A DNA stretch of 64,000 nucleotides from a virus. The notes below the pieces were generated by a model that made no database searches, was not told where the DNA came from, and saw nothing but the letters and a program-made list of their open reading frames with translations. Every line of letters starts with the position of its first letter. The first letter of the stretch is position 1. Shown one piece after another: positions 1 through 64,000 of the stretch. The position numbers were made by a program, and so were the translations under genes. The stretch lies in the IMG/VR virus record IMGVR_UViG_3300025897_000009, one strand, 5' to 3'.

Positions 1-1022
1 ATAACACTGATCTCTTCTAGTCTGTCATTGTAATCTTTTACCTTTAGATCTAGATCCCACAACCCTTGCTCAAGTTCCGAGATCTTATCAGATCTGTCTT
101 TGTTGTGTTCTTTTTTATGGTTTTCATCAATGCCTTGTTTACAAGTTGGGCAGTTGTCATTGTTTTCTAAAAACTCTATCTCTTTGCGTATCTTTTTACG
201 ATTGTCTTCTATAGACTTCTCAAGTAATATAAACTTGTTGAGTTTTTCCTTTACTTCAGCAAAGTCTGCAATCGTTGTATTCTTTTCATTAACAATGTCA
301 GATTTTCCTGTAATCTCTTCTAGAGTTTTATCAATATGATTTTCAGTTTTTTCGACACTCTCTTTGAACTCTTTAACTTTAGCATCTTTGTTATCTTTTA
401 ATGAGTTGATGGTGTCATTCAATCCACTGATGCGTTCCTTGATCACTCTAGTCTCTGCCGTGTTCTCACTGAGTTCTTGTTGTAGTTGCCTGTTCTTACC
501 CTTTACTATATCATACATGACAGAAAAGATTCTGATGTCTAATAAGTCTTCAACAATCCTTCTTCTCTCCGCAGTCTTTAACTGCATGAATGGTGTAAAG
601 TTAGCAGAACCCAACACAGCAACCTGAGTAAATGATCTGTGTGACATTTGTAGTATGTCTTTTTCTAAGATCTCTTGGTAATCTGCTTTGTTAGCATTTT
701 GGTTTAACATTGTATCATTACAATACACTTCAAAGATAGAAGGTCTATGCCCTCGTCTTACTAAGTAATTCTTACTGCCGATATTAAACTCGACTTCAGT
801 CATCATGTCTTTTCTGTTAATAGAGTTTACAAACTGTTCTCTTTTAACATCACGGAAACCTTTATTGAAAAGGTTCCAGCATAAAGCATCTAAAATTGTA
901 GACTTACCTGCACCATTGTCTCCTACGATCAAAGTAGTGCCATGTTTGTTTAAGTCGATTTCTGTATAGGTATTACCAGTGGAGAGGAAGTTCTTCCACC
1001 TAACTTTCTTGATTGTTATCAT
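1..1022 (-). CDS. gp46: Recombination endonuclease ATPase subunit (gp46/SbcC/Rad50-like), runs off window start
   Basis: Manual translation from ATG at 1022: MITIKKVRWKNFLSTGN...GDNGAGKSTILDAL (Walker A); CPTC zinc hook near 145-155; ATGA overlap with gp47 stop. Confidence 0.95.
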   Translation of the reverse strand, partial: MITIKKVRWKNFLSTGNTYTEIDLNKHGTTLIVGDNGAGKSTILDALCWNLFNKGFRDVKREQFVNSINRKDMMTEVEFNIGSKNYLVRRGHRPSIFEVYCNDTMLNQNANKADYQEILEKDILQMSHRSFTQVAVLGSANFTPFMQLKTAERRRIVEDLLDIRIFSVMYDIVKGKNRQLQQELSENTAETRVIKERISGLNDTINSLKDNKDAKVKEFKESVEKTENHIDKTLEEITGKSDIVNEKNTTIADFAEVKEKLNKFILLEKSIEDNRKKIRKEIEFLENNDNCPTCKQGIDENHKKEHNKDRSDKISELEQGLWDLDLKVKDYNDRLEEISV

Positions 1023-2086
1023 AGATAATTATTTTGTTCTAATGCTTCGCTGTATAGACCTCTGAGTACAGAATCTAATTTTGTTTTGTCGCCACTAATT
1101 TCCAGTGACTCCACATACTTAGATAAGATAGTAAGTGTATCTTCAGCATCCTCAACCTCTTCATCGGTGAGCATATCCATGTGATGGTTATCATCTACTA
1201 TCTTTAAATCTACTGGATTAACTGCATTAAGTCTTTCCATGTATAGATCAAATGTGTATGGGTTTTCTTTATTGACAATGATACACTTAACAAAGGTGTT
1301 TGCCATATCACTAAAGTCTACATTCAACAGTTCTTCATGCGTCATCTTAGAATCATCATAGAATACTTTGTTAAACATTCTTAGTGGGTTTCTTACTGAT
1401 ATTATCTCTGCTGTTTCAGTATCAAAGACATGAAAGTGTTTCTCGTCACCAAAGTCAGACCAAGTAAACTCCATCTGTGATCCGAGATATCTTACATTAC
1501 CTTGCAGTGACTTATGATGAAAGTGACCTGACAGTACAGTATCGTATCTGTTAAACATTTTAAAATCTAAACCATGGGGGCATGCCATTCCTGGCATCAT
1601 GATTGCACCCTCTATCTCAAAGTGACCCATAAGAACTGAGGTCGTAGCATTTTTGATAAAATCTATGCTCTCATTAAAATTGTCAGGGCAAATCCAAGGT
1701 ACAAGACCAATATCAAAACCATCATAGTTCTTAATGGTTGGATTTGCTACAATGTCTATGTTATCGTGCTTAAACAGTAACAACTCGGGAGCATTAATCT
1801 CATTGGTGTTTTTGTAGAAGGTATCATGGTTTCCTAGTATAAGATCCATGCTGATACCTCTTTCGATCATAGGATCAATAAAGTGTTCTTTGTTGGTTGC
1901 TAAAGATTTGAAGTTGATAAACTTCCGTCTGTCAAAGTAATCACCCAGATGGATAATGTGTTTGATGTCGTGTTGGTCTAAGTATGGGAAAAAGATTTCA
2001 TTGTAGAATCTCCCTTGATACTCACCCATTGCTTGGAGGTCGTTGCGAACTCCAGCATGTGTATCATTAAGAATTGCTATCTTCAT
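1019..2086 (-). CDS. gp47: Recombination endonuclease nuclease subunit (gp47/SbcD/Mre11-like)
   Basis: Metallophosphoesterase motifs DTH, GD, GNHD, GHFH; adjacent to gp46. Confidence 0.95.
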   Translation of the reverse strand: MKIAILNDTHAGVRNDLQAMGEYQGRFYNEIFFPYLDQHDIKHIIHLGDYFDRRKFINFKSLATNKEHFIDPMIERGISMDLILGNHDTFYKNTNEINAPELLLFKHDNIDIVANPTIKNYDGFDIGLVPWICPDNFNESIDFIKNATTSVLMGHFEIEGAIMMPGMACPHGLDFKMFNRYDTVLSGHFHHKSLQGNVRYLGSQMEFTWSDFGDEKHFHVFDTETAEIISVRNPLRMFNKVFYDDSKMTHEELLNVDFSDMANTFVKCIIVNKENPYTFDLYMERLNAVNPVDLKIVDDNHHMDMLTDEEVEDAEDTLTILSKYVESLEISGDKTKLDSVLRGLYSEALEQNNYL

Positions 2087-2627
2087 CTATAAATTTGTCT
2101 AATTTACCTTTCTTTTCTTTTTTCTCTGTACGAGTATCATAATCTTGTTTAATCATGTTGTCTTTCATCCACTCAACTGCTGTGTTTATGAAAGCAGGAT
2201 CTTGTACTCCGTCTACAGTGGTATAAGTGTCAAATAGAACTCCAGCATTTTCAATTTGCTTTTGCTTAATCTTAGTTTGCTTTTTCTCTTTTTGTATTCT
2301 TCTTAAGAATGCATAGTAGCAAATCTGTGTGACATAAGCAAAGGCATTAGATGACTTCTCTGGATTAAAATTGTTGATGTACTGTAAAGTGTTTTCTATA
2401 CCATCACAGATCATTTCATCTCTATAGGTGTAGTTGATGAAGTTGGGTCTAGTGGATAGACGAGTAGCAATCTTATAGATGCACTCACCAATGTACTCTG
2501 TAACTCTTGGTGGTGTTTTTTCCTTTGCTACTGCTTCTTTTACATTAAGATTGTGTTCGATTATTGCTTGTGTGAACATCTTATTGTCCACATAGTGTGC
2601 TGGATTTACTTTACTTCTTGTTGCCAT
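2067..2627 (-). CDS. gp55: Late transcription sigma factor
   Basis: HYVDNK, RPNFINYTYRDEMICDGIEN, NAFAYVTQICYYAFLRRIQKEKKQ motifs; gp55-47-46 synteny. Confidence 0.95.
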   Translation of the reverse strand: MATRSKVNPAHYVDNKMFTQAIIEHNLNVKEAVAKEKTPPRVTEYIGECIYKIATRLSTRPNFINYTYRDEMICDGIENTLQYINNFNPEKSSNAFAYVTQICYYAFLRRIQKEKKQTKIKQKQIENAGVLFDTYTTVDGVQDPAFINTAVEWMKDNMIKQDYDTRTEKKEKKGKLDKFIDEDSNS

Positions 2628-2636
2628 AATACATTA

Positions 2637-2675
2637 ATTATAAGGGGTAATTGTGTTTTTGAAAAGGTAGTTTTG
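2637..2675 (-). promoter_or_regulatory. Sigma70-like promoter for gp55-47-46 (TTTTCA-N17-TATAAT)
   Basis: Minus strand caaaactaccTTTTCA-17 nt-TATAAT just upstream of the gp55 ATG. Confidence 0.6.
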
Positions 2676-2711
2676 ATGAAATACAATGATAAAATTTCTC
2701 ATACTTTTTTT

Positions 2712-2750
2712 CAAAACCCCCTTTTCAGATTAGAGTTTCGGAGTTATAAT
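2712..2750 (+). promoter_or_regulatory. Divergent sigma70-like promoter (TTTTCA-N17-TATAAT) pointing antisense into iscU
   Basis: Plus strand caaaacccccTTTTCA(2722-2727)-17 nt-TATAAT(2745-2750); mirror copy of the gp55 promoter. Confidence 0.5.
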
Positions 2751-2776
2751 CAATATGCCCCAGAGGGTAGAGTATA

Positions 2777-3187
2777 TTATATATGGAGTTTAGATTCAAA
2801 ATCATCCACTGCTCTCTTAATACTATCCTCTGCTAATACACTACAATGTATCTTAATGGGAGGAAGTGAAAGTGCTTCTGCGATGTCTTTGTTTCTAATC
2901 TCCTTTGCCTCTTCTAATGTCTTGCCTTTGAGGAGGTCGATGAGTTCCGAAGAAGATGCGATTGCCGATCCGCAACCATAGGTCTTAAACTTTACATCTT
3001 CTATGATGTGAGTGTTTCCATGAGGAATGCATTTGATTTGTAGTCTCATGACATCACCACATGCTGGTGCTCCCACCATTCCTGTTCCTACAGTCATGTC
3101 TTTAGGATCGAACTTACCCACAGAATATTCTGCAGGGTTCTTAAGCACATTCTCAAATCTATTTATAACTTTTTCTGAATATGCCAT
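2777..3187 (-). CDS. iscU: Fe-S cluster scaffold protein IscU/NifU-N (auxiliary metabolic gene)
   Basis: GAPACGDVMRLQI, FKTYGCGSAIASSS, LPPIKIHCSVLAED: three conserved Cys plus an LPPVK-like HscA motif. Confidence 0.95.
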   Translation of the reverse strand: MAYSEKVINRFENVLKNPAEYSVGKFDPKDMTVGTGMVGAPACGDVMRLQIKCIPHGNTHIIEDVKFKTYGCGSAIASSSELIDLLKGKTLEEAKEIRNKDIAEALSLPPIKIHCSVLAEDSIKRAVDDFESKLHI

Positions 3188-3696
3188 TAGTGTATTTTGT
3201 CGTCTTTCTCTAGTTTCCTAGTCTCGAAGTTCTCTTTCTTCTTTTCCTTGTAGTCCTCTAGAAAGATATCTGATTCTATATAGTCTTCAGCAAGTTCTCT
3301 AGCAGTCTTATCTAGATACTCTTTCACTTTCTTCTGTCCTGTTGCTTGTGAGATAGGTTTGATTTTTCTATCCTCTAGTAGTTTCATCCATTGTGATGCT
3401 GCTGAATCATATAGATGGATGTATTCTTGATTGAGTGGTGATCGAAAAAGAATGTCTTTAGTACTGAATGACAGATAACTATCTTCACTGAGAGCAGTGA
3501 ATGGCATAAAGTTTGCGATAGTCTCGCCAGATGGCATAGAGGTTAGATGCACAGTCATAGGTGCCCATACATCGATACCATAGCATTTGGTCTTATCTAT
3601 AAGACCTGTACGAGTTTCTCTGACCATCCCTATGATCTCTTGACCATTTTGGAATCTGATAACTTCGTATTTATTCGGAACTAGGGTTTCTGTCAT
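3187..3696 (-). CDS. Hypothetical protein downstream of uvsW (possible Sm-like fold)
   Basis: VIRFQNGQEIIG N-terminus; position typical of marine T4-like phages; coupled to neighbours. Confidence 0.55.
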   Translation of the reverse strand: MTETLVPNKYEVIRFQNGQEIIGMVRETRTGLIDKTKCYGIDVWAPMTVHLTSMPSGETIANFMPFTALSEDSYLSFSTKDILFRSPLNQEYIHLYDSAASQWMKLLEDRKIKPISQATGQKKVKEYLDKTARELAEDYIESDIFLEDYKEKKKENFETRKLEKDDKIH

Positions 3697-5132
3697 AGTT
3701 TGATTTCGTGTATTTGGTAGTCAAATCCTTCACTACTGTATATATTTATACGATCTTTCAGGTGACGAAGTGTAAAGTTGTCGCCATTTAAATTGTCAGC
3801 GATATCATATAGTTTCACTTCAGTCTTATCATCACTTATTCTCAGACCTCTACCAATACTTTGCAAGTTCCTTATCTTAGACTTTGATGGACTAGCAAAA
3901 ACAATATTGTTAATACGACGAATGTTAATCCCAGTCGAAAAGGTGCCATAGGATGCAAGTATAACTCCATTATTGCTTGATTCCACAAGTCCTCTAACTT
4001 CTTCACGATCTTTCGCATCTGTTCCTCCATACACATAGTGTAATCTATCTTTAAGTTGAGGTTGCATCATATTGTACAGTACGACCCCATGCTTTTCTAC
4101 ATATTGAAACAACACCAATGTGTTGCCTTTCAAACTCTTAACTAAATTGAAAATGAAATTATTGCGTTTGTCATTTGATACCAGATAGTCCATCTCTTCC
4201 ATGTATTTCATTTTAGGTTGCTTAGGATGGTTGAGTATTAAACAATGAATGCCTAGTTTCGCCACAGTGCCTTCTTCCATTAAATCATAAGTAGAAACCA
4301 CTTGAGCATAAGGACCAAACAAACCCTCTAATTGTAATCTATGTACTTGACTGTTATCTAATGTACCAGTCGTTCCGAATCTATAGGTGACATCTTTCAT
4401 CTTTTCTAAGATGCTTGTAAGTGTTTTTGCTTTGAATAAATGTGCCTCGTCACCTACGACTACATCATATTGATTCATCCATTCTTTGGGTGCTTTACTG
4501 AAAGATTGCCAAGTCGATATGGTCACATCAGCATCAAAATATTCTTGACCAGAATAGATCTTACATATAGGTTGATCATAACCATATTCTGCAAAGTCCT
4601 TTGACATTTGCTCAACCAATGAAGTAGTTGGTACGATAATCAATGTCTTACAATCATCTTCACCTGTTGCTCTTGCCTTTTTATGCTCATACCAACGATG
4701 AAGCATATAGATAATTAAAGACTTACCACTAGCAGTAGGAGATACCAACAGTCGTCTACCCTTAGAGACTGCTCTCTGTACTGCTTCTATCTGATAATCT
4801 CTTGGTTCAAAGGGCAGATCTAATAGTTTAGACCATTCTTTTATTTCATCGAAAGTGCGATTCTCTGCACGATTAACTTCGCCATCAGTTTCAAGTTGAT
4901 AGTTATGCTCTTTGCAAAACTCATGTATGTATGGAAAGAGACCGACATAAATCCTATGGGTCTTAATATTGAAGAGTCTGATATATCCGTCCCAGAATCT
5001 ATTACGCACTGCTGGCATAAACTTAGCACCTGGAACTTCGAATGAAAAGAAGTCATATAACTCTCGGCAGATACTGTCATCAGCATCTACGACCATATAA
5101 ACTTCATTCACCTTAGTGAGTTGAACTTTCAT
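3693..5132 (-). CDS. uvsW: UvsW SF2 helicase
   Basis: PRDYQ, SPTASGKS, DEAH, GTTGT, QSIGRGLR motifs; WDGYIRLF N-terminal motif. Confidence 0.95.
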   Translation of the reverse strand: MKVQLTKVNEVYMVVDADDSICRELYDFFSFEVPGAKFMPAVRNRFWDGYIRLFNIKTHRIYVGLFPYIHEFCKEHNYQLETDGEVNRAENRTFDEIKEWSKLLDLPFEPRDYQIEAVQRAVSKGRRLLVSPTASGKSLIIYMLHRWYEHKKARATGEDDCKTLIIVPTTSLVEQMSKDFAEYGYDQPICKIYSGQEYFDADVTISTWQSFSKAPKEWMNQYDVVVGDEAHLFKAKTLTSILEKMKDVTYRFGTTGTLDNSQVHRLQLEGLFGPYAQVVSTYDLMEEGTVAKLGIHCLILNHPKQPKMKYMEEMDYLVSNDKRNNFIFNLVKSLKGNTLVLFQYVEKHGVVLYNMMQPQLKDRLHYVYGGTDAKDREEVRGLVESSNNGVILASYGTFSTGINIRRINNIVFASPSKSKIRNLQSIGRGLRISDDKTEVKLYDIADNLNGDNFTLRHLKDRINIYSSEGFDYQIHEIKL

Positions 5133-5806
5133 TACCTATATGGGAACCCTTGTACCCATCCTACTAATGATATGCGTGTTCCTGAGATAACAGGTTGAAC
5201 CTGATGAAATAGGAAAGAAGGAAATGCTAAGAATGTTCCTTTCTGTTTACCTGACCATGGAACTGTAGTGATCATCCTATCTAGATCAAGTTTTGTACGA
5301 CCATTCTCTCTACCGAGTTCCCAATACTGTTTAGTCGGTTCTAAGAATTGAAAGTTTCCACCCTCATATTCCATAGGATCTGTCAACTGTATGACCCATG
5401 ACAGTTTACGATATCTGCCATCATCACCTATTTCTCCACCATGATCAGCATGCCAGTGATAATAACCACCTTTCTCACCGACTGGTGCACCATTGTAAAT
5501 GGTGTATTGTAAATTCTCTTGATAGCATAAATCAAAATACCAACCTGCCTCTTCGTTTGCTTGATTGGTAAGTTCTACGATTCTATCCATCAAATGTTTT
5601 GGAAGTCTGTCAGGTTCGAACCAACCTGTTGCTGATTTGCGTGACTTTATTTCTACACCACCATCTTGCTTGGCATCTGGATCATTCGGACCCAATCCCA
5701 CTTTTGCTGGTGATATGTTGATGTGTCTGGCAAGTTCATGAAACTGATTGCACTCATCTATGGTGAGAGCATTAGGAATTTTGTAAAACACATTCGGCAA
5801 TATCAT
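5132..5806 (-). CDS. 2OG-Fe(II) oxygenase (prolyl-4-hydroxylase-like)
   Basis: YHWHAD...RKLS...YEGG...FPSFLFHQVQPVISGTRISLVGW; likely start MILPN at 5806, TAATG-coupled to uvsY. Confidence 0.9.
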   Translation of the reverse strand: MILPNVFYKIPNALTIDECNQFHELARHINISPAKVGLGPNDPDAKQDGGVEIKSRKSATGWFEPDRLPKHLMDRIVELTNQANEEAGWYFDLCYQENLQYTIYNGAPVGEKGGYYHWHADHGGEIGDDGRYRKLSWVIQLTDPMEYEGGNFQFLEPTKQYWELGRENGRTKLDLDRMITTVPWSGKQKGTFLAFPSFLFHQVQPVISGTRISLVGWVQGFPYR

Positions 5807-6252
5807 TAAGCACCTGCCATAAACTTTCGCCACTCAATAATGTTCTTAATAGATTGATGTCTCCATTTTAGCATATCAATAATTTCAGAAATGTATTCTA
5901 TAGTAATCTTGGCAATGTCTAATTTGTTTTTCATAATTTGCAAATCTTTATCACTTTCGAAGAAGTAATTGAAATCACCTTTCATAATCTTAAGTCCATT
6001 GAAAGGATCATAATCCCAACCAAGATCTTCGATCTCTGATTGTGATAGTTTGCCATTGAACCATAACCACTTGTTCTTAAGCAGTTCTTTGTATTTCAAA
6101 TTCAATTTTTTCTCAACCAACTTCCAGTCAGTTAAGTAGTCAGAGTATTTAGCATGAAGTTTAGGAACTTCTAGTGTAGTTGCGTCTAACTCAATATCAT
6201 TGATGGAACATTCCTCTGTCCATTCTATCTTGATCTGTTCTAAAGATTTCAT
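5806..6252 (-). CDS. uvsY: Recombination mediator UvsY
   Basis: VPKLHAKY...RHQSIKNIIEWRKFMAG; one gene upstream of uvsW. Confidence 0.9.
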   Translation of the reverse strand: MKSLEQIKIEWTEECSINDIELDATTLEVPKLHAKYSDYLTDWKLVEKKLNLKYKELLKNKWLWFNGKLSQSEIEDLGWDYDPFNGLKIMKGDFNYFFESDKDLQIMKNKLDIAKITIEYISEIIDMLKWRHQSIKNIIEWRKFMAGA

Positions 6253-7558
6253 GTATACCTTTGTATTTAATATGTTTACAATCCATGTCTTTTATCCATG
6301 GACCACCTCTTGTGTAGTGAACAGCACCAGCATTATAAAATTCTGATTCTTCACTATAACCCTCACACCAATTCCATCTATCTGGGATAGCACCAATCTT
6401 ATTAGCATTAGTCCATTGGAACTGATGTAAGTATTGACCAGACTCAGTATTAATGACCTCTGGTGTCAATTTTTTACAGTCTTCATGAGCATTGTTAAAC
6501 ACCATAAGACTAGACCATAACTTTTTAGGATACCAAACATCCTTTTCGTTTCCTAGTTTTTGTCTATACCCTTTATCACTGAAGTCGTGTTTAACACAGG
6601 CAACTGCCTCGTCATGATTGACCGACATCAGTAAAGGACTAGGATCTTCTAAGAAGATAAAGTCATCGTCTACAAATACACTAATGCCTTCATAATTTTG
6701 AAGATATGGTATAAGGAAGCGACTGTATGTAAACTCAGTTGATTGATTGGCATACTCTCTTGTATACTCTGGTATCTTAGATATGTCTAGATACTTAATG
6801 GTAAAGGGATGCGTCCACTTTTCAATAGATCTTTCACATGCTTTAGTTGCCTCGCCATGTCTAGAATCATATCCTATGTATAAAGTGGGTTTGTTTTCAA
6901 ACATGGGTCTTATAAGGTCATAATGAGCATCATAGTTGACTTGATAATTTATGGTCTGAAAACACTCCAAATTACCCCATCCTGCCCCATTTACTATCAA
7001 ATCCAGTTGAAAATCTCCCACTTTATGTACATGATTCTGCCAGAAGATATCAATGTACATTTCGAAGTCCAAAGCATCATAATCCCTAAACATCTCATAA
7101 GGATCCCAAACGATACAAGATGGGTTCCAATCTAACCATCGCAGTGAGTTAACTCTTCCTGTTCCAGGATGTATGTGATAATTGAAATTGATTTTAGTTC
7201 GATCAAGGTTATCATAAGTCAAAACACCTTGTGGTGGGTATTCTAAACCATTGTTTTTGATATTGTGAATCAGATAATGCATCTTATTGAAATGATACAT
7301 TCTATTCTGCTCTTCTGTTCTATTTGGTGTGGTAGATCCTATCGTAGTGTATTCATGCTTGTGAGCATAATAGTCTTTAATTCTATGAGTTGTATCTTGA
7401 CCAGAGTTGTTTATTCTTTGATCAATAACTTTAAGAGGAACATGTCGACATGCTCCAGGGAATGCTTCAAAGTACTCTTTTGCCTCTGGCATGCTTTCGC
7501 CTTTGGTTTTCATGGTACCAAAGTGAACACTCTCTCGTGGGTAATCTTCAAATATCAT
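6197..7558 (-). CDS. Two-domain protein: unknown N-terminal domain plus GT-A (GT8-like) glycosyltransferase
   Basis: C-half LYIGYDSR, STEFTYSRFLIPYL, DDD (DxD), YPKKLWSSLMVFN, LHQFQW, HYTRGGPW. Confidence 0.8.
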   Translation of the reverse strand: MIFEDYPRESVHFGTMKTKGESMPEAKEYFEAFPGACRHVPLKVIDQRINNSGQDTTHRIKDYYAHKHEYTTIGSTTPNRTEEQNRMYHFNKMHYLIHNIKNNGLEYPPQGVLTYDNLDRTKINFNYHIHPGTGRVNSLRWLDWNPSCIVWDPYEMFRDYDALDFEMYIDIFWQNHVHKVGDFQLDLIVNGAGWGNLECFQTINYQVNYDAHYDLIRPMFENKPTLYIGYDSRHGEATKACERSIEKWTHPFTIKYLDISKIPEYTREYANQSTEFTYSRFLIPYLQNYEGISVFVDDDFIFLEDPSPLLMSVNHDEAVACVKHDFSDKGYRQKLGNEKDVWYPKKLWSSLMVFNNAHEDCKKLTPEVINTESGQYLHQFQWTNANKIGAIPDRWNWCEGYSEESEFYNAGAVHYTRGGPWIKDMDCKHIKYKGIHEIFRTDQDRMDRGMFHQ

Positions 7559-7584
7559 AATGTAATCCTATAGTTATTCTACTA

Positions 7585-7591
7585 TATTTAG
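7585..7591 (-). promoter_or_regulatory. Late promoter variant CTAAATA
   Basis: tatttag on plus strand, intergenic, upstream of the GT-uvsY-uvsW block. Confidence 0.55.
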
Positions 7592-7610
7592 CAAGTGTTG
7601 TAAAGGTGGT

Positions 7611-8153
7611 TTAAGACTTATCTTCGATTGTAAAGTATGTAAATCTAAAATTAACACTTCCTGACAATACAGCAACATCAGTACTCTCACTGTTCATTTG
7701 AAACCCACCCAAAGCAATAGGGAAAGAGTCATAGAATCTAATGTACCTATTGGGGTTGTTCTTATTCGTGTTGATCACTAATGTAATATCTTCATACTGT
7801 TCTAGATCAGAATTTGTGCCAGTGTAAGCATTAGTCGATGTTGATGTAGTTCCTGTGAGGTTCTTAAATGTTTCAGGATCATTCGCAGGAGTAATTGCTC
7901 GCATCCAGTCATAGACTTCTTTATAGTTTGCCATGTCCTCATCAATAAGATAAGTGACACTGAGATCCATAAATGTAATCTTATCTCCTGGATAGTATGC
8001 ATTCACACCGATGTTAGTAGCAAAGATTGCCTCGGAAAAACTAATATCAGGAACTGTGACTGATGTACAAAAGAATTCTACATTAGGCAGTCTGGGTATC
8101 AGCAGTCTAAATGCAGTTGGATGTAAGAATGATTTGTTTGTTGGTGTTGCCAT
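7611..8153 (-). CDS. gp3: Tail completion / tube terminator protein
   Basis: FLHPTAFRLLIPRLPNVEFFC...PGDK...DEDMANYKEVYDWM; follows gp23. Confidence 0.85.
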   Translation of the reverse strand: MATPTNKSFLHPTAFRLLIPRLPNVEFFCTSVTVPDISFSEAIFATNIGVNAYYPGDKITFMDLSVTYLIDEDMANYKEVYDWMRAITPANDPETFKNLTGTTSTSTNAYTGTNSDLEQYEDITLVINTNKNNPNRYIRFYDSFPIALGGFQMNSESTDVAVLSGSVNFRFTYFTIEDKS

Positions 8154-8159
8154 AGTAAG

Positions 8160-8167
8160 TATTTATA
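8160..8167 (-). promoter_or_regulatory. T4-type late promoter TATAAATA
   Basis: Exact motif just upstream of gp3. Confidence 0.75.
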
Positions 8168-8168
8168 C

Positions 8169-8196
8169 AAAAAAAAGGGCAGATAATCTGCCCTTT
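8169..8196 (-). terminator. Rho-independent terminator after the major capsid gene
   Basis: GGGCAGA-tta-TCTGCCC stem followed by a T8 run on the minus strand. Confidence 0.85.
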
Positions 8197-8215
8197 AGAA
8201 AACAACTAATTGTTT

Positions 8216-9523
8216 TTATAGAATGTTTGATACAGCCATTTTTCTGTAGTAGAAATTTGTTCCAGCTGAAGCAAGACCATCTGAAGGAGTTGATCCTACG
8301 AATGGGTTTGAGATCATTCCATATCGAGTTTTGAAACCGATTTTTGGTTGGAATGTGTTCTCACCTACTGCACGCACCATTTGTAATGGGACGTATGGGC
8401 AATAGAAAAGACCTGCGTCATATGGGTTTGTACCTCTGTATCCGACTGTTAAATAGTCAACACCAGCATATGGATCAACATATACTTTGTATCTTCCGTT
8501 TAATACACCAGCAAAAGTATTACCAGTGTCGTCTACATTCAATCCTGTTTGAAGGGCAGGAGCATAGTCAAGAACACCTGACATTGCTAGAGCACTAGCG
8601 ACGTCTGATGAACATAGAACCATGTTTCCTTTACCTCTACGAGATTCTTTAGCAATAGTATTTGCTTCTCTCTCGATTTGGAAAAGAAGTCCTTTGAATT
8701 TTTCAACAGACCATCTTCCATTAGCATCTACATCCAAGTTGAATGTACCAGGAGTTGATGTTCCAGCAGCACCAGTTTTTGCCTGGATGTTTACTGTTCT
8801 AACAACTTCTCTGTTGATTTCTGCTAATATTTCTGAAGATAGAATATTTGCTAATTCTGCTTCTGCGTCAAGACCGTGGATTGCTTTAAGGTCTTGTGCT
8901 AATTCCATTGTGTATTCTGCTTTTAATGCTCTTGATTTTGCAGTAACAGTTGCTTTCTCGATTGAGAATGCCATTTCTGCGAAAGAGTTAGAAGAAGAGT
9001 CGCCCAATGCTTCAGCAGTTGCTGAAGTCATACCTGTTCCAGTTGTATCTTCATATGATGGTGAAGATGCGTCAAATGGATCAGTGATCTGTGCTGATAA
9101 AGGACCAGCAGCAGTTGGGTTTGCAGCACTGGAGTATCCAGTGTCTGGCTCGTTGATGCCTAATGCTTCAGTTTTGCTTGTTCTAGCAACTGTAGGATAG
9201 TCGTTGTATCTTGCTTTCATGGCAAAGATAAGACCTGTAGGACCAGTCATTGGCTGGACACCACAAATGTCATATGCGACTAAGTTAGGCATTGCTCTTC
9301 TAACCAAAGAGATTAAAATAGGATCCCAATTAGAAATAGGTGATCCTGTTGAATTTAAAGGTGCTGCTTCTGCTAACATTGCAGCATCTTCCTGTAATGC
9401 TCTCTCTTGATTTTCGAGAATTACAGTAGTGACTGCCTTTCTGTAGGAGTCCTTGATCTCTGGGACCTCAGGATGCTCTAGAATAGGCGACCACTTTTCT
9501 TGTAAAGATTCTGTCATAAACAT
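8216..9523 (-). CDS. gp23: Major capsid protein
   Basis: PILISLVRRAMPNL, GVQPMTGPTGLIFA, SRALKAEYTMELAQDLKAIHGLDAE, FQPKIGFKTRYG. Confidence 0.98.
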   Translation of the reverse strand: MFMTESLQEKWSPILEHPEVPEIKDSYRKAVTTVILENQERALQEDAAMLAEAAPLNSTGSPISNWDPILISLVRRAMPNLVAYDICGVQPMTGPTGLIFAMKARYNDYPTVARTSKTEALGINEPDTGYSSAANPTAAGPLSAQITDPFDASSPSYEDTTGTGMTSATAEALGDSSSNSFAEMAFSIEKATVTAKSRALKAEYTMELAQDLKAIHGLDAEAELANILSSEILAEINREVVRTVNIQAKTGAAGTSTPGTFNLDVDANGRWSVEKFKGLLFQIEREANTIAKESRRGKGNMVLCSSDVASALAMSGVLDYAPALQTGLNVDDTGNTFAGVLNGRYKVYVDPYAGVDYLTVGYRGTNPYDAGLFYCPYVPLQMVRAVGENTFQPKIGFKTRYGMISNPFVGSTPSDGLASAGTNFYYRKMAVSNIL

Positions 9524-9548
9524 TTTCTGTACATTTCTCCTTTATAGG

Positions 9549-10940
9549 TTATAGTGGTTTAACCTTTGATACAAAGTCGGCATATTTTGCCATTGTAGGA
9601 TCAACGATTTTTGCTTCTCCAGTAGTTTCTACTGTATCAGTCCATTCGCTGTCTCCTTCAACACTCTCTGTCAAAGATTCTTCGTTTTTCTCTGTTGGAA
9701 AATATGCTTCTTTGATTTCAGAAACTTTGGTTACAAAGTCTTCTTTATCTTGGAAATCAACTTTTTCACTTAGAGAAAGTAATTTTTCTTTCTGTGCTTC
9801 AGATAAATCTGCACATGCTTCATTGACAACAGTCTCTCTTTGGAATCCGTCAATCTCTTCTTGAAGTTTCATATTTCTTTCAACTTCAGAGTTTAACTTT
9901 TCTTCCATTTCATCAAGTCTGTTTGCCAATTCGTCCATCACGTCGTACTTCTCTTCAGGTACATCAACATAATGTTCTACGAACAATGTTTTTAGTCCTT
10001 CGATGAAGTTCTCAGTCATTTCGGATTTAAGACCTCTCTCAATTGCGAGTTCGTTTTCTTTTACCCACTCTTCTGCAACATATGAGAGATACTTATCAAC
10101 TTGCTCTGAAAGTGCAGATTTGCTTTCTTCCACTGCAGTTTGATGTTCTTTTGAGTAGTTTTCTTCGAGATCTTTTTTAATTGCCTCAACTTTAACTGCT
10201 ACTGCAGATTCAAAGATAGTTTGTGCTTTTGCTTTGTTCTCTTCATCTAAGTTTAGAGAGTTAGCAAGTGCTTCGACGTCTTCGTTGACTTCAACTTCTT
10301 TGATAGCATCTTCAAGTTCTTTTTGAACTTCTTCGTCCATCTCGTCTTCGTCTTCTTCCTCTTCCTCATCGTCAGAGTCGTCTTTTTCTTCTTTCTTTGC
10401 TTCGTTTACAATTAAATCGAATTGTTCAGCAACTGACTCTTCGTCAGCATACTTCAAGTGTTCTGCGATTGCTCTTATGAGTTCTGCTTTAGTAGACTCT
10501 TCCATGTCGTCGTCGTCTTCGTCGTCGTCATCTTTTTTGTCTACCATCTTGTCATAAGATGCTTTAAGTTGTTCTTTGTCCATATCTTTGAACTTGTTGA
10601 CCATTGCTTTGATCATTTCAACTTTAGAATATGTTTCTTCAATAGAAGTTTCTTCTTCGGTTGCAACATCTTCTTTAACTTTCTCAGGAGACTTGTCGCC
10701 ACCGTCTTGATCACCTTTTCTTTTTGGTGATTTTTTGTTATCAGATGCTTTCTTAACTGATGCTACTGCTTTGTCAACAGGATTTTCGTCTGGAGTTACA
10801 ACTTCGCTCTTGCCTTTTCCGATCTCTTCTTCGTCAGATGATCCTTGCTTAGGATGAACTTTGTCACCCTTTTCAGCACCTTTCAACTGTGCGTCTTGTT
10901 CTTCTAGATCAAGTTCGTTGTTTTTAATGTTCTCAGCCAT
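9549..10940 (-). CDS. gp22: Prohead core scaffold protein
   Basis: Acidic coiled coil, KAQTIFESAV, YLSYVAEEWVKENELAIERGLKSEMTENF; between gp21 and gp23. Confidence 0.92.
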   Translation of the reverse strand: MAENIKNNELDLEEQDAQLKGAEKGDKVHPKQGSSDEEEIGKGKSEVVTPDENPVDKAVASVKKASDNKKSPKRKGDQDGGDKSPEKVKEDVATEEETSIEETYSKVEMIKAMVNKFKDMDKEQLKASYDKMVDKKDDDDEDDDDMEESTKAELIRAIAEHLKYADEESVAEQFDLIVNEAKKEEKDDSDDEEEEEDEDEMDEEVQKELEDAIKEVEVNEDVEALANSLNLDEENKAKAQTIFESAVAVKVEAIKKDLEENYSKEHQTAVEESKSALSEQVDKYLSYVAEEWVKENELAIERGLKSEMTENFIEGLKTLFVEHYVDVPEEKYDVMDELANRLDEMEEKLNSEVERNMKLQEEIDGFQRETVVNEACADLSEAQKEKLLSLSEKVDFQDKEDFVTKVSEIKEAYFPTEKNEESLTESVEGDSEWTDTVETTGEAKIVDPTMAKYADFVSKVKPL

Positions 10941-10987
10941 TTCGAATTTCTCCTATTATCTGAGTTATCGTTATACTCATACCAAAC

Positions 10988-10995
10988 TATTTATA
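10988..10995 (-). promoter_or_regulatory. Late promoter TATAAATA
   Basis: Exact motif upstream of gp22. Confidence 0.75.
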
Positions 10996-10997
10996 TG

Positions 10998-11648
10998 TTA
11001 CAGACTTCTAATAAAGTCGTTCCATACTCGTAATTTGGCTTCTTCCAACTCAGATGCTTTAGCAGTATCAACATATTGTTTATACTGTTCTAACTTCTGT
11101 GCCTTTAGAATACCATTTTCCCAGATCCATTCTACACCCTCCATGATACCATTAACAAAGGCATCAGGTGCGGAAGGATCCGCCACGATATCAGCAGCAG
11201 TTGCCAACTGAAAATCGCCTTTTACATATTGGGCACCACCTTTTTCTTCGAGAGAACCAAGTCCTCTAGATGATACACCAAGTTTTGCACCATCGTCAAT
11301 CAAGTTCTTTACAATAGAACCCATTGGGGTGCTTAAAATCTTTGCTTCTCCCACAAAGTTATTCCCATCTTCTTCTAACTTAGTTATGAGATGAGATGCT
11401 CGATCGAGGTTTATAGTTGGTCCTTGTGGGTGACCTAACTCACCAAATGCACGATCTTGCTTAATAAATTCTTTAGTGTATCTAGCAACTTCTTCTGCTA
11501 ACACTTTCTTAGGGTAAACTCTACCATTACGATTTTTGATTTCAGATTGCATGAATACTCCACGAATCTTGTAATCTTTCTTACCATTTTCGTTTTCTTC
11601 TATTATGCAACCCAATTCATTAGTTGTAAATTCTGATATTAGTTTCAT
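10998..11648 (-). CDS. gp21: Prohead protease
   Basis: NRNGRVYP, GELGHP, GVSSRGLGS, DIVADPSAPDAFV. Confidence 0.96.
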   Translation of the reverse strand: MKLISEFTTNELGCIIEENENGKKDYKIRGVFMQSEIKNRNGRVYPKKVLAEEVARYTKEFIKQDRAFGELGHPQGPTINLDRASHLITKLEEDGNNFVGEAKILSTPMGSIVKNLIDDGAKLGVSSRGLGSLEEKGGAQYVKGDFQLATAADIVADPSAPDAFVNGIMEGVEWIWENGILKAQKLEQYKQYVDTAKASELEEAKLRVWNDFIRSL

Positions 11649-11923
11649 CTTAATCCCTCCATAGGATCAAACCCTTCTGATTTCATTTGCTTAAAGATTT
11701 TAACTAAGTCTTTTACATTTGACTCAGCATCTCTAAGATCCTTATATGGTCCAGTTTCTTGACCATCTACATAAACAAATGTATCTTTACCCTTTTGTGT
11801 AAAGATTACATCATACACTTTTCCTACTATGCGTTCTTTTTTAGACTTGAGTTTCTTATGACCTCTTGGCAGTTTAAATACTGCCTCGTCTAACACATTT
11901 TGGAAAGTGCTAAATTTATGCAT
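11645..11923 (-). CDS. Small prohead core protein (gp68 position)
   Basis: Synteny between gp20 and gp21 only. Confidence 0.5.
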   Translation of the reverse strand: MHKFSTFQNVLDEAVFKLPRGHKKLKSKKERIVGKVYDVIFTQKGKDTFVYVDGQETGPYKDLRDAESNVKDLVKIFKQMKSEGFDPMEGLR

Positions 11924-12098
11924 CTTCTGCTGGTTCTGGTTGCTGATCAGTCCAACTTGTTGACATCTCTACTCTTTTCATGTCAACTGCTTCTTTTGCT
12001 TTCGCCATCAAAGCAGATTTCAAATGTTCACCTGCCTGATTTAATTCACCTGCATCAATAGCATCTATTGCTAGTTTTACTGTATTGTCTGCCATCAT
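11916..12098 (-). CDS. Small prohead core protein (gp67 position)
   Basis: Small helical acidic protein right after the portal gene; good SD. Confidence 0.55.
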   Translation of the reverse strand: MMADNTVKLAIDAIDAGELNQAGEHLKSALMAKAKEAVDMKRVEMSTSWTDQQPEPAEDA

Positions 12099-12107
12099 TA
12101 TCTCCTA

Positions 12108-13637
12108 TTATATTCCAAAGTTATCATCGTCACCCTCTTCTTCGGGTTCTTCTGCTTTCTCCTGATCAATCTGCTTATCGATATCTTTTATATCATCATC
12201 AGACTGTAGAAGAACTCTCTTACGAATAAATTCTCTAGAGTAATACTTACCGACATATTCGTCGATTTCTCTCAGAGTATTTAACCTTTCTCTGAGAACC
12301 TCAGTCTCCTTCATCTCAGTGAAGTGATTGTCGTCATTAAAGTTATAATTAATGAACTGCTTAATCTCTTCGAACTCTTCTTTTTTCATGATTCCTTTCA
12401 GAACCAGTTGAGTTTCTAAGATGTCGTTAAAGACTCGACCGAACTTCTTACGAATACGATCGATAAATTTAGAGAACTTTACTTCGTCTCTAGTAATCTC
12501 AGATGCTCTACCTAGTGAGAACCCTGTATCGGATTCTAATCTACTGATAGGAACATTCAGAGATTTGTACAGTTTTTTCTGGAAGTATTGGATATCTTCT
12601 ATCTCAGATAGATTCTGTCCTCCAGGAAGTGTGGTGATTTCTGTACCTCTACCACCTTCTCGTCTTGGTAACCAAAAGTCTTCAAGCATAGACATGTGTT
12701 TGCGATCATCTTTAATCTCTCCAGTATTTGCATTGTAGACCAGTTTATTTCTATACTTGGTCATTACATCAGCAAGATACTGCTCTGCTTTTGCCTTTGG
12801 TAAGTTACCAACATCGATGTAAAAGATTCTTCTTTCTGGTGCTCTAGTGATTCTATAAATCACCAAGGCATCTTCCATCATGCGCAATTGATTAGCAGGT
12901 TTTATTGCTTTATGCAGATAACCTACTACTGCGTTCTTGTTGTAATCAAGAAGTCCAGATGTCACAAAAGTAATTGCTTCAGGTGCAATCTTTAAGGTTT
13001 GCCCTGATGCTCCACCACTATTAGCGAATCCATTATCGTTAAAGACAAAGAACTCTTCCACTTTCTTTATCTTCTCCATGCCAGTACGAGCATCTTTTTC
13101 TTTTTCGACTTCTCGTACCTTTTTGATCTTCAAAGGATCGATGTTTCTTATTTCAACGATCCCTTGTTTGAGTCGATCTTTGTTAACCATTTTGTGGAAG
13201 TATATCCTTCCATCTACATACCACTTTCTAAAGAGGTCATGCCCATTCTGGTTAAAATGTAGCATTGACACTATGTTTTCGAATTCGTCACGCACTTTAT
13301 CTTTGATAGCATCAGAAAGATCAGTCTTATCCATATTGATGTCGATGATCTGTTCTTCAGTATCACCTGTAATGGATTCATTTACAATATCATCTATTGC
13401 TGAATCACATTCAGGGATGAGGGACATTTCACGATATCTTCGTATAAGGTCTGCCTCATTCTTAATGGCACCTTCCATATCGATGTACTGCCCTTGTGCA
13501 GCACCTGTGATAAATCCAGGTGTTTGCTGTATGACAGGTGTGCCATCATCTTCAACAGGTGGAACAAATGAAGGTGCTTTCTCTTTGTTCAGTATCTGTT
13601 TGTTTTTTCGCTGTATTTCGAATCCGAATAATTCCAT
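12108..13637 (-). CDS. gp20: Portal vertex protein
   Basis: LFGF N-terminus, WYVDGR, RAPERRIFYIDVGNLPK, EDFWLPRREGGRGTEITTLPGG. Confidence 0.97.
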   Translation of the reverse strand: MELFGFEIQRKNKQILNKEKAPSFVPPVEDDGTPVIQQTPGFITGAAQGQYIDMEGAIKNEADLIRRYREMSLIPECDSAIDDIVNESITGDTEEQIIDINMDKTDLSDAIKDKVRDEFENIVSMLHFNQNGHDLFRKWYVDGRIYFHKMVNKDRLKQGIVEIRNIDPLKIKKVREVEKEKDARTGMEKIKKVEEFFVFNDNGFANSGGASGQTLKIAPEAITFVTSGLLDYNKNAVVGYLHKAIKPANQLRMMEDALVIYRITRAPERRIFYIDVGNLPKAKAEQYLADVMTKYRNKLVYNANTGEIKDDRKHMSMLEDFWLPRREGGRGTEITTLPGGQNLSEIEDIQYFQKKLYKSLNVPISRLESDTGFSLGRASEITRDEVKFSKFIDRIRKKFGRVFNDILETQLVLKGIMKKEEFEEIKQFINYNFNDDNHFTEMKETEVLRERLNTLREIDEYVGKYYSREFIRKRVLLQSDDDIKDIDKQIDQEKAEEPEEEGDDDNFGI

Positions 13638-13643
13638 AATGTA

Positions 13644-13650
13644 TATTTAG
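13644..13650 (-). promoter_or_regulatory. Late promoter variant CTAAATA
   Basis: Intergenic, directly upstream of gp20. Confidence 0.55.
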
Positions 13651-13653
13651 TTC

Positions 13654-14151
13654 TTAAACTACATGCTCCCAGTGTGAGAACTGGAATTCAACAGTAAATG
13701 TTTCAAGAGCATCAACAGTTTCGTAAGATAAATCTATACCTGCGATGTTGCTTGGGAACATATTGAAGAATTCGTATCTTGCTAACACACTGTCATCTTT
13801 ATGTAGTTGTTCAACATATGCTCGTGAGAGCAAATAGTCAGTTGAGGTTGCACCCTCTCCACTGTCTAGTTGTTGGATGTCTGTTTGCCAGTCTTCTAAT
13901 TGATTTCTAGCACTGAACTCGACATCATTAATTATTGTTACAGTCCAAGGTTCGAATGTTCTATCTCCTGCGAGTTTTAACTGATGCCCTCTGAAATTCA
14001 CAGGCACAGTGCCTATGGTTGCAGCAGGTATTTGTGCTGCTTGGCATAGAAATTCGATTTTGGCTCCAGATCTAGGGATAAAAACTCTAAATCTGTTTGC
14101 TCTAGGACCACCACCTATTAGTTGTGCTTTAAATTGGTCTATTGTTGCCAT
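13654..14151 (-). CDS. gp19: Tail tube protein
   Basis: GGGPRANRF, FRGHQLKLAGDRTFEPWTVTIIND. Confidence 0.95.
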   Translation of the reverse strand: MATIDQFKAQLIGGGPRANRFRVFIPRSGAKIEFLCQAAQIPAATIGTVPVNFRGHQLKLAGDRTFEPWTVTIINDVEFSARNQLEDWQTDIQQLDSGEGATSTDYLLSRAYVEQLHKDDSVLARYEFFNMFPSNIAGIDLSYETVDALETFTVEFQFSHWEHVV

Positions 14152-14163
14152 TTCCTATACTCC

Positions 14164-16167
14164 TTACACAGCACCATAAATCTCTTCAAATTCGACGCCA
14201 CTTCTGGCAGCAACGAAATTGAGAGTTATGAAGTTAATTGATCTTGCAGGTTTGATGAATATCGAAGCAACGAATTCGTTGCCGTCTACAACTGCGTCTG
14301 TATTGTTTGTTTCATCACATACAACAGCGAAGTCATATATACCTCGTCTGCTTTGAACTTCTCTTAAGAAAGGTTCAACAGCACTTCTGAATGATGCTCT
14401 TGTAAAAGGATCATTGAACTCAAAGAGTTGTGCTTTAGCAGCAGTAGATATTGCTTTCTCTAATACGATGAACAATCTTCTTACATTAACCCTATCAAAA
14501 GCAGAAGGCACTGTTAACATAGTTTTGTCACCAAATAGTACTGTACCCTGTCCAGGGAAAGTAACTACAGGGTTGACTCTTGCTTTGTACAATGTGTCTC
14601 TGTTTGCTTTTTGAGGTGAGAATGCTAATTTTGTTACACCGAGATATTGTCCTCTGCTGAATCCAGCAGGTGAGAACCATGGATCTCTTAAAGTATCAGA
14701 TCTTGCTGCGAGTCCTGCTGTGTGACCACATGCTGGAACCCAAACATATCTATCGTTGTACTTGTCATATATGTACAACCAGTTTCCGTCCATCATTGCA
14801 TATGAAGATGAACTTGCTGTATCAGCAGTTGTCTTGATGTTAGATGTAGCAGTAGATTCTGTTACATTAACACAGTCACCTCTTCTTGGTGACATATATG
14901 CTATACAGTCTAATCTGTTTTCTGTGATTAAAATTGCTTGATTGGTTAGTGTTGTCCAATCTGCCAATAGGTCTTGCTCAGTTCCAGCACCATTGTCTGT
15001 ATGAGAAGATCCTACGATAAGGAAAGAGATATCTATTGTATCTCCATCTCTAAAGAATGATTGCCATGCTGCATATTTCTGCGCAGCAGTTGGTAATCTT
15101 CCGTCCGCACCACCACTTAGTGATGCATTTTGTGGTAAATCAGGTACACCAAATGCAGATGATACTGATGCAGCAAATGTTCTTTCTTCTGCTGCTCCAG
15201 ATACTATATCTGTATCATGACCTGTCCACCAAATGTAGTTAGAACCACTTTCAATTACATCTCTATAATAGTTAGATGCTCCGAAAGTGTCTTTTGCATC
15301 CGATGCTTTTGATACGAATGCAAACTTTTCTAATATTGTTCCTACTGTTCCTGAGATAACACCATCTTCGTCAACTACACATACATGTAATTGATCATTA
15401 GTAGTACCAGCAGCAGTTGCCTGTGCTGATGTACCAGGAGCACTGTCAAATTGACCAGCAAACTCCCATTCTCTTGAGATGTTAACAGCGACGGATGATC
15501 CGTCAACTGCAGAAACGAGTCCTGTTCCAGATGGTTGACCCAATGCTTCTATTGTTAAAGAAGTCGCAGCAACTGCTGTGACTTTATATTTCTGAGAGTC
15601 ATCACCAGCAAACCAGATTTTATCGCCAACTAAAAAGTTAGCATCTGCGTCTGTTATTGATGTGATTGATGTAGCACCAGCAGCATTGTTTGCTGCAGTT
15701 GTGTCTGCATTGTCTTCAGAATAAGCATTAGAACTAGCACAACTTGAAACTTTAATTGAGTTTCCTAAAACTCCAGCATGTCTTGAAGTCCAAGCACCAA
15801 CAGTTGCGTTTAAATCACCATCTTTATAAGACTCACTATATTGAGTTGAGTTCTTCAATAATGATGTTGTTGCACCAGCAGCATTCGCTGAGTACAACCC
15901 TGTTGTTGCTAATCGAACTACTTTAAGATCGTTTGCGTAGTTTAAGAAACCTGCTGCAGAGTAGTACTCTTCAGCACTTGCGTTTGTGTTGGCTGGTTGT
16001 CCGAATGTCTCTGCCAATAAAGATTCACTAGTAATAGTGATAACTTCATCCACAGGACCCCATCGGAAATTACCTGCATAAGCACCTGTCGTGCTTGATA
16101 CTGCAGGCACAACATTAGTCAAGTCAACTTCTTTGACCTGTATTCCAGGCGATACTTGAAATGCCAT
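14164..16167 (-). CDS. gp18: Tail sheath protein
   Basis: MAFQVSPGIQVKEVDLT start with SD, PWFSPAGFSRG, FDRVNVRRLF, IKPARSINFITLNF. Confidence 0.96.
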   Translation of the reverse strand: MAFQVSPGIQVKEVDLTNVVPAVSSTTGAYAGNFRWGPVDEVITITSESLLAETFGQPANTNASAEEYYSAAGFLNYANDLKVVRLATTGLYSANAAGATTSLLKNSTQYSESYKDGDLNATVGAWTSRHAGVLGNSIKVSSCASSNAYSEDNADTTAANNAAGATSITSITDADANFLVGDKIWFAGDDSQKYKVTAVAATSLTIEALGQPSGTGLVSAVDGSSVAVNISREWEFAGQFDSAPGTSAQATAAGTTNDQLHVCVVDEDGVISGTVGTILEKFAFVSKASDAKDTFGASNYYRDVIESGSNYIWWTGHDTDIVSGAAEERTFAASVSSAFGVPDLPQNASLSGGADGRLPTAAQKYAAWQSFFRDGDTIDISFLIVGSSHTDNGAGTEQDLLADWTTLTNQAILITENRLDCIAYMSPRRGDCVNVTESTATSNIKTTADTASSSSYAMMDGNWLYIYDKYNDRYVWVPACGHTAGLAARSDTLRDPWFSPAGFSRGQYLGVTKLAFSPQKANRDTLYKARVNPVVTFPGQGTVLFGDKTMLTVPSAFDRVNVRRLFIVLEKAISTAAKAQLFEFNDPFTRASFRSAVEPFLREVQSRRGIYDFAVVCDETNNTDAVVDGNEFVASIFIKPARSINFITLNFVAARSGVEFEEIYGAV

Positions 16168-16210
16168 GTTAATTCTCCTATATGCGACCGCAAAGTCAGA
16201 TTTCAAAGAG

Positions 16211-16218
16211 TATTTATA
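16211..16218 (-). promoter_or_regulatory. Late promoter TATAAATA
   Basis: Exact motif upstream of gp18. Confidence 0.75.
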
Positions 16219-16230
16219 AACTTTTTGATC

Positions 16231-17844
16231 TTACAACCAGTTTTTGTAAGGGTCTAATGAATCAGAATTGTCATCATGTACCCAGACATTGCCGTCTGCA
16301 TCTTTTTGTATTGTTGGTTCGACTGCTCTACTTTGGTCTCCAAAGACACCCACTGGTAAAACATCGTCCTCTATTTGTTTTTGTTGCTCAAGATATATCA
16401 TCTTTTTCAATTCTATATCAGTTAAATGTTCAAAAAATGGTGTGGTTGCAAACCATGCAAACATCACACAATTCATTACTAAGTCGTCATGATTCCCACC
16501 ATCTGCTTCCCAAGACTGTCCTTTAGAGACAAATGTGGTAAACTCTTGGATGGTATGAGCATCATGTAATATAAGTTTATTCTCTTCCAATAATTCCTTA
16601 ATGGTAGAACAACCTATGCGTTTGACCTTTTTAGTCATTGTAACACCAATGCCCTTTGCTTTGATTGTACTCTCTACAAAAACATTGCTATATTCTATAT
16701 CGTAGTACAGTTGATTACATACAACTGAACCCTCGTTGTTGTTCTCGATTATGACTAATGCTTCATTAAAAGCAGTAGCATATTTCGCTATAATGTCAGG
16801 AAACAACAAAGGACTCATTACATTGTCTCTATATGTTGCCACCTGCTCAAATGGTTGCTGATCAATATTAAATATTGTAAATGTAGAGTAATCTTGACCT
16901 CTACCCATTGACACGTCTACTGTCATCACATACTTACATCCTTCAACAGGTTGTCTATATATGCGGACACTATCCTTTTGCCATGTAACATCTTCTGCCA
17001 TCATACCCAAAAGGGTGTTAGCATTAATGAGTGTATTACCTGTTCCTAAGAACGAATTACCAAACTCTTGCTCAAATTGTAACTCAGAAGTATTCGCAAT
17101 GGTTGATTTTTTCCATTCATCATCTCTTCCAGGCACATCCCACCAATCGATTTGATAATGCTTATACTCAGATGTACCATTCATTGCACCCATATAAATT
17201 TTATGGTACATATTACCCACACCATTTGCTGTTGATGTGATAATCACCTTAGACTTAGAACCTGATGTAACAACAGGATAAGTAGAGGTGTAGAATGTTT
17301 CTGCGTTTTCTACAAAGGCAAACTCATCAAGATAGAGTAAATTAACAGAGAGACCACGAATGGAACTACCAGATGTTGCTGAAGCAATAATTTTGCTATT
17401 GTTTTCAAACTCTAAACTTCCTTTGTTCAACACTTTAGTTCCAGGTTGCAAAAAGAAAGGGATGTTCTCAAGCATGGTTGTTATCCTTGCCAACATCTCT
17501 CTAGCAGTAGCACCTTTGTTTGCTAAGACTGCGATCGTTTGCTCTGGATGAAACAATGCGTACCATAATAAGTACGCACAAACAGTGATTGACTTACCAC
17601 TTTGTCTACATGCTAATACAATACTAAATCGATTCTCATCAAAATGATTAATCAACCCATCTTGGTATCCTCTCAGATTGAAAGGAACTAATCCTTCATC
17701 AAGTGAAATGATTTGAATGTGGTTCTGGATAAAATGTGCTGGACTCTCTAGACATCGTTGGTACTCAAGTACCATCTCTTCAGTCCAGTCATTTTGTACA
17801 CCTGCTCGTTTTACACGAGGGTTTCCTAGATACCCCTCACTCAT
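16231..17844 (-). CDS. gp17: Terminase large subunit
   Basis: YLGNP, RQSGKS Walker A, LYLDEFAF Walker B, ITSTANG, HDDLVM. Confidence 0.97.
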   Translation of the reverse strand: MSEGYLGNPRVKRAGVQNDWTEEMVLEYQRCLESPAHFIQNHIQIISLDEGLVPFNLRGYQDGLINHFDENRFSIVLACRQSGKSITVCAYLLWYALFHPEQTIAVLANKGATAREMLARITTMLENIPFFLQPGTKVLNKGSLEFENNSKIIASATSGSSIRGLSVNLLYLDEFAFVENAETFYTSTYPVVTSGSKSKVIITSTANGVGNMYHKIYMGAMNGTSEYKHYQIDWWDVPGRDDEWKKSTIANTSELQFEQEFGNSFLGTGNTLINANTLLGMMAEDVTWQKDSVRIYRQPVEGCKYVMTVDVSMGRGQDYSTFTIFNIDQQPFEQVATYRDNVMSPLLFPDIIAKYATAFNEALVIIENNNEGSVVCNQLYYDIEYSNVFVESTIKAKGIGVTMTKKVKRIGCSTIKELLEENKLILHDAHTIQEFTTFVSKGQSWEADGGNHDDLVMNCVMFAWFATTPFFEHLTDIELKKMIYLEQQKQIEDDVLPVGVFGDQSRAVEPTIQKDADGNVWVHDDNSDSLDPYKNWL

Positions 17845-18060
17845 TTATCTCAACCAAGAAATACCTGATTCCCCCTGTATTACAGGATCATCTATTTGGA
17901 TTATACCATTTTCCCAGTTCTTCTTCACATCTTCAGCATAATGTATGCTTTTGCCTGGAAGATGTCTATCTTCTATCAATACACCATCCTCATAAAGATC
18001 TACTACATAGATCTCTTTCTCTCGGATGACTGCGTGTCTATTTTCAATTTTACTCATCAC
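17845..18060 (-). CDS. Hypothetical protein between the terminase subunits
   Basis: 71-aa ORF tightly packed in the operon. Confidence 0.55.
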   Translation of the reverse strand: MMSKIENRHAVIREKEIYVVDLYEDGVLIEDRHLPGKSIHYAEDVKKNWENGIIQIDDPVIQGESGISWLR

Positions 18061-18472
18061 GAATTTTATCCTTTAAAAATTTTTGTAGTTCTGCTGTAGA
18101 ACCTATAAACAAATTGTTGTTTGTCGTGCCCACAGATTCTTGTGGGGAATCAATCTTTTCCAACTCTCTTATTTGTTTTTGTAGAGTTAAAAGTTTTTCT
18201 GCTGTTTCTCCAACTGTTTTGATCAACTGTCCTGCGACTTCGTAAGTTCTAGGATGTTCAGTTTCTTTAGCAAGTTCTAAGATACCATCTACAGCATCTT
18301 GCCCTCGTTCAACTAAGTTGTATAACACCTCTCTACCATAAGTCGCATCTTTATCTGCTTCTTTGGTCCTTTTGGTGGGGTCGTTATAAACAGTGGGAAG
18401 TTTCTTCTGAGTTTCGTCTATTTCTGCGTTAATATCAAGAAGATTGTTTAGTTTATCGTCTATTTTGCTCAT
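18050..18472 (-). CDS. gp16: Terminase small subunit
   Basis: HPRTYEVAGQLIK, TNNNLFIGSTAELQKFL. Confidence 0.92.
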   Translation of the reverse strand: MSKIDDKLNNLLDINAEIDETQKKLPTVYNDPTKRTKEADKDATYGREVLYNLVERGQDAVDGILELAKETEHPRTYEVAGQLIKTVGETAEKLLTLQKQIRELEKIDSPQESVGTTNNNLFIGSTAELQKFLKDKIRDE

Positions 18473-18484
18473 ATTTTTTCATCA

Positions 18485-19525
18485 TCAATAACTTTCGTCA
18501 TCATAGGTGCTAGGACTAAATTCTTCATAGAAATTTACATCCTCTGCTACTACATAAGGATCATCTGGATCCACCCCACCGACCACTATAAGTTGCTGGT
18601 TGTCAGTGAGTGTCACACTTGCACTGAGTGTAAGTGTAAGACTATTTATTGCTTGTATAGTTGGGTTGGTTTCGTTGCCTGTACCAAACACTGTATAACT
18701 TGTAGCAACTGTATCGGGAACTGTGTCCAAAACTACTGTGGTTGAATTATTGACTGCACCATTCACAGTCACTGAAGTTCCAGGTTGATAATGTCTTACT
18801 TTCTTAACAAGTCCTGACGCATCTTGTGATGTGGTAGTAAATGCTGCAGTTCCATCACCAATATATATACCCTCTTCTACCTTTGTAATAACTTTACCTG
18901 TATTGACAGGTCCATAGAAATATGTCTTCATCAAAAATGATAAATCATAAGTTAAAATTCTACGAGATAAAAAATCACTCTCATAAGAATCTGATTGACT
19001 TACACTTTCTAGAATGATAGGAACATCTCTAACATCAGACATCAAAGGAACAGTCGACATAGCAACTGTATACTCTGGTTGGAAATATGGTAAGATTTGT
19101 TCTACGATCTGTAAAGCATCTTCTTGGTTTCTTGCCATAATAGACAAGTTGAAATTTAGATTGTATGGTGTAGGAATGTATTGATAACCACGTGAGGGAT
19201 TTGTACCAGCACTTTCAGTTGTAGATATATCCTTCACCAAACGAATGTTTCTGTTTTGTGATCTAGCAGAATCATAATTAAACCCTGTCAACTCAAATGC
19301 CATTCGAGGTAAAGTAATTGCTGTTCTGTTTAGATCGTTCAGATCAGGTTCAGCATTTATTCTTGCTAACCATTTTTGTTTGGGTCCATATTGAATAGGA
19401 ACTTTAATTTGCTGTAAAATTGTATTGTCTGCTTTTACTCTACGCACTGTGATATTATTGAAGAGTGTACCAAATACAGATACAGACTTCTTTACAGTTT
19501 CATGGTAAAAGTAAGTTCCGAACAT
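18485..19525 (-). CDS. gp15: Tail sheath stabilizer/terminator with C-terminal extension
   Basis: YFYHET..FGTLFNNI, VPIQYGPKQKW, LPRMAFE, QIVEQILPYFQP. Confidence 0.93.
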   Translation of the reverse strand: MFGTYFYHETVKKSVSVFGTLFNNITVRRVKADNTILQQIKVPIQYGPKQKWLARINAEPDLNDLNRTAITLPRMAFELTGFNYDSARSQNRNIRLVKDISTTESAGTNPSRGYQYIPTPYNLNFNLSIMARNQEDALQIVEQILPYFQPEYTVAMSTVPLMSDVRDVPIILESVSQSDSYESDFLSRRILTYDLSFLMKTYFYGPVNTGKVITKVEEGIYIGDGTAAFTTTSQDASGLVKKVRHYQPGTSVTVNGAVNNSTTVVLDTVPDTVATSYTVFGTGNETNPTIQAINSLTLTLSASVTLTDNQQLIVVGGVDPDDPYVVAEDVNFYEEFSPSTYDDESY

Positions 19526-19743
19526 TATGTATTCTCGTTGATATAATCCTGCATTTGTTGCACTGTTTGTAGTGACTCTGCTGTATCATCGTCAATGGTG
19601 AAGTCATATTCTTCTTCTATATCCATGATGATCTCTACGATAGATAATGAGTCTGCACCCAAATCTTCTACGATGTGTGATTCTGGTTTGATGTCTTTAA
19701 CATCTACATCAACACGATCTGCTATAATTCTTATTAAGTCCAT
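19525..19743 (-). CDS. acpP: Acyl carrier protein
   Basis: DLGADSLSIVEIIMDIEEEY with the phosphopantetheine Ser in the DSL motif; 72 aa, acidic. Confidence 0.92.
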   Translation of the reverse strand: MDLIRIIADRVDVDVKDIKPESHIVEDLGADSLSIVEIIMDIEEEYDFTIDDDTAESLQTVQQMQDYINENT

Positions 19744-20603
19744 TAATTTACCTCTCCGAATGGGTTTGTTTCACTGAAGTCTAGATATGAATTGCCCTGT
19801 GTATCGAACTCTTCATTTTGTGCTAGTGAGTCATCAGCAAACTCTAAGTCATCACCCACAACTTCTACCGACCATGATGCTGCAGATTCGACACCAACGA
19901 AGGTGTTATTGACAGCAAAGGTTAATGTAGTCATGTTTTGTAAGTAAAGAACTCGAGTTGGTTTGTCCCAGTAATTAACTTCACCAACTACAGTACCACC
20001 CACAGTGATTTGTTCACCCACAGTGAATGTACCTGTACCACCTGAAGTCATAGTAAATTTCTGAGTATATGCATTTTCAGTTTCAGATGCATCAACCCCA
20101 GCGATACCTGTATCAAAGTCATCTTGATTGTATTCGTAAAGTTCGCATTGACATTTGAACACAAATAGTTTGCCTACTTGATAGAATGGGTTCTCATGTT
20201 CTACAAATTTAATTTCAAACATTGAACCTGAAAGAGGGAAGTAAATAAGATCTCCCTCGTTGGGTCTATAAGAAGATGCTAGGTTTTCATCTAGGGATAC
20301 AAATCGTTCCCAACTGCGTACTGAAATTATAAAGGTTGCTGAGTCTCTAATCTCTACACCAAACTTACTAAAGAGATCTCCTTCTCCTTCAAACCCTTCA
20401 GTGTTTTCTATGTATGCTTCTATAGAATAAGCATCGCCATAAGTGCTGCGAACATCTTCTACAAAGATGCCTTCTTCTTCTGCAACTTCTCGTGGTAAAT
20501 AAAATGTTTCATGACCATACATTCTGAGTGACTCGACGACCAAATCCTCATAGAGCATTTGTTCTCCGTCCACTGCATGGTTGAAATATACATTTGTCGG
20601 CAT
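19743..20603 (-). CDS. gp14: Neck protein
   Basis: ESLRMYG, LFSKFGVEIRD, RPNEGDLIYFP, FEIKFVEHENPFYQ, NPFGE. Confidence 0.93.
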   Translation of the reverse strand: MPTNVYFNHAVDGEQMLYEDLVVESLRMYGHETFYLPREVAEEEGIFVEDVRSTYGDAYSIEAYIENTEGFEGEGDLFSKFGVEIRDSATFIISVRSWERFVSLDENLASSYRPNEGDLIYFPLSGSMFEIKFVEHENPFYQVGKLFVFKCQCELYEYNQDDFDTGIAGVDASETENAYTQKFTMTSGGTGTFTVGEQITVGGTVVGEVNYWDKPTRVLYLQNMTTLTFAVNNTFVGVESAASWSVEVVGDDLEFADDSLAQNEEFDTQGNSYLDFSETNPFGEVN

Positions 20604-20607
20604 GATA

Positions 20608-21423
20608 TTATCCTATCATATAATCAAGTGGCAACTCATAGTTGTTTCTTGATTCTTCTTCTAGTTTTTCAATCTCTTGGTTTGCTTCTTCTAGTATTCT
20701 AGTTGAGTTTAAAGTGACACCACCAGGAAGTGCTATTCCTTCAAACTTAGATAAGTTTTGACCCCATTGTCTTTTAACTAAAGCAGTCGCATACTTCTTC
20801 AACCATATATCATTATAGATATCGGTAAAGGTTGATGGATCTACTTTGCGATAACATTCAATAAGAAAGTATTCTCCAGCACTTACTCTGGCATTATCCA
20901 TATCAAGATACAATCTGTTTTGATGTTTGTTGAATCTGATAGGAACATTACCTACAAGTGTCATGTCTAGTAAGTTTAAGTGTTGCTGTAATTGTTCGTA
21001 ATAAAGGACAGAAGTGGACTGTAGATCGTACAAGTCATTCAATCGTAATTGATACCTGATATCAAACATATCCATAGAGTTTCTGTCATTGAAAGGGAAT
21101 ATTCTAAGTACTGATAATACAGACTCTGGCATTACAAGATAATTCTTTTGTTCACCAAAGGTTTGACCTGAGTAATCGTGCGTTCCAGTTGTGGATGCAT
21201 CTTGAGAAGCATCAGTCTCAAATGTGTTTAACCAAGTTGAATCAACTTGATGTTTGAGGTAAGTTCTTATTGCACCATCGTAATGATATTCTGCGAAGTA
21301 CTGTAGAGCATCATCAATTCTATCATCGAACTGATCATCGTCCACATTGATTTCTACAACTGGGAAACCCAATTGTCTCTTAATAAAAGATTTAAAGGTT
21401 GCTCTTGAGTTAGGTGCTGCCAT
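20608..21423 (-). CDS. gp13: Neck protein
   Basis: LGFPVVEINVDDDQ, YHYDG, WLKKYATALVKRQWGQNLSKF, LPGGVTLN. Confidence 0.94.
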   Translation of the reverse strand: MAAPNSRATFKSFIKRQLGFPVVEINVDDDQFDDRIDDALQYFAEYHYDGAIRTYLKHQVDSTWLNTFETDASQDASTTGTHDYSGQTFGEQKNYLVMPESVLSVLRIFPFNDRNSMDMFDIRYQLRLNDLYDLQSTSVLYYEQLQQHLNLLDMTLVGNVPIRFNKHQNRLYLDMDNARVSAGEYFLIECYRKVDPSTFTDIYNDIWLKKYATALVKRQWGQNLSKFEGIALPGGVTLNSTRILEEANQEIEKLEEESRNNYELPLDYMIG

Positions 21424-21440
21424 AGTAATGTCTCCATTAC

Positions 21441-21448
21441 TATTTATA
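21441..21448 (-). promoter_or_regulatory. Late promoter TATAAATA overlapping a start-codon-sequestering hairpin
   Basis: TATAAATAgtaatg-GAGA-cattactATG. Confidence 0.75.
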
Positions 21449-21453
21449 CGAAA

Positions 21454-21696
21454 TTAATCTCTAGTTGCTAGACGATCTAGTTTTGCATCAATTCTATCAA
21501 TCGCATCCATCATTCGTTCAAAAGATCTTTCAAATTCACTCTTGGACACATAATCTTTCGCGATCTCTTCACGAGTTTTGTTGATTAGAATATCGATCCT
21601 CTTCACTTCATTGCTCATTGATCTTACGATGAATGCAACAGGTGCCAAAATAAAAGTGAGGAAGATATTCCATAGAAGTTCTGGATCTATGGGCAT
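21454..21696 (-). CDS. Small membrane-anchored coiled-coil protein
   Basis: N-terminal hydrophobic helix then coiled coil; own late promoter at 21718-21725. Confidence 0.6.
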   Translation of the reverse strand: MPIDPELLWNIFLTFILAPVAFIVRSMSNEVKRIDILINKTREEIAKDYVSKSEFERSFERMMDAIDRIDAKLDRLATRD

Positions 21697-21720
21697 ATGC
21701 TCTCCGTTAGTTTGAAGTAT

Positions 21721-22428
21721 TTATATGATAGGATTCCCTGTAAGAGGGTCTATTTTGAACTCATATTCATTTGCAGGTACTATCGAAGGGGTCTCTTCAC
21801 CAATTTTCATTTTGTTTATTGCGTGCCAATCAACATTGAAAGATATAGAGTATCTTCTCTTGTCAGTGAAGTTTGGTTCTACCATGTGCATTGCACCTGA
21901 TGGGAATAGAATGAGCATACCTGTTTTGGGTCTTACACGAAAATCAGTTCGAGATCTATCATTATAGAAAGGCATATCGTTTACATATTTTGGATTTGAA
22001 TCTATGAATTGTATATCACCCTCATCTCCATCAGCATGTATGTAAAAAACTCCACTATACCAACAACCATTGTGTAAGTGAGGAGCATTCCATGCATGTT
22101 TATCATTTATGTTGCCCCAACTGTTTCCCATTCTCTGGATAAAGTTTCTCCCACCACCATAGTAAGGTATAACTTCTTCTTCAAATAGTCTATTGATTCT
22201 GTTAAACAGTTTTACAAATGTTGGATGACTATCTATACCATCATTAGATTGCCAACCAGTGTATTGGTTTGAAACTTTACGACCCACAGGATCTTTCTTA
22301 CGCATATCATCCATTGTTTCTTTTAACTCTAGCATGTAATCTGAATCTACACCTTGTCTAGGATGTAATTCTGGGTTGAGTAAATCCCTAAAGAACAATG
22401 GTGTAGGGAATAATAGTTTAACTGACAT
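21721..22428 (-). CDS. Putative 2OG-Fe(II) oxygenase (TIGR02466-like)
   Basis: LFPTP start, WGNIN, PHLH..YSGVFYI, LILFPS..HMVEPN..RYSISFN. Confidence 0.85.
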   Translation of the reverse strand: MSVKLLFPTPLFFRDLLNPELHPRQGVDSDYMLELKETMDDMRKKDPVGRKVSNQYTGWQSNDGIDSHPTFVKLFNRINRLFEEEVIPYYGGGRNFIQRMGNSWGNINDKHAWNAPHLHNGCWYSGVFYIHADGDEGDIQFIDSNPKYVNDMPFYNDRSRTDFRVRPKTGMLILFPSGAMHMVEPNFTDKRRYSISFNVDWHAINKMKIGEETPSIVPANEYEFKIDPLTGNPII

Positions 22429-23174
22429 TATTTAAAGTCCTTTTTTTGCCACATGTATTTTCTATATGAACCTGTTATACCATATTTAGATAACTTTCCA
22501 TCATGATCTTCTCGATGTCTCGAGTATTCTTCCATGTTAGGGTTCTTCCAATAGTCTGCGTAATCTACTCGAGTAGATGATGTCCAACTTTCCCTCTTAA
22601 AAGGAAACAACTGAACGATAGGAGTGCCTTCTGGTATTGTAAAAGTCTTTCGCACTTTAGGATACATAATCAACTGAGCATTAAGATCACCACCCTTAAA
22701 CTTGTCTGTATCTATAATGCCTTGCCATGCTGAAATGTATTCATTCGCGAACAAAAATGGATCTAAGTACAGAGTCGAGTACCCATCAGGAGTTCTTACT
22801 GAAAAAGGCATGTTCATTTTGATTGCATCATTTTGAACTCCAGGCATCATCGCAAACTGCCTAAAAGGATGAGACTGTGATTCCCAAACTTCATGATGAG
22901 GGCATTTCATTTCAAATGAAGTTTCTTTTTCCGCAATCTCGTCACCATAATATTGAACAATCATATCTCTAACTGCTACAACATAATACCCTGTCGTAAG
23001 TATATCTTGCATAGCAGGACAAGATCTAATAGTAGATCCTGTACCATGACCATCACCCATGTTTTCTACGATCTTAGTTTTTTTCCACCAATCAGGTTGA
23101 AAATCTTTAGCAGGTATTGCTTCAAAATCTTTCTTAACTCTTTCGTCAAATGTAACAAATTCTATATGTGGCAT
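22428..23174 (-). CDS. Conserved phage protein of unknown function, seen next to oxygenases
   Basis: PDWWKK, TIRSCPAMQDILTTGY, TPDGYS, GIIDTD, GTPIVQLFPFKRESW motifs. Confidence 0.6.
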   Translation of the reverse strand: MPHIEFVTFDERVKKDFEAIPAKDFQPDWWKKTKIVENMGDGHGTGSTIRSCPAMQDILTTGYYVVAVRDMIVQYYGDEIAEKETSFEMKCPHHEVWESQSHPFRQFAMMPGVQNDAIKMNMPFSVRTPDGYSTLYLDPFLFANEYISAWQGIIDTDKFKGGDLNAQLIMYPKVRKTFTIPEGTPIVQLFPFKRESWTSSTRVDYADYWKNPNMEEYSRHREDHDGKLSKYGITGSYRKYMWQKKDFK

Positions 23175-23175
23175 T

Positions 23176-23832
23176 TTATTCTTCTAGTATAAGTTCTGCT
23201 TCACTGCCTCTGACCACTAACGACTGTCTGTTATGATAAGTTGTACCAACAGGAGCATCAGCACTATGTGGTATTCTTCCATCAAACATTAACAGTCTAT
23301 TGGGTTTATAATCGATAGCATGTATCTGATGCTGTAACAAATTATCGTGGAACCCCACTTCTCGTTTTGCTTTTTCATCATATATACGCAGTTGACCACC
23401 CCATTCTTGTTGCCAATGCAGGTTGTTGTAATAAAGAAAGGAAATGTTTTGATCGTCTTTGTCTTGACAGTCTTCATGAACTGTACCTTGTAATCCTATG
23501 GTTTGCCCATTCATGCCTGCGTAATCAAATCTTTTCCAACTAAATCCAAATTCAGATTGCAATCTGTTGTCTATAGTTTTAGCAAACCAACCATAATCAT
23601 CGAGTGGATCATCTCTTGTGTAATCTTCTCTATAAAAAGTGATACCCCAAAATTTGTGTCGTATCTGCCCTGCTCTATCTACTTGGTTTGTTTGATTCCA
23701 TCTAGCACAATGTCTGACACATGAGTCAAACCAATAATGAATATCAGGGGATAACCAATTATCAAATACATGAATGTCAGTTAAAGGCAGACTTTGTATT
23801 TTAAATGGTTCATCGTGATAGATGACTTCCAT
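23176..23832 (-). CDS. 2OG-Fe(II) oxygenase
   Basis: HED (HxD), W..EWGG, YKPNRLLMFDGRIPH, terminal R. Confidence 0.85.
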   Translation of the reverse strand: MEVIYHDEPFKIQSLPLTDIHVFDNWLSPDIHYWFDSCVRHCARWNQTNQVDRAGQIRHKFWGITFYREDYTRDDPLDDYGWFAKTIDNRLQSEFGFSWKRFDYAGMNGQTIGLQGTVHEDCQDKDDQNISFLYYNNLHWQQEWGGQLRIYDEKAKREVGFHDNLLQHQIHAIDYKPNRLLMFDGRIPHSADAPVGTTYHNRQSLVVRGSEAELILEE

Positions 23833-24390
23833 TTATTTTTCCTCGTCGCTGGCAGTAAGGAATTCTGGCATCACAGGTCTGAGCGATGCCTTTTGGTAGT
23901 AATCAAAATCTTGTAATTGATCTTCAGGTGCAGCAATAATTTGATTTTTGAGTTCTTCAAAAATTAGGTATGCTTGATCATAAAACTCTAAGCATCTTCT
24001 AGCATCAGATCTAAATGGATGATTAGATCCTTCTCTACCTGCCACATTTGCTTCTACAATGTCACCAAACCTCAATCGATTACACATCTCTCTTACATTC
24101 TCTGCAGTAAAGTGCCACAAATCATCTGCATATTGTTGTTGTAAACTCACACCCTCTGGTGGTTCAGCATTCAACACATATTTTTCTATAGCATCAATCT
24201 CATCATTAGTCAGATCTGTGATTACTTCTTCGTCATCTTTCTTAATGATTTTAATTTTTTGATCATCATAGATAATGTAATCATACTCAAATCCTAGAGT
24301 GGGTGCATCTGTTTGTTCATACTCCCATCGGAGTCCTTTCTCATTTCTGAGTTTAAGGGAATTGTCTTGTTGGTAAATAAATGCGATCAT
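23833..24390 (-). CDS. Hypothetical protein (possible fibre assembly chaperone)
   Basis: Acidic 185-aa ORF with SD and CTAAATA promoter at 24423-24429; first gene after mirror-repeat protein 1. Confidence 0.5.
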   Translation of the reverse strand: MIAFIYQQDNSLKLRNEKGLRWEYEQTDAPTLGFEYDYIIYDDQKIKIIKKDDEEVITDLTNDEIDAIEKYVLNAEPPEGVSLQQQYADDLWHFTAENVREMCNRLRFGDIVEANVAGREGSNHPFRSDARRCLEFYDQAYLIFEELKNQIIAAPEDQLQDFDYYQKASLRPVMPEFLTASDEEK

Positions 24391-24454
24391 AATAAAGTTC
24401 TCCTGTACAGTCTATTGTACTATATTTAGTACAAATCGACTAGTGGATTTCAGA

Positions 24455-25696
24455 TTAAGTAATTGGCGTTGCTGGCCAATCAGTTGTACCATCCCATCTT
24501 TGAACTATCCTTTGTGCAGGATAAGGTTGTTGGAAAGGATATGGTGCTTGCACTATCGTTTGAGCAGGGTATGGCTGCTGGAAAGGATATGGTGTTTGAT
24601 AACCTTGTTGATACCCATATGGTTGTTGGAATGGATAAGGTGCATTGTAGTTCTGCTGGTATCCATAAGGTTGCTGGAATGGATAAGGTGCATTGTAGTT
24701 CTGCTGGTATCCATATGGTTGTTGGAATGGATATGGTGCATTGTAACCTTGTTGGAATCCATAAGGTTGCTGGAATGGATATGGTGCATTGTAACCTTGT
24801 TGGAATCCATATGGTTGTTGGAATGAATATGGAGCATTATAATTTTGCTGATACCCATAAGGTTGTTGGAATCCATATGGTTGCTGAAATGCTTGTTGAA
24901 AAGGATAAGGTTGTTGGAATGCATAAGGTTGCTGAAATGCTTGCTGAAAAGTATAAGGTTGCTGGTAAACATAATTCTGCTGAAAAGGTTGCTGGAATGG
25001 ATAAGGTTGCTGAACATTCCCCTTTGGTCCAGGTATTGGAGTTGTTCCAGTTGCTGGTGTAGTTGCAGGTCTTGCTCCAGGTGTGGGTCTCACACCAGTT
25101 GCTGGTGTAGTTGCAGGTCTCACACCATTAGCAGGTCTCACACCAGTTACAGATGAAGTTGCAGGTCTTACTCCATTAGCAGGTCTCACACCACTCGCTG
25201 GTCTTTGTGCTGGATAAGTACCACTAGCAGGTCTCACACCACTAGCAGGTCTTACTGCTGGGTATGTACCTGTAGCAGGTCTCACACCAGTCGCAGGTCT
25301 TACTGCTGGGTATGTACCTGTAGCAGGTCTTGGTCCAGAAGCAGGTCTTTGTGCTGGATAGGTTCCAGTTGCTGGTCTTGGTCCACTTGCAGGTCTCTGA
25401 GCAGGATAAGTTCCAGTTGCTGGTCTTGGTCCAGTAGCAGGTCTTTGTGCTGGAGTTTGACCTGTAGCAGGTCTAGTAGCAGTATAATTCTGTTGTGCTG
25501 GAGTTTGACCAGTCGCAGGTCTTGTAGAAGTATAATTCTGCTGAGCAGGGAATTGACCAGAAGATTTTATCCATCCATTTGGAGTTTTAGTATAAATTCC
25601 TTCGACAGCAGAAAACTCTGCTGGTCCTGTTTTTACCCATGCCCCACTAGTTGATGACCAACCTGTGGGAGTTTTTACCTGCGAACTCTTTGCCAT
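24455..25696 (-). CDS. Mirror-repeat protein 1 (RPAxG arm / PYxFQQ arm), putative long beta-hairpin virion appendage
   Basis: 48-aa Trp-containing head, 170-aa RPAxG arm, TPIPGPKGNVQQ turn, 170-aa PYxFQQ arm, 13-aa tail; CTAAATA promoter at 25706-25712. Confidence 0.85.
   Translation of the reverse strand: MAKSSQVKTPTGWSSTSGAWVKTGPAEFSAVEGIYTKTPNGWIKSSGQFPAQQNYTSTRPATGQTPAQQNYTATRPATGQTPAQRPATGPRPATGTYPAQRPASGPRPATGTYPAQRPASGPRPATGTYPAVRPATGVRPATGTYPAVRPASGVRPASGTYPAQRPASGVRPANGVRPATSSVTGVRPANGVRPATTPATGVRPTPGARPATTPATGTTPIPGPKGNVQQPYPFQQPFQQNYVYQQPYTFQQAFQQPYAFQQPYPFQQAFQQPYGFQQPYGYQQNYNAPYSFQQPYGFQQGYNAPYPFQQPYGFQQGYNAPYPFQQPYGYQQNYNAPYPFQQPYGYQQNYNAPYPFQQPYGYQQGYQTPYPFQQPYPAQTIVQAPYPFQQPYPAQRIVQRWDGTTDWPATPIT
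24497..25006 (-). repeat. Coding tandem repeat, 48-bp period (PYxFQQ-PYGxQQ-xYNA)
   Basis: Near-identical 48-nt units visible in the DNA. Confidence 0.9.
25043..25552 (-). repeat. Coding tandem repeat, 48-bp period (RPAxGx-RPAxGT-YPAx)
   Basis: Recurring gcaggtct units in the DNA; 16-aa period. Confidence 0.9.
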
Positions 25697-25735
25697 AATT
25701 GCCTATATTTAGTTTGGTTCTAAGAACCTATTTTA

Positions 25736-27634
25736 TTATGCGTAAACAATCCATACATCACCGACTGCACCATCTCCTGATGTAGGAGCAGCAGAGTGAA
25801 TAAATGTATTTCTTAAAGCACCATCAGAACTACCAATTGTAGTAAATGATGTAGTTGCTTTTCCAGTTAAGGTAGATGTTCCTGCGATTGTAACATTATT
25901 AGGTAAACCAATTGTTACAGTAGCATTTTCTGAACCAGAACCTGATATTTCAATCTCATTAGTTGTACCTGAGATACCACCAACATAATTACCTGTTGTA
26001 TCTGTACCTAATGCTACACTGTTAGCAGCAATAGTTGCCGCAATAGTAAGGTTTCCAGTTCCATCAAAAGAACCAGAACCTGTAACATCACCACTTAAAC
26101 CTATTGTTCTAGAAGTTTCTAAAGCAGTAGCAGTAGCAGCATTACCAGATGTATCCTGATTACCTGCAGTGTTAACTCCAGGCAAGTTGATATTAGCAGT
26201 ACCATCAAATGATACTCCACCAATAGTTCTTGCAGTTTCTAAAGCAGTTGCAGAGTCAGCATTACCTGTAACATCACCTGTTAATGCTCCTTCAAAAGTA
26301 GCAGCAACAAATGTTTCTGAACCAACTGACCATTTGTCATTTGTTTCGTCCCAAAGAAGTGTCTTAGAGGCAGAACCACCACGAGTCACACTGATACCAG
26401 TGTCTTCTGTTGGAGATCCTGAAGTAAAGTTACTATTTAATGCGATAATGTTATCAGCAAGTGAAATAGTTTCTGAGTTAACTGTTGTAGTTGTACCTGA
26501 AACTGTAAGATCACCTGTTACATTCAATGAATCATTAACTGTTACAACACCTGTACCATTTGCTGTTAGTGTTAAGTTGGTGTCTGTACTTCTTGATTCG
26601 ATTGCGTTAACATCGATTGAATTTGAAAATTCGATTGCATTTCCGTCAGATGAAGATATAGCATTTGATGCTTGTATCTGCATAGGTGCTTTAATTTGTA
26701 TATTACCTGTTCCAGTTGCATCTAATTCGATATCACCTGAACCTGAAGTTTGTACTGATACATTTTGGTCACTATCTGCAGAAACAGTAATTGTACCTGA
26801 ATTATCAGATACCACTTGTTGTCCGTTAACATATAAAGATCCTGGACCAACATAGATATCTCTCCATTGTTTTGTAGAAGAACCTAAGTCGTATGTAACA
26901 TCAGTATCAGGTATGATGCTTCCATCAAAATCTGATAGATGAGTTGTTACATCGCTGTCACCATATTGTGCAGCACCAGCAACTGTTAGGGAGTTTGCAG
27001 CATCATCATAAGTAAGAGTGATTCCTGTTCCTGCAGTTAAAAGTGCATTAACACGATCATCTACTCGTTCACTTGTATGATAAAGGTTTGTTGAACCTTC
27101 TGCCACATCATCAGTATCTTGTGCATCTACATATGCTTTGATAGATTCGGAAGATGCTAAAGTTGTTGCACTTGCACCTACCATAGTGTCTGAATCTAAT
27201 ATTGCTGATCCTGACACTCCTGTATTTAATACAGGACTTGTTAGTGTTTTGTTTGTTAAAGTTTGGGCAGTAGAAAGGTCTGTTACAACTGATGTATCAA
27301 TTTCGATATCATCTGCGTTGACTGTAATACCATTTCCTGCACCAACATTTACAGTTGGAGTACCTGAAGTTCCACCACCTGATAAACCATCTCCTGCTGT
27401 AACACCTTCGATGTCACCAGTGAGGTCTGCGTCAATTGTTAAGGAACCTGCGGAGTCGTCATATGTTGCTGTGATGTTAGTACCACCGACAACCATTGCT
27501 CCTACAATGTCTTGTGTTGCTTCTGTATTAGAAGAACCCAATGCTGCAGCAGTAATTTCACCACTGCTGTTTATTACTTCAGTTGTTCCTACATTAAGAC
27601 CATTCTTAACTACAAAGTTCTTTTGCGTTGCCAT
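25736..27634 (-). CDS. Tail fibre-like structural protein
   Basis: T/S/G/D-rich; QTLTNKTLTSP, YDLGSSTKQWRDIYV, GDLTVSGTTTTVNS, ATALETARTI repeats; C-terminal APTSGDGAVGDVWIVY. Confidence 0.8.
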   Translation of the reverse strand: MATQKNFVVKNGLNVGTTEVINSSGEITAAALGSSNTEATQDIVGAMVVGGTNITATYDDSAGSLTIDADLTGDIEGVTAGDGLSGGGTSGTPTVNVGAGNGITVNADDIEIDTSVVTDLSTAQTLTNKTLTSPVLNTGVSGSAILDSDTMVGASATTLASSESIKAYVDAQDTDDVAEGSTNLYHTSERVDDRVNALLTAGTGITLTYDDAANSLTVAGAAQYGDSDVTTHLSDFDGSIIPDTDVTYDLGSSTKQWRDIYVGPGSLYVNGQQVVSDNSGTITVSADSDQNVSVQTSGSGDIELDATGTGNIQIKAPMQIQASNAISSSDGNAIEFSNSIDVNAIESRSTDTNLTLTANGTGVVTVNDSLNVTGDLTVSGTTTTVNSETISLADNIIALNSNFTSGSPTEDTGISVTRGGSASKTLLWDETNDKWSVGSETFVAATFEGALTGDVTGNADSATALETARTIGGVSFDGTANINLPGVNTAGNQDTSGNAATATALETSRTIGLSGDVTGSGSFDGTGNLTIAATIAANSVALGTDTTGNYVGGISGTTNEIEISGSGSENATVTIGLPNNVTIAGTSTLTGKATTSFTTIGSSDGALRNTFIHSAAPTSGDGAVGDVWIVYA

Positions 27635-27864
27635 TAGTATGTACCCCCATTAATCGTCGCATTGTCGATTGTTTTAGCAGTACCACCAGAAAGGAATGTT
27701 CCTACTGCAGTGTCACTGTAGTAAGTATTTACTGAACCTTCTGAAAGGTTATCTGTTGTTAGTTCTGAAATAGCAGTTGCCTGTAGTTTCCCCGATGAGT
27801 TTATAATCTCCGTGGAACCTACAGTCAAACCTGCTAAGATAACTAAATTCTTTTGAGTTGCCAT
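27634..27864 (-). CDS. Small fibre-associated protein, paralog of the next gene's N-terminus
   Basis: MATQKNLV..GLTVGSTEIINSSG vs MATQKNFV..GLNVGTTEVINSSG; C-terminal NGGTY. Confidence 0.7.
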   Translation of the reverse strand: MATQKNLVILAGLTVGSTEIINSSGKLQATAISELTTDNLSEGSVNTYYSDTAVGTFLSGGTAKTIDNATINGGTY

Positions 27865-27963
27865 TTGTTTTCACTCTCCAACTAAATGCCATATTCTCTC
27901 ACGATAATATAGCGATTGCAATTTATTATTACAATCTATTTATTACTTTTGCTCCTTCAATGC

Positions 27964-28368
27964 TTATGCATCTACAAGAGATAAATCTACTTCAAAACTT
28001 GTTGAAGTAGTTGAAGTTGGTGTTGCTAACAATCGAACATTACCACCACTAATGTCAGCATCGAATGTTGCTAAACTAGATGATTGTATTTGTCCATATT
28101 GTGTCATGTCAACACTACTTCCATCATGCACTAAATGTAACTCTAATGCTTGATATTCAGAACCCTGCGTCATGGCAACGAGTATTTTGGCACTACGATA
28201 ATTCGTAGAAGAAAAAGATGCTATTGCAACTTCTGTAGTAGAAGTTGATGTGTGCGATGCTCTTTCTTTGCCTTTACTTGTTGTCCCTTTATCAGTTTCT
28301 ATTTGGTCCGACGAACTATTGTAAGATAAGTGTCGGATCAATATTGCTAAATCGTTTGCTTTTGACAT
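27964..28368 (-). CDS. Virion structural protein
   Basis: Shares the HDG...DADISGGNVRLL domain with 28379-29212. Confidence 0.7.
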   Translation of the reverse strand: MSKANDLAILIRHLSYNSSSDQIETDKGTTSKGKERASHTSTSTTEVAIASFSSTNYRSAKILVAMTQGSEYQALELHLVHDGSSVDMTQYGQIQSSSLATFDADISGGNVRLLATPTSTTSTSFEVDLSLVDA

Positions 28369-28378
28369 ATTATCCTCC

Positions 28379-29212
28379 TTATCCTACTCTTATTTGAAAT
28401 GTTTTAACTGTCGTGTTAGTGTTTGCTGGAGTAATCAATAATCTGATATTTCCTCCAGAGATGTCGGCATCTAAAGTCATAAGACTTGAAGATGTGAACA
28501 CTGTTGCATATTCTGACATATACACAGTTGTCCCATCATGTGTCACTAAAACTTCAGTAGCATGATATCCAGCACTTGCATGAGATCCTGAGATCACATA
28601 CTTGACTGTTCTATTAGAACTTGCAGATACTGAAGACAGTACCTGATCGGCAGTTGTTGCCGCAAAAGTTGATGAAGTATTATATCCAGCAACTAAGTCT
28701 AACTCTTCAAGTGCAACAACTTCAACAACATCACCACTGAGGGCACTTGAAGTCAAAGTTATGGTGGAAGCATCAGTTGTCGTATAGTCAACTGCTCCTC
28801 CCACTAACTTTACACCATTAAGATAAACTTGTTCTTCACCAGCAACATAAGATAACGAATTACCATTATCGTCATTGCCAGTTATAGAGGTGGTCGTACC
28901 TGATATCGAATAAGTATAGGTTGTCGCTGCATTACCTGTACCCAACTGATCAGTGAAACTTAATGCTCCACTTCCATCTGTTGTTAACACCTGAGTGCTA
29001 GCACCATCTGAAGTTGGGAATGAGAATGCAGAGTTGATAGAAAAAGTTGCAGGATTAGATCCAACTTCCACTACAGAAGCAGAACCATCATTCTTTTCTA
29101 GAAATACTCGACCATCATAAGTGTTGACAGCCAATTCACCTAATACAAGATCAGATGTAGCAGGAACACTTCCTGATGAAGAATTTCTTTTTAACTGTAT
29201 TACTGCAGCCAT
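28379..29212 (-). CDS. Fibre-like structural protein
   Basis: IQLKRN..VP..L.LGELAVN N-terminal module; VYLNGVKL..DY module; DADISGGNIRLL C-domain. Confidence 0.75.
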   Translation of the reverse strand: MAAVIQLKRNSSSGSVPATSDLVLGELAVNTYDGRVFLEKNDGSASVVEVGSNPATFSINSAFSFPTSDGASTQVLTTDGSGALSFTDQLGTGNAATTYTYSISGTTTSITGNDDNGNSLSYVAGEEQVYLNGVKLVGGAVDYTTTDASTITLTSSALSGDVVEVVALEELDLVAGYNTSSTFAATTADQVLSSVSASSNRTVKYVISGSHASAGYHATEVLVTHDGTTVYMSEYATVFTSSSLMTLDADISGGNIRLLITPANTNTTVKTFQIRVG

Positions 29213-29243
29213 TTTAATATCCTCTGATTACTTATTATGAATC

Positions 29244-30662
29244 TTAGTAAGATCCGCCATCAATTCCTGTGATAGAAACAGCACCAGATGTTACAGTAAA
29301 CTCAGAAGAGTTAAAAGAAGCAATACCTTTGTTAGAATCAGTAGCATCTTCTGCAGATAAAGTGATAGCACCATCTGCGTTTGTTACATCAAGACCTTCA
29401 CCTGCTGTTAAAGTAGCAAGTTCCATGTCGCCGTTTGATCCATTACCGATCATTAATTGACCAGCAGTTGGAGCAGCACCATCCAAGGATGTTATAGAAC
29501 CTGACAAAGCAAGTCCTGAAACTTCTAATCCACCAAATACTGCGTTCATCGCTGTACCTGTGAAGACTGAAGATGTATCTGTTGCATCATGCAATGCTAC
29601 AAACTTCTCATTAGATTCATCCATACCGAAGAAACCTACTTTAGCAGATCCATCGTTATATTTGAATTTAATACCTCTATCGAGGTTGTCGTCTGCAGAA
29701 TCGTCACCAATTTCAAACACTGGATCAGCGATTGAAACTGTTGTAGAGTCAACAGTTGTTGTTGTACCTGAAACAGTTAAGTTTCCAGTAACAGTAAGAC
29801 TGTCACCAATAACTACATCGTCAGGTAATGAAACTGTTACAGTCTGCCCTGAAGCAGATGTTACGATTTCGTTAGTAGTACCAGCAATTGTTAAAGACTG
29901 AGAGTCTAGATCAACAGCAAAAGTACCAGAATCACCAGCACCGTCTAAATCTTGTGCAGTGATATTTGTATCAACATAATCTTTAACAGCAGCAGATGTA
30001 GGTAAAGTTGTATCGTTATCGTTAGATGCGATTCCCTCTCCTTCTGTTACAAATACTGCGTCTGCGATTTTGTCAAGTGTGATTGCGTCATTAGCAATCG
30101 TTAAAGCACCATTAGATGCTAAAGTTGCATCACCAGAAATGCTAACATTGTCAAATGAATCACTTCCGTCATGAACAAGTACTTGTCCAGTTGAAGGTGT
30201 TGTGATATCTGAGTCTGTTGCACCTGCTAATGTAGATGTTGTGGAAACAAATGAAAGGTTTCCAGATCCGTCAGTGCTTAGGACTTGTCCACTAGTACCA
30301 TCGCCACTAGGTAAAACCCATGCGAGTGAACTTGTGATTGCGTCTGGTGCCTTAAACCCAACATAGTTAGTACCATTATCGGTATCTTCTCTAAGTTGTA
30401 AAGTTGCACCAGCAGTTGCGCCATTACCTACGATAAAATTCGAAGGTGTTGGAGCAGAACCATCTACGACGTCTGTGTAAAACTTACCACCGACCGCATG
30501 AACAGCAACTGATTCGTCGTTGTTTACCGATTCGATATATAGTTTCGCACTTGCTCCGTCGTTAGACTTATCCTGAGCATATGCCATTTCCCCTGCCGAT
30601 AAATTACTATCGATGGGGGCAGCACTACCTGTAGATCTTTTAATTTGTATAACTGTGGCCAT
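29244..30662 (-). CDS. Tail fibre-like structural protein
   Basis: IQIKRSTG N-module, LPSGDGTSGQVLSTDGSGNLSF, GNLTVSGTTTTVDS; C-terminal DGGSY. Confidence 0.78.
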   Translation of the reverse strand: MATVIQIKRSTGSAAPIDSNLSAGEMAYAQDKSNDGASAKLYIESVNNDESVAVHAVGGKFYTDVVDGSAPTPSNFIVGNGATAGATLQLREDTDNGTNYVGFKAPDAITSSLAWVLPSGDGTSGQVLSTDGSGNLSFVSTTSTLAGATDSDITTPSTGQVLVHDGSDSFDNVSISGDATLASNGALTIANDAITLDKIADAVFVTEGEGIASNDNDTTLPTSAAVKDYVDTNITAQDLDGAGDSGTFAVDLDSQSLTIAGTTNEIVTSASGQTVTVSLPDDVVIGDSLTVTGNLTVSGTTTTVDSTTVSIADPVFEIGDDSADDNLDRGIKFKYNDGSAKVGFFGMDESNEKFVALHDATDTSSVFTGTAMNAVFGGLEVSGLALSGSITSLDGAAPTAGQLMIGNGSNGDMELATLTAGEGLDVTNADGAITLSAEDATDSNKGIASFNSSEFTVTSGAVSITGIDGGSY

Positions 30663-30739
30663 TTGAAATTTCCTCTGTTAGTTAATTATTAAAAGTGTAA
30701 TATAATATAGTTGATTTATAATGTAATGATGACAGGGAA

Positions 30740-30976
30740 CTAAAAAGTACCACCATCTAAAATGGTAGTTGTCACCCACTTATCAGTAGCAGCATCGTAC
30801 GACAGCAAACCATCATCGCTTTCTGTCGCATTTACATCAGCAAGATCATTCAACTCAGAAGTCGAAACTCCTGCGTTAGATGAACCGATTGCTACTTGTT
30901 TTATTTTTGCCCCACCAGCAGAAGAAGAAACTCTTGCTCTTACTGATGGACCTGTGTTAACTCTAATTTTTGGCAT
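30740..30976 (-). CDS. Small fibre-associated protein
   Basis: LNDLADV..DGLLSYD..TDKW module; C-terminal DGGTF. Confidence 0.65.
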   Translation of the reverse strand: MPKIRVNTGPSVRARVSSSAGGAKIKQVAIGSSNAGVSTSELNDLADVNATESDDGLLSYDAATDKWVTTTILDGGTF

Positions 30977-31308
30977 TATACAGTGACTCCAGGTGTAACT
31001 ATAACTTGTCCTTCAACTATTCTGGTCTTATCCCCTCCAGATGCTGTGATGACACAGTCATAGACATATCTTCCATATTCCAATGCTGCAGTTTGTGTAT
31101 CAGTGAGTTCTAAAGTCAATTGTCCACTTGCTTCAGTCACTACCACATTAAATGTTGCTGCTGCAGAACTGCTACTATATGATTTTTTAACCTCTGCTGC
31201 TCCAGTGTATCCAGTTAAATCCATGACTGAACCATCACTGTTAGTTAAGTCAACAGTGAAACTAAAGTCGGATCCTTGATCCACATAAAGATTTGAGATT
31301 GATGCCAT
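30976..31308 (-). CDS. Ig-like fibre/baseplate adaptor (BppU-N-like)
   Basis: NLYVDQGSDF, DLTGYT, GRYVYD, RIVEGQVIVTPGVT; late promoter at 31328-31335. Confidence 0.7.
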   Translation of the reverse strand: MASISNLYVDQGSDFSFTVDLTNSDGSVMDLTGYTGAAEVKKSYSSSSAAATFNVVVTEASGQLTLELTDTQTAALEYGRYVYDCVITASGGDKTRIVEGQVIVTPGVTV

Positions 31309-31338
31309 ATTGTAGTTCCTTACAACTTATTTATACAA

Positions 31339-32133
31339 TTAGAGGTTGTATTGCTGTGCTCCAAATAACATAATTACAGGTGTTTTCGCAGTAGTTCGCG
31401 ACTCTTTCGAGACATTAAACTCTTGCACACCTTCATATTCTTTATTGTTTATATCTATGGTACCATCTAACAATAGTAGCACAGATTTTTCACCTTCAGG
31501 TCTAATATACACGAAATCTTCAGGTTCAAGTACATGTACATCATATTTCCAGAAGTCAAATGGGGTGGGTAAAGTTTGAGGATTGTAATTATTAGAGATA
31601 CAATTTATAGTTGAACCATCAACTAAAGAAGTTGTGGTCACATGATACATCTCTTCGGGATTTTCATTTCGAGAGTTTTCTATGTTAATCTTCGGTATGC
31701 GATCAACTTTGCTTACATTATGATCACCTCTCTTATCTATATGTCCTGGATTTTCTTTATCTAACTCATAATCTGAAGGATTGCCATCTTTGTCTATAGC
31801 AACGACTTCTATTTCACCTTTTGTATATATGTGTATCCTTTTATTGTGGACTAAGTTGCCATCATCCATCATCTTTAAAGATTTGTAAAAGATAGGATCC
31901 CACTCTTTGACTGTATCCCAAACTTCTTGCTCAGTTATGTCTGTCTTTTTTAAATGTTTGGCATAGATCTGTTTGATGTGTTTCCAAAGTTCTTCTCTGT
32001 CTACAGGATGAGTTGCTTCTAATGCATGATCAGTCGGAGCAGAGTATCTGGTAACATAACCTTTGTCTAAGATAGATCTTTCGACTGTAAAGGTTTCACC
32101 TTTATATGTTTTGCTAATTCTATTTGGTATCAT
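31339..32133 (-). CDS. Hypothetical protein with a C-terminal cupin-like segment
   Basis: C-terminal YDVHVLEP..SVLLLLDGTIDIN resembles the two upstream paralogs. Confidence 0.55.
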   Translation of the reverse strand: MIPNRISKTYKGETFTVERSILDKGYVTRYSAPTDHALEATHPVDREELWKHIKQIYAKHLKKTDITEQEVWDTVKEWDPIFYKSLKMMDDGNLVHNKRIHIYTKGEIEVVAIDKDGNPSDYELDKENPGHIDKRGDHNVSKVDRIPKINIENSRNENPEEMYHVTTTSLVDGSTINCISNNYNPQTLPTPFDFWKYDVHVLEPEDFVYIRPEGEKSVLLLLDGTIDINNKEYEGVQEFNVSKESRTTAKTPVIMLFGAQQYNL

Positions 32134-32710
32134 TATTGATTTCAGTTATAATAGCAACCATGACTTCATTCTTTGCTCGTATGGTAATGTCTTTACCAGA
32201 TGATGCTCTACAGTATTCAAACCCCTTAACATGGTTGTCATTAATTTGAGCACGTCCTTTTGCTATAAAGATATGTATATTTCCACCCATGTTGCCGATC
32301 TTGATGTATTCATCTTTTTGTAGAGTGGCATAATCGTACACAAGTTCCTTTTCTTGCATCTTATGCTTAGGATGAATGCAGTAAAGATGTCCTCCGTCTA
32401 TAAAGTGCATCCTAACTTCGGATGCATCAGTGTGGTTAGGATACCATGGTCTTCCTGGCATAGGATTTGGTTTGAGACCTGTATTAGCATAATGTATGTT
32501 ACACCAACCACTAGGAGCAACACCAAAACTATGAGAGTCTTTTCCAAAAAGGACATCATGCCTCTCAGTAAATATATGAATTGCGGAACTTGGTCGTTCA
32601 CCTTCTCTACCCTCCTCGAATCGATGAGTGTTTACTTGATAGAACTCATCTACTTTAGCATGGTTATCAAATACTAAGACATCGTCGTAGTTGTACCATT
32701 GCCATTTCAT
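32120..32710 (-). CDS. Hypothetical cupin-like protein (paralog of 32707-33324)
   Basis: GWCNIHY..PNP, DYATLQKDEYI..IFIAKGRAQIN. Confidence 0.6.
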   Translation of the reverse strand: MKWQWYNYDDVLVFDNHAKVDEFYQVNTHRFEEGREGERPSSAIHIFTERHDVLFGKDSHSFGVAPSGWCNIHYANTGLKPNPMPGRPWYPNHTDASEVRMHFIDGGHLYCIHPKHKMQEKELVYDYATLQKDEYIKIGNMGGNIHIFIAKGRAQINDNHVKGFEYCRASSGKDITIRAKNEVMVAIITEINNDTK

Positions 32711-33324
32711 AATTCAGATACCACACAAACCATGTTATCTGAAGATCTGCCTTGTATATCGTAATCTTTGTTTCCTGAAATAGTAATAAAGTTTATAGAA
32801 TCTATTACATCACTATCTTTATATCTTCCACGATTGAGTATCTTTACTTTTCCATGTAAAGCAAACACCCAAACTCGTTTGCCAGGATGTTTCAATCTGA
32901 TGTACTCACCTTTTTGTAATTGAGCAAAGTCCCATACGCATTCTACATCACGCATTGTTTTAGGGTTTGCCAATACGCAGAGTGACATCGCATCATCTTG
33001 GAACATCCACTTAATCGAAGTGCCTGTGTATCCTGGCCAAGAAGGAGTTCCTTGAAATGGATTAGGGTCTAATTGCCTAAAATAGTTTATGTTATTCCAC
33101 CCATGTGCATGCACACGACGTGTGACACCAGAACCATCTGCTGCTGGAGCATCCATCTCATTAACGATAGTGCCACCAATGACACATCTAAAGTTGCTAT
33201 GTCTTTGTTCTAGTTCTCTGCCTTTTTGGGGTAGATGAGTGTTGGGAGTATAGACTTCTCCTTTCTTGCCTTCAATAGAAAACATCCAGAAATCTTTAGC
33301 ATCCCAAAATCTATTTTTCGCCAT
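32707..33324 (-). CDS. Hypothetical cupin-like protein
   Basis: GWNNINY..PNP, DFAQLQKGEYI..VFALHGKVKILN. Confidence 0.6.
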   Translation of the reverse strand: MAKNRFWDAKDFWMFSIEGKKGEVYTPNTHLPQKGRELEQRHSNFRCVIGGTIVNEMDAPAADGSGVTRRVHAHGWNNINYFRQLDPNPFQGTPSWPGYTGTSIKWMFQDDAMSLCVLANPKTMRDVECVWDFAQLQKGEYIRLKHPGKRVWVFALHGKVKILNRGRYKDSDVIDSINFITISGNKDYDIQGRSSDNMVCVVSEL

Positions 33325-33886
33325 AATCTTCTATATCTCGTAGTGCTTCTTTCATACTTTGCACTTCTTTGTAGTTTGCTGAATGTTGAATAGTCAACTC
33401 AGGGATTTCTATGTTTACATCAGTATCTATAATCTCATGAATTTTTTGTATTACATAATCATGAGATAAAGAGTCCAGATCTGGATCTTCTAAGAGTCCT
33501 AGATTGAGTGTAGATATTCTACATCTCTTAGTCGAATTGTAAGTTAAGTTGCTTGCTAAATGGTTTAATGATGCTTTCTGTGCAGCATAAAGATAACCCT
33601 TTGAGATATTGGGTTCTGCTGCTCTAGATGAAATGTTAATAATTAGTTTCTTAGGGTCATGTCTCCATTCATTAAAGATAGCATGTAGCAATTCAGTTTG
33701 TCGGAAGCGAAGATGTGCTAAGTTTATAAAAACATCACAGTCTTTTGCTTTCGATATGACTTCATCCACATTCTCAATAGAAGTTCCTTTACTCGAAAAG
33801 GCAACTATCTTAATATAACTAAATTGTTCTAGATACTCTGCTAGTTTTTTGCCGAGTCCACTTTTACCTGTGATTGCTATCTTCAT
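33311..33886 (-). CDS. Short-chain dehydrogenase/reductase-like protein
   Basis: IAITGKSGLG Rossmann motif, FINLA, IINISS, YAAQK (YxxxK). Confidence 0.85.
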   Translation of the reverse strand: MKIAITGKSGLGKKLAEYLEQFSYIKIVAFSSKGTSIENVDEVISKAKDCDVFINLAHLRFRQTELLHAIFNEWRHDPKKLIINISSRAAEPNISKGYLYAAQKASLNHLASNLTYNSTKRCRISTLNLGLLEDPDLDSLSHDYVIQKIHEIIDTDVNIEIPELTIQHSANYKEVQSMKEALRDIEDYGEK

Positions 33887-34787
33887 ATTTGTTTATCAAG
33901 TCAAAACTTGGTTTGCCAAAGAGTGATCCGTCTACACTGCATTTGTTGCAAGGGGATTGACTTCTGTCTCCTTTTCTTAATTTGTTTCTTATTTTTTTCA
34001 TGGGTTTACTAAACCACACATCATGTAATGACGATTGTAAAAGATTTCCTACGACATGTTCTCTACCCCAATCATTTGAACAAAACAACACATCCCCATT
34101 CCAATCTACAAACATTTTATAGAAAGGATAGTGGCATGGTTTACCTTGTAGAGATTTGATGTCGGACTCTTCGATACCAACCCAATCGATCACACCACTT
34201 CTATTGTTGAGTATCAATCCATGTTTTTCAAAATCACCCCAATGCATCCGATACTTATATTTGTCTCTAGGAATCTCTGCCCAAAGAATTAACTCATCAA
34301 AATGTTCCATCTGTTCTGGACCATCATAAAGATTAATGTAAATTAAATCTAATCCGTTATTGTGAATAAGATCTACTAGATACTTATGATCTAACTTATC
34401 ACCATTAGTGTTACATTCTAATGTAGCATAAGGTAACTCTGTTCTGAAAATTTTAACGATATCTCTAAAATCTGGATTGAGTAAGTTCTCACCAAACCCA
34501 CTAAATGAAATTTTACCACTGTAATTATTTTCTGCTAACTCTTCTGCGATGATCTGTGCACCTTTGATTGTTAGATGTAAATTTCTATTTGGGAATACTT
34601 CTGGATCGTGACGAGGACAAAACACACATGTTCTATTACACAACTCTGTGGTATTAATCTCTATTGTAAGTATTGAAGATAAGGGTTTGTCAAGTTGATT
34701 GTGATGCTTTTCGAAGTGCTTTCGTTCTTGTTCTCTACGATGCTCTAAGAAACCATATTGATCAACTGCTGGTATCCTTTCTGTCAT
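33864..34787 (-). CDS. Radical SAM protein with SPASM/twitch domain
   Basis: CNRTCVFC (CxxxCxxC); C-terminal CHYPF..DWNGDVLFC..GN..CNKC. Confidence 0.92.
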   Translation of the reverse strand: MTERIPAVDQYGFLEHRREQERKHFEKHHNQLDKPLSSILTIEINTTELCNRTCVFCPRHDPEVFPNRNLHLTIKGAQIIAEELAENNYSGKISFSGFGENLLNPDFRDIVKIFRTELPYATLECNTNGDKLDHKYLVDLIHNNGLDLIYINLYDGPEQMEHFDELILWAEIPRDKYKYRMHWGDFEKHGLILNNRSGVIDWVGIEESDIKSLQGKPCHYPFYKMFVDWNGDVLFCSNDWGREHVVGNLLQSSLHDVWFSKPMKKIRNKLRKGDRSQSPCNKCSVDGSLFGKPSFDLINKYEDSNHR

Positions 34788-34941
34788 TATAAAATCCTCG
34801 TTCTATAATAGCAGTTTTGATTCTTGGTTCTTTAGGTTCAAAGAGTGCCATGGCACCACGAAGATCTTCTTCGTTATCAGATTCTGCTTTTAGAACATCA
34901 ATGTAAGTTTGACTATTAGTTAAAGATGTTGATTTTTCCAT
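34762..34941 (-). CDS. 59-aa ORF between mirror-repeat protein 2 and the radical SAM gene (below ORF-track cutoff)
   Basis: Manual translation MEKSTSLTNSQTYIDVLKAESDNEEDLRGAM...; TAATG coupling at 34941. Confidence 0.5.
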   Translation of the reverse strand: MEKSTSLTNSQTYIDVLKAESDNEEDLRGAMALFEPKEPRIKTAIIERGFYNDRKDTSS

Positions 34942-36320
34942 TATAAATTAAACTGTGGGGTTGGTACAGTCTGGTGTATTTTACTAATGTCGTTAGCAGG
35001 AGCAGTTGGATCATTCACATAGATCTCTTGTGCTTTCCTAATTGTACCACCCTGATTTATATATACTCCCTTTGCTTTCGCTATCGGACCTATAGGTCTA
35101 GTCGCAGAATATGGTTGTTGAGCAGGGTTTTGATATGTCTGCTGAAAATTATATGCTTGCTGATATGCTTGTTGTATTGGTCTCTGAGCACTATAGGTTT
35201 GTTGATACGCATATGGTTGCTGGAATGCATAAGGTTGTTGAAAACTATAAGGTTGCTGAAATGGATATGGTGTTTGATATGTATGCTGATAAGATTGTTG
35301 AAAAGCATAAGGTTGTTGAAATGGATATGTACCATTTGCAGGTCTTACCCCATTAGCAGGACGAGTAGCAGGTCTTTGTGCCTGTATAGGTCTAGTTGAT
35401 GCTGTCTGGAAAGTTGTATTAATCGTTGCTGCCTGAGCATTTAATGTGTTACTTGCATCATAGAATTCAGGACTTGGTTCACTGTCTCCTTGTTCAAAAG
35501 TTTCATCTTCCATACTCCAATTAACTTGGAAACCATATGGACCTGAAGTTCCTGCAGTAAATTGGTATGATCCTTCAGGAACTGCTGTTGCACCAGAGAT
35601 AAGGTATGTGTTTGCAATTGCTGGAGTTTGAGCAATCAAATCAAACTCACCATCTTGAGCATCTCCTGCGAAGTAACCTTGCGGACCCATTTGCCAATTA
35701 AGAGTGTCACCCTTATTTAATTGTGCTTGAATAGGTGTATTGCTTTGACCAAATGGAGATGCTAATGTTACAGTAGATCTCGGTAAACCTACATTTGCTT
35801 GTACAGCATAGGTGCTCACGAGAGCAGGGTTTGTTCTCTGATATGGTTGAGTAAAGGGTTGCTGAAACTGATAAGGTGCTTGCGCAGCACCTTTCGGTGT
35901 TTGATATGGTGCTGTACCTGACGCAGGTCTTACACTCGTTCTAGTTGAAGGTTGCTGAGCAGGTGTAGGTTGCTGAAAAGGTTGTTGAAAACTATAGTTC
36001 TGCTGAAAAGGTTGCTGGAATGCATAAGGTTGTTGAAATGGATATGTTCCATTTGCAGGTCTTGTTCCATTGGCTGGTCTTGTAGCAGGTGTTTGTGCTG
36101 GAGTTTGCCCTGTTGCAGGTCTGGTACCATTCGCAGGTCTTGTTGCTTGTAGAGGTACAGTTCCTGTTGCTGGTCTTGTAGCATCATATGCTTGTTGAGC
36201 AGGTCGATTTGCTGGTCTTTGTCCAGATGCAGGTCTGGTCGCAGGTTGTTGTATAGGTCTGAATGCCGTGTATGGCTGTTGGAAGTTACTCCCGATATTT
36301 ACATAGATATCATCTGCCAT
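34941..36320 (-). CDS. Mirror-repeat protein 2 with internal globular domain
   Basis: RPAxG and PYxFQQ units in constant antiparallel register (i+j=423), an inner PK-centred hairpin, and a ~140-aa non-repeat domain. Confidence 0.85.
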   Translation of the reverse strand: MADDIYVNIGSNFQQPYTAFRPIQQPATRPASGQRPANRPAQQAYDATRPATGTVPLQATRPANGTRPATGQTPAQTPATRPANGTRPANGTYPFQQPYAFQQPFQQNYSFQQPFQQPTPAQQPSTRTSVRPASGTAPYQTPKGAAQAPYQFQQPFTQPYQRTNPALVSTYAVQANVGLPRSTVTLASPFGQSNTPIQAQLNKGDTLNWQMGPQGYFAGDAQDGEFDLIAQTPAIANTYLISGATAVPEGSYQFTAGTSGPYGFQVNWSMEDETFEQGDSEPSPEFYDASNTLNAQAATINTTFQTASTRPIQAQRPATRPANGVRPANGTYPFQQPYAFQQSYQHTYQTPYPFQQPYSFQQPYAFQQPYAYQQTYSAQRPIQQAYQQAYNFQQTYQNPAQQPYSATRPIGPIAKAKGVYINQGGTIRKAQEIYVNDPTAPANDISKIHQTVPTPQFNL

Positions 36321-36330
36321 GATCTATCCT

Positions 36331-37962
36331 TTAGACCACGAACCAAAGATGTCCTGTGGAAGTTCCTGTTGCGTCAGTTGGTGCACTACTTGTAATCTCA
36401 TAATCTAATGCTATACTTAAATCGTATGGGTCAGAAGAAGAACCTGGAGTTGTGTCAGTTAAGTTGACATCAATACCTGCTCCTTCTACATATTTTAAAT
36501 ATTTATTTCCATCAACAGTGACTTGTGTTCCGTCACCATCGATAGCATACCATTCGTATGTATTATTTAGTGTTAAAGTTCCAGCAGAGTCATCATAAGT
36601 TTTTGATATGTTAGTTCCTGCTGTAATCAAATTAGCAACTCTGTCATCTACTCTTTCATCAGTATAGAACTTGTTAGTGCCTTCAGAAAAATCATCAGTG
36701 TCTAGTGTTCTAGTTCCACCGAGTGAAACAGATGTACCATTAATAGTAATAGCAGAATTTGCTAATGCTGAGTTTGGTAGATTTGATACACTTAGATCAA
36801 TCGCACCATCACCTGCGTCATCATATGATGCAGTGATGTTTGTATGAGTACCATTAGTGACTAGTTGGGCACCAACGATATCTTGTATGCTTTCTGTATC
36901 TGTAGTTGCTGAGTTTGTGATTGTCAATGAACCAGCAGAATCATCATAAGATAAACTGATGCCTGTTCCTGCTGTGAGTAAAGTATCAACTCTATCATCT
37001 ACTCTTTCGTCAGTGTAGAACTTATTTGTTCCTTCTGCTAGATCGTCAGTATCTAAAACAACTGCACCTGTTAAAGTATTAACACTGGTGACAGGTGAAG
37101 AACTGGCAGAGAAACTAATCACACCTGTAGATGAATCATAAGATAAATCACCAGATGCTGATATTGCATTTCTTGCTAATGTATTACTAAAATATTGATT
37201 GGTAGATCCTTCTGAGAGATCGTCTGTATCTAAACCAGATAAACTTGTTGGTGCACCTGTAAGTGTACCTACAAAAGCAGTTGATGTAATGCTAGAAAAT
37301 CCTGTTCCTACTCCACCTGTAATGCTTGCTGTTCCATCGGTAAGAGTTGGTGCCTCTAAAGAATGACCTGTGTCAAGTGTTAGATCACCATCAACGAAAG
37401 TATTACCTTCTAATTGAATTCTATAACCTGATTCTAATGTAGTAGTCGGAGTAGATCCGTCTCCATTAATAATTACACCTGTAGAGTTATTGTTATAAAT
37501 TGCACCTAATGCTGTGAGTTCCCAATCATCTGCAGACCCACCTGTTGAATCTTGTACATTCAGATAAGAACCTGTAAATGTACATATACGAATAATGTCA
37601 CTAAGACTTGCTGATGAAGTTAAAGTGATAGATGTAAACAATCCACCTGATGCTCCACCAACTGAATAGTCAACACCATTTCTAAGAATAAGTCCATTCT
37701 TAAATACTTGTGTTCTGTTTTGTCTGAAAGATAATGTTTCGCCAACACTATCGGCACCTGTAAAAGTCGTTTGACCTGCTGTAGCAGTAAACTCAAACTC
37801 TTTGAAAAAGAACGACAAATCTTGTATACTATTTACAGCATCTACAATAGATGTCTGATTGATAGTTCTAAGACCTGCAGTATCCCCTACACTTGTCGCG
37901 AGTTCGTTATATCTACTTCTCCATGTTTCAAAAGTATCTTGTTGATTAACTGTCTTTGCCAT
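36331..37962 (-). CDS. Tail fibre-like structural protein
   Basis: DTFETWR N-terminus, FTATAGQTTF module, repeated DTDD.EG.NKFYTDERVDDRV; C-terminal APTDATGTSTGHLWFVV. Confidence 0.8.
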   Translation of the reverse strand: MAKTVNQQDTFETWRSRYNELATSVGDTAGLRTINQTSIVDAVNSIQDLSFFFKEFEFTATAGQTTFTGADSVGETLSFRQNRTQVFKNGLILRNGVDYSVGGASGGLFTSITLTSSASLSDIIRICTFTGSYLNVQDSTGGSADDWELTALGAIYNNNSTGVIINGDGSTPTTTLESGYRIQLEGNTFVDGDLTLDTGHSLEAPTLTDGTASITGGVGTGFSSITSTAFVGTLTGAPTSLSGLDTDDLSEGSTNQYFSNTLARNAISASGDLSYDSSTGVISFSASSSPVTSVNTLTGAVVLDTDDLAEGTNKFYTDERVDDRVDTLLTAGTGISLSYDDSAGSLTITNSATTDTESIQDIVGAQLVTNGTHTNITASYDDAGDGAIDLSVSNLPNSALANSAITINGTSVSLGGTRTLDTDDFSEGTNKFYTDERVDDRVANLITAGTNISKTYDDSAGTLTLNNTYEWYAIDGDGTQVTVDGNKYLKYVEGAGIDVNLTDTTPGSSSDPYDLSIALDYEITSSAPTDATGTSTGHLWFVV

Positions 37963-38164
37963 TTTCTAAAGTCCCAATAATTTGTTTAAGCATTCCTTTG
38001 ATAGATGATACCTCGTCTTTTAATATTTTTATTTCCAGTTGAGAAGTCACCCATACTTGTTTTCTTTTTTTGGCAGCACTGTATGCTTCCATGTCAGTGC
38101 TCACTATAGCACCTGACTGTTCATCTCTTAGTAGATTCTTATGTCCGTCTACTTTAATACCCAT
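37946..38164 (-). CDS. Conserved small protein
   Basis: KVDGHKNLLRD..SGAIV then coiled coil; typically follows the large structural gene in marine T4-likes. Confidence 0.65.
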   Translation of the reverse strand: MGIKVDGHKNLLRDEQSGAIVSTDMEAYSAAKKRKQVWVTSQLEIKILKDEVSSIKGMLKQIIGTLENGKDS

Positions 38165-38165
38165 C

Positions 38166-41100
38166 TTATGTTGCGAGTGCTATTGCTCTAAAGTTTTGCA
38201 TGATAGGTATCTCAGTTGTTTTTGTACCTTGTCCTACAACTTTAATTGCGAAAGCAGTAAACTCAGCAATGTTGCTTACAGTGTATTCATACTCTTTAAA
38301 GTTTCTAGAATCTGCCTCTACTGTAATATCTGGACTTCCATTTGTATTGAAGTATGTCCATCCTATTTCATCAAAAGGTAAAGACTCATCGTTTCTTAAA
38401 ACTTTATACATGAGTTTGACATCGTTAGAATTATTTCTAAAGATATCTGCCATTACTTTAATAGCAGTTGCAGGAGTTTTGAGGTTTACTCTCTTGGTGA
38501 GGTAAACCATAGCATTGTTATCTCCTTCAGGTTCAGTGCTATCAGAGAATGTGCTGTAAGATCCAACATCGGATGAAGTATCTACATTGTTAATTCTGTT
38601 ATGTATTGCCAAGCAACCAATTGTACTTAAATCTATCACTGGGGATAGGTTGTTATTAAATGATTGTAATGACAATTGTAATGTAAATGATTTCGCATTT
38701 GACATTTCGTTATTTTCATTTATACCAGAAGCGATCATTTGTCCATCAGCGAAGAAGACATTATCGTTTAAGGCAATATATGAAGATGTACTGTTTCTAG
38801 AGTACTGTGTACCATTAATCACACCCTCTGGTGATTTAGCAGGTGTTGTTCGTACATTACATAATAATGATGTATCTTTAAATGTTAGAGATGGTATCAT
38901 TGTGTGTAATGTATCAAAGTAATAATCTTGTGTTGCTTTTACTGCAGTTCCTCCACCTTTAGAAGTTTCAATCGCAGAACCAACTAAGTCGTATGCAGAA
39001 ACATCAGGTGTTACAGTGTATGAATCTATTTCTATATCAGTCAATGCTGTAAAGGTTGCATTCAATGCTGCGATAGGGAATCCACCCAAAGTATCACCTA
39101 CAGTATCAATCGCAAAGGTTGTGCTGTTTGTAGCAGAACCAAAGTTAGTCACTGTGAGTGTATCAGCAGCATCATACCCAGATCCAGGGTTTTTAATTTT
39201 CCAAGAACTAATAGCACTTGATGCGACAATCACTTTGACTGTTGCACCTGTTCCAGATCCAGAAGTCGTAGTTGCGATGTCATCATAAGTACCATCAGCA
39301 GGGAGTGACCCAGAACCAACTGCAGATGGGTTCGTGATGGTCAACACTGAGTTGGTTCTATCTCCTACGATACCTGTCAGAGTGACATTACCACTAGCAT
39401 CATACATGCCATGTGAATAATGATCAACTTTAATTTTGCTGTTGCCAGATATAAATGATATAGGAGCAGATCCTAATGTTGTTGTGTCTAGTGCATCGTT
39501 GTTAAATCTAACTGTACCACTTAAATCACTGTGGAAAGCACATTGTTTTAAATTGAACTTAAGATCTTCTAATTGCTCAGCAGACCATGTTGATGCGTTT
39601 TGTGATTTGAATAATACACCAGCATATGGTTGATCAGCAATCACTTCTTGTGTAATTAAATCTGTTCCACCCATCTCAGATACGAATGCTTCATAACTGT
39701 TAGAGTTAGAAAGTACAACCACACAATATTCTATTCCATCTTCTAAGTACACTGGAGATTCAAAACTAAAGGTTGTTGCTGTTGAACCATCAGCAGATGT
39801 ATTCACACTTGCTGGTTTCAATGATACTGATGAGAATGGTAATACTATTTGACCAGGATATCCATTAACCATGTTTCTGATTTCTACATTCACAGGTAAT
39901 GAATCATCTTTGGTTTTGAAGTATAGATCAACAGATGATACAAACATACCACCATCTGCTTCAACCATAAATGATTGAGCAAGTGGGTCTCTCCATCCAC
40001 CATCTAACTGTATCTGACCCATAAATTGGTTCATTCTGATAGGTAGTCTTCGAGCAACTATTGGTGCTGGTAATCTTCTTGGTGGTAAAACAGGTTCTAC
40101 TATCGCAGGCACCACAGGTGCTGGAGGTGTAGGTATTGGCAAAGGTGCACGCACAGGCACAGGAGGTGCTTGTACATCAAATTCAACTTGGTTAAGTTCT
40201 TCACCTCTACGAGTGATTGACCTTGATCCTGTTTGTCTTTCTTGTACCACTCTACCATTTCTAGTAGAAGTAATTGTTGTTTGGTTAGATTGTAATAATC
40301 CTCTAGCACTATATGATGCTTGCCCTTTAGAATCAGAATCTATAGACTGAGTTGAAGACGCAGTAACTAGTAGAGTTCTTTCTCCTGTAGGGAATCTTTG
40401 TGCTGAACTATTTGGTATGCTAAATGTAAAGGATATATCACCAGATCGGTCAGACTTAACACCTGCACCCAAAGACGCACTTCCTGTTTGTGAATAGGTA
40501 GAACTTCCTGGAGTACAGAAAGAGTCTACATCAATACCATCAAAGAATACGAAGTGGTTTGTGTTAGGTTTAAATCCATCACCTGTGACTGTAATATCAC
40601 GTGATCTAATAAATGGTATGATACTGATACCAACAGTTCTTGTGTTTCTATCTTCAGTAAATTCTTCTACAACAGAAGTTCTAATACCAGATCTTGTTTG
40701 TGTTTCTGGAGTTTCAGTAATTGTTCTTGTAGTTCTAGCACCTGGAACCCAACGACCACCTTGTCCTGGAGTTCCTTCCCATGAACCTGCACGATTTGTA
40801 ATCGTATCTGTTCCTGAATTATTGGGTTGACCAACCCATGTTGTCTGCCAGTTATTCCAAACTGTACCTAATGAATTGGCATTGCCTGCTAATACTGTGT
40901 CAAAGTTTCCTTCTCTATTGACTCTAATTGCAGGGAGTGTACTTGTATCATTCCATACATCACTTCCTGGAGATAGTCGTACAGTACCCACAAAGGCAAA
41001 CACATTATATGGGTTTACATTAATTGCTTTTGTTGCTTTGCTTTGATTAATAAAAGAAACTTGTGTAAATGGTAAAGTGATAAGATCACCTGTTCTTACA

Positions 41101-44100
41101 TAGTTTGCTGAGTTTGTAGTGTCTAAACCAATATCAAAGAAGTTAGAAACAGACATTGGTCTGAGACTACCCTCTTCCGCATCTATTGCTACTCTATAGT
41201 CAGGGTGGTTTACATCACCAACACCATGACCTCTAAAATTGTCTACTAAGAAACCAGACTTAAATCTATCAAATCCATCACCATCAATTATTTGCATTGA
41301 TTGAGTATCTTTTTCAAGTAAAGAAAGTGTTGTTACCCTTTCTAGATTCTTAACTCTATCAGCAAGTTTGCCGATATCCTTCATTGTATATCGTCTATGG
41401 TCTTGTGATTTGATCACGACATCATCGAGAGATTCTGTATAAGGTTTGAGTGAGAACTCAAATAATTCTATAGCATCATCGATGGGTGCTGGTTTAGTTG
41501 GAGATAAAGATGGTGTACCATGAACGACTTGGTATGAACCAGTCTTATGTAGATACAGTTTATCTATTCTACCAACATAGAAAGTTAAATCACCAACAAC
41601 ATTGGATCCTGGTACTAGCATATCAACGATAGATGCACCAGATGCTGTGACTCCTGTAGTGGATGATTCAAATGATTTGTTTTCGTAATAGTATGGAGCA
41701 CGAACAGCACCACTTGTAGAATTAGATAAGTCTACAGGTGAACTAGGATCAGGTGTTGAGGTACTAAATGTTGTTGTACCTAATATCTGCCCAAGAGATG
41801 GTCTGAAATCAACAGCATCCCTTAATTCATATTCTCCATCTGGTTCTAATGACTCAGGATCTACTCTGTTAGAAATATACTGAGGAATTTCATCATAGTC
41901 AATACCATTATAAGAATTGACATCATAGAAATCACCAGAACCTGATGATGTGAAATAATCAAACACCACCATCACAGGTGAAACAGGAGCAGGTGCTCCA
42001 GGTTTTCTAACGATTTTTGCTAAGTCATAGAAACCATCTCTTTGACCATCGTCAAAGAAGTAGTTGTTTGTAATAACTTTTGAACCTGCATCTAAGGAAC
42101 CCAATGTTCCTGCTGCTGTAGATGTTGAACCGATAATAGATTCTCCATCAGTAAATGCAGTTGTCGAAGTAAGGTAGTAATAAGAAGTGTTTCCTGTACC
42201 ACCATAGTTAATCATCACACCTCTTGCACCTGAAGTTTGACCTACGATGACTTCACCTTGATCAAATCCAGCAGAAGTAGTTTGTGTGACTGTGAAAGAA
42301 GGAGTGATAGCATCGGCACCATCTACACCCTCATAGACTGCTCTTAGTTTGAAAGCATCGGATACACCTAATGTGATTTCTTTGTCATCATATGCTGTAC
42401 CATAGAAACCACCAGCAGTTCTGGCACTTCCTACTTTCAATACTCTAGCAGATTTTAAGTTTTTGTCTCTATTTTGTGGGGAGTTGATATCAACAGTGTA
42501 GGTGACTTTTAAAATTGCACCATCATCTGCAGCATCAAAACCTGAGATCGTTAATGTTTGCTGTGATCCTGAAGTTGTAATAGCAGTTGTAATGTTGTTT
42601 GTGTTATCAGATACATCTATGATATCACCTGCGTTTAAGTTTCCACCACCAGCAGGTTCTACTACAGCAAGAATAAAGTTATCTGCTGTAATAGTATCAA
42701 AGGTTTCCCCTGTTTGAGTTTCGATTGCTATCTGTTGGGATGCTACTGTATCTACTATTTGCCTTCTAACTGATAATTGATCAGGTGTATGGTTAGATAC
42801 ATAGTCTCTTGCCCATGATGTGATAGCAACTGTTTGTTCTTGATTGTAAATCTTAGTTCTTCTTCGAGTGATATTACCTGTTTGTGTTGAACCTGCAGTT
42901 GAAGACAATGTAAGTGAAGTGTCACCTGCGATTGAAGAAACGATTCTTTCGTTTCCTGCTGAGTCAACTAAGATATCTCCCTCTTTGAGTTCTGTACTAA
43001 ATAATGATCCAAACCCTGTCACAGTTGTAGAACCACTCGTAAGTGATACTGTTCCTGTTAGGATAAAGTCATTATCTGTAACAACATCAGCAGTAAAGGT
43101 TTCTCTTGCCGAGTTATTCGGAACTTGAGAAACACCTCTTACTCTATCGATGTTATAATTTCTTGTTGCTGTATTTTGCCCTGCAGATATAGCACCAGAT
43201 CCAGTACCATAAGAAGTCACTGAATCTGCATCATCCCAATTACCTACAACATCATGTAAGTATAGATTGCTAGATGCATCATATGCTACAATACCTGATT
43301 TGGTATTGTCTGCGTTTCTTACTTGGTCACCAGCACTAAAAGTACCAGTCTTTCCTGAGTAAGTAATCTTTGTAAACATCTTGACATCGAAAAGATACAT
43401 CTGGAAATTATCCGTTTGATCGTAGATACCATAGTTGCCTACAGTTGAAGATGTGCCACTTAGATGATCAAAGTTTCTTACACGAGCATAACCAATATGT
43501 ATGCTAGAAGGTGCAGTTCCTGGAGTAGCAATCGCAGTATCCCACAACTTCACATAGTTGTATGGTGCTTGTGTATCATCACCTGACTCATTACCAAACT
43601 CAGGTTCACTATGTACATCTGTGACTTTGAGGTAATTTCCTATACGAACAGGAGTATTTGCAGCAGTTAAGGATTGAGTTGTTCTTGCTTTCTGTATTGA
43701 TACAGGAGTCGTTGCTGTTTTCTCTATCTCAAATCCTTTTACATATGCTTTTCCTGGGGAAACTTGTACGACAAATTTTGTACTGTCTCCACCATTCGCT
43801 TCAGAATAATATCCTCGATTTGTACCATCGTCTAGATGTTCTCTCAACGAGGTAGTGAATTGTTGTACCACATAATCACCAGACTCATCAAAGGTTCGTC
43901 TTGCCAATGTGTTTTCGATTTCACTGTAATTCGTATTGCTAACTTTGTTTTCGATTATACCATTGTTGACTCTTAACAATTCAATAAAGTTGACATCAGT
44001 GGTAGTTGTTAATCCTTTCTTAGCAAAATTAAAATCTATTTTAAGACGATCGGCACCTGGAGCATTTTCATTAGATGATCCTTGTGCATTGTCTAGGAGT

Positions 44101-44810
44101 GTAGAATCATTAGCACTTGAGACTAAGGATTCTGTGATATCTAAACCAATTCTATAAGATGGTCTTGGAGAATATTTCTCCAAGATAACTGTTTGTGCGT
44201 CCACCTTAACAAAGTATCCTCTTACATAGACGATACCTTCTGAGATTGCTGCTGCTGAACCTCTTCCTGTTGGAACCTTATCTTCAGATTCAACTTGGAA
44301 TTGATTATTGTTTGATGCTGAAGTAATAGAACCATCAGATCCTACTGTCACTTGGGACAATACTTCTAGAGCATCAAAGAATCGAGAGTTGTCAGTGTCA
44401 GTACCTGCTGCAAGGTATTTGACAAAAAGAGTCAGTGAATCGTCAGTTGTTTCTGCTGTAGAGTTAACAACTTTTGCGACGATTCCTGTAGTTCCACCTT
44501 GTAAATACTTATCGTGGAAACTTGCTCTATAACTTTCGACGTCTGCAGTACCCAGTGATTCTGGGTTAGTGTTTTTGACTTTTACATAATGGTACTCGAA
44601 GTCTGCATCCGATTGTGCTCCAAGAACAATAGACCCTTCCTCAAATACATGATCACTAAATCTTTCGATTTGGTTCTGTAATATGGACTGTGCCTGTGTA
44701 AGTTCTCTTGCTTGTATCGGTCTACCTGCTCTGAATAATACACGATGAAACTTTTTACTTTCGTTAAAGTCATCGTAATATGGCGATACATTTAGATCAG
44801 TCTTCTCCAT
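38166..44810 (-). CDS. Very large virion structural protein (2214 aa; DUF4815/VrlC-like)
   Basis: DLNVSPYYDDF, QARELTQAQSILQNQ, APGADRLK, RRYTMKDIG, DPLAQSF, LFKSQNASTW. Confidence 0.85.
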   Translation of the reverse strand: MEKTDLNVSPYYDDFNESKKFHRVLFRAGRPIQARELTQAQSILQNQIERFSDHVFEEGSIVLGAQSDADFEYHYVKVKNTNPESLGTADVESYRASFHDKYLQGGTTGIVAKVVNSTAETTDDSLTLFVKYLAAGTDTDNSRFFDALEVLSQVTVGSDGSITSASNNNQFQVESEDKVPTGRGSAAAISEGIVYVRGYFVKVDAQTVILEKYSPRPSYRIGLDITESLVSSANDSTLLDNAQGSSNENAPGADRLKIDFNFAKKGLTTTTDVNFIELLRVNNGIIENKVSNTNYSEIENTLARRTFDESGDYVVQQFTTSLREHLDDGTNRGYYSEANGGDSTKFVVQVSPGKAYVKGFEIEKTATTPVSIQKARTTQSLTAANTPVRIGNYLKVTDVHSEPEFGNESGDDTQAPYNYVKLWDTAIATPGTAPSSIHIGYARVRNFDHLSGTSSTVGNYGIYDQTDNFQMYLFDVKMFTKITYSGKTGTFSAGDQVRNADNTKSGIVAYDASSNLYLHDVVGNWDDADSVTSYGTGSGAISAGQNTATRNYNIDRVRGVSQVPNNSARETFTADVVTDNDFILTGTVSLTSGSTTVTGFGSLFSTELKEGDILVDSAGNERIVSSIAGDTSLTLSSTAGSTQTGNITRRRTKIYNQEQTVAITSWARDYVSNHTPDQLSVRRQIVDTVASQQIAIETQTGETFDTITADNFILAVVEPAGGGNLNAGDIIDVSDNTNNITTAITTSGSQQTLTISGFDAADDGAILKVTYTVDINSPQNRDKNLKSARVLKVGSARTAGGFYGTAYDDKEITLGVSDAFKLRAVYEGVDGADAITPSFTVTQTTSAGFDQGEVIVGQTSGARGVMINYGGTGNTSYYYLTSTTAFTDGESIIGSTSTAAGTLGSLDAGSKVITNNYFFDDGQRDGFYDLAKIVRKPGAPAPVSPVMVVFDYFTSSGSGDFYDVNSYNGIDYDEIPQYISNRVDPESLEPDGEYELRDAVDFRPSLGQILGTTTFSTSTPDPSSPVDLSNSTSGAVRAPYYYENKSFESSTTGVTASGASIVDMLVPGSNVVGDLTFYVGRIDKLYLHKTGSYQVVHGTPSLSPTKPAPIDDAIELFEFSLKPYTESLDDVVIKSQDHRRYTMKDIGKLADRVKNLERVTTLSLLEKDTQSMQIIDGDGFDRFKSGFLVDNFRGHGVGDVNHPDYRVAIDAEEGSLRPMSVSNFFDIGLDTTNSANYVRTGDLITLPFTQVSFINQSKATKAINVNPYNVFAFVGTVRLSPGSDVWNDTSTLPAIRVNREGNFDTVLAGNANSLGTVWNNWQTTWVGQPNNSGTDTITNRAGSWEGTPGQGGRWVPGARTTRTITETPETQTRSGIRTSVVEEFTEDRNTRTVGISIIPFIRSRDITVTGDGFKPNTNHFVFFDGIDVDSFCTPGSSTYSQTGSASLGAGVKSDRSGDISFTFSIPNSSAQRFPTGERTLLVTASSTQSIDSDSKGQASYSARGLLQSNQTTITSTRNGRVVQERQTGSRSITRRGEELNQVEFDVQAPPVPVRAPLPIPTPPAPVVPAIVEPVLPPRRLPAPIVARRLPIRMNQFMGQIQLDGGWRDPLAQSFMVEADGGMFVSSVDLYFKTKDDSLPVNVEIRNMVNGYPGQIVLPFSSVSLKPASVNTSADGSTATTFSFESPVYLEDGIEYCVVVLSNSNSYEAFVSEMGGTDLITQEVIADQPYAGVLFKSQNASTWSAEQLEDLKFNLKQCAFHSDLSGTVRFNNDALDTTTLGSAPISFISGNSKIKVDHYSHGMYDASGNVTLTGIVGDRTNSVLTITNPSAVGSGSLPADGTYDDIATTTSGSGTGATVKVIVASSAISSWKIKNPGSGYDAADTLTVTNFGSATNSTTFAIDTVGDTLGGFPIAALNATFTALTDIEIDSYTVTPDVSAYDLVGSAIETSKGGGTAVKATQDYYFDTLHTMIPSLTFKDTSLLCNVRTTPAKSPEGVINGTQYSRNSTSSYIALNDNVFFADGQMIASGINENNEMSNAKSFTLQLSLQSFNNNLSPVIDLSTIGCLAIHNRINNVDTSSDVGSYSTFSDSTEPEGDNNAMVYLTKRVNLKTPATAIKVMADIFRNNSNDVKLMYKVLRNDESLPFDEIGWTYFNTNGSPDITVEADSRNFKEYEYTVSNIAEFTAFAIKVVGQGTKTTEIPIMQNFRAIALAT

Positions 44811-44823
44811 TATGCTTCCTCAA

Positions 44824-46293
44824 TTACATCTCTATGATTAGTTTAATATCTTCGATTTGGTCTGCTGCTCTTGATACAGCACCTCTATTTTCAATGTAAG
44901 TTACTTGACCAGAGTATCTTTCTACTTCAGGATATCCTGCAGTAATAGAGGAAACAGTTCCTACTGAAGCACCAGATACATAAACTGTATCGGAACCTGC
45001 GAAGTCTTCTACTGTACCATCACTGTTTTGAACAGGGATGTATGAAACTTCTCTTGTAGAACTATTATAAGAAACGACTCGCCCAACTGCTACACCGACT
45101 CCATCAGAACTTGCGTCCATAATGATATCATCTACACTGGCTGATCCACCAGATGCGAATATAAATTTATTCGATGCTGATAGTGTGCTTGCTGTAGCAA
45201 CTGTAGTAGTACCATCATTAAATGGGTCAACTACTAATCCGATTCTTCGGAAATCGTTATCTGTAGGGAAATCACCAGACCCTTCTGCATACTCTAAACG
45301 AGCATTTAGAATGACATAGTTTCCACCCAACTCAGAAACAGGATCTGATCCATGTCCATAAATTGGTGAGATAACAGGTGTTATTGTTAATGTACCAGAG
45401 TTAGTCCCTGCACCTGAAATGTCAGCAAGGTTTAACTGAGCATTTCTATATCCTGTACCATTTGTTGTCATGGTGATGTGAGTAATCACTCCACCTGCGA
45501 TGGTCACAGTACATTCTGCATCAGTACCAGAACCATTGTCACCTTTAATTGGGACACTGGTGTAAGTACCATTGTTCATTCCTGCTCCACCTGAGTCAAC
45601 TGCTACATGAAGAATTGCTCCATCAACTGCGTCGTTCTCAACATCCCATTGTGCAGAACTATCGTCTGCTGCTGCTGAACCTATAGCAGCACTGTCACCG
45701 ATCACTTCGGTTTGTGCTCCAATAGTTTTAACTGGGATAAAGTCATTTGTTACGAATTTAATTACATCTGATGCACTAATGCTGTACATGTATTTCCAGA
45801 GATATCCTCTACCTGCTGCAGCACTTGAATCTGAAGTAGCAACCAAAGTAGAACTTGAAGTTCCTGTTGGTTTTACATCAGATGCTATAGCATTACCAGA
45901 AGAATCTCTTCCAGTTCTAATACATTTGTAAACATTGTAATCTTCAGTAATTACATAAAATTTTGAATCATAAAGATTCGATGCCCCTGTGGGCGAAGTG
46001 TTTGATGAGGAATAGTCATGACGATATTCGTCATAAGTTGTTCCACTTGTCCAGTCTCTTCTGACTATACCATGTGACACATCGGATGAGGTGATTTTCT
46101 TCAAAGCAACCATGTCGTCATATGCGTCGATTTCATTGGAATTATTATCCACTGGTGTTACGACAGTATCGTCAGTTCCCCATAACCATGGGCGACCGAT
46201 AAACATGTATGTGCTAGAAGCAGATTCACCAAAGTCTTCCTTGAATTGTCGGGCATTATTCAGACGAAACTTTTCTGTGATAATTGCAGCCAT
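44824..46293 (-). CDS. gp8: Baseplate wedge subunit
   Basis: MAAIITEKFR, RRDWTSG, YNVYKC, GYLWKYMY, QIEDIKLIIE; late promoter at 46323-46330. Confidence 0.9.
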   Translation of the reverse strand: MAAIITEKFRLNNARQFKEDFGESASSTYMFIGRPWLWGTDDTVVTPVDNNSNEIDAYDDMVALKKITSSDVSHGIVRRDWTSGTTYDEYRHDYSSSNTSPTGASNLYDSKFYVITEDYNVYKCIRTGRDSSGNAIASDVKPTGTSSSTLVATSDSSAAAGRGYLWKYMYSISASDVIKFVTNDFIPVKTIGAQTEVIGDSAAIGSAAADDSSAQWDVENDAVDGAILHVAVDSGGAGMNNGTYTSVPIKGDNGSGTDAECTVTIAGGVITHITMTTNGTGYRNAQLNLADISGAGTNSGTLTITPVISPIYGHGSDPVSELGGNYVILNARLEYAEGSGDFPTDNDFRRIGLVVDPFNDGTTTVATASTLSASNKFIFASGGSASVDDIIMDASSDGVGVAVGRVVSYNSSTREVSYIPVQNSDGTVEDFAGSDTVYVSGASVGTVSSITAGYPEVERYSGQVTYIENRGAVSRAADQIEDIKLIIEM

Positions 46294-46331
46294 TCTTTGC
46301 TCCTAATATTTAATTGTTATACTATTTATAC

Positions 46332-49300
46332 TCATTCTCCAGACACAACATGTGCTGAAAGAGAAAAATTAGTCTTATTATGCTTATGCTCATCCAATTG
46401 TTGTATTGTATAGTTAGCATAAGTGTGGTTTATATCAGCGATTCTTAATCCTTCAGAGGATGATGCCTCTGACATAAGAGAACCAAACTGATCTTCCATT
46501 ATGATATTATCTTCTTCTTCGTCTAAAATGTAGTAAGATATATCGTAAACTTGTTGTCTTTGTATAATATCAATCGTACGCACAGAGGGTCCAACTCTAG
46601 CAAATGTGACTAAAGTTTCTCCTGCGTTTTCTTGTAAGATAGGTTCGTCATTTTCACTGATGATTCTATCATTATCTTCAGACATAAGGTATTTAGATGT
46701 TTCGTAAGATCGCTCTGTGACGAAATATCCCTGTATCTCATTTACAGTTGCCTCTTCTAATCCCAGACGATCACCATCTTCTAATTGGATATTATCTCCA
46801 TGCTCTGCCAGATGATCATCTGGTGGCAAAATGGTAGAGGTTGTAATTAAGTTGGTATTGTTATTCTGGTTAATACCATTTTCCATACGCATGTTTCCAT
46901 GCTCTGGTTCAGGTAAGATATGCTCACCTGTTTCGAGTACCAATCGTTCTTCTTCGAACATAGATACTTGATAAACTTTTCCTTCTCTTGCTGGTCTCTT
47001 GATTCCATCTCTATTAAAGTAATCATGAGATCCTGAATCAATCGCAAGGGTTGTTGCTGTGGATGAACTTTGGTCTGTTCTAGTTCCTACTTGTGAGGAT
47101 GCGGAAGCGATTGATTGAACGATAAAGAGGTTTACATGTCGACTTCTCATTTCTGAGTCACCATATTCGGTGTTAGGTTCAGTAATAGATCCATCGGTTC
47201 TTGGATCAGTATTTACAACAGGAACACCTGCTGCTCGTAGTACTGGACTTTCGTCAGACACATCTGCACTTGCTGTAGGGATAATAACTTTAATATCATG
47301 CTTGGCATGCATCTTTGCCTCTGCCTCTACGATTCTTCGATAGAAGTCATCGGTATCTTCTACAATGTCAGTACCAACTACGAATCCTTGTCCTGTGACT
47401 TGATCATAAATAGTTGAACCTTCTTGATAGTATCTTTCTGCTCGTAATACACCACTGTCATCTTCTAGACCTACTGCATATTCGTTATTAATACCCTCTA
47501 TTTCATCGTACCATGTATTGTCTTCATAAACAATACCCAATGCGTCAACCTTAGACCCAATGTATAATGTAGGTACAAAAGAACGAGAGACATTCGTGCC
47601 ATCAAATATTCTGTTGTATATATTTGCTTGTGCATTAATATCAGATCGTATTGCTACTTCACCAAAGAAGATATGACCTGTCGGATGGACTAAGTCTTTG
47701 ACAATAGAACGATATCTATTAATAGATTCACCAACCTTGACCACATAAGAATGTGATTGGTAATAAAGTGAATCATGTATTGCCATTCCTGATGCATCGG
47801 TGTAACCATAATCGTTTAAGAAGTTTCCATCGATTTCAGTTTCCCCTGCTAAATTACCTCTCGCATTGAGAGGTCTATACTTAGCAACTTTGAGGGATTC
47901 ACTGCTAGAGAATGTACAAGTCTCACCTTCTAAGAATGGACCTGATATGTTTTTAACTTTTAATATATGTCGATTGCTATTATAATCGACAATGGTTGCT
48001 GTCACACCTGAAGTATCTCCTGTTAAAACTGTATCTCTAGTCGGAGTTGTACTTGGTGTGGTAACAAGCATCGTGACAATGGTATCGGCATCATCTAATA
48101 TACCACTCTCATCATACTTGTTTCCTGCATCTTGCATACGCAAGGATGCGATACCACCAATGTTATCGCCATGAGGTATAAGGATTGCACCTGTACCTGA
48201 TGTCACATTGTGGTTGATAATTGTTGCGGAAGTACCAGAGGTGCCTCCTGTAATTGTATCGGTTGCTGCGAATACATTAGCATCGGAACTTCTTCTTCCG
48301 ACCACCAAACGATTCAGTTCTGTGTCTACATACACGATAATACCTGTAGCACTTGCATCACTGCCTGTAATGACTTCACCTTTTTGGAATCCAGTCACAT
48401 CAGAAAAATACATAAACCCACCTGGATAAGCAAGAGGTGTAAATTGATATCCTGCTCCAGGAGAACTAATTTGAATAGATCTTATTTCTGTTTGGTTGGT
48501 ATCTAATCCAACGACAGATCCGTCTTCAAAAGTTAGGTTGTTAAAATAAGCATAGACTTCTATCTTATCATTGAGTGCTGCACCTGAGGATAATACGATC
48601 TTATTGGTGAAGACATTGTATCCTGAAGTAAGTTTTACATCATTCTGATAGACTACCACTGTGGCAGAATCAAATGCCATCATCTGATGTAAGTCATCAT
48701 GTCCTTCGAAGATGGTTTGTCCATTTGTTGCTGTGAATTTAAAATGACCCCATTGTGTACCAGATTCTAATAAAATCTGATCTCCGATTGATTCTATTTG
48801 TGCGAAAGCACCAGAACCCATCGTAGACGAATCATCAAATATAACTAAGTCTCCAGTGGAATAACCAGAACCTCCGTCCTCAACATAGACTTCAGTCACA
48901 CCACCAGAGGTTAATCCGTTAATCTGAGCAGTTGCATCAACTGCATCGTCTCCGATTGCGGAAGAAAAATTAATTTGATCAGAGATACTATAATTAGAAC
49001 CAGCATCCCCTCCTTCGAGATATAAACCTGAACCTGTGTCACCCTCTAATAGGATTCTATCTCCATCGGCATCAGATAAATAGGTAGAACTTTCATCGAC
49101 ATTAATGCCACTGACTACTCCACGCAAAACACCTGTCGTAACAGTATTGTCATCTCTATTAATAAAAGATACTGCATCACCCACAGCAAAAGTGCCAAGG
49201 TGATTGATTGAGATCTCACAACGATACGCAGTTTCATCCCCTGCTGTAAAGTATACATTCTCAATGATCGCTTCTGCTTCTATGGTCACCCCATCGGCAG

Positions 49301-50105
49301 CATATCGCACCACTTTACCATTGTTGGGTGGTTGCCCTTCGGCAACATATGCTTGTATGATGTTAGGTTCTATCCAAGATGAATCGGATGCGTGTAGAGT
49401 ATTCTCAATAGGATATGCAACTTCTGCATCCTGTTGATATAAGATACGCATGAGGAACTCTAATGATTCTTTAGTTCCTTTGCGTTGGTATAAATCTTTG
49501 ACATGCTTAATGAGTAATCGTTTATCTGCAGATACAGAGAAGTCGATACTCGGCATGAAGTCTTGTTGGAAGAAAGTAAGGAATGATCCTATGGTCGTAT
49601 CAATATCTGCATATTTAAGCAGATTATTATTTGCTGCGATACTGTTTTCTTGGAAACTTGCAATGACACCTTGTTGCTGAGAGGTTCTACCGATAATAGT
49701 CTCTCCTGGTTCAAAAGTTCTAGAGTTAATTTCTTCTATGTATATTTTGCTGTCAGCGACAACACGAATCTTTGCGAGTGCACCAGAGGCATTACCAAAG
49801 ATATATTCTCCATTAATAAAAGCAGTCGCACCAATGTTATCATTGTTGGAGTTTTGCTCTGCTACTATTTTTGATTTCGCAGTCGGAGTCGGAGCAGTGG
49901 TCGCATCTTCAAATAAGACCGATCCTGTCTCTGCCTCTAGACTTAAGAAATCTAGTTCTTCTTCAGACTTGAGAGTGAGAACCCCACTCTCAAGAAATTC
50001 GAAGTATGCTTTTAAGAAGGCAAGTAATCCATCAGACTCCTCTTGGACGAATCCAGGGAGGAGTCTGGTTATTTGATTAGAAAACTTGTCTACTGAAAAA
50101 GGCAT
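46332..50105 (-). CDS. gp7: Baseplate wedge initiator
   Basis: FLKAYFEFLE, KDLYQRKGTKES, HDSLYYQSHSYVVK, LVHPTG; between gp6 and gp8. Confidence 0.8.
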   Translation of the reverse strand: MPFSVDKFSNQITRLLPGFVQEESDGLLAFLKAYFEFLESGVLTLKSEEELDFLSLEAETGSVLFEDATTAPTPTAKSKIVAEQNSNNDNIGATAFINGEYIFGNASGALAKIRVVADSKIYIEEINSRTFEPGETIIGRTSQQQGVIASFQENSIAANNNLLKYADIDTTIGSFLTFFQQDFMPSIDFSVSADKRLLIKHVKDLYQRKGTKESLEFLMRILYQQDAEVAYPIENTLHASDSSWIEPNIIQAYVAEGQPPNNGKVVRYAADGVTIEAEAIIENVYFTAGDETAYRCEISINHLGTFAVGDAVSFINRDDNTVTTGVLRGVVSGINVDESSTYLSDADGDRILLEGDTGSGLYLEGGDAGSNYSISDQINFSSAIGDDAVDATAQINGLTSGGVTEVYVEDGGSGYSTGDLVIFDDSSTMGSGAFAQIESIGDQILLESGTQWGHFKFTATNGQTIFEGHDDLHQMMAFDSATVVVYQNDVKLTSGYNVFTNKIVLSSGAALNDKIEVYAYFNNLTFEDGSVVGLDTNQTEIRSIQISSPGAGYQFTPLAYPGGFMYFSDVTGFQKGEVITGSDASATGIIVYVDTELNRLVVGRRSSDANVFAATDTITGGTSGTSATIINHNVTSGTGAILIPHGDNIGGIASLRMQDAGNKYDESGILDDADTIVTMLVTTPSTTPTRDTVLTGDTSGVTATIVDYNSNRHILKVKNISGPFLEGETCTFSSSESLKVAKYRPLNARGNLAGETEIDGNFLNDYGYTDASGMAIHDSLYYQSHSYVVKVGESINRYRSIVKDLVHPTGHIFFGEVAIRSDINAQANIYNRIFDGTNVSRSFVPTLYIGSKVDALGIVYEDNTWYDEIEGINNEYAVGLEDDSGVLRAERYYQEGSTIYDQVTGQGFVVGTDIVEDTDDFYRRIVEAEAKMHAKHDIKVIIPTASADVSDESPVLRAAGVPVVNTDPRTDGSITEPNTEYGDSEMRSRHVNLFIVQSIASASSQVGTRTDQSSSTATTLAIDSGSHDYFNRDGIKRPAREGKVYQVSMFEEERLVLETGEHILPEPEHGNMRMENGINQNNNTNLITTSTILPPDDHLAEHGDNIQLEDGDRLGLEEATVNEIQGYFVTERSYETSKYLMSEDNDRIISENDEPILQENAGETLVTFARVGPSVRTIDIIQRQQVYDISYYILDEEEDNIIMEDQFGSLMSEASSSEGLRIADINHTYANYTIQQLDEHKHNKTNFSLSAHVVSGE

Positions 50106-50106
50106 A

Positions 50107-50589
50107 TTATGCTACTGTTGCACCATAGTTTGCAACGACATACCATTTGCTTCCGTTCCAGAACAAGAGTGTGAACTCACCAACTGCATCAAATGTGAGT
50201 TGGTTAGTTGCAGTTCCTGTAGAACCAAAGTTCGTGACTGTAATTACAGCAGTTGAACTTGTGGAAGGAGCAGTCGTCATACCGATTATTTTTAATTGAC
50301 CTGTGTTTGATCCATCGCCCAATGTACCTGTAGCAGTCGTTGATGATGCTGCAGCATTCAAGTCATACAATGTTGTGAACTCAGTATTGAGGTCAGCACT
50401 TGCATTACCTGTGTATGTGGTAAGATCATCAGATGCTAAAAATGTAGGGATATTTTCAAACAATTGGTTAATTGTCATTTTTTTGTTGACAGGTGTTCCA
50501 CCTGGATCGTCAACAATGTGTAGTAAATCTGCACCACCGATGTCTGAGTTAGACACTTGGGTCAATGCAGTTATTTTTTTATCTGCCAT
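50107..50589 (-). CDS. Virion structural protein
   Basis: MADKKITAL N-terminus; WNGSKWYVV C-terminus; good SD. Confidence 0.65.
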   Translation of the reverse strand: MADKKITALTQVSNSDIGGADLLHIVDDPGGTPVNKKMTINQLFENIPTFLASDDLTTYTGNASADLNTEFTTLYDLNAAASSTTATGTLGDGSNTGQLKIIGMTTAPSTSSTAVITVTNFGSTGTATNQLTFDAVGEFTLLFWNGSKWYVVANYGATVA

Positions 50590-50657
50590 TTTATTCTCCT
50601 AAAATTAAAATCCTCTTTCGAGGGAAACTACTTGCGGGACTCGCACCACTTTATTCA

Positions 50658-52529
50658 TTATGTGGAGTATGATGTCACGGATGAATATCCGACACCAGCA
50701 CTCGATTCACCACTTGCGATGGTGTCTGCTTCACCTGTCACTGTTATCAAACCTTGTTTAATATCAATGAGTTGTCCTCGAGTCGCAGTTACATCATAAC
50801 TGTTTGGGACGATGGTGAAGTAAATTGATTTATCAGTGTTAGATGTACCTGTTACAATGATTCCGTTGATGGTAATTTTTCCTGTGGTGTAATCAATCGT
50901 TCCTGCTGTAGGATCGGAATACACACGTGTAGAACCAGAGAAGTAATATCTTCTCAAATTACCAGCACCATCATCATCAAAGTAATAAGTTGTTACACTA
51001 TCACCTGATATTTTAAATCCTGTAGAAACCAAAATTCCTCCTGTCGTACTTGCATGTCCACTGTGCGGATGATAGAGTGCATTACCAAAGTTGAGAGTGT
51101 ATCCCAACGAAGTATTGAGGGTTGGTTTCAATGTTTTTCTCAGTTTAACTGTTGTGACATTTGATAAGATACTTGGATCCGTGGCATCAATGTCTTTCGA
51201 CAAGTTAGATGATCGGAACACCGCATCAAATCCATTAAGATTGTTGGTATCAAATGTTGTAATAGTAGAGGTCACTAGAGATTCTAGTTCTCCCTTGGAA
51301 ACTGTTGCTGTTCTTGGATTGTATTTAAAGGTAGATTTAATTAATATATCTATTACTTCCGCATCTACAATCACAGGTCGAACAGTGAGCATGTTCAAGT
51401 CACGCAAACGAGACTTGATCACATCTTTTTCATTTTCACTTAAATAATCTGAATTAATAGGTTTAATGGTTAAAAAGATTTTGCCATACTCTGGTGGATC
51501 ATTATCTTCTCCACCCCATATTGCTATCGCATCTGCGTTAGGATAAAACTCAGTGACCTTTGCTTTATAGTCATTGAGAGTCACCAAACGATTTTGCGAT
51601 GAATAAAACTTGGATGCTTTAAATTTAATTGACTCAATGCTTTCGTTCTCTGCACCACCATAAGCAGTGGTCACATTGGTCACGATTGCATTAGAGAATC
51701 CATTGATCGCATCAATCAATGAAAATACTTTAGCACCATTGGCATGAACTGTATCCACAACAATGTAAGTTGCTGTAATCACATCTCCGTCTTTAGGAGA
51801 TAATCCAATGGTGTTGTCACCAAAATATATTTCGGTGAATCCTTCATCATTTTCTTGCGTAAAGAATACTGTTGAAGTTGTGGTAATACTGGAAAGATCC
51901 CCTGCTTTCGTCCAACCTGTGGTCACACTGTCGCTGTTCACAGACAGTGAGATAGAACCTGCATCCACTCTTTCGTTGCTGAGTTTAAATTTAGGATTTG
52001 AAAGTTGACTATCGTACACATAAGTATCCGTGACATATGTACCTTGTTTTAAAGGGATGCTGCTGTATGTATAGGTGGAACCATTTTGTGTAGGAGTGAC
52101 CGATGAAGTCACCACAAAGTTATAAGTAGAACTGTCAAACACAGTAGAGAATCGAGATCCTCGTACCAGAGTCATCTCACTCAAGGATGGATAAGAACCA
52201 TCGGCACTGCGGACATTCAGCAGTTGCATCTCAAACTGTGAGGATGCACCTGAATATGAAGTCGGCACATATCCTAACTCTTTGGCTCTACTGATCACAT
52301 TCTTTCTCAACTGTGCAGTTTCTAAAAATAATTCAGATGCTGCCAAGTTGGTATTAAATGCTGAGATGTGTGAGTTATATGCTAAGAGATCGATCAGGAT
52401 ACTCAGTGTAGAACCTTCAAAGTCATAGTCTTTCAGTGTGCTTTGACCTTTGAGGAACTCTTTCAGATTATCTGATATATTCTCGAAGTCAGTTTCTGTT
52501 ACATTGAGGGATGAACTGTTGATCGCCAT
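50658..52529 (-). CDS. gp6: Baseplate wedge subunit
   Basis: DYDFEGS, LLAYN, AKELGYVP, YFGDN, QNRLVTLNDY, WGGEDNDPPEYGK. Confidence 0.95.
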   Translation of the reverse strand: MAINSSSLNVTETDFENISDNLKEFLKGQSTLKDYDFEGSTLSILIDLLAYNSHISAFNTNLAASELFLETAQLRKNVISRAKELGYVPTSYSGASSQFEMQLLNVRSADGSYPSLSEMTLVRGSRFSTVFDSSTYNFVVTSSVTPTQNGSTYTYSSIPLKQGTYVTDTYVYDSQLSNPKFKLSNERVDAGSISLSVNSDSVTTGWTKAGDLSSITTTSTVFFTQENDEGFTEIYFGDNTIGLSPKDGDVITATYIVVDTVHANGAKVFSLIDAINGFSNAIVTNVTTAYGGAENESIESIKFKASKFYSSQNRLVTLNDYKAKVTEFYPNADAIAIWGGEDNDPPEYGKIFLTIKPINSDYLSENEKDVIKSRLRDLNMLTVRPVIVDAEVIDILIKSTFKYNPRTATVSKGELESLVTSTITTFDTNNLNGFDAVFRSSNLSKDIDATDPSILSNVTTVKLRKTLKPTLNTSLGYTLNFGNALYHPHSGHASTTGGILVSTGFKISGDSVTTYYFDDDGAGNLRRYYFSGSTRVYSDPTAGTIDYTTGKITINGIIVTGTSNTDKSIYFTIVPNSYDVTATRGQLIDIKQGLITVTGEADTIASGESSAGVGYSSVTSYST

Positions 52530-52537
52530 GTTATTTC

Positions 52538-52960
52538 CTATCTGATTCTATTGAGTATTATATCCAACTGTTGGGGTCTTGGATCATTTGTTATATCATA
52601 ATATATTGACACTGCCAATTCGTTGCTGTCTAGGGTGTCTTCACTCGCAACAATTTTTATATTATCAATACGAGGTTCAAAGTTGCGGAGCAGTTTCTTA
52701 ATGCGTAGTTCGATTTCATCTATCAGATCCTCCCCTGTTAACTCAAATAAGAGTCCTCGGATGTTCGCTCCGATTCCAGGTTTAAAGGGTCTTTCAAAGT
52801 TGTCTGTCAACACAAGGTTCTTGACTGCTCGTCGAATGGCATCAGAGTCACTCTTAAGATTCACGTCTCGAGTCACTGGGTTCGCACCAAATTTAAGATC
52901 TAGATCGGTAAAGTATTTCTTCGCGACATTCTTACCTTTGTTTACTATTTCAGTTGCCAT
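52538..52960 (-). CDS. gp25: Baseplate wedge / sheath initiator
   Basis: DLDLKF..NP, AIRRAVKNLVLT..ERPF, FEPRI; late promoter at 52967-52974. Confidence 0.92.
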   Translation of the reverse strand: MATEIVNKGKNVAKKYFTDLDLKFGANPVTRDVNLKSDSDAIRRAVKNLVLTDNFERPFKPGIGANIRGLLFELTGEDLIDEIELRIKKLLRNFEPRIDNIKIVASEDTLDSNELAVSIYYDITNDPRPQQLDIILNRIR

Positions 52961-53018
52961 ATCAGTTATTTATACAGTTTGTATGGATTTACTCAAGAGA
53001 TTATACATGAAAACCCAT

Positions 53019-54173
53019 CTATTTGGGTTTGGATACATCTTTACCATCACCCTGTTCAGTATGGACATGAGTTGACAGTTCTATCTCTTTACCTGTCACT
53101 TCACCCTGAGCAACTATATTTTTTGTTACTGTGACTTCCCCATCGATCGCGATCGTAGGAGCAGTCATGCTAATATCTTCGGTGGATGTAATGGTTGTTG
53201 AACCTCCGATCGTGGCGGAAACATTGCCTCCAACATGTATGCTGGCATCACCTGTTTGCACATTAATAGTGATATTACCAGACTCAACATGGAGTGTCGC
53301 ATTGCCACCAATATATACATTTTCATCTTTACAAATTACCTCATAATGATCATTGACATGACGATAAATACTATCCCCTGTGTTTGTGATCTCATTATAT
53401 GTACCACTGCGATGGAAATTCACAATGTGTTCCCTACCTACAGTGTCATCTATTTCAAAATAATGTCCTGATTCCGTCTCGAGTGTTTTATTAAATGGAT
53501 ATTTGGGTTTGATGGTATTGTCTGCTGGTAGTGTAAACCCAACTGTCTCTGGAAGTGTGGTTGCTTTATAGTCTGGTCGTATCGTGGTGTGAGACTTTTC
53601 ATTGACAGAGGTGATATCCCTGTATCTAGGATAATAAGGTAGATCATCCTGAGTCAGAGTCTTTTCCGTAATCGTAGATCCTGTGCCATCGGTGAGTATC
53701 TCGACTGACTCAGGTGTTTTCGGTGCATCCTCTAAGGATTGGGATAATCCCCAAGATCTTGTAGGATCTTGTACTGGAGCCACTCCATCTGGAGTGTCGA
53801 CATAATCTGCTGCTGTGAGTCGACGTGGATCATTAAATCCATCTTCGATGGTGGGAGTAATTAAATTGCCTTGTATATCTGCTCGCGATCCTGAGGAGGG
53901 AATACCCAATGTAGAACCTAACACAATAAAGTTCTGTCGGAGATCATCAATAAAACATCCGATCACTGTTGAACCTTCTACCAACCCATGGACTGTATGT
54001 CCTAATCCACTGAGGGATGCTTCGGTGTTCGGCATCATGACCTGACTCCAAGGTAAGTCGGGAGTTGCTATTTGTTGCTTATCATGAGTGTGTACTCCAT
54101 GCACACGCACACGCACTCTCCCTACTTTGAGAGGATCGTTGCGGTCTTCGACCATGCCATAATAAAATTCCAT
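53019..54173 (-). CDS. gp5: Central spike protein (OB-fold plus beta-helix, no lysozyme domain, HxH tip)
   Basis: GMVEDRNDPLKVGRVRVR, LPW, YPFN..ETESGHYFEIDDT..HRSG, C-terminal LSTHVH. Confidence 0.9.
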   Translation of the reverse strand: MEFYYGMVEDRNDPLKVGRVRVRVHGVHTHDKQQIATPDLPWSQVMMPNTEASLSGLGHTVHGLVEGSTVIGCFIDDLRQNFIVLGSTLGIPSSGSRADIQGNLITPTIEDGFNDPRRLTAADYVDTPDGVAPVQDPTRSWGLSQSLEDAPKTPESVEILTDGTGSTITEKTLTQDDLPYYPRYRDITSVNEKSHTTIRPDYKATTLPETVGFTLPADNTIKPKYPFNKTLETESGHYFEIDDTVGREHIVNFHRSGTYNEITNTGDSIYRHVNDHYEVICKDENVYIGGNATLHVESGNITINVQTGDASIHVGGNVSATIGGSTTITSTEDISMTAPTIAIDGEVTVTKNIVAQGEVTGKEIELSTHVHTEQGDGKDVSKPK

Positions 54174-54182
54174 CGTGCCTCC

Positions 54183-55634
54183 TTAATCAGATCTATACGC
54201 ATCCGACACTGCGATCTCTGCGTCTTCAATTTTTGCTGCAATAGATTCTTTCACACATTCTAGATGACAGAAAGACTCCTTGCTAGCAACTTTAAATTCA
54301 TATTTAATCCCTGTAATGAGAAACTTGCTGTCGTCAAAGGGATTCTCTATTTTATTATCATCCACTTGAGTCAGTGGAATCTCTGCATGTAGCATTAAAC
54401 CACATTGAATATCTGTCCTGCCTGGAATGGATATCCGAGTCATGTTCTGATGTAGCATTTTTTCTAGAGCATTGCGTTCAAAAGATTCTGAAGACCCATG
54501 ATTAAAGTCAATGTCTCGGAAAGTATCTGAGGATGCATAGTCTGCATTGACACCAAATTTATGATTCATGTCGATAGAATTTTTAAAATAGGCATCAAAA
54601 GATTTATGCAAATTGGTATCAAAATCCACTTCTCTATAATCAGGTGGAGTATCCTCATCCACGACCTCTCCTCCCTCAATGATCTTTTCAAATTCATCAT
54701 CGACTCTGAGTTGTACATATCCACTGTGATGACCTTTGGGATTGCGAGCATATACTTCGCTCAAGTCAAAGATGACCTCGCTGGATATTTGTGTGATCTG
54801 GTCATAAGAGTTCTTTCGACCTGCATATGCACCTGTCGCCATACCCTCAGCGACATCAAATCGCTTCGGTGTAGTGACTGCTAATATCTGTGAGTTCTTA
54901 CCTGACTCTTTATTTTCTAGAGTGCTTTCCTCTATTTTATTCTGTCTTGCGATATTATAAGTAAACTCAATCGGATATTCCTGTTGCATCATGGTGTCGA
55001 TAGAACAGAAACGAAATCCACCATTGACTGTCTGATAAAAGAAGAAAGGATTCGCCCAAGATGCCCCACTGTCCATGGTCAATGCCTCGGAAGTGAGTTT
55101 TGAGACTGTTTCATGTACTGTTAAATTAGGCACCACGACCTGTAGATTGTCAGGTTTACTCTCTTCGAATAAATCAAACTCTTCTTTGGATATATGTGCC
55201 TTGTCAATACATAGATTGGCAATGATGTCAGAGATAGAACCTCTGTAAGTGGTAGAGATCCTTGCCTTGCGTGTAAAGAACATACGAGGATCGACTAAAT
55301 GAATCAGATAAGTATACAGAGTGCTTGAGACCTTCTCTACCTGTGTGATCTTATAGATACGCAGGTTCTTATCAATGGTAAAAGTCTTGGCTGCTTCTTC
55401 GCCAGTGCCTTCGTACTGAGATATATTTAAATGAATATATTCCTGTCCAAAGAGTCGAAATCGTTCTAATATATTCAGACCATCAAAGACTCTCAGAGTT
55501 CCAGTGATAAAGGTCTCGAATATATTTTCATAGAGATCGATCTGACCCACTTGAGAAGCAATGTCCACCGTCTCACCCTCTGGATTCGCCAGAGTGATGC
55601 AATGTACTTGGAACTGCCCTCGTTGTGTGCTCAT
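54183..55634 (-). CDS. Baseplate hub / tail protein (gp27-like)
   Basis: IDLYENIF, FFFYQT..GF, IPG, FLITGI motifs; upstream of gp5. Confidence 0.65.
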   Translation of the reverse strand: MSTQRGQFQVHCITLANPEGETVDIASQVGQIDLYENIFETFITGTLRVFDGLNILERFRLFGQEYIHLNISQYEGTGEEAAKTFTIDKNLRIYKITQVEKVSSTLYTYLIHLVDPRMFFTRKARISTTYRGSISDIIANLCIDKAHISKEEFDLFEESKPDNLQVVVPNLTVHETVSKLTSEALTMDSGASWANPFFFYQTVNGGFRFCSIDTMMQQEYPIEFTYNIARQNKIEESTLENKESGKNSQILAVTTPKRFDVAEGMATGAYAGRKNSYDQITQISSEVIFDLSEVYARNPKGHHSGYVQLRVDDEFEKIIEGGEVVDEDTPPDYREVDFDTNLHKSFDAYFKNSIDMNHKFGVNADYASSDTFRDIDFNHGSSESFERNALEKMLHQNMTRISIPGRTDIQCGLMLHAEIPLTQVDDNKIENPFDDSKFLITGIKYEFKVASKESFCHLECVKESIAAKIEDAEIAVSDAYRSD

Positions 55635-55865
55635 TTATAAACTAAGGGATTCGGGAGTGATTTGTACTGGAGACCAGACATATGCAATGTTGCGTCGATC
55701 CAGTTCTACGATGCATTTTCTGCGTTGCTTGGGTTTGCATCGTTCTTCGCCATTAATATACTTTAACAACATCTCAGTGGTTTCTTGTTTCATATAATAA
55801 TGAGTTGTTTTAAATGATCCGTCTTTTTGTCGAACGATATCACTCTTTTTAAATTTCATGGGCAT
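55635..55865 (-). CDS. Small basic hypothetical protein
   Basis: THYY..KPKQRRKCIVELDRR; in operon. Confidence 0.55.
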   Translation of the reverse strand: MPMKFKKSDIVRQKDGSFKTTHYYMKQETTEMLLKYINGEERCKPKQRRKCIVELDRRNIAYVWSPVQITPESLSL

Positions 55866-55876
55866 AATATATTTTC

Positions 55877-56602
55877 CTATATTGATATAATTGATTCAAA
55901 TTCTCTGACAACCTGTCGTACGAAACGAGGTTCGATCACTTTAATTTGTCTTTTCATCTCATTCTCTTCGCGTTCATGCTCAATGTTTGAGACTGGAGTG
56001 TTGGTTGCGTTATCCGTGTTAGAGAGTGCACCAGAAGTCTCCGCATAGTGATGTACTGCATCGCGATGCTCAGAGGTGGATTGCAAGGTAAATGACTTTC
56101 CAGAAGTATTGCCTGTGATGGTATTGCCAGCGACACATCTATTTAGATCATCATAGATGACAACAATGCGTTTCAGAGTGGCATTGACTTCACAAATCGT
56201 GCCTTTTGCTCCATTGGATGAGGTAATACCCTCACCGACTGCAAACTTAGAAGTTGCAGACACAATATCGGTTGTATTCGTCGCATTCAGCACGAATCCA
56301 GGATACTTTGTGGTCATAAATGCATCAAAAATGGATGTATCTCGATACCAGTCATTCACGGATCCTAAGAAGTCATTGACTAAAAAGAATGTCCAATATA
56401 AATCTCCATCCCCATACAGTCGACTCGCGACCACATCGGGACGATCTCCCTCTTGTATCTCATAGACCGTGTATTGAATAATAGAATCAATTTTATTCGT
56501 CTCAATCTTTGCTTTACGAAAGAAATCTTTGATGGTGGTAAAGTTACCATCTGCGAACTCATATTGAATGTCAGGGAAGTTTGCGAAATATTTATTTGCC
56601 AT
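55877..56602 (-). CDS. gp53: Baseplate wedge protein (LysM-like)
   Basis: YFANFP, GDRPDVVASRLYGD..YW, ENEMKRQIKVI. Confidence 0.9.
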   Translation of the reverse strand: MANKYFANFPDIQYEFADGNFTTIKDFFRKAKIETNKIDSIIQYTVYEIQEGDRPDVVASRLYGDGDLYWTFFLVNDFLGSVNDWYRDTSIFDAFMTTKYPGFVLNATNTTDIVSATSKFAVGEGITSSNGAKGTICEVNATLKRIVVIYDDLNRCVAGNTITGNTSGKSFTLQSTSEHRDAVHHYAETSGALSNTDNATNTPVSNIEHEREENEMKRQIKVIEPRFVRQVVREFESIISI

Positions 56603-56615
56603 GGTGTTTCTTGCC

Positions 56616-57632
56616 TTATATTAGATCATTAATGTGATTGCCTATGCTTTTTGGATCCACTCCAACATATTCTTCATAGTTATTTCTTGAGAGGATCTTA
56701 GTTTCGGCAAAGTCTATGGTCAAATTAATCGCAGTTGGATATCCATCAGCAAAAGTAGAGAACTTTTGACCTCCTGCATAGTCTACAGCCATACTCGTAC
56801 AGACCATTCCAGGTAAATATCCTTCTATTCGATCTTTGATGCCTTTGCTGAAAGTCACATCCCACTGTGGGGGATAGATTAAAAAGAGATCATTCTCTGC
56901 AGTCTTAGGCAACATGCGTAATCGGAAAGCAGTGATGATTCTTTGCACCTCTTGTGCCTCTGCTTTGGATTTAGGTTTGAATTGCCAAGCGAAATTAAAG
57001 GTTCTAAAGGGTACATCTTTGAGGAAAGTCTCTCGTAATGGATTTGCTGCCTTCCCTGCGACCTTGTTGACGAGTTTACCTGCGTCTCCAAGGACTGCTT
57101 CCCCTGTCTGCCTTGCGAATCGTTCCGCAATATTCTTAATCAATCCTTCTCCTTGTACTCCAGTGAGGTTATCGGAACCATCTTCACCCTTTGCTCCTGT
57201 GGTCACTGCTGCTGCGATGGCACCCAGATCCGCAGTCTCATAAGTCACGGATGAATTATTGGAGAGTCCATCTGGAATATATAATTTAATTTTTAAATCA
57301 GGTAATAAATCGGTGTTTCTACCAGCCACATCGGTGGCACGGAAGATTAAATAATTGGGTAGAGTTTCTTCTAATGGATAGGTGAGGAAATCTGTTTGCG
57401 ACATCGGAGTTTGTTTCGCGAGTCGTGGAGTCAGTGTACCTGATTTAGACAATGATTTGATGGACTTGCGTCGCTTTTCTAAGTCAGACTTTGCCTTTTC
57501 TCTGAGTGCTCCGAGAGCATCGGTTGCTGAAGTGTAATTCTTACCTCTGATTGCTGCTGCGACTCCCTTCAGAGAGTTGATTGCTTCTTTAGCAGTAGAG
57601 ACCTTGTCTAGTATTTTATTGATTGATGCCAT
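56616..57632 (-). CDS. gp48: Baseplate tail-tube cap
   Basis: LYIP, NP..E.F..V.FRTFNFAWQFKPKSKAEA, DG.P, FAETKIL. Confidence 0.85.
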   Translation of the reverse strand: MASINKILDKVSTAKEAINSLKGVAAAIRGKNYTSATDALGALREKAKSDLEKRRKSIKSLSKSGTLTPRLAKQTPMSQTDFLTYPLEETLPNYLIFRATDVAGRNTDLLPDLKIKLYIPDGLSNNSSVTYETADLGAIAAAVTTGAKGEDGSDNLTGVQGEGLIKNIAERFARQTGEAVLGDAGKLVNKVAGKAANPLRETFLKDVPFRTFNFAWQFKPKSKAEAQEVQRIITAFRLRMLPKTAENDLFLIYPPQWDVTFSKGIKDRIEGYLPGMVCTSMAVDYAGGQKFSTFADGYPTAINLTIDFAETKILSRNNYEEYVGVDPKSIGNHINDLI

Positions 57633-57642
57633 GCTATTCCTA

Positions 57643-57671
57643 TATAAATAGATTCGATACAGTTATTTATA
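57643..57671. promoter_or_regulatory. Pair of opposed late promoters serving gp4 (+) and gp48 (-)
   Basis: TATAAATA at 57643-57650 (+) and 57664-57671 (-). Confidence 0.8.
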
Positions 57672-57677
57672 CTCATT

Positions 57678-58115
57678 ATGGCATACAGTGGAAGATTTAG
57701 TCCAAAGAACCCCAAGAAATATCGTGGTGATCCTACCAAGATCTACTATCGATCACTCTGGGAAAGACGATTCATGGTCTACTGTGATAACAACGATGCC
57801 ATACTAGAGTGGGCATCGGAAGAGTTCTTTATTCCTTATAAGAGTCCTGTAGATAATAAACTCCATCGATACTTCCCTGACTTCTTTATTCGGTATCGAA
57901 AGAAAGATGGATCCATCGGCAACGACGTGATAGAGGTCAAACCCAAAGCACAGACGAAACCACCCAAACCTCGTTCGCGACGCACGAGAACTTATTTGCG
58001 TGAAGTGAGTAGATACCTCGTCAACGAGGCAAAGTTTAAAGCAGCAGAAGAGTTCTGCCTAGATCGAAAGTATGGATTTCGTATACTGACAGAAGATGAT
58101 CTGTTAGTAAAGTAG
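57678..58115 (+). CDS. gp4: Head completion protein (TnsA-like nuclease fold)
   Basis: PKNPKKYRGDP, YRSLWE, WASEE, HRYFPDF, EVKP, LTEDDL. Confidence 0.93.
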   Translation: MAYSGRFSPKNPKKYRGDPTKIYYRSLWERRFMVYCDNNDAILEWASEEFFIPYKSPVDNKLHRYFPDFFIRYRKKDGSIGNDVIEVKPKAQTKPPKPRSRRTRTYLREVSRYLVNEAKFKAAEEFCLDRKYGFRILTEDDLLVK

Positions 58116-59228
58116 ATTATTTAATTCAGCAAAGAAATCACTGAAAGGAATGCCAAAGGCAACTAAGACGATATCATAGGTTTCATGAAATAATATAAAT
58201 TTATTGCCTGCTCCTGATCCAAAGATCCATCCATTGATATTATAAAATCCATATCCATAATTCCATTTCATGCCTTCGCAAAGAGTATAGACCCAAACTG
58301 ATCCATCTTCTTGTTCTTGTGTGGGTGCATTGGGTGGAATGTAGCATGTATCGGGAGTATGTTGCGTTTCGAACATGGAATCACAGAGTTCTATCGGCAT
58401 GACTTGCGTTGCGTCCCATTGACAGGAGCGAGACCAGAAGTATCCATATCTTGCCAAGTCGGGCATGCTCATGAATATCCCTCCATATACAGTTGGATCA
58501 CCTTGCTCAGTTGTGGTGAGGTCTGCACTGCGAATCCCCAACAGATTGTGAATGTCCGTGACCCAGTCGCGAACATCGCAGTTGCACTCATTTTGCAAGG
58601 CAATCGTCTGTAATACGATATTTCCATTATTATAATACCAATGACCATAATCGCGATCAATGGTGGTTGTTTGTTTGATTAAACGAAAAGGATCATTCAT
58701 ATACCATTCCTCATTCAATCGTTTGAGAGATACGAATCCACTCTTCATTGCCATCAAATCACGAAGCGAACGAGTGTGTGCACTCCCCATTTCAATGTCA
58801 ATCCACCAATCGACATGGTTCTTGATCGGACTGTCCCACGATATCTTCGCTTCGTCCATGTAGTCGACATAGGATGTAATATAAATGCTCTTAGAGAGCG
58901 ATGCTGTGAGTTGAGATTCATCCCGATGGAAGTCATTATTATATCCTTCGGCAATTAAATATCCGTCTTTGATTAAAATAAAAGATCCTTGGGTGAATTT
59001 ATGACTCAGAGCGAGAACATGTTCTTCGGAAAGGGAGACATCTTTGGGTGTCGCTGTCTCCCAAGAAGAAGAGGGATATGTTTTATCTAGTCTCGTGGTG
59101 GGTGTGGATTGAGAGTTCCCAGTCAATGCTGAGTCTATAGTTGTGGCACTGCTGCTTGGCGTGCTCCCTCCCCCACTTCCACAGGACATAAGGAGTGAAA
59201 TCGATAAAACATATCCGATTCGGTTCAT
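58104..59228 (-). CDS. Beta-lactamase-family serine hydrolase, predicted lipoprotein
   Basis: Lipobox LMSC, SLSK (SxxK), YNN (YxN), DLARYG, YGYG, G.GAG. Confidence 0.8.
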   Translation of the reverse strand: MNRIGYVLSISLLMSCGSGGGSTPSSSATTIDSALTGNSQSTPTTRLDKTYPSSSWETATPKDVSLSEEHVLALSHKFTQGSFILIKDGYLIAEGYNNDFHRDESQLTASLSKSIYITSYVDYMDEAKISWDSPIKNHVDWWIDIEMGSAHTRSLRDLMAMKSGFVSLKRLNEEWYMNDPFRLIKQTTTIDRDYGHWYYNNGNIVLQTIALQNECNCDVRDWVTDIHNLLGIRSADLTTTEQGDPTVYGGIFMSMPDLARYGYFWSRSCQWDATQVMPIELCDSMFETQHTPDTCYIPPNAPTQEQEDGSVWVYTLCEGMKWNYGYGFYNINGWIFGSGAGNKFILFHETYDIVLVAFGIPFSDFFAELNNLLY

Positions 59229-59229
59229 T

Positions 59230-59514
59230 TTAGAGTCTCGAGATCTTGCCTAAGATATCGTCGACTTGTGGATCATTTAAATGCCCAATCACATCATCGG
59301 TGATTGGAGTAGAATAACAAAGATCCCCATCTTGCAGTACTGCGACTTCCCAGAGTCCTTGCTTTCCACCATACGATCTAGCATGCTTGATCACACTCGC
59401 ACCATATCCATTCGGGAATGAATATTCCTGATAGATACCTTTGGCACGATGATCACTTCCATCCGAGACATGCTCAGACACGAAGTATGGTGAATTTTTT
59501 CCAAAATGTGACAT
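59230..59514 (-). CDS. Conserved phage hypothetical protein
   Basis: FPNGYGASVI..SYGG..GLWEVAVL..TPITDDVIGHL. Confidence 0.7.
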   Translation of the reverse strand: MSHFGKNSPYFVSEHVSDGSDHRAKGIYQEYSFPNGYGASVIKHARSYGGKQGLWEVAVLQDGDLCYSTPITDDVIGHLNDPQVDDILGKISRL

Positions 59515-59525
59515 ATATTGTCTCC

Positions 59526-59612
59526 TTAAAAAAATATTAATATAAACAGAACAGTCAGAGTCAATCCTGTAAGACCAAACACCATCATGATGTCGTTGTT
59601 CGGTCCCATCAT
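59526..59612 (-). CDS. Tiny membrane peptide
   Basis: Manual translation MMGPNNDIMMVFGLTGLTLTVLFILIFF; fills the gap between ORFs. Confidence 0.4.
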   Translation of the reverse strand: MMGPNNDIMMVFGLTGLTLTVLFILIFF

Positions 59613-59800
59613 GATCTATTCAACCACTTCTGTTCAACGATCAGTTCTCGTGCCTTCTTACGAGGTTGCACATTGTTCATTGCAATCTCGAAGTTAGACT
59701 CCGACAACTCCATGATGACCTCGCGATCACTCATGCGTTTCACCATTCTCTCAATGGTCGCGAGGACCGATTGAGTCACATTAGTCATTTGTACTTCCAT
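59609..59800 (-). CDS. Hypothetical early protein
   Basis: ORF track; likely start MEVQ after GGAGG SD. Confidence 0.55.
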   Translation of the reverse strand: MEVQMTNVTQSVLATIERMVKRMSDREVIMELSESNFEIAMNNVQPRKKARELIVEQKWLNRS

Positions 59801-59801
59801 C

Positions 59802-60023
59802 TTAATGAAACCTCCTTTTAACACCATTCACAACTAAGAAATCAACCTCGACTTCACCGATGATTGAAATCTCACCTCTAGCACGAACCATACGATTCAT
59901 CAGAGTCCAAGACTCATTCAACTTGTCACTCTTATCAAGTGCTAGTTGCATTTCCTTGCCATTCAAAGGCAACTCAACTTCTTGCCCAGTGGCAAGATGC
60001 GTTCCGATTATTCCATTTTTCAT
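59802..60023 (-). CDS. Hypothetical early protein
   Basis: Likely start MKNG after AGGAG SD. Confidence 0.55.
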   Translation of the reverse strand: MKNGIIGTHLATGQEVELPLNGKEMQLALDKSDKLNESWTLMNRMVRARGEISIIGEVEVDFLVVNGVKRRFH

Positions 60024-60068
60024 ATTCACTCCTGAATTTAATTTATTTTCCATTATAATAATGATACT

Positions 60069-60091
60069 AAAAAACGATGAGTGTCGTAAAG
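60069..60091 (-). promoter_or_regulatory. Early-type promoter motif, copy 1
   Basis: 23-bp aaaaaacgatgagtgtcgtaaag identical to 60902-60924; TTACGA-N17-TATCAT on minus strand. Confidence 0.6.
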
Positions 60092-60095
60092 CATT

Positions 60096-60269
60096 TTAGA
60101 CAATATATTCGTTTATTTTTTGAAAGGTTCGACGTGACTTGGAGAACTGTTTCATGGGTTTTTTAAACTTCTTGTCGTTATACTGTACCAACTCACCCTT
60201 TTCATTCAGATGATATTGCCCATTCTTAAACTCCCAGTCTGTTGTTTCCTGATATACTGTGATCACCAT
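60096..60269 (-). CDS. 57-aa hypothetical protein (below ORF-track cutoff)
   Basis: Manual translation MVITVYQETTDWEFKNGQYHLNEKG...FSKSRRTFQK; TAATG-coupled. Confidence 0.55.
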   Translation of the reverse strand: MVITVYQETTDWEFKNGQYHLNEKGELVQYNDKKFKKPMKQFSKSRRTFQKINEYIV

Positions 60270-60787
60270 TATGCTGCTACCTCTGAGACCTGCTGTTGTA
60301 GAGCAGGATCATCGTCACGAAACCATCCTTGCGGAGTCTGATAAGACCTTACATAGTCCTTTCGTATCCCTTTCGGTGCCATCGTCCAAGACTCAGATCG
60401 AGCAATGATCGGTTTTGCTATGGCATCCTCGTCGTCGAAGACACGATGCGTTCTAGCAATCCAATGATCACCATCGTAAGACATTTTAACAGGAGTCTCC
60501 CAAGCAGGTGTAATTGGACCTTCACCATCGCCATCTTTACCTAGATCGCGAAAATGATACCCTATGACATATTCTTTAGAGGTTGCATGTTCATATTCGA
60601 GCAACGAAGTCAGAGTAGGAATACCCTCTCTTTCAATGCGTTCCTCATCACTCACAGAGATATCCGTGACAAAATGAGTGGTTCCACCTTTAAATTTCCA
60701 ATAAGTCTCATCGACTCCATGCACATAACCTTCGTTATGAGCAGCATAATTTTCACAATACTGTGTTTCAATGATTAATGTACGCAT
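60269..60787 (-). CDS. Hypothetical early protein
   Basis: LIIETQYCENYAAH..YWKFKGG. Confidence 0.65.
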   Translation of the reverse strand: MRTLIIETQYCENYAAHNEGYVHGVDETYWKFKGGTTHFVTDISVSDEERIEREGIPTLTSLLEYEHATSKEYVIGYHFRDLGKDGDGEGPITPAWETPVKMSYDGDHWIARTHRVFDDEDAIAKPIIARSESWTMAPKGIRKDYVRSYQTPQGWFRDDDPALQQQVSEVAA

Positions 60788-60788
60788 A

Positions 60789-60869
60789 TTAAGATACCTC
60801 CAAAATACAAGTTAATACCATGATGATTTGTGGTAAAAGAAACCACTTAATTAAAAATCCTATATCCAT
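60789..60869 (-). CDS. Tiny hydrophobic peptide
   Basis: MDIGFLIKWFLLPQIIMVLTCILEVS after GGGGAG SD, first gene after the promoter. Confidence 0.45.
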   Translation of the reverse strand: MDIGFLIKWFLLPQIIMVLTCILEVS

Positions 60870-60901
60870 ATTCACTCCCCTTATCATCATACTAGTATAT
60901 A

Positions 60902-60924
60902 AAAAAACGATGAGTGTCGTAAAG
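60902..60924 (-). promoter_or_regulatory. Early-type promoter motif, copy 2
   Basis: TTACGA-N17-TATACT on minus strand; identical 23-mer. Confidence 0.6.
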
Positions 60925-60952
60925 TCCTCGGACATTGCGTATAAATAGTTGT

Positions 60953-61594
60953 ATGCCAATAGTAAGAACAATGGTGCGTGGAAAGACTTTTGAGAGCAAT
61001 GTGGATCAAACCTCAGTGTTATCAGAGGGCATACTAGACACTCTGAAACGAGAAGCACAGCGAAACAATATAGATAGTGTCAGTCGCGACAGCATTGATT
61101 GGTTCCGCAAGACAGCAAGTAAACTTAAGAGTGTTACAATGCGTGGGGTTCTAGAGGATAATGAGAGTGTGACTCGAGTTTCCATGGGTTCCATGGTGAT
61201 GTTTATGTACGATCCAATCGGTCGGGATAAACTGCCTTTCTATGATGCCTTTCCTTTGGTCATACCAGTGAAGAAGGCACCTGGAGGATTTCATGGGTTG
61301 AATCTACATTATTTGCCTCTGCCTTTACGAGCAGCATTTCTAGATGAACTGCTGAATAGAACATCTGGCAAGGAAAATAATAGAAGATTCCGATTGACTT
61401 ATGACTTACTCAAGAACTCAGCAAAACTCAATGAATTCAAACCTTGTTATAAACATTATCTTACAAAACAAATAAATAGTCGTATCGCCAGTATAAAACC
61501 AGAACACTGGACGACTGTGACTTTCTTACCCACGGAAAGGTTTCAGAAAGCAAGTAAAACAACAGTCTGGCGAGACTCTAGAGGAAAAGTATAA
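60953..61594 (+). CDS. gp2: DNA end protector protein
   Basis: SIDWF, YDP..KLPFYDAFPL, GLNLHYLP, PCYKHYL, FLPTERF; TATAAATA at 60940-60947 puts the start at or after 60953. Confidence 0.9.
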   Translation: MPIVRTMVRGKTFESNVDQTSVLSEGILDTLKREAQRNNIDSVSRDSIDWFRKTASKLKSVTMRGVLEDNESVTRVSMGSMVMFMYDPIGRDKLPFYDAFPLVIPVKKAPGGFHGLNLHYLPLPLRAAFLDELLNRTSGKENNRRFRLTYDLLKNSAKLNEFKPCYKHYLTKQINSRIASIKPEHWTTVTFLPTERFQKASKTTVWRDSRGKV

Positions 61595-62310
61595 TGGCAA
61601 AAACAATCAATGACTTTAAAAGCAACATTGATAACCTATCACGTCCCAATCGATTTGAGGTCAACTTCTTTGGACCAGATGGACTCAAACTAGAAGGTGT
61701 GCGTTGCGATACAGCAGTGCTCCCAGGACGCAACATTGTCACTCAAGACTTTAGTGAATATGGATCCTTTAGGAAATATCCATACCTCGTAGACTACGAT
61801 GGAGGACAGGTTCAGTTCTCTTTCTATTGTGATAACTCATTTATCGATCGTGCCATCATCGAAGCATGGCAACAGTCAGTGTTTGATGTTAATTTTAATT
61901 TTAATTATTATAAAGATTATATTGGTGAAGTAACGATCACACAGTTAGATCAGCAACTCGAAGGAGCAGTGAAGTTTACACTGTTCGAAGCATATCCCCT
62001 GATGATACAGAATCAGCAACTCGATGCTGCAAATGCAGATGGGATACAAAAATTTAATTGTTCGTTTGCCTATAGAACATGGGAAAGCGAATATATACAT
62101 TCACCAAAACCTTTTGGTGGAATCAATGTCGGAAGTGCAGCATTACAGGCAGCATTAGACATACTGCGTTTGGGTGCTCGTAATAGTAATCGAGCAGCAA
62201 GAGTCCTAGGACGATTGAACAATGCAGTTGGCAAAATAGAAAGAATCAATAAAAAGACGGAAAGAATATTCGGATCGGATATCCTTGGAACTCTTGGCAT
62301 TGGTGATTAA
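61594..62310 (+). CDS. gp54: Baseplate tail-tube initiator
   Basis: RPNRF, LPGR, WQ, YYKDY, LFEAYP, FAYRTW. Confidence 0.82.
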   Translation: MAKTINDFKSNIDNLSRPNRFEVNFFGPDGLKLEGVRCDTAVLPGRNIVTQDFSEYGSFRKYPYLVDYDGGQVQFSFYCDNSFIDRAIIEAWQQSVFDVNFNFNYYKDYIGEVTITQLDQQLEGAVKFTLFEAYPLMIQNQQLDAANADGIQKFNCSFAYRTWESEYIHSPKPFGGINVGSAALQAALDILRLGARNSNRAARVLGRLNNAVGKIERINKKTERIFGSDILGTLGIGD

Positions 62311-62332
62311 AATTATATTATAGGAATATATT

Positions 62333-63043
62333 ATGGCATTACCAAAACAGGTCGCTCCATCCTATGTGGTGGAACTACCGAGTAATAAAACAGAAGTGAC
62401 ATATCGTCCCATGACGATGAAACAGCAGAAAAGTCTGTTGGTGGCATTAGAATCAGAAGATAACTTGCAGATGCTGAGAAGCATGCGAGATCTTTTATCT
62501 GATGTGACAGAAGGCAAGTTCGATGCATATAAGGCACCGATGGTGGATCTAGAGTATTTGTTTCTTCAAGTAAGAGCAAAATCTGTAGGGGAAACTGTCA
62601 ATCTTAACCTTAAATGTAAAGAAGAGGCATGTGAGGGATCAACTCAAATAGAGATTGATCTAACTTCCATCGGTGTCGTAGAATCTGACACAGTGGAGAC
62701 TCATCGTATCATGTTGAATGATACTCTAGGCATAGAGATGCGTTATCCTACACCTGAATTGTTGAGTAAACTACAGGATAAAGATGACGACATGACACAA
62801 CTCACACAAGTGATGAAGTCAACGATCGTGAGCATCTTTGATAATCTAGAAGTCCATCCTCTCGACGATGCCGATCCTAGAGAAGTGGAAGAGTTTCTTG
62901 ACAATTTAACGATTGATCAAGTGTCTCAAATCACTGACTATTATGATCGAATGCCTAAACTGAGTCACACCATCGACTTTGCTTGTAGTGATTGTGGTAA
63001 AGAGCAGAAAAGAGTATTACAAGGAATCGCAAGTTTTTTTTAA
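62333..63043 (+). CDS. gp26: Baseplate hub assembly chaperone
   Basis: MALPK, LPS..YRP, DLEYLFLQVRAKSVGE, MRYP, MPKLSH, LQGIASFF. Confidence 0.92.
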   Translation: MALPKQVAPSYVVELPSNKTEVTYRPMTMKQQKSLLVALESEDNLQMLRSMRDLLSDVTEGKFDAYKAPMVDLEYLFLQVRAKSVGETVNLNLKCKEEACEGSTQIEIDLTSIGVVESDTVETHRIMLNDTLGIEMRYPTPELLSKLQDKDDDMTQLTQVMKSTIVSIFDNLEVHPLDDADPREVEEFLDNLTIDQVSQITDYYDRMPKLSHTIDFACSDCGKEQKRVLQGIASFF

Positions 63044-63222
63044 TATCTCTTTCTCATGAGAGTTTGTATAATTATATGCAAACAAACTTTCAACTCATGC
63101 AACACCATCATTACAGTCTAACTGAGTTAGACAATATGTATCCATGGGAAAGAGAAATATATGTTCGTCTTTTAATGAATTTTTTAGAAGAAGAACGTGA
63201 ACGACAGAAACAACAGAAATAG
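63034..63222 (+). CDS. gp51: Baseplate hub assembly catalyst; frame opens at the slippery T8 run of gp26
   Basis: Manual translation ..LSHESLYNYMQTNFQLMQHHHYSLTELDNMYPWEREIYVRLL..; -1 frame relative to gp26. Confidence 0.85.
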   Translation, partial: FFLISLSHESLYNYMQTNFQLMQHHHYSLTELDNMYPWEREIYVRLLMNFLEEERERQKQQK

Positions 63223-63231
63223 GAGATCGCA

Positions 63232-63612
63232 ATGAGCGAAGAAACTTCACAAGGAGAAGTTTCTGTTGATCTAGATAAATATACTGATTTAATCATGAAG
63301 TTAGATGAAGCGAATGACAAGATCGCAGAAATGGAAAAACTTCGTAATGAACTAAAAGTGGCAACAATTAAGGCAAAACCCCCTGCAGAGTTTTCTTTCG
63401 GGGCATTGTTTCGTGATGAGAATGATATTAATGAGAAATCAATTATAGGTTTCGCATCATTCATCATGATGATAGCATTTGGTATTGTCGACCTCGTAAC
63501 AGGTCTCAATGGAATGGAGTTAGTCATCGATGACAGCATCTATACATCCTTTGTCGTAGTGACATTAGGATCCTTTGGTATCGCAGAGGCAGGAAAAGCA
63601 TTCGGAAAATAA
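63232..63612 (+). CDS. Coiled-coil plus two-transmembrane-helix protein (holin-like)
   Basis: AGGAG SD; hydrophobic segments IIGFASFIMMIAFGIVDLV and IYTSFVVVTLGSFGIA. Confidence 0.6.
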   Translation: MSEETSQGEVSVDLDKYTDLIMKLDEANDKIAEMEKLRNELKVATIKAKPPAEFSFGALFRDENDINEKSIIGFASFIMMIAFGIVDLVTGLNGMELVIDDSIYTSFVVVTLGSFGIAEAGKAFGK

Positions 63613-63615
63613 AAC

Positions 63616-64000
63616 ATGGCAGAAGACACCACCACAAAACTGATGACTGAGCAACTCAAAGTTGCTAACGAGACACACACGACTGCTAAGCAAACACTGG
63701 GAACAGTGAAAGCATTGGCAGGGCAGAGTAAAGGTATCGAGGGATCAGTGCAAACATTGGAAGGGCAGAATAAAAATGTCGAGAAGAAAGGCACAGAGAC
63801 GAATAGACTCTTAAGTCGACAGATCGATGATAATAAAACAATGCAAGATATCGCTCGTGAGAATGCATACGAGTTGAAAAATGCTTTGGGGGATCTTAAA
63901 GAAGGATTTAGTTTCTTTGGTAAGAACCTCAAAGAGTTAGGCATTGGTGGTGGTGATGTTCTCGGAAACCTTGGTAAAAAAATAGAAGCAGTGATCAATC
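63616..64000 (+). CDS. Probable tape measure / hub protein (gp29 position), runs off window end
   Basis: Open helical frame MAEDTTTKLMTEQLK... to the window end; follows gp26-gp51. Confidence 0.5.
   Translation, partial: MAEDTTTKLMTEQLKVANETHTTAKQTLGTVKALAGQSKGIEGSVQTLEGQNKNVEKKGTETNRLLSRQIDDNKTMQDIARENAYELKNALGDLKEGFSFFGKNLKELGIGGGDVLGNLGKKIEAVIN

Follow-up and report, generated by a model that had tools for sequence, protein, structure and literature searches.

The window, the whole 64,000-nt stretch of DNA analysed here, comes from an uncultured marine T4-like, pelagimyophage-like phage, as indicated by the structural gene families identified in it, for which Melnitz, HTVC008M and Mosig are the nearest cultured relatives. 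All genes under study are encoded on the minus strand, with the coordinates given by an earlier reading of the sequence alone (hereafter the sequence-only reading), and are bordered upstream by a giant VrlC-like virion protein and downstream by the neck protein gp13 (Table 1). An 80-aa protein, kept immediately upstream of gp13 in relatives, carries its own late-promoter motif. According to the available part of PMC7029224 (Zaragoza-Solas, Rodriguez-Valera and Lopez-Perez 2020), the host recognition cluster of pelagimyophages and cyanomyophages spans VrlC to the neck genes, contains tail fibres, GT8 glycosyltransferases and radical SAM cassettes, and has the same nearest cultured phages. The window has the DUF4815 giant protein and gp13 in the corresponding positions, with fibre genes and a radical SAM gene between them, and in relatives a GT8-like gene also lies inside the cluster. 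The studied stretch is the neck-proximal portion of this cluster.

Table 1 Features of the window, listed from the upstream to the downstream border of the host recognition cluster, followed by enzyme genes elsewhere in the window (L008, locus of a close relative of this phage)
Feature	Position	Strand	Basis or remark
Giant VrlC-like virion protein, 2214 aa	38166..44810	-	Pfam DUF4815, E 1.6e-70; upstream border of host recognition cluster
Fibre A, 543 aa	36331..37962	-	phrog_697 structural protein, E 4e-18; 86% identical in L008
Repeat protein 2 (mirror protein 2, mir2), 459 aa	34941..36320	-	RPAxGx and PYxFQQ arms around a non-repeat middle
59-aa ORF	34762..34941	-	Overlaps both flanking genes; conserved only in L008, 79%
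BtrN-like radical SAM enzyme, 307 aa	33864..34787	-	Pfam Radical_SAM and SPASM above thresholds
Short SDR-like protein, 191 aa	33311..33886	-	Constant partner of the radical SAM gene
Three genes: paralogues of 205 and 196 aa (cupin/pirin lead) and a 264-aa protein	31339..33324	-	
T4-type late-promoter motif	31328..31335		Precedes the six fibre-module genes
Six further fibre-module genes: LtfC-like 110 aa, then 78, 472, 277, 134 and 76 aa	27634..31308	-	Pfam LtfC; matched by tblastn in relatives and in Melnitz fibres
Fibre B, 632 aa	25736..27634	-	Relatives have homologous fibre genes ahead of their repeat proteins
Repeat protein 1 (mirror protein 1), 413 aa	24455..25696	-	N-terminal domain aligned
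h185, conserved 185-aa protein, possible fibre-assembly helper	23833..24390	-	Kept in all relatives
ox218, P4H/PHD-type 2OG-Fe(II) oxygenase, 218 aa	23176..23832	-	PF13640, 34.4 bits (cut-off 27)
Predicted dUTPase-fold protein, 248 aa, phrog_7084	22428..23174	-	AF2 model, pLDDT 64
ox235, TIGR02466-family 2OG-Fe(II) oxygenase, 235 aa	21721..22428	-	TIGR02466, 91.4 bits (cut-off 62.5); PF13759, 67.6 bits (cut-off 27)
Late-promoter motif	21718..21725		80-aa protein
80-aa protein	21454..21696	-	Hydrophobic N-terminal stretch, read by eye as a putative membrane helix
Late-promoter motif	21441..21448		gp13
Neck protein gp13	20608..21423	-	tblastn, 52-54% to neck proteins annotated in Mosig, Melnitz and HTVC008M; downstream cluster border
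GT8-like glycosyltransferase, 453 aa	6197..7558	-	Pfam Glyco_transf_8, 23.0 bits (cut-off 24.3)
Third 2OG-Fe(II) oxygenase, P4H-type Pfam family	5132..5833	-	PF13640, 50.1 bits
IscU	2777..3187		

The order of fibre gene, repeat protein rich in Pro, Gln, Tyr and Arg, small ORF and overlapping enzyme genes occurs twice, as the sequence-only reading had described, but the cassette as a whole is not repeated. Duplication is limited to the pair of fibre and repeat-protein genes; comparison of enzyme clusters A and B revealed no shared homology, and the two enzyme sets are unrelated, with different histories. Fibres A and B share repeat modules (34-38% identity, E 6e-17) and both match annotated Melnitz tail-fibre genes, and the six further fibre-module genes lie between the two pairs. 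Tight gene junctions were seen in both enzyme clusters: genes overlap by 1 to 26 nt in cluster A, and in cluster B they overlap or are spaced by no more than 1 nt. Cluster B sits within a string of same-strand late structural genes.

The two repeat proteins, termed mirror proteins in the sequence-only reading, do have RPAxGx and PYxFQQ repeats in common (E 1e-20), and no other ORF of the window has a 100-aa stretch in which P, Q and Y together exceed 50% (0.68 and 0.55 in these two, 0.25 in the next highest). For repeat protein 2 a single homologue was found outside this phage, that of L008 (67% over the alignment), and facing arm blocks of these two homologues carry matched indels. Within a single sequence the mirror statistic was no better than a direct-offset control, and an AlphaFold2 model of repeat protein 2 was uninformative (pLDDT 32). 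In relatives the repeat protein is divided into two genes (N-type and C-type), often with near-equal repeat arrays, whose lengths co-vary (r = 0.86 over 61 pairs, 33 of them within 15 aa). Repeat protein 1, whose RWDG..WP end is common to the C-type proteins, is the fused form of this two-gene system. Because the RPAxGx and PYxFQQ units are opposed in antiparallel order, the repeat protein probably folds back on itself, perhaps into a fibre-attached stalk, and in relatives two separate proteins would do the same job.

Some N-type repeat proteins of relatives also carry a C-terminal Hint autoprocessing domain, which is found in none of the window's own proteins; in the N-type protein of locus L142 it scores 45.1 bits against Intein_splicing (cut-off 35.8). 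In four loci a poly-Gly run leads straight into the Cys and the domain ends in His-Asn; it resembles type A bacterial intein-like and Hedgehog-type Hint domains in the catalytic Cys and the His-Asn end, and differs from them in having no downstream nucleophile. The Cys, Ser or Thr required for splicing was absent from these loci, the residue after His-Asn being I, M, G or F, so that splicing is not expected, only cleavage or transfer.

In cluster A, the radical SAM enzyme contains the CX3CX2C motif expected of a peptide maturase, at Cys 50, 54 and 57. A full SPASM domain needs about seven Cys for two auxiliary clusters; the C-terminal domain here has Cys 218, 236, 280 and 283 only. The radical SAM/SPASM assignment made from sequence alone thus stands at the level of Pfam thresholds, but the four-Cys domain is of Twitch/BtrN-like type, with a single auxiliary-cluster Cys set, and the enzyme has no recognisable peptide-binding domain. 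Its sole PDB sequence match is BtrN (4m7t; phmmer E 8.4e-18), the radical SAM 2-deoxy-scyllo-inosamine dehydrogenase of butirosin biosynthesis, in a full-length alignment of query residues 30-284 with chain residues 19-256; homologues in Campylobacter phages carry the BtrN annotation, and the enzyme scored far under every equivalog cut-off in NCBIfam. It shares with BtrN a small size, the CX3CX2C motif, the four C-terminal Cys and a dehydrogenase-type partner gene that comes next, and differs in being phage-encoded, usually beside RNase H, and in having a candidate substrate only. By sequence, the radical SAM/SDR pair appears BtrN-like rather than a peptide maturase, and the proposal that a SPASM enzyme modifies peptides here was not borne out, the closest likeness being to a small-molecule dehydrogenase.

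The SDR-like partner, short for its family, falls below the adh_short gathering score (24.5 versus 26.6 bits), but TGxxxGxG and YxxxK motifs are readable in it. Where three cupins had been proposed, two proteins have an Atlas lead to pirin/cupin (0.85-0.87) but none has a Pfam match. The 205-aa and 196-aa proteins are paralogues (28% identity, E 8e-21), to which the 264-aa protein is tied only at E 0.017; searches of Pfam, PHROG and NCBIfam gave no match for any of the three, and all are present solely in contigs of this same phage. Family searches gave no match for the 59-aa ORF, which is missing from the usual radical SAM context.

The radical SAM/SDR pair was found in more than 300 viral contigs, with radical SAM proteins 75-98% identical. 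Of 80 loci examined, 77 have the SDR-like gene following the radical SAM gene, and most of the 80 adjoin RNase H and lack fibre and repeat-protein genes within 10 kb; RNase H, DUF6433 and two other proteins are the customary neighbours. Among these 80 loci, it is only in this phage and a single close relative that fibre or repeat-protein genes lie near the pair, and on one 151-kb contig (loci L031 and L142) the pair and gp13 are tens of kb apart. Conversely, a radical SAM gene was present within 10 kb of 0 of 65 repeat-protein loci. No conserved adjacent precursor or substrate gene was found: the 59-aa ORF and repeat protein 2 accompany the radical SAM enzyme nowhere but in this phage and L008, and other genes usually lie upstream of it. 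The sequence-only reading had named the occurrence of enzymes independently of mirror proteins as evidence against itself, and this is what was observed for cluster A. In cyanophage S-SCSM2R a distant radical SAM homologue lies between an aminotransferase and an inosamine amidinotransferase. This aminocyclitol-like gene set and the SDR partner are the context that supports a putative aminocyclitol or sugar oxidation by the radical SAM enzyme.

In cluster B, the gp13-proximal block, both predicted 2OG-Fe(II) oxygenases exceeded their Pfam thresholds. Across 19 sequences, ox218 keeps H119, D121, H189, R202 and R208 unchanged, which supply the HxD...H iron triad and a basic residue for 2OG binding, and the PDB matches of its profile are nearly all protein prolyl hydroxylases, at marginal E values (0.003-0.02). 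In ox235, H117, H119, H181 and R192 are invariant. The gene between them, described earlier as encoding a conserved CPA-motif protein, exists but is reassigned, as an AF2 model and structure searches predict that its 248-aa product adopts a dUTPase-type beta-barrel fold. All top Foldseek matches of the model were dUTPases (E 1.4e-4), and in VIA ranks 1-22 all belonged to the dUTPase/dCTP deaminase superfamily (Z 8.6, rmsd 3.8 over 123 residues). At the profile level the family reached at best E 0.16 against Pfam dUTPase, in 2 of 24 members, and E 0.37 against the PDB; its invariant GIID.D and AQLI strings resemble dUTPase motifs 3 and 4. For h185, there was no PDB or Pfam match, and Atlas leads alone point to tail-fibre assembly families (0.83-0.88).

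The block of h185, oxygenase, dUTPase-fold protein and oxygenase is present in 39/39 gp13-anchored relatives with enough sequence, always fixed upstream of gp13, and among gp13-anchored loci repeat proteins were found in 25/25 and GT8 in 24/25. When loci were anchored on the repeat proteins instead, the block lay downstream of them in 65/65, with the GT8-like gene between the repeat proteins and h185 in 62/65. This linkage persists at only 35-50% protein identity, and for cluster B the co-occurrence suggested as a check on the sequence-only reading was thus observed in each set of loci. The linked loci all come from a single clade, in which gene order is conserved and no member is cultured, so that the 65/65 is effectively one evolutionary observation and the linkage is consistent with tailoring but no proof of it; a role of cluster B in fibre tailoring is plausible.

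IscU, the P4H-like oxygenase and the GT8-like gene, which had been put forward as possible supporting functions, are all present. The GT8-like protein of the window is 41% identical to that at L157:5228-6805 (E 4e-81), its orthologue; relatives' proteins score 21-22 bits against Glyco_transf_8, and the alignment shows a DDD (DxD-type) motif. The GT8-like gene of this phage is an orthologue that has moved from the h185 side to 6.2-7.6 kb, where only uvsY, overlapping both neighbours, separates it from the third oxygenase. In HTVC008M four 2OG oxygenases occupy the same slot as the block, on the opposite strand and without repeat proteins, indicating that oxygenases collect in this slot without such substrates.

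The sequence-only reading, which saw two parallel cassettes modifying virion appendages, is therefore partly supported. The reading preferred here, which we hold with about even confidence, is that only a two-gene unit, a trimeric-type fibre gene and the repeat-protein gene after it, was duplicated within the host recognition cluster, that block B tailors the fibre or repeat proteins, and that cassette A is separate, mobile and directed at small molecules. Block B is a fixed part of the clade's late structural operon, always alongside repeat proteins, and would most likely mature these or the fibres during assembly, by hydroxylation of Pro (or Tyr), addition of sugar and help with folding; the dUTPase-fold protein does not fit protein tailoring and counts against this. 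Cassette A is built around the BtrN-like dehydrogenase, whose substrate is most likely a small molecule of sugar or cyclitol type, and appears to have arrived next to repeat protein 2 solely in this phage and a single close relative. That the radical SAM/SPASM enzyme instead cross-links or edits repeat protein 2 while the 2OG oxygenases hydroxylate repeat protein 1 would suit the same order of overlapping genes in both places, the RiPP-locus-like position of the 59-aa ORF immediately upstream of the radical SAM gene, and the order fibre A, mir2, 59-aa ORF, radical SAM and SDR kept in L008. This order counts only once, since L008 is a close relative and the arrangement reflects one event, and the radical SAM/SDR pair lies elsewhere in almost all of the more than 300 contigs and is missing from 65/65 repeat-protein loci. 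Neither the 59-aa ORF nor the cupin-like genes accompany the radical SAM gene elsewhere; together with the BtrN-like character of the enzyme, this makes two parallel peptide-modifying cassettes very improbable.

A possible though rather unlikely alternative is that no enzyme acts on virion proteins, the genes being auxiliary or host-directed (surface glycan modification, metabolite hydroxylation) in a cargo-tolerant cluster, with the constant position near gp13 reflecting inherited gene order. The HTVC008M oxygenases are in keeping with this, as are the TIGR02466 family and the dUTPase fold, which have no known protein substrate, and the departure of GT8 from the block in this phage's lineage while the repeat protein was retained; PMC7029224, in the part available, takes the cluster's GT8 genes as host O-chain modifiers and its radical SAM cassettes as add-ons. 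Against it, the order and orientation of the block are kept at 35-50% identity within an otherwise hypervariable island, among late structural genes on the same strand; the block includes ox218, an oxygenase of the protein prolyl-hydroxylase type, and its constant neighbours are extremely Pro/Tyr-rich proteins. There is also little likelihood that block B serves to modify nucleotides or DNA, with a dUTPase-like protein, 2OG oxygenases and a glycosyltransferase acting as in hydroxymethyl-base glucosylation. The dUTPase/dCTP-deaminase fold and the GIID.D and AQLI motifs would fit such a function, and a haloarchaeal virus homologue adjoins ribonucleotide reductase and DNA methyltransferase genes, but the oxygenases are P4H and TIGR02466 family members, not TET/JBP, the genes lie within the late structural operon from fibre to neck, and there is no significant dUTPase Pfam match.

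For virion tailoring by block B, the prolyl 4-hydroxylase of chlorovirus PBCV-1 offers a comparison, as it reportedly acts in vitro on viral (PAPK)n-type Pro-rich repeats. Both viruses encode a P4H-type 2OG oxygenase and proline-rich tandem-repeat proteins, whereas PBCV-1 is a eukaryotic virus with (PAPK)n-type substrates and the RPAxGx/PYxFQQ repeats here are putative substrates. In mycobacteriophages, glycosylation of capsid and tail-tube C-termini was shown by mass spectrometry (Freeman et al. 2023, Cell Host Microbe, as cited in PMC12801897). There too phage glycosyltransferase genes lie beside structural genes, decorating the phage's own virion proteins, but oxygenases and repeat hairpin proteins are not involved, and the present system is known from its genes alone. 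The available part of PMC7029224 regards the island as non-syntenic and assigns its glycosyltransferases to host LPS, and contains no mention of a fixed block of GT8, h185, oxygenase, dUTPase-fold protein and oxygenase, of paired repeat proteins or of virion tailoring. One enzyme cluster of this phage, the one always accompanied by repeat proteins in relatives, may tailor its fibre, and the other would be a mobile sugar-type enzyme cassette.

T4-type portal, major capsid, scaffold, sheath, terminase, gp15, gp14, gp8, gp25 and gp53 genes were identified in the window using Pfam. The capsid protein shares 65-69% identity with those of Methylophilales phage Melnitz and Pelagibacter phages HTVC008M and Mosig, and gp13 shares 52-54% with the neck proteins of the same three phages; a megablast search of the 16-kb region against cultured phages gave no DNA-level match. 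The region is bordered by the gene for a 2214-aa DUF4815 (VrlC-like) protein and the neck gene gp13, and is the 'host recognition cluster' of pelagimyophages set out by Zaragoza-Solas et al. (PMC7029224), a variable island where tail fibres occur with GT8 glycosyltransferases and radical SAM cassettes. Elsewhere in the window, an acyl carrier protein gene (PP-binding, E 5e-13) has 1-nt overlaps with gp14 and with gp15, and a group of relatives carries it at the equivalent position (58% identity, as in L157). A TnsA-like endonuclease N-domain protein (E 7e-21) is encoded by the only plus-strand gene of the baseplate region and adjoins a minus-strand gene for a 374-aa beta-lactamase-fold protein; together these genes look like an inserted element.

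Coordinates of features in the window and on related phage contigs (L-numbers)
Sequence	Coordinates	Strand	Feature
Window	6197-7558		GT8-like gene
Window	19525-19743		Acyl carrier protein gene
Window	21454-21696	minus	80-aa protein
Window	21721-24390	minus	Block B
Window	24455-25696	minus	Repeat protein 1
Window	31339-34787	minus	Cluster A
Window	34941-36320	minus	Repeat protein 2
Window	57678-59228		TnsA-like protein gene and adjoining beta-lactamase-fold gene
L031	3113-12344		Usual context of the radical SAM/SDR pair
L104	2888-4472		Split N-type and C-type repeat genes
L113	1430-3406		Split N-type and C-type repeat genes
L157	1855-5138		Split N-type and C-type repeat genes
L157	11693-11884		Acyl carrier protein gene
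L114	2505-3908		Hint-bearing N-type protein
L142	3158-4459		Hint-bearing N-type protein
L146	3937-5154		Hint-bearing N-type protein
L150	3959-5158		Hint-bearing N-type protein
L172 (HTVC008M)	56808-59681		2OG oxygenase and ferrochelatase genes
L173 (Halorubrum phage HF2)	48119-49003		dUTPase-fold gene

All genes of the finding are on the minus strand and, read along the coding strand, run VrlC, a 72-aa ORF, fibre A, repeat protein 2, a 59-aa ORF, radical SAM, SDR-like, two paralogous cupin-like genes and a 264-aa gene, then six further fibre-module genes, then fibre B, repeat protein 1, h185 (the first gene of block B), an oxygenase, a 248-aa protein, a second oxygenase, an 80-aa protein and gp13. 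The sequence-only reading had described this layout as one cassette present twice, each enzyme cluster modifying its own 'mirror' (repeat) protein. The gene order and the tight junctions are real, with overlaps of 1-26 nt in cluster A and junctions of between a 1-nt overlap and +1 nt in cluster B. Fibres A and B have modules in common and also match annotated Melnitz tail fibres, and both repeat proteins are built of RPAxGx and PYxFQQ units and are compositional outliers (P+Q+Y per 100 aa of 0.68 and 0.55, the next of the window ORFs reaching 0.25). Enzyme clusters A and B share no homologous gene, so the repeated unit is the pair of fibre and repeat protein and not the whole cassette. Among the enzyme assignments, the radical SAM protein with its SPASM domain and the two 2OG oxygenases gave matches above threshold; the SDR-like gene has both SDR motifs readable and scores below the gathering cut-off, and the cupin-like genes had an Atlas lead only. 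IscU, a third oxygenase and a GT8-like gene are present at 2.8-7.6 kb, as had been proposed.

Conservation of block B was analysed by anchored scans, each taking the best 80 loci, and counts refer to distinct loci with enough flanking sequence. When anchored on gp13, all 39 loci with enough upstream sequence had h185, oxygenase, 248-aa protein and oxygenase, with gene order and orientation unchanged; among those with at least 7.5 kb upstream, repeat proteins were present in 25/25 and a GT8-like gene of ~525 aa was located 22-85 nt upstream of h185 in 24/25. Anchoring on the N-terminal domain of the repeat protein, with at least 8 kb downstream, recovered block B in 65/65 loci, the GT8-like gene in 62/65 and a radical SAM gene within 10 kb in 0/65. 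The GT8 exception is this phage's own lineage, in which the orthologue (41% identity, E 4e-81) is now separated from the third P4H-family oxygenase by uvsY only, and this orthology supports the earlier guess that the genes at 5.1-7.6 kb belong with the system. Since block B proteins share only 35-50% identity across the clade, the gene order has been long maintained inside an island otherwise known for turnover. The T4-type late promoter motif TATAAATA is enriched in the window (13 copies against 4.3 expected), with 11 copies on the coding strand, mostly 5-50 nt upstream of gene starts. In the region the only genes that it precedes are the LtfC-like gene, the 80-aa gene and gp13, which places the enzyme genes inside same-strand strings of late structural genes. 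The 80-aa protein, which has its own late promoter motif, shows an N-terminal hydrophobic segment taken by eye for a membrane helix; in every relative its gene is conserved immediately before gp13.

The radical SAM protein of cluster A was found at 75-98% identity in more than 300 IMG/VR contigs. In the best 80 of these loci, the SDR-like gene followed the radical SAM gene in 77, and the 10 kb on either side gave no tblastn match to a fibre, repeat-protein or neck gene when all window proteins were used as queries; the only exceptions among the loci examined were contigs of the same phage and of L008, a close relative sharing the order of fibre A and repeat protein 2. The genes usually upstream of the pair encode RNase H, DUF6433, an acidic protein of ~455 aa and a protein of ~149 aa, an arrangement that L031 shares with some 50 further loci; in L031 this context is directly preceded by a split carbamoyltransferase and a 2OG oxygenase. 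The acidic protein was considered as a repeat protein resembling repeat protein 2, and it is not one. On a single 151-kb contig (L031, L142), the radical SAM context and gp13 are both present, tens of kb apart. Neither the 59-aa ORF nor the cupin-like genes accompany the radical SAM/SDR pair elsewhere. BtrN was the only solved structure matched by the radical SAM sequence (full length, E 8e-18), Campylobacter phage homologues carry the BtrN annotation, and a distant homologue in cyanophage S-SCSM2R is flanked by genes for a sugar-type aminotransferase and for an inosamine amidinotransferase. Four Cys are present in the C-terminal domain, a number that fits the single-cluster Twitch type and not a two-cluster SPASM peptide maturase; no NCBIfam peptide-maturase model came near its cut-off against this protein, and a PDB sequence search with the SDR gave no match. 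Judged by homology and neighbourhood, cluster A is a mobile BtrN-like cassette without an evolutionary tie to repeat protein 2. The expected co-occurrence of enzymes and repeat proteins therefore holds for block B, where linkage is constant, and fails for cluster A, where the radical SAM/SDR pair is found independently; following these counts, the two-cassette model is very improbable.

Within block B, the HxD...H triad and two Arg residues (R202, R208) of the first oxygenase, ox218, are invariant, and the protein falls in Pfam 2OG-FeII_Oxy_3; when a profile built from 19 homologues was searched against the PDB, almost all hits were protein prolyl hydroxylases (P4H alpha, PHD2, Tpa1), with marginal E values of 0.003-0.02. 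The second oxygenase, ox235, is a member of TIGR02466. The 248-aa 'CPA-motif' protein is predicted to fold as a dUTPase-type protein: its AlphaFold2 model (pLDDT 64) matched a dUTPase/dCTP-deaminase-type barrel in Foldseek (E 1.4e-4), and VIA gave Z 8.6 with ranks 1-22 all from the dUTPase/dCTP-deaminase superfamily. Its invariant strings resemble dUTPase motifs 3 and 4; a Pfam scan of all 24 homologues returned dUTPase only at a non-significant E of 0.16, and a PDB profile search reached only E 0.37. It may be a nucleotide enzyme, or else help structurally as a trimer. Homologues in cultured phages come from haloarchaeal myoviruses only (26-29% identity); in Halorubrum phage HF2 the gene stands alone beside ribonucleotide reductase and DNA methyltransferase genes. 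For h185, weak Atlas leads pointed to tail-fibre assembly families, and PDB sequence searches with h185 and the GT8-like protein gave no match. Directly upstream of gp13 in HTVC008M, the opposite strand carries genes for a ferrochelatase and four 2OG oxygenases.

In most relatives, repeat protein 1 is encoded by two genes (about 60 loci besides the three tabulated), and the fused form was seen, among ~60 loci, in this window's lineage only. N-type proteins have a conserved 50-aa domain with two KTPxGW motifs, followed by arrays and a poly-Gly tail, and C-type proteins have arrays followed by the same RWDG..WP end as repeat protein 1; tblastn with the N-domain against cultured phages gave no match. 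The gene order is swappable (N-C in 50 pairs, C-N in 11). Readthrough or frameshifting joining the two genes is unlikely because frames and gene order differ between loci. Array lengths of the two types are correlated (r = 0.86, 61 distinct pairs, three-fold range), with 33 pairs within 15 aa, most others offset by ~140-190 aa and a few fitting neither pattern; the offset is attributed to an extra C-terminal domain on the N-type protein, seen directly in one locus, L139. Between repeat protein 2 of the window and its L008 homologue, indels are matched between facing arm blocks (approximate lengths from a hand parse of the alignment: 72/72 vs 54/54, 26/22 vs 29/32 and 26/~0 vs 49/22), a pattern that fits antiparallel pairing between R-type and Q-type units but not a parallel register. 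When mirror symmetry was scored within single sequences (Arg against Tyr/Phe profile), anticorrelations were -0.55 to -0.64; two of the four proteins did no better than the direct-offset control and repeat protein 2 of the window did only slightly better, so the statistic was not used as evidence. AlphaFold2 gave no usable model of repeat protein 2 with its sole homologue (pLDDT 32). No inverted DNA repeats were found inside either repeat gene, so 'mirror' does not denote a DNA palindrome. The N-type protein of several relatives has a C-terminal Hint/intein-like domain, with the catalytic Cys directly after the poly-Gly run and a His-Asn end followed by a non-nucleophile. Without a downstream nucleophile, self-cleavage or transfer is predicted rather than splicing, and these proteins are predicted to mature at least in cis.

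The evolutionary picture is firmly supported: the pair of fibre and repeat protein is duplicated, block B extends across the clade, and cluster A is mobile. Constant linkage, the late-operon position and the P4H-type family suggest that block B may hydroxylate and glycosylate repeat or fibre proteins, and tailoring of virion proteins is a tentative reading to which we give somewhat less than an even chance. Host-directed or metabolic roles for block B are a rather unlikely alternative. The glycosyltransferases of the host recognition cluster have been interpreted as modifiers of host LPS (PMC7029224), and several points count against virion tailoring: the linked loci all fall in a single clade, the block B slot of HTVC008M holds four 2OG oxygenases without repeat proteins, and a dUTPase fold matches virion tailoring poorly. 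In contrast to the variability of the island described in that paper, the order of block B is fixed clade-wide.

On the boldest reading, a pair of complementary low-complexity repeat chains (in this phage, a single hairpin chain) would zip unit by unit into an appendage. Its chemical finishing would fall to two oxygenases, one of them of the prolyl-hydroxylase type, together with a GT8 sugar transferase and a trimeric helper of dUTPase fold; some members would also use a self-cleaving Hint cap. This would amount to an extensin-like pathway, new for phages; that an entire clade of abundant ocean T4-like phages makes such a fibre appendage with a dedicated late-gene set is a doubtful proposition.

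The many 'orphan' 2OG oxygenases and glycosyltransferases of marine T4-like phages are usually dismissed as metabolic or host-directed. Here, one oxygenase/glycosyltransferase set is locked to a fibre-side protein pair of extreme Pro/Tyr/Gln content in well over 100 ocean phage contigs, and the repeat proteins are a concrete candidate substrate for the block B enzymes, testable in E. coli. Adjacency of genes alone misleads in this island, as the radical SAM cassette lies beside the second repeat protein without an evolutionary tie to it. Should the tailoring be true, host recognition in the pelagimyophage-like group, whose cultured relatives infect SAR11 and OM43, would hinge on post-translational chemistry invisible to genome annotation.

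Follow-up and report, generated by a model that had tools for sequence, protein, structure and literature searches.

Mirror-complementary repeat arms in a marine T4-like phage protein suggest a fold-back two-stranded rod

The 64,000-nt stretch of viral DNA analysed here (IMG/VR record IMGVR_UViG_3300025897_000009; hereafter the window) encodes a 413-residue protein whose two repeat arms are mirror-complementary and have evolved in a compensatory manner. We consider it fairly probable that this is a late structural protein, a hairpin of complementary arms that would most likely form a two-stranded β-ribbon rod on the virion. Because relatives always alter both halves together, it is very probable that the chain doubles back to form a single long rod of two strands.

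The coordinates of the gene, the parts of its product and the neighbouring genes are listed in Table 1. The protein carries a net charge of +23, contains no cysteine, leucine or histidine, and is rich in glutamine (15%). Its 17% proline (72 residues spread over both arms) together with 9% glycine is unusual for a β-sheet. The columns of the N-terminal non-repeat module are invariant in family alignments; the module also heads the single-arm stalk proteins P0004-P0018, and we propose that it serves as a base or anchor. The PKG of the turn is kept in all close relatives as well as in L016 and L017. Three exact copies of the late-promoter-like motif were found in the window, each just upstream of a start codon, which is weak evidence for its function; the motif showed no overall enrichment in the window, with eight matches at up to one mismatch against 6.1 expected.

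Table 1. Position of the fibre gene, its parts and its neighbours in the window.
Feature	Coordinates	Strand	Remarks
Whole fibre gene	24455..25696	-	413-aa ORF
N-terminal non-repeat module, aa 1-48	25553..25696	-	two KTPxGW motifs
N-arm, aa 49-218	25043..25552	-	R-type units: RPxxGx hexamers, xPAx tetramers, 10-mers
Turn region, aa 219-230	25007..25042	-	symmetric around P224-K225
C-arm, aa 231-400	24497..25006	-	Y-type units: PYx[FY]QQ hexamers, tetramers, 10-mers
C-terminal tail, aa 401-413, and stop codon	24455..24496	-	WDGxxxWPxxPIT, conserved in alignments
T4-late-promoter-like motif CTAAATATAG	25703..25712	-	7 nt upstream of fibre ATG
185-aa acidic protein, downstream	23833..24390	-	pI 4.4; co-conserved with fibre gene
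2OG-Fe(II) oxygenase, PF13640	23176..23832	-	E 4e-8, above curated cut-off; prolyl-hydroxylase-type family
Second 2OG-Fe(II) oxygenase, PF13759	21721..22428	-	last cassette member before gp13
632-aa tail-fibre-like protein, upstream	25736..27634	-	phrog_6722 and others
gp13-type neck protein	20608..21423	-	marks wac-equivalent position

The design was found in none of the described protein families. Homologue searches returned nothing, whether the query was the full-length protein or only residues 1-50, megablast and tblastn against cultured phages yielded no real homologue, and neither Pfam nor PHROGs matched the protein or its relatives. A feature search of the Atlas brought up nothing beyond low-scoring viral clusters of low complexity, and no description of such a protein was found in the literature.

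An earlier note, made from the sequence, had described two 170-residue arms that mirror each other unit for unit. A scripted cut reproduced this parse, dividing the N-arm into units of 10,6,10,6,4,(6,6,4)x8,6 residues and the C-arm into exactly the reverse. The proposed centre at P224-K225 (i+j=449) proved to be the global optimum of an unbiased register scan: scanned over all registers, mutual information reached 1.82 bits at this position, compared with 1.57 at the next mirror register and 1.26 at the best direct one. Applied to five close relatives, the scan again peaked at the P-K of the PKG turn. Every facing pair named in the note was recovered, namely YPAQ:NYNA (three times), YPAV:GYNA (twice), RPAT:xFQQ (three times), RPATGT:PYPFQQ (four times), the single RPASGT:PYSFQQ and the aberrant RPTPGA:NYVYQQ. 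At the residue level, the claim that Arg faces Gln, Gly faces Tyr and Ala faces Phe was borne out by 20 R:Q, 19 G:Y and 16 A:F pairs; A:Y (18) and P:Q (26) are likewise frequent. The mirror pattern exceeds chance.

The mirror rule is kept by 11 additional members of the family, encoded on viral and metagenome contigs, and the architecture is found again and again in separately assembled sequences from many samples, with differing DNA. When the homologues were asked whether the arms vary independently, the opposite was found: N-arm and C-arm lengths are equal or off by a constant two residues (176/176, 176/176, 160/160, 198/200, 182/184 and 186/188). Each N-arm scored best with its own C-arm (six of six rows and six of six columns). 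A pair-score matrix trained on the window protein only aligned the arms of L004, L014 and L016 mirror-wise and nearly without gaps, with scores of 212, 205 and 136, respectively; parallel alignments scored 17-24 and shuffled sequences 12-22.

Co-variation of units was likewise seen, with indels and unit replacements at mirror positions of both arms. L004 and L015 differ by one 16-residue deletion per arm, about 150 codons apart with only six substitutions between them, and the two deletions lie at mirror positions within the ambiguity of the repeat alignment; paired deletions of the same type distinguish L003 from L012. Between the window and L003, 25 of 28 nucleotide differences fall in two mirror-related patches, and the flanks differ by 0.2-0.5%. 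Each of the inner-arm co-changes (window versus L003, and L003 versus L012) could stem from one recombination tract across the turn. Strand swaps were found in L014 and in L016/L017, where the N-arm has Y-type blocks that stand, precisely in register, opposite R-type blocks of the C-arm. Altogether, 100 of 111 RPxxGx hexamers lie exactly opposite xYx[FY]QQ, and nine others are shifted only by a conserved two-residue bulge. The facing positions N4:C3 co-vary (T:P, S:S/G, N:G/A and P:T), and the value obtained for L014 was reached by none of 5000 shuffles. One observation speaks against the pairing: L010, a distant relative, has a best register that sets Arg against Arg and Glu against Glu.

Relatives also differ in what they carry at the turn. 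The window protein has a turn of just 12 residues; L016, L017 and P0039 bear a globular tip domain at this site, and in L016 and L017 the arms are 96-98% identical with tip domains of only 46% identity. Other relatives are split at the turn into two genes, with arms of 209 and 204 residues that show antiparallel complementarity, the antiparallel and parallel scores being close (1.72 versus 1.58); the separate arm-B protein of this two-gene form ends in the same WDGxxxWPxxPIT tail. The window protein lacks the C-terminal Hint domain that follows a G|CF junction in Hint/Hedgehog-type autoprocessing proteins; such domains occur only in sister proteins with the same N-terminal module, with Pfam matches below the curated cut-offs.

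In the fold that we propose, the chain would reverse at the invariant P-K-G turn, so that the N-arm, rich in Arg, Pro, Ala, Thr and Gly, would run antiparallel to the C-arm, rich in Tyr, Phe, Gln and Pro, hexamer facing hexamer, tetramer facing tetramer and 10-mer facing 10-mer. About 176 residue pairs would give a rod of at most ~58 nm. One alternate set of pairs (R:Q, A:F/Y and G:Y) would bear the inter-strand hydrogen bonds, with small residues opposite aromatic rings and Arg stacked between them; the other set would hold all prolines at outward-pointing, non-hydrogen-bonded sites, where they would also stop edge-to-edge aggregation of the Q/N/Y-rich sequence. The KTPxGW module and the Trp-rich C-terminal tail would come to lie side by side at the base of the hairpin and probably anchor the rod on the virion, perhaps at its neck, the site of fibritin in T4. 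In relatives, the same stalk would hold out a hypervariable tip domain; as only a turn is present at the tip of the window protein, its whisker would work through the surface of the rod, which is strongly basic.

The arms could pair without forming a lone monomeric ribbon, either as an antiparallel dimer or head-to-tail polymer between chains, or as a six-stranded needle of three hairpins like the T4 gp37 tip. We regard this as rather unlikely. Phage fibres are usually trimers, the natural split form has its arms on separate proteins and could pair in trans, and the covariation signal is alike for a hairpin within one chain and for antiparallel pairing between chains. Moreover, a two-stranded ribbon has no hydrophobic core. 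No solved structure known to us shows two strands paired over ~176 residues in the absence of a core, and such a ribbon may need oligomerisation or chemical modification for stability. Against pairing between chains, the PKG, which does not vary, marks the precise centre of symmetry, just 12 residues from both arms, and the non-repeat pieces at the two termini are conserved together, as though they were in contact; against a needle held like that of gp37, the lack of histidine leaves no HxH metal sites. 

It is quite possible, and we put it forward tentatively, that a general pairing rule operates, in which R-type RPxxGx and Y-type PYx[FY]QQ strands, with small residues opposite aromatic rings and Pro confined to non-bonded sites, would set the register over ~176 pairs, in cis or in trans and from either strand. 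The proteins would then be a counterpart of base-paired stems and represent a new fibrous class and a programmable nanorod.

Strict alternation along both arms bears on the conformation of the paired strands. In the N-arm of the window protein, all 33 prolines occupy even positions, and all 19 arginines and all 19 glycines odd ones; in the C-arm, all 31 prolines are odd, and all 32 tyrosines and all 17 phenylalanines even. All 64 arm prolines thereby fall into one of the two alternating classes of facing pairs, as judged by a test on the sequence. Prolines of a single parity, with Arg/Gly or Tyr/Phe on the opposite one, are also seen in L004, L010, L014 and L016, with one exception among the 13 C-arm prolines of P0039, and in these five proteins, as in the window protein, the proline class stands opposite the proline class. 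Unit lengths are all even (4, 6, 8, 10, 12, 14 or 16 residues), and where an arm switches between R-type and Y-type, single or five-residue junctions bring the proline parity back. In the window protein, glycines are spaced by 6 or 16 residues, the periodicity is strictly 2 and the units measure 4, 6 or 10 residues; a collagen-like or polyproline II (PPII) bundle fibre was rejected, there being neither a three-residue periodicity nor a glycine at every third residue. Given the strict two-residue periodicity and the confinement of proline to one pair class, an antiparallel β-ribbon fits and PPII or helical pairing does not. The arms are most likely in a β conformation.

It is improbable that the arms zip together in an extended non-β form, for instance of the PPII type, comparable to the α/PPII stalk of streptococcal antigen I/II (AgI/II). 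The high proline content and the precedent of AgI/II, in which a Pro-rich array pairs with an unlike array to form a long fold-back stalk (PMC3707005), would suit such a form, as would the prediction described below. A PPII helix, however, has three residues per turn, whereas the even units and the two-residue parity of Pro, Arg, Gly, Tyr and Phe extend here over at least 170 residues and the junctions at type switches restore the parity of proline.

AlphaFold2, run on the whole protein with a shallow six-row alignment, returned a mean pLDDT of 34 and a pTM of 0.13, with no strands in the arms; strands were drawn only in the N-terminal module, at low confidence. Given so shallow an alignment, this weighs little against the fold, though it lends it no support. 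The tip construct of L016 was predicted as all-β, but the model (pLDDT 40) was too weak to serve in a fold search. The long antiparallel β-ribbon put forward in the earlier note is thus backed by the periodicity, the proline placement and the mirror co-variation, but not by the predicted model. The low pLDDT, together with the net charge and a composition like that of prion-like and FUS-like sequences, would suit a disordered low-complexity protein of no fixed register, be it an Arg/Tyr sticker condensate or a basic internal DNA-binding protein. We judge this highly improbable, since it leaves unexplained the equal arms, the mirror-placed compensatory 16-residue indels, the swaps in exact register and the perfect proline parity, and since the gene sits among fibre, baseplate and neck genes. 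That the pattern stems from a palindrome forming a hairpin in the DNA or mRNA, or from faulty assembly, raised only because mirror order suggests inverted repeats, has practically no chance of being correct and found no support: the arms are separate 48-nt tandem arrays with no inverted DNA repeat joining them, the best gapless identity of the N-arm to reverse-complemented C-arm DNA (0.347) lies within that of codon-shuffled controls (mean 0.332, maximum 0.354), and independent assemblies with different DNA repeat the architecture.

The host genome is a marine T4-like myophage of the Melnitz/HTVC008M-like type. The window shows the gene order gp6, gp7-like, gp8, fibre-like genes, fibre gene, cassette, gp13, gp14 and gp15; checked against the order in T4, in which baseplate and short-fibre genes are followed by gp13-14-15, the fibre gene occupies the wac-equivalent slot. 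Such a position in a Melnitz/HTVC008M-like myophage speaks for a fibre or whisker on the virion, with a length not above ~58 nm. The suggestion of a whisker or antenna in the earlier note gains from the gene slot, from the hypervariable tips of relatives and from an N-terminal module common to stalk proteins; display on the virion is probable. A 2214-residue neighbour was considered as a second mirror fibre and rejected, its sequence not being repetitive.

The cassette downstream is itself conserved. The 185-residue acidic protein has a 37% identical homologue at the same position in L010 and is present too in L004 and L021; no homologue was found among cultured phages, and an Atlas lead to a tail-assembly-protein family scored only 0.88. 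It is a candidate assembly chaperone. The PF13640 oxygenase adjoins the cassette in L004, L010 and L021 as well, and this conserved gene neighbourhood makes it a candidate modifier of the fibre. L016-type relatives carry a radical SAM/SPASM gene in place of the oxygenase.

If the fold is confirmed, the protein would contain the longest β-hairpin known to us and would add a fibrous principle to the coiled coil, collagen, the β-helix, the triple β-spiral and cross-β. A simple code of two alphabets would specify its register, and compensatory changes would preserve it, as in the base-paired stems of RNA, and prolines capping both ribbon edges would keep a Q/N/Y-rich, prion-like sequence soluble. 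Such a code would offer a design rule for self-limiting β-ribbons and length-programmable rods. It would also point to an unrecognised class of virion appendages in the Pelagibacter/OM43-phage group of marine T4-like phages, which are abundant. Tips in this class would be exchangeable, some members would be split, and the conserved cassette of enzymes may act on the fibre post-translationally.

Several known systems share features with this design. In SMC and Rad50 proteins, a single chain pairs its N-terminal half with its C-terminal half, antiparallel and for tens of nanometres, and the halves must stay matched in length during evolution; they differ in using α-helical heptad coiled coils with ATPase heads and in having no unit-by-unit complementary repeat code. 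Chlorovirus PBCV-1 reportedly encodes a prolyl 4-hydroxylase with viral proline-rich repeat substrates (work ascribed to Eriksson et al., 1999). The likeness lies in a viral PF13640-type 2OG-Fe(II) oxygenase accompanying the virus's own proline-rich repeat proteins, the oxygenase here being two genes downstream in a conserved cassette; the difference is that the link here is one of gene neighbourhood only, with hydroxylation as a candidate modification.

T4 fibritin (wac) occupies the same genome slot, as the last fibre gene ahead of gp13-14-15, and is likewise built as a long thin rod behind a small attachment module at the N-terminus. Its length of ~53 nm is close to the predicted rod of at most ~58 nm. 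Fibritin, however, is a trimeric α-helical coiled coil with a C-terminal foldon and shows no similarity to the window protein in Pfam or PHROG; long helices are excluded here by the 72 prolines distributed over both arms. Another comparison is the needle of T4 gp37, the long-tail-fibre tip whose structure is said to have been determined by Bartual et al. in 2010: its chain runs to the tip and back, placing outgoing and returning β segments side by side. The gp37 needle is far shorter and has no two complementary repeat alphabets. It is a trimer held by seven iron sites made of histidines (PMC6957217), and its HxH iron motifs have no counterpart in the histidine-free window protein.

A further parallel is streptococcal AgI/II, in which a stalk folds back through its A-region and P-region (Larson et al. 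2010, PMC2851892, as summarised in PMC3707005). The two are related neither in sequence nor by Pfam family, and a Gram-positive cell wall protein is compared with one from a phage. The AgI/II stalk pairs an α-helix with a PPII helix, whereas here both arms contain proline, the parity is of two residues, the units are not multiples of three and the pairing is probably β/β; the variable globular tip of AgI/II is also absent from the window protein, which has a 12-residue turn instead. In both systems, two unlike repeat arrays of one chain are matched antiparallel and one-to-one, as the covariation, indels and swaps indicate here, and a stalk with a variable tip domain and its chain ends joined at the base is exactly the layout of the L016, L017 and P0039 relatives.

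The mirror symmetry that the earlier note had reported for this ORF was reproduced exactly by script, including the unit parse and every facing pair listed. The arms, residues 49-218 with R-type units (RPxxGx hexamers and others) and residues 231-400 with Y-type units (PYx[FY]QQ hexamers and others), mirror each other about P224-K225. A mutual-information scan of all mirror registers and all direct offsets was highest for the register pairing residues i and j at i+j=449 (1.82 bits); the runner-up mirror register yielded 1.57 bits and the best direct offset 1.26 bits. Residue parity is strict: N-arm prolines are even (33/33), and arginines and glycines odd (19/19 each), while C-arm prolines are odd (31/31), and tyrosines (32/32) and phenylalanines (17/17) even. 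Because the register sum is odd, proline-bearing positions in the two arms face each other. At the DNA level, the arms are separate 48-nt tandem arrays with no inverted repeat linking them, and the best identity between N-arm DNA and reverse-complemented C-arm DNA was 0.347, which lies within the range of codon-shuffled controls (mean 0.332, maximum 0.354). The symmetry is therefore confined to the protein level. Short direct DNA repeats, encoding YPAQR and P[FA]QQNY, are common to both arms. They hint that both arrays stem from one ancestral unit, in direct rather than inverted orientation.

Family members were gathered by scanning viral and metagenome contigs, and profile searching across 1.8 billion proteins yielded P0039 plus a set of sister proteins. 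No Pfam or PHROG family matched the window protein or its relatives.

Features of the window and of related contigs and proteins (coordinates are those of the respective contig)
Feature	Coordinates	Strand	Size (aa)	Remark
Window, mirror-armed ORF	24455-25696	minus	413	
Window, 248-aa protein	22428-23174		248	between the two oxygenases; phrog_7084, without Pfam family
Window, 76-aa ORF	27634-27864		76	
Window, fibre-like protein	25736-27634		632	
Window, CTAAATATAG	7582-7591, 24420-24429, 25703-25712	minus		three exact copies; T4-late-promoter-like
Window, cross-arm direct repeat 1	24510-24525 vs 25203-25218, 25347-25362, 25395-25410			
Window, cross-arm direct repeat 2	24971-24988 vs 25532-25549			
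L003 (= L011)				98% identical
L012			381	
L004 (= L005 = L007 = L013)			459	
L015 (full-length form of L006)			427	
L014			435	
L016, fibre gene	2923-4338		472	
L016, radical SAM/SPASM protein	4483-5430			immediately follows the L016-type fibre gene, in the place held in the window by the 185-aa protein and oxygenases
L017, fibre gene	3004-4422		473	
L010	375-2054		560	30% identical
P0039			807	from profile search
L021, gene 1	6001-7311			N-terminal module, 209-aa arm, Gly run, Hint-type domain with Hedgehog-like G|CF junction
L021, gene 2	7315-7977		220	204-aa arm and WDG..WPATPIT tail

The mirror rule holds in all family members and evolves by compensation. Equal arm lengths and co-varying units in homologues had been proposed as the check on the mirror reading, and the relatives bore this out, with arm lengths that are equal or differ by a constant 2 residues and with co-changes at mirror-placed positions. 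With the N-arm counted from its first residue up to the P of the central PKG turn, and the C-arm from the K to its final residue, N- and C-arms comprise 176/176, 176/176, 160/160, 198/200, 182/184 and 186/188 residues. The constant difference is one conserved bulge, a 12-mer opposite a 10-mer. In L004, L014 and L015 this C-arm 12-mer opposite an N-arm 10-mer is the sole break in a gapless mirror alignment; proline parity is kept across it, and the mismatch may be a beta-bulge. The register optimum coincided with the PKG centre in 5/5 close relatives. A pair-score matrix learnt from the window protein alone, when applied to the arms of L004, L014 and L016, gave nearly gap-free mirror alignments scoring 212, 205 and 136, respectively, compared with 17-24 when the arms were aligned in parallel and 12-22 with shuffled sequence. 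Each N-arm found its best-scoring partner in its own C-arm (6/6 rows, 6/6 columns). Across eight proteins, 100/111 RPxxGx hexamers lie exactly opposite an xYx[FY]QQ hexamer, and another 9/111 are displaced solely by the 2-residue bulge. The facing positions N4:C3 co-vary (T:P, S:S or S:G, N:G or N:A, and P:T in L014); for L014, 0/5000 shuffles gave an association as strong as that observed.

Individual changes can be followed between close relatives. L004 and L015 (~98% identity) differ by one 16-residue deletion per arm, ~150 codons apart, which, within the ambiguity of repeat alignment, take out exactly the three mutually facing units; similar paired deletions distinguish L003 and L012. The window and L003 genes differ at 28 nucleotides, 25 of them in two facing patches (codons 185-208 and 240-251), and their 3-kb flanks are just 0.2-0.5% different. 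In both arms, the changed units of L003 perfectly duplicate the neighbouring 48-nt unit on the outer side and recreate a unit pairing already present one step further out. Both patches lie next to the turn, so a single recombination tract could have introduced them.

Strand swaps obey the same register. An N-arm 16-mer of L014 with a Y-type hexamer lies exactly opposite a C-arm 16-mer with an R-type hexamer, and in L016 and L017 whole blocks alternate, an N-arm Y-type run of 6,6,4,6,6 facing a C-arm R-type run of 6,6,4,6,6, with gapless pairing across ~120 residues (i+j=436). The distant members L010 and P0039 keep the architecture with other units: tetramers at the N-arm start of L010 face tetramers at its C-arm end, with 12-mers opposite 12-mers near the centre, and 14-mers face 14-mers in P0039. 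In the best mirror register of L010, the most distant relative, Arg also faces Arg and Glu faces Glu inside 10-residue units, which simple lateral pairing does not readily explain; L010 may use a different register, or a cation or third chain may be involved.

A split form was found on L021, a 72-kb Tara contig carrying one of the Hint-type sister proteins in the matching slot, upstream of the same 183-aa/oxygenase cassette and gp13. Gene 2 begins 3 nt past gene 1, and its Trp-rich tail is identical in kind to that of the window protein. The two arms, of 209 and 204 residues, are antiparallel-complementary end to end (1.72 bits; block-shuffled maximum 1.39 bits, parallel score 1.58 bits), which indicates that the hairpin also exists as two chains cut at the tip. 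At this former tip, the Hint domain may release itself by cleavage. The 48-residue N-terminal module of the window protein likewise heads the sister proteins, in which a single repeat arm is followed by a Gly run and Hint-type domain, or else by another globular domain.

All unit lengths observed are even (4, 6, 8, 10, 12, 14 and 16), and in every member all prolines within an arm have the same parity (43/43 and 29/29 in L004, 35/35 and 36/36 in L010, 26/26 and 23/23 in L016), which one- or five-residue junctions restore where R-type and Y-type blocks switch within an arm. A structural period of 2 residues marks a beta-strand. Pairing of the PPII or collagen-like type, which needs multiples of three, is contradicted by the even unit lengths and the strict proline parity. 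In a two-stranded antiparallel ribbon, hydrogen-bonded and non-hydrogen-bonded facing pairs alternate; with all prolines in one class, every inter-strand hydrogen bond could form. The prolines would also abolish the outward NH groups of the ribbon, a loss known to block edge-to-edge sheet growth (negative design). The non-proline class comprises R:Q, A:F/Y and G:Y pairs, in which small residues would lie beneath aromatic rings, in line with the 'aromatic rescue of glycine' idea cited in the earlier note, and Arg between rings. The predicted rod would measure at most 58-60 nm (176 pairs at 0.33-0.34 nm per residue). An AlphaFold2 model was uninformative (mean pLDDT 34), with strands solely in the N-terminal module. 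We consider antiparallel pairing of the arms very probable and pairing within one chain likely; from the residue periodicity, a beta-ribbon is the reasonably probable conformation.

The window covers part of a T4-like myophage genome; identified in it were the major head protein, scaffold, portal, sheath, terminase, gp13/14/15-type neck proteins and baseplate genes gp5-gp8. The head protein shares 69% identity with its counterpart in Methylophilales phage Melnitz and 65% with that in Pelagibacter phage HTVC008M; megablast of the fibre locus against cultured phages gave no match. In transcription direction, the order is gp5, gp6, gp7-like, gp8, a 2214-aa protein, several fibre-like proteins, the 413-aa gene, a 185-aa acidic protein, a PF13640 oxygenase, the 248-aa protein, a PF13759 oxygenase, gp13, gp14, gp15 and terminase. 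In T4, whose gene order was checked, the equivalent slot between genes 12 and 13 is occupied by wac, the fibritin neck whisker. The 76-aa ORF and the 632-aa fibre-like protein share near-identical first ~27 residues (MATQKN...), with a one-base overlap between the stop codon of the ORF and the start codon of the 632-aa gene. The CTAAATATAG copies precede the start codons of ORF 6197-7558, the 185-aa gene and the fibre gene by 7-31 nt and resemble the T4 late promoter TATAAATA, a motif with 13 occurrences versus 4.3 expected.

The L016/L017/P0039 subfamily, with differing ends (N-terminal xDIYIN, C-terminal tail of ~48 residues), combines mosaic arms of alternating R-type and Y-type blocks with a short PKG mini-hairpin and a globular tip domain at the turn (~125 residues in L016/L017, ~330 in P0039). 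The arms of L016 and L017 are 96-98% identical and their hypervariable tips just 46%; a variable end on a conserved shaft is what receptor-binding tips usually show. The window protein lacks a tip domain and carries a net charge of +23, and we therefore infer a bare basic whisker rather than a specific receptor-binding fibre. A role as virion fibre or whisker is, in our estimate, moderately likely. Collectively, the mirror observation is confirmed, and its interpretation as a long antiparallel beta-ribbon displayed on the virion is supported by the mirror register, compensatory change, 2-residue periodicity and gene context.

The 185-aa protein (pI 4.4) and the PF13640 oxygenase trail the fibre gene in the window, L004, L010 and L021, the L010 counterparts being 37% and 31% identical, respectively. 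The gene directly after a fibre gene often encodes its assembly chaperone; the Atlas lead for the 185-aa protein is a tail-assembly-protein family, with a score of just 0.88. PF13640 is a prolyl-hydroxylase-type family, and PBCV-1 is a precedent for proline hydroxylation in a virus; we hypothesize that the oxygenase might hydroxylate the many fibre prolines. However, gene order in phages can be conserved for many other causes, and L016 encodes a radical SAM/SPASM protein at this place instead; both points weigh against reading this linkage as modification. The L016 protein is a possible alternative peptide-modifying enzyme. L021 has a 288-aa positional counterpart of the 248-aa protein.

No published description of such a protein was found in the literature, and by their defining tests the window protein falls outside the AgI/II, gp37-needle and fibritin families. 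The closest phage proteins are fibritin, which it resembles by genome position only, and the T4 gp37 needle, an out-and-back structure stitched by iron through histidines (PMC6957217), whereas the window protein contains no histidine. Closest in working principle is the AgI/II adhesin stalk, in which two dissimilar arrays fold back on each other, pair one-to-one and carry a tip domain (PMC3707005); its pairing is alpha/PPII, whereas that of the window protein is probably beta/beta. Among mirror-armed fold-back proteins, the window protein is distinct in that its two arms use different, complementary alphabets.

What the first reader, a model, noticed from the sequence alone, without database searches (positions are those of the whole stretch)
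34941..36320. Second mirror protein uses the same complementary peptide code in a branched, RNA-like stem-loop layout
Seen in sequence: the two unit types are mixed on both arms, but the register is constant at i+j=423. Pairs include Q15:R408, R21:Q402, R29:Q394, R39:Q384, Q43:R380, R49:Q374, R67:Q356, R81:Q342, R87:Q336, Q97:R326, Q103:R320, Q107:R316 and Q113:R310. Where the N-arm switches from RPA units to FQQ units, the C-arm switches the opposite way. A nested hairpin (i+j=285: Q123:R162, R127:Q158, R131:Q154) is centred on P142-K143, the same PK turn as protein 1. RPATGQ:PYPFQQ and TPAQ:xYQT pairs recur in both proteins. A ~140-aa non-repeat domain (about aa 165-300) sits at the tip. Inference: RPAxG and PYxFQQ act as complementary pairing units that build a stalk presenting a tip domain, possibly for receptor binding. 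I know of no described family with this design.
Basis: partly seen in the sequence, partly recalled or inferred. Interest (0 to 1): 0.92.

Follow-up and report, generated by a model that had tools for sequence, protein, structure and literature searches.

The report
Phage fibre with complementary mirror arms
A tail-module protein of an uncultured marine T4-like phage has two repeat arms that match unit for unit when one is read backwards, and relatives keep the match through paired swaps, so the chain most likely folds back into a long thin stalk with a variable head, a design I found described in no paper.

Summary
ORF 34941-36320 (minus strand, 459 aa) has two roughly 105-residue arms built from RPAxGx-type and PYxFQQ-type units. 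At the single register i+j=423, 16 of 20 Arg face Gln, and 15 of 16 C-arm unit markers face the opposite unit type. That count was reached in 0 of 100,000 unit permutations. No DNA inverted repeat explains it.

The decisive evidence comes from relatives:
- A 59%-identical ortholog (L001) has the inner stem flipped on both arms and is still complementary.
- Orthologs of the sister protein (24455-25696) change arm length from 160 to 204 residues with both arms in step.
- Every Pro lies on one residue parity and every Arg and nearly every aromatic on the other, with no three-residue phase. This fits beta strands, not collagen-like or polyproline helices.

The best reading is an intramolecular two-stranded fold-back stalk. 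Conserved N- and C-terminal caps close its base, it carries a short side hairpin, and a fast-diverging ~137-aa head sits at the tip. The gene lies in the baseplate/fibre module.

AlphaFold2 gave no confident model of the arms, so the 3D form, oligomeric state and receptor binding remain inferred. This scan has noted similar mirror fibres in other marine T4-like phages. I found no paper describing any of them.

The parts
34941..36320 (-). Whole gene of mirror protein 2 (459 aa plus stop)
   Evidence: ORF list and translation. The family-wide conserved N-terminus (MADEIYIN...) supports the start codon.
36285..36320 (-). N-terminal cap strand, aa 1-12 (IYVN motif)
   Evidence: Invariant or near-invariant columns M1, Y6, I7, N8, G10. 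AF2 predicts strand 5-8 at pLDDT 64-67.
35970..36284 (-). N-arm of the main stem, aa 13-117: mixed FQQ-type and RPAxGx-type units
   Evidence: Pairs with aa 306-410 at i+j=423. All 9 Arg fall on odd positions and all 18 Pro on even positions.
35817..35969 (-). Side (nested) hairpin, aa 118-168, register i+j=285
   Evidence: 3 R:Q and 5 small:aromatic pairs. Conserved at 72% in L001.
35892..35897 (-). P142-K143 turn of the side hairpin
   Evidence: The same PKG turn sits at the mirror centre of protein 1 and of all its close (RPA/FQQ-type) orthologs.
35406..35816 (-). Non-repeat central (tip) domain, aa 169-305
   Evidence: No repeats. No Pfam, PDB or Atlas relatives. Only 47% identical to L001, against 90-93% for the caps.
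35091..35405 (-). C-arm of the main stem, aa 306-410: unit types in mirror-complementary order to the N-arm
   Evidence: All 6 Arg and all 20 aromatics fall on even positions and all 15 Pro on odd positions.
34944..35090 (-). C-terminal cap, aa 411-459 (AKxKGVYIN...IYVN...KIHQ)
   Evidence: The most conserved part of the family. AF2 predicts a beta meander at pLDDT 65-84. phrog_13729 matches aa 414-438.
24455..25696 (-). Sister gene, mirror protein 1 (413 aa): N-domain aa 1-49, RPAxGx arm aa 50-222, GPKG turn aa 223-226, PYxFQQ arm aa 227-398, short C-terminal tail

Best explanation
Mirror protein 2 is a structural (fibre-like) protein of a marine T4-like myovirus. Its chain runs out, turns and runs back.

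Proposed layout:
- Residues 13-117 and 306-410 lie side by side, antiparallel, as a two-stranded beta ribbon about 35 nm long (105 pairs x ~0.33 nm).
- One face carries the specificity pairs. Arg faces the second Gln of FQQ. Ala or Gly faces Phe or Tyr, so small faces large.
- The other face carries Pro, Thr and Gln. Its prolines would sit at positions whose backbone NH points away from the partner strand.
- Because RPAxGx units fit PYxFQQ units and not themselves, the order of units on one arm dictates the order on the other and fixes one register.
- The conserved N- and C-terminal segments join into one small beta-sheet cap at the base, which probably docks on the virion.
- Residues 118-168 form a short side hairpin around a P-K-G turn.
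- Residues 169-305 form a variable globular head, probably the ligand-binding end.

Shown: the complementarity, its conservation through paired changes, the residue parity, the caps and the gene context.

Inferred: the beta geometry, the length, the number of chains per fibre, virion attachment and receptor binding.
For: 1. Single register. It is far beyond chance and is not a DNA palindrome.
2. Compensated changes in the ortholog.
   - L001 is 59% identical overall. Its flanking genes are 86-90% identical.
   - In L001 the inner stem is exchanged between arms: FQQ,FQQ,PYQT,FQQ,FQQ now lies on the N-arm and RPA,RPA,TPAL,RPA,RPA on the C-arm.
   - The match is kept: 17 of 20 Arg face Gln at i+j=436, 48 of 56 face pairs are complementary, and 16 positions changed on both sides.
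   - Both inner arms are about 30% identical to the window's, while the outer arms are about 80%.
3. Protein-1 orthologs. N/C arm lengths are 182/176, 166/160, 204/200, 188/184 and 192/188. The best R:Q register always equals twice the PK-turn position. Fold-back alignments run along whole arms with at most one 2-residue gap.
4. The same R:Q logic appears with other units: (PFQQ)n facing (RPST)n and self-complementary RPANFEQ in L088; RRPVQQ in P0004 and P0017; mixed units in L091. Antiparallel scores are 45-67, against 20-36 for the parallel control.
5. Residue parity. Every Pro lies on one parity, and every Arg and all but a few aromatics on the other, over arms of 105-230 residues. All unit spacings are even (4-16), and there is no mod-3 phase. 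Pro parity holds family-wide.
6. AF2 predicts strands 13-16 and 407-410, whose end positions sum to 423, inside a moderately confident cap.
7. Gene context. The gene lies between gp8 and gp13 among fibre genes. About 75 of 80 IMG/VR loci keep the order giant protein, fibre, this family, LtfC-like protein, fibre.
8. Gly/Ala facing Phe/Tyr across antiparallel strands is a known stabilising pair ('aromatic rescue of glycine', Merkel and Regan 1998; from my own knowledge, not found in the paper library).
Against: - AlphaFold2 gave no usable model of the arms. The full protein with a 16-sequence alignment had pLDDT 30-40 in the arms and tip. A 170-residue hairpin fragment of protein 1 had pLDDT 50 and no secondary structure.
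- The simple R:Q plus small:aromatic code is not detectable in most distant family members with RSPFTYQ/QQPNIR-type units. The code is therefore shown only for some subfamilies.
- Covariation at i+j=constant cannot distinguish an intrachain hairpin from an antiparallel pairing between two chains.
- A lone two-stranded ribbon with a 35 nm aromatic face is unlikely to be stable by itself. Some higher assembly must exist and is unknown.
- There are no expression, virion-proteome or imaging data.
Confidence: 0.7

Rival explanations
1. The arms pair between chains, not within one. Two or more chains lie antiparallel, the N-arm of one on the C-arm of another, giving a head-to-tail or domain-swapped fibre.
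For: An antiparallel homodimer gives the same i+j=constant covariation and the same balanced arm lengths. Phage fibres are usually oligomers.
Against: In protein 1 and in the side hairpin the pairing runs right up to a four-residue G/T-P-K-G turn, with parity flipping exactly there. That is what a tight hairpin needs and what a dimer does not. The conserved N and C caps are predicted to share one sheet. In an antiparallel dimer, the heads and caps of P2 would sit at both ends.
Confidence: 0.13
2. The arms do pair in the mirror register, but not as a beta ribbon. They might be two extended polyproline-like strands, or part of a bundle with other chains or other virion proteins.
For: The arms are Pro-rich (12-17% Pro). 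AF2 predicts no strands in them. Alternating X-Pro rods such as the TonB (EP)n/(KP)n segment are extended without being beta sheet (own knowledge).
Against: The strict two-residue parity, the exclusively even unit lengths (4, 6, 8, 10, 12, 14, 16) and the absence of a three-residue phase fit a two-fold strand repeat, not a three-fold PPII helix. Small:aromatic cross-strand pairs are typical of antiparallel sheets.
Confidence: 0.12
3. There is no defined structure. The arms are low-complexity, disordered repeats, and the mirror order is a by-product of tandem and segmental duplication.
For: A 151-nt direct repeat (76% identical) links the two arms: 35231-35381 and 35948-36098. A duplicated RPA-then-FQQ module is automatically self-complementary. 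AF2 confidence is low.
Against: Block lengths are cross-matched (r1~q2, q1~r2) rather than copy-matched, and only 1 of 120 block orders gives the observed match. Orthologs show flips and balanced indels. Not one parity slip occurs over hundreds of residues. Drift in disordered repeats would not preserve any of this.
Confidence: 0.04

Closest known systems
Streptococcal antigen I/II adhesins (SpaP/P1, BspA; Larson et al. 2010 as summarised in PMC7732690)
   Same: Two unlike repeat regions flank a variable head domain and associate intramolecularly into a stalk over 50 nm long that projects the head. [quoted passage not shown]
   Different: In AgI/II the arms are an alanine-rich alpha helix wound with a polyproline-II helix, built from long (39-82 aa) repeats, in a cell-wall-anchored bacterial adhesin. 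Here the units are 4-16 residues with beta-type two-residue parity, both unit types occur on both arms, there is no sequence similarity, and the protein is a phage virion-module protein.
Needle domain of the phage T4 long-tail-fibre tip, gp37 (Bartual et al. 2010 as described in PMC9659904 and PMC6957217)
   Same: It is a phage fibre in which each chain runs out to a head (specificity) domain and back, giving an antiparallel beta needle, in a T4-type phage.
   Different: gp37 is a trimer forming a six-stranded needle held by seven iron ions bound by His residues. P2 has two His and no HxH, and P1 has none. Pfam/PHROG profile scans gave no fibre-family match and a PDB sequence search gave none. 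gp37 has no repeat-unit pairing code.
Other mirror-complementary fold-back fibre proteins noted by this scan in marine T4-like phages (e1-5706942, e1-5728558, e1-5667934, e1-5618216 and others; AI notes, unpublished)
   Same: They share the phenomenon: two repeat arms matching in reverse order, arms changing length together, and a T4-like marine phage fibre module.
   Different: As summarised, those notes mostly describe self-complementary arrays with other unit types. Here two different unit types are mixed on both arms, orthologs show strand flips, and the layout is branched with a globular head. I did not see or compare their sequences.
Collagen-like and polyglycine/polyproline-II fibre modules of phages (for example the gp38 adhesin PGII sandwich; own knowledge)
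   Same: They are Pro/Gly-rich short repeats in phage fibres, with the register set by small residues.
   Different: They need a three-residue period. Here there is none, and the period is strictly two.

Membership tests
T4 gp37-type long-tail-fibre tip | His-X-His motifs that bind the iron ions along the needle | tested here: not met
   P2 has 2 His and no HxH. P1 has no His.
T4 gp37-type long-tail-fibre tip | Sequence similarity to known fibre-tip families or solved chains | tested here: not met
   No Pfam hit. No PDB sequence hit at E<=1. No tblastn hit in 50,697 phage records.
T4 gp37-type long-tail-fibre tip | Out-and-back chain path with the specificity domain at the turn | tested here: inconclusive
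   The sequence mirror and its covariation support it. No structure model was obtained.
Antigen I/II adhesins | Alanine-rich heptad A-region, proline-rich P-region, lectin-like V domain and LPXTG anchor | tested here: not met
   No Pfam domain of that family. The arms are RPAxGx/PYxFQQ units with two-residue parity. The sequence has no LPXTG.
Collagen-like / PPII triple-helix fibres | Gly (or Pro) at every third residue over long runs | tested here: not met
   The longest G-X-Y run is 2-3 triplets. Pro is spread evenly over the three mod-3 classes.
Uncharacterised phage family with the MADEIYIN... N-cap and ...TRPIGPxAKVK... C-cap (this report; partial overlap with phrog_13729) | Conserved N- and C-terminal caps around variable even-period repeat arms and a central non-repeat domain, located between a fibre gene and an LtfC-like gene | tested here: met
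   32 representative clusters and 93 IMG/VR stretches. Invariant cap columns. Pro parity in all members tested. Conserved synteny.
Two-unit (RPAxGx : PYxFQQ) mirror subfamily | A single antiparallel register in which R faces Q and small faces aromatic, kept through paired changes | tested here: met
   Window P2, L001 and L091; P1 and its orthologs L081, L082, L089, L092 and L094. It is not detectable in the RSPFTYQ-type members.

The most novel reading that the evidence does not exclude
These phages use a natural, modular peptide pairing code: R opposite Q, small opposite aromatic, and Pro confined to the outward face. The code programs the register of very long two-stranded beta hairpins, including branches, in the way base pairing programs RNA stem-loops. 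Units can be swapped between strands, lengthened or replaced as long as the partner changes too. That would be a fibrous protein architecture with no solved example, and a ready-made rule set for designing long beta ribbons.
Probability: 0.55. Interest if true: 0.92.

Novelty: categorically new. Interest (0 to 1): 0.86.

Why it matters
Three things would follow if the fold-back ribbon is real.

- It would add a new class of fibrous protein, with an unusually readable sequence-to-structure rule. The register of a ~100-residue hairpin could be read off the sequence, and evolution visibly maintains it by compensatory change, something familiar from RNA but not from proteins.
- It would explain a widespread but unannotated gene family in the fibre modules of abundant marine T4-like phages (93 stretches in IMG/VR). 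It would also point to the central head as a candidate host-recognition domain.
- It would give protein designers natural hetero-pairing strand units that do not self-associate.

The neighbouring radical SAM/SPASM and 2OG-Fe(II) oxygenase genes raise the separate question of whether these Pro-, Tyr- and Gln-rich arms are chemically modified.

Tried and rejected
- AlphaFold2 on the whole protein with a 16-sequence family alignment gave mean pLDDT 41. Only the caps were confident, with no model of the arms or tip.
- AlphaFold2 on a 170-aa hairpin fragment of protein 1 gave pLDDT 50 and no secondary structure.
- Fold search of the P2 model against 48,161 PDB representatives gave no match with Z>=2.
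- Pfam gave nothing for P1 or P2. PHROGs gave only a 25-residue match of the C-cap to phrog_13729 of unknown function.
- PDB sequence search found nothing for P2 and only weak (best E=0.005), unconvincing hits for P1.
- Megablast and tblastn against 50,697 phage records found nothing for this gene.
- ESM Atlas look-alikes of the tip domain scored at most 0.79, which is uninformative.
- Exact look-up of both proteins in the 15-billion-protein collection found neither. No whole genome is held for this window.
- A word-based homolog search for P1 found nothing. Its orthologs came from pattern scans instead.
- DNA or RNA palindrome as the cause was rejected: there are no inverted repeats.
- Collagen/PPII periodicity was rejected.
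- Extending the simple pairing code to the RSPFTYQ/QQPNIR-type family members showed no signal above controls. Whether they pair by another code is open.
- The hit of P2 aa 186-217 to a 3708-aa repetitive protein (P0028) looks spurious.
- Motif searches of the literature returned only unrelated papers.

Full report
**Setting**

The window is a stretch of an uncultured marine T4-like myovirus. On the minus strand it carries, in order:
- portal, sheath, terminase, gp15, gp14 and gp13 homologs;
- a block of fibre-like genes;
- a gp8 baseplate wedge protein (PF09215) and further baseplate genes.

The gp8 protein is at most 39% identical to those of Synechococcus and Pelagibacter myophages. The DNA has no near match among 50,697 phage records. 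The target ORF, 34941-36320 (-), 459 aa (P0002), lies between gp8 and gp13. That is the slot where T4 keeps gp9-gp12 and fibritin. It sits directly downstream of a 543-aa fibre-like gene.

**The observation**

- At the antiparallel register i+j=423, 16 of the 20 Arg face Gln. The next unrelated register reaches 10, and residue-shuffled sequences reach at most 11.
- A stricter null uses one marker per unit (R of RP, second Q of QQ). At 423, 15 of 16 C-arm markers face a marker of the opposite type. This was reached by none of 100,000 permutations of the C-arm units and by 11 of 100,000 shuffles of unit type with spacing kept. Among the 120 orders of the five C-arm blocks, only the observed order reaches it.
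- Irregular spacings (4, 6, 8, 10, 12, 14) are mirrored too.
- On the face that carries Arg and the aromatics, 43 of 53 pairs are R:Q or small:aromatic, against 28 at the next register.
- Parallel and same-type comparisons give nothing similar.
- The DNA holds no inverted repeat, so the mirror exists only at the protein level.

The DNA does hold a 151-nt direct repeat linking the arms. An RPA-RPA-FQQ-FQQ module is self-complementary, so its duplication helps build a stem. However, the block lengths are cross-matched between the arms rather than copy-matched, which duplication alone would not give.

The sister protein is ORF 24455-25696 (-), 413 aa (P0001). It is the simple case: an RPAxGx arm, a GPKG turn and a PYxFQQ arm. 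All 21 Arg face Gln at i+j=448, and both arms carry matched 16-residue super-repeats.

**Relatives decide the matter**

The family has conserved N- and C-terminal segments around highly variable arms and centre. It has 32 representative clusters at 50% identity, and 93 confirmed stretches in IMG/VR.

The closest ortholog is L001 (472 aa, 59% identical).
- Its flanking fibre gene is 86% identical and its radical SAM gene 90% identical.
- Its outer stem is about 80% identical to the window's. Both inner arms are only about 30% identical.
- The inner stem has been exchanged between the strands. Where the window has RPA, RPA, TPAQ-TPAT, RPA, RPA on the N-arm facing FQQ units with SYQH-TYQT on the C-arm, L001 has FQQ, FQQ, PYQT, FQQ, FQQ on the N-arm facing RPA, RPA, TPAL, RPA, RPA on the C-arm.
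- One register (436) still pairs 17 of 20 Arg with Gln, and 48 of 56 face pairs are complementary.
- At 16 cap-anchored positions both partners differ from the window while remaining complementary.

This is the protein counterpart of a G:C to C:G flip in an RNA helix.

Protein 1 gives a second, independent line of evidence.
- Five ortholog types have N/C arm lengths of 182/176, 166/160, 204/200, 188/184 and 192/188.
- In each, the best R:Q register equals twice the position of the P-K turn.
- New unit types arise in matched pairs. Six units of RPATYPAQ/RPATGV in order 8,8,6,8,8,8 face NYNVAFQQ/PYGYQQ in the mirrored order. Where one ortholog inserts FQQ units into the RPA arm, the other arm has RPA units at the mirror position.

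More distant proteins use the same R:Q logic with other units. Examples are (PFQQ)n against (RPST)n, self-complementary RPANFEQ, RRPVQQ, and a third mixed P2-type protein, L091. Their antiparallel scores are two to three times the parallel controls.

**What kind of structure**

In every arm examined, all prolines fall on one residue parity. All Arg, and nearly all Phe/Tyr/Trp and Gly, fall on the other. In P1 this means 35 and 31 Pro, 19 Arg and 49 aromatics in phase, without a single slip. All unit spacings are even, and proline shows no three-residue phase. Proline parity holds across the whole family, including members whose pairing code I could not read.

A strict two-residue period over 100-230 residues is the signature of an extended beta strand with two different faces. 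It argues against collagen-like or polyproline-II helices.

In a two-stranded antiparallel ribbon, the pairs on one face are the hydrogen-bonded ones. On the other face the backbone NH groups point outwards. Placing all prolines on that second face is compatible with the ribbon and would also block edge-to-edge aggregation. This last step is my inference. Small residues facing aromatics across strands is a known stabilising arrangement (own knowledge).

With 105 pairs, the main stem would be about 35 nm long. The side hairpin (aa 118-168) would be about 8 nm, and protein 1 about 57 nm.

**Base and tip**

AlphaFold2 with a 16-sequence alignment was confident only for the termini (pLDDT 64-84). 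It predicts strands at 5-8 and 13-16 together with 407-410 and a C-terminal meander. Strands 13-16 and 407-410 are exactly partners at i+j=423. The IYVN-type motif occurs once at the N-terminus and twice at the C-terminus, so the cap may be built from both ends of the chain.

The central domain (aa 169-305) has no detectable relatives outside the family. It is the most divergent non-repeat part, at 47% identity to L001 against 90-93% for the caps. That pattern is expected of a host-recognition end, but binding is untested.

**What failed**

- The arms and tip could not be modelled.
- The complex predictor was unavailable.
- The fold search returned nothing.
- The simple code gives no signal in the RSPFTYQ/QQPNIR-type members.

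The three-dimensional form, the number of chains per fibre, and whether pairing is within or between chains are therefore inferred. I favour the intrachain hairpin because pairing and the parity flip run right up to a tight PKG turn in protein 1 and in the side hairpin.

**Comparison with known systems**

Functionally, the nearest described design is the streptococcal AgI/II stalk. There an alanine-rich helix and a proline-rich PPII helix flank the V domain, fold back on each other for over 50 nm and are locked by the terminal domains (PMC7732690). Among phages, the nearest is the T4 gp37 tip, a six-stranded antiparallel needle in which the chains run to the head and back, held by iron-binding histidines (PMC9659904, PMC6957217).

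The present protein is a member of neither. It has no sequence relation to them, no HxH motifs, no helical heptads and no PPII period.

This scan has already noted mirror-complementary fibre proteins in at least 20 other marine T4-like phage genomes. Those are unchecked AI notes, not publications. This case adds two unit types mixed on both arms, strand flips between orthologs, and a branched layout with a head. I found no paper describing any of this.

**Verdict**

The structure and function are still inferred. Confidence in an intramolecular fold-back beta stalk is 0.7, and interest is high.

Noticed in passing
window 31339-34941 (-); L001 7417-8686: A 59-aa ORF, a radical SAM/SPASM enzyme (PF04055 + PF13186), an SDR-like protein and three paralogous ~200-260-aa proteins lie between mirror protein 2 and the LtfC-like gene. 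Among 80 family loci the radical SAM and SDR genes were found only in L001, the one other locus with RPA/FQQ-type arms. Elsewhere the LtfC-like gene follows directly. This is a possible modification system for the Tyr/Phe/Gln/Pro-rich arms.
   Followed up: partly
window 21721-24390 (-); L081-L088: Mirror protein 1 is followed in every ortholog locus, including the 30%-identical L088, by a 185-aa hypothetical, a 2OG-Fe(II) oxygenase of the prolyl-hydroxylase-like Pfam family PF13640 and a 248-aa protein. In all but L088 a second 2OG oxygenase (PF13759) and gp13 follow as well. Hydroxylation of the Pro-rich arms is a testable idea.
   Followed up: partly
window 24455-25696 (-): Protein 1 sits just upstream of gp13, separated only by the oxygenase genes. 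That is the slot of fibritin (wac) in T4. Its predicted length of about 57 nm is close to that of T4 whiskers (own knowledge). It is possibly a neck or whisker fibre analogue.
   Followed up: no
window 35231-35381 and 35948-36098: A 151-nt direct repeat (76% identical) places the same RPA-RPA-FQQ-FQQ module in both arms. Because the module is self-complementary, a direct duplication extends the stem. This is a plausible way for such stems to grow.
   Followed up: partly
window 34974-35399 (+), 35090-35356 (both strands), 24443-25654 (+): Long ORFs opposite or overlapping the repeat arms (Leu/Ile/Cys-rich) are frame artefacts of the repeats, not genes.
   Followed up: no
family members P0006, P0009, P0014, P0022, P0031 and others: Distant family members with RSPFTYQ, QQPNIR and QQPYPYIA units keep perfect or near-perfect proline parity (for example 12/12 and 13/13 even spacings) but show no mirror signal with the R:Q plus small:aromatic code. 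They may use another pairing rule.
   Followed up: partly
window 30976-31308 (-): A 110-aa protein with an LtfC-like beta-sandwich domain (PF23926, E 4e-7) follows the P2-family gene in about 79 of 80 loci. It is a conserved partner of unknown role.
   Followed up: no
window 38166-44810 (-): A 2214-aa structural protein lies between gp8 and the fibre genes. It is 50-54% identical to homologs in 72 of the related loci.
   Followed up: no
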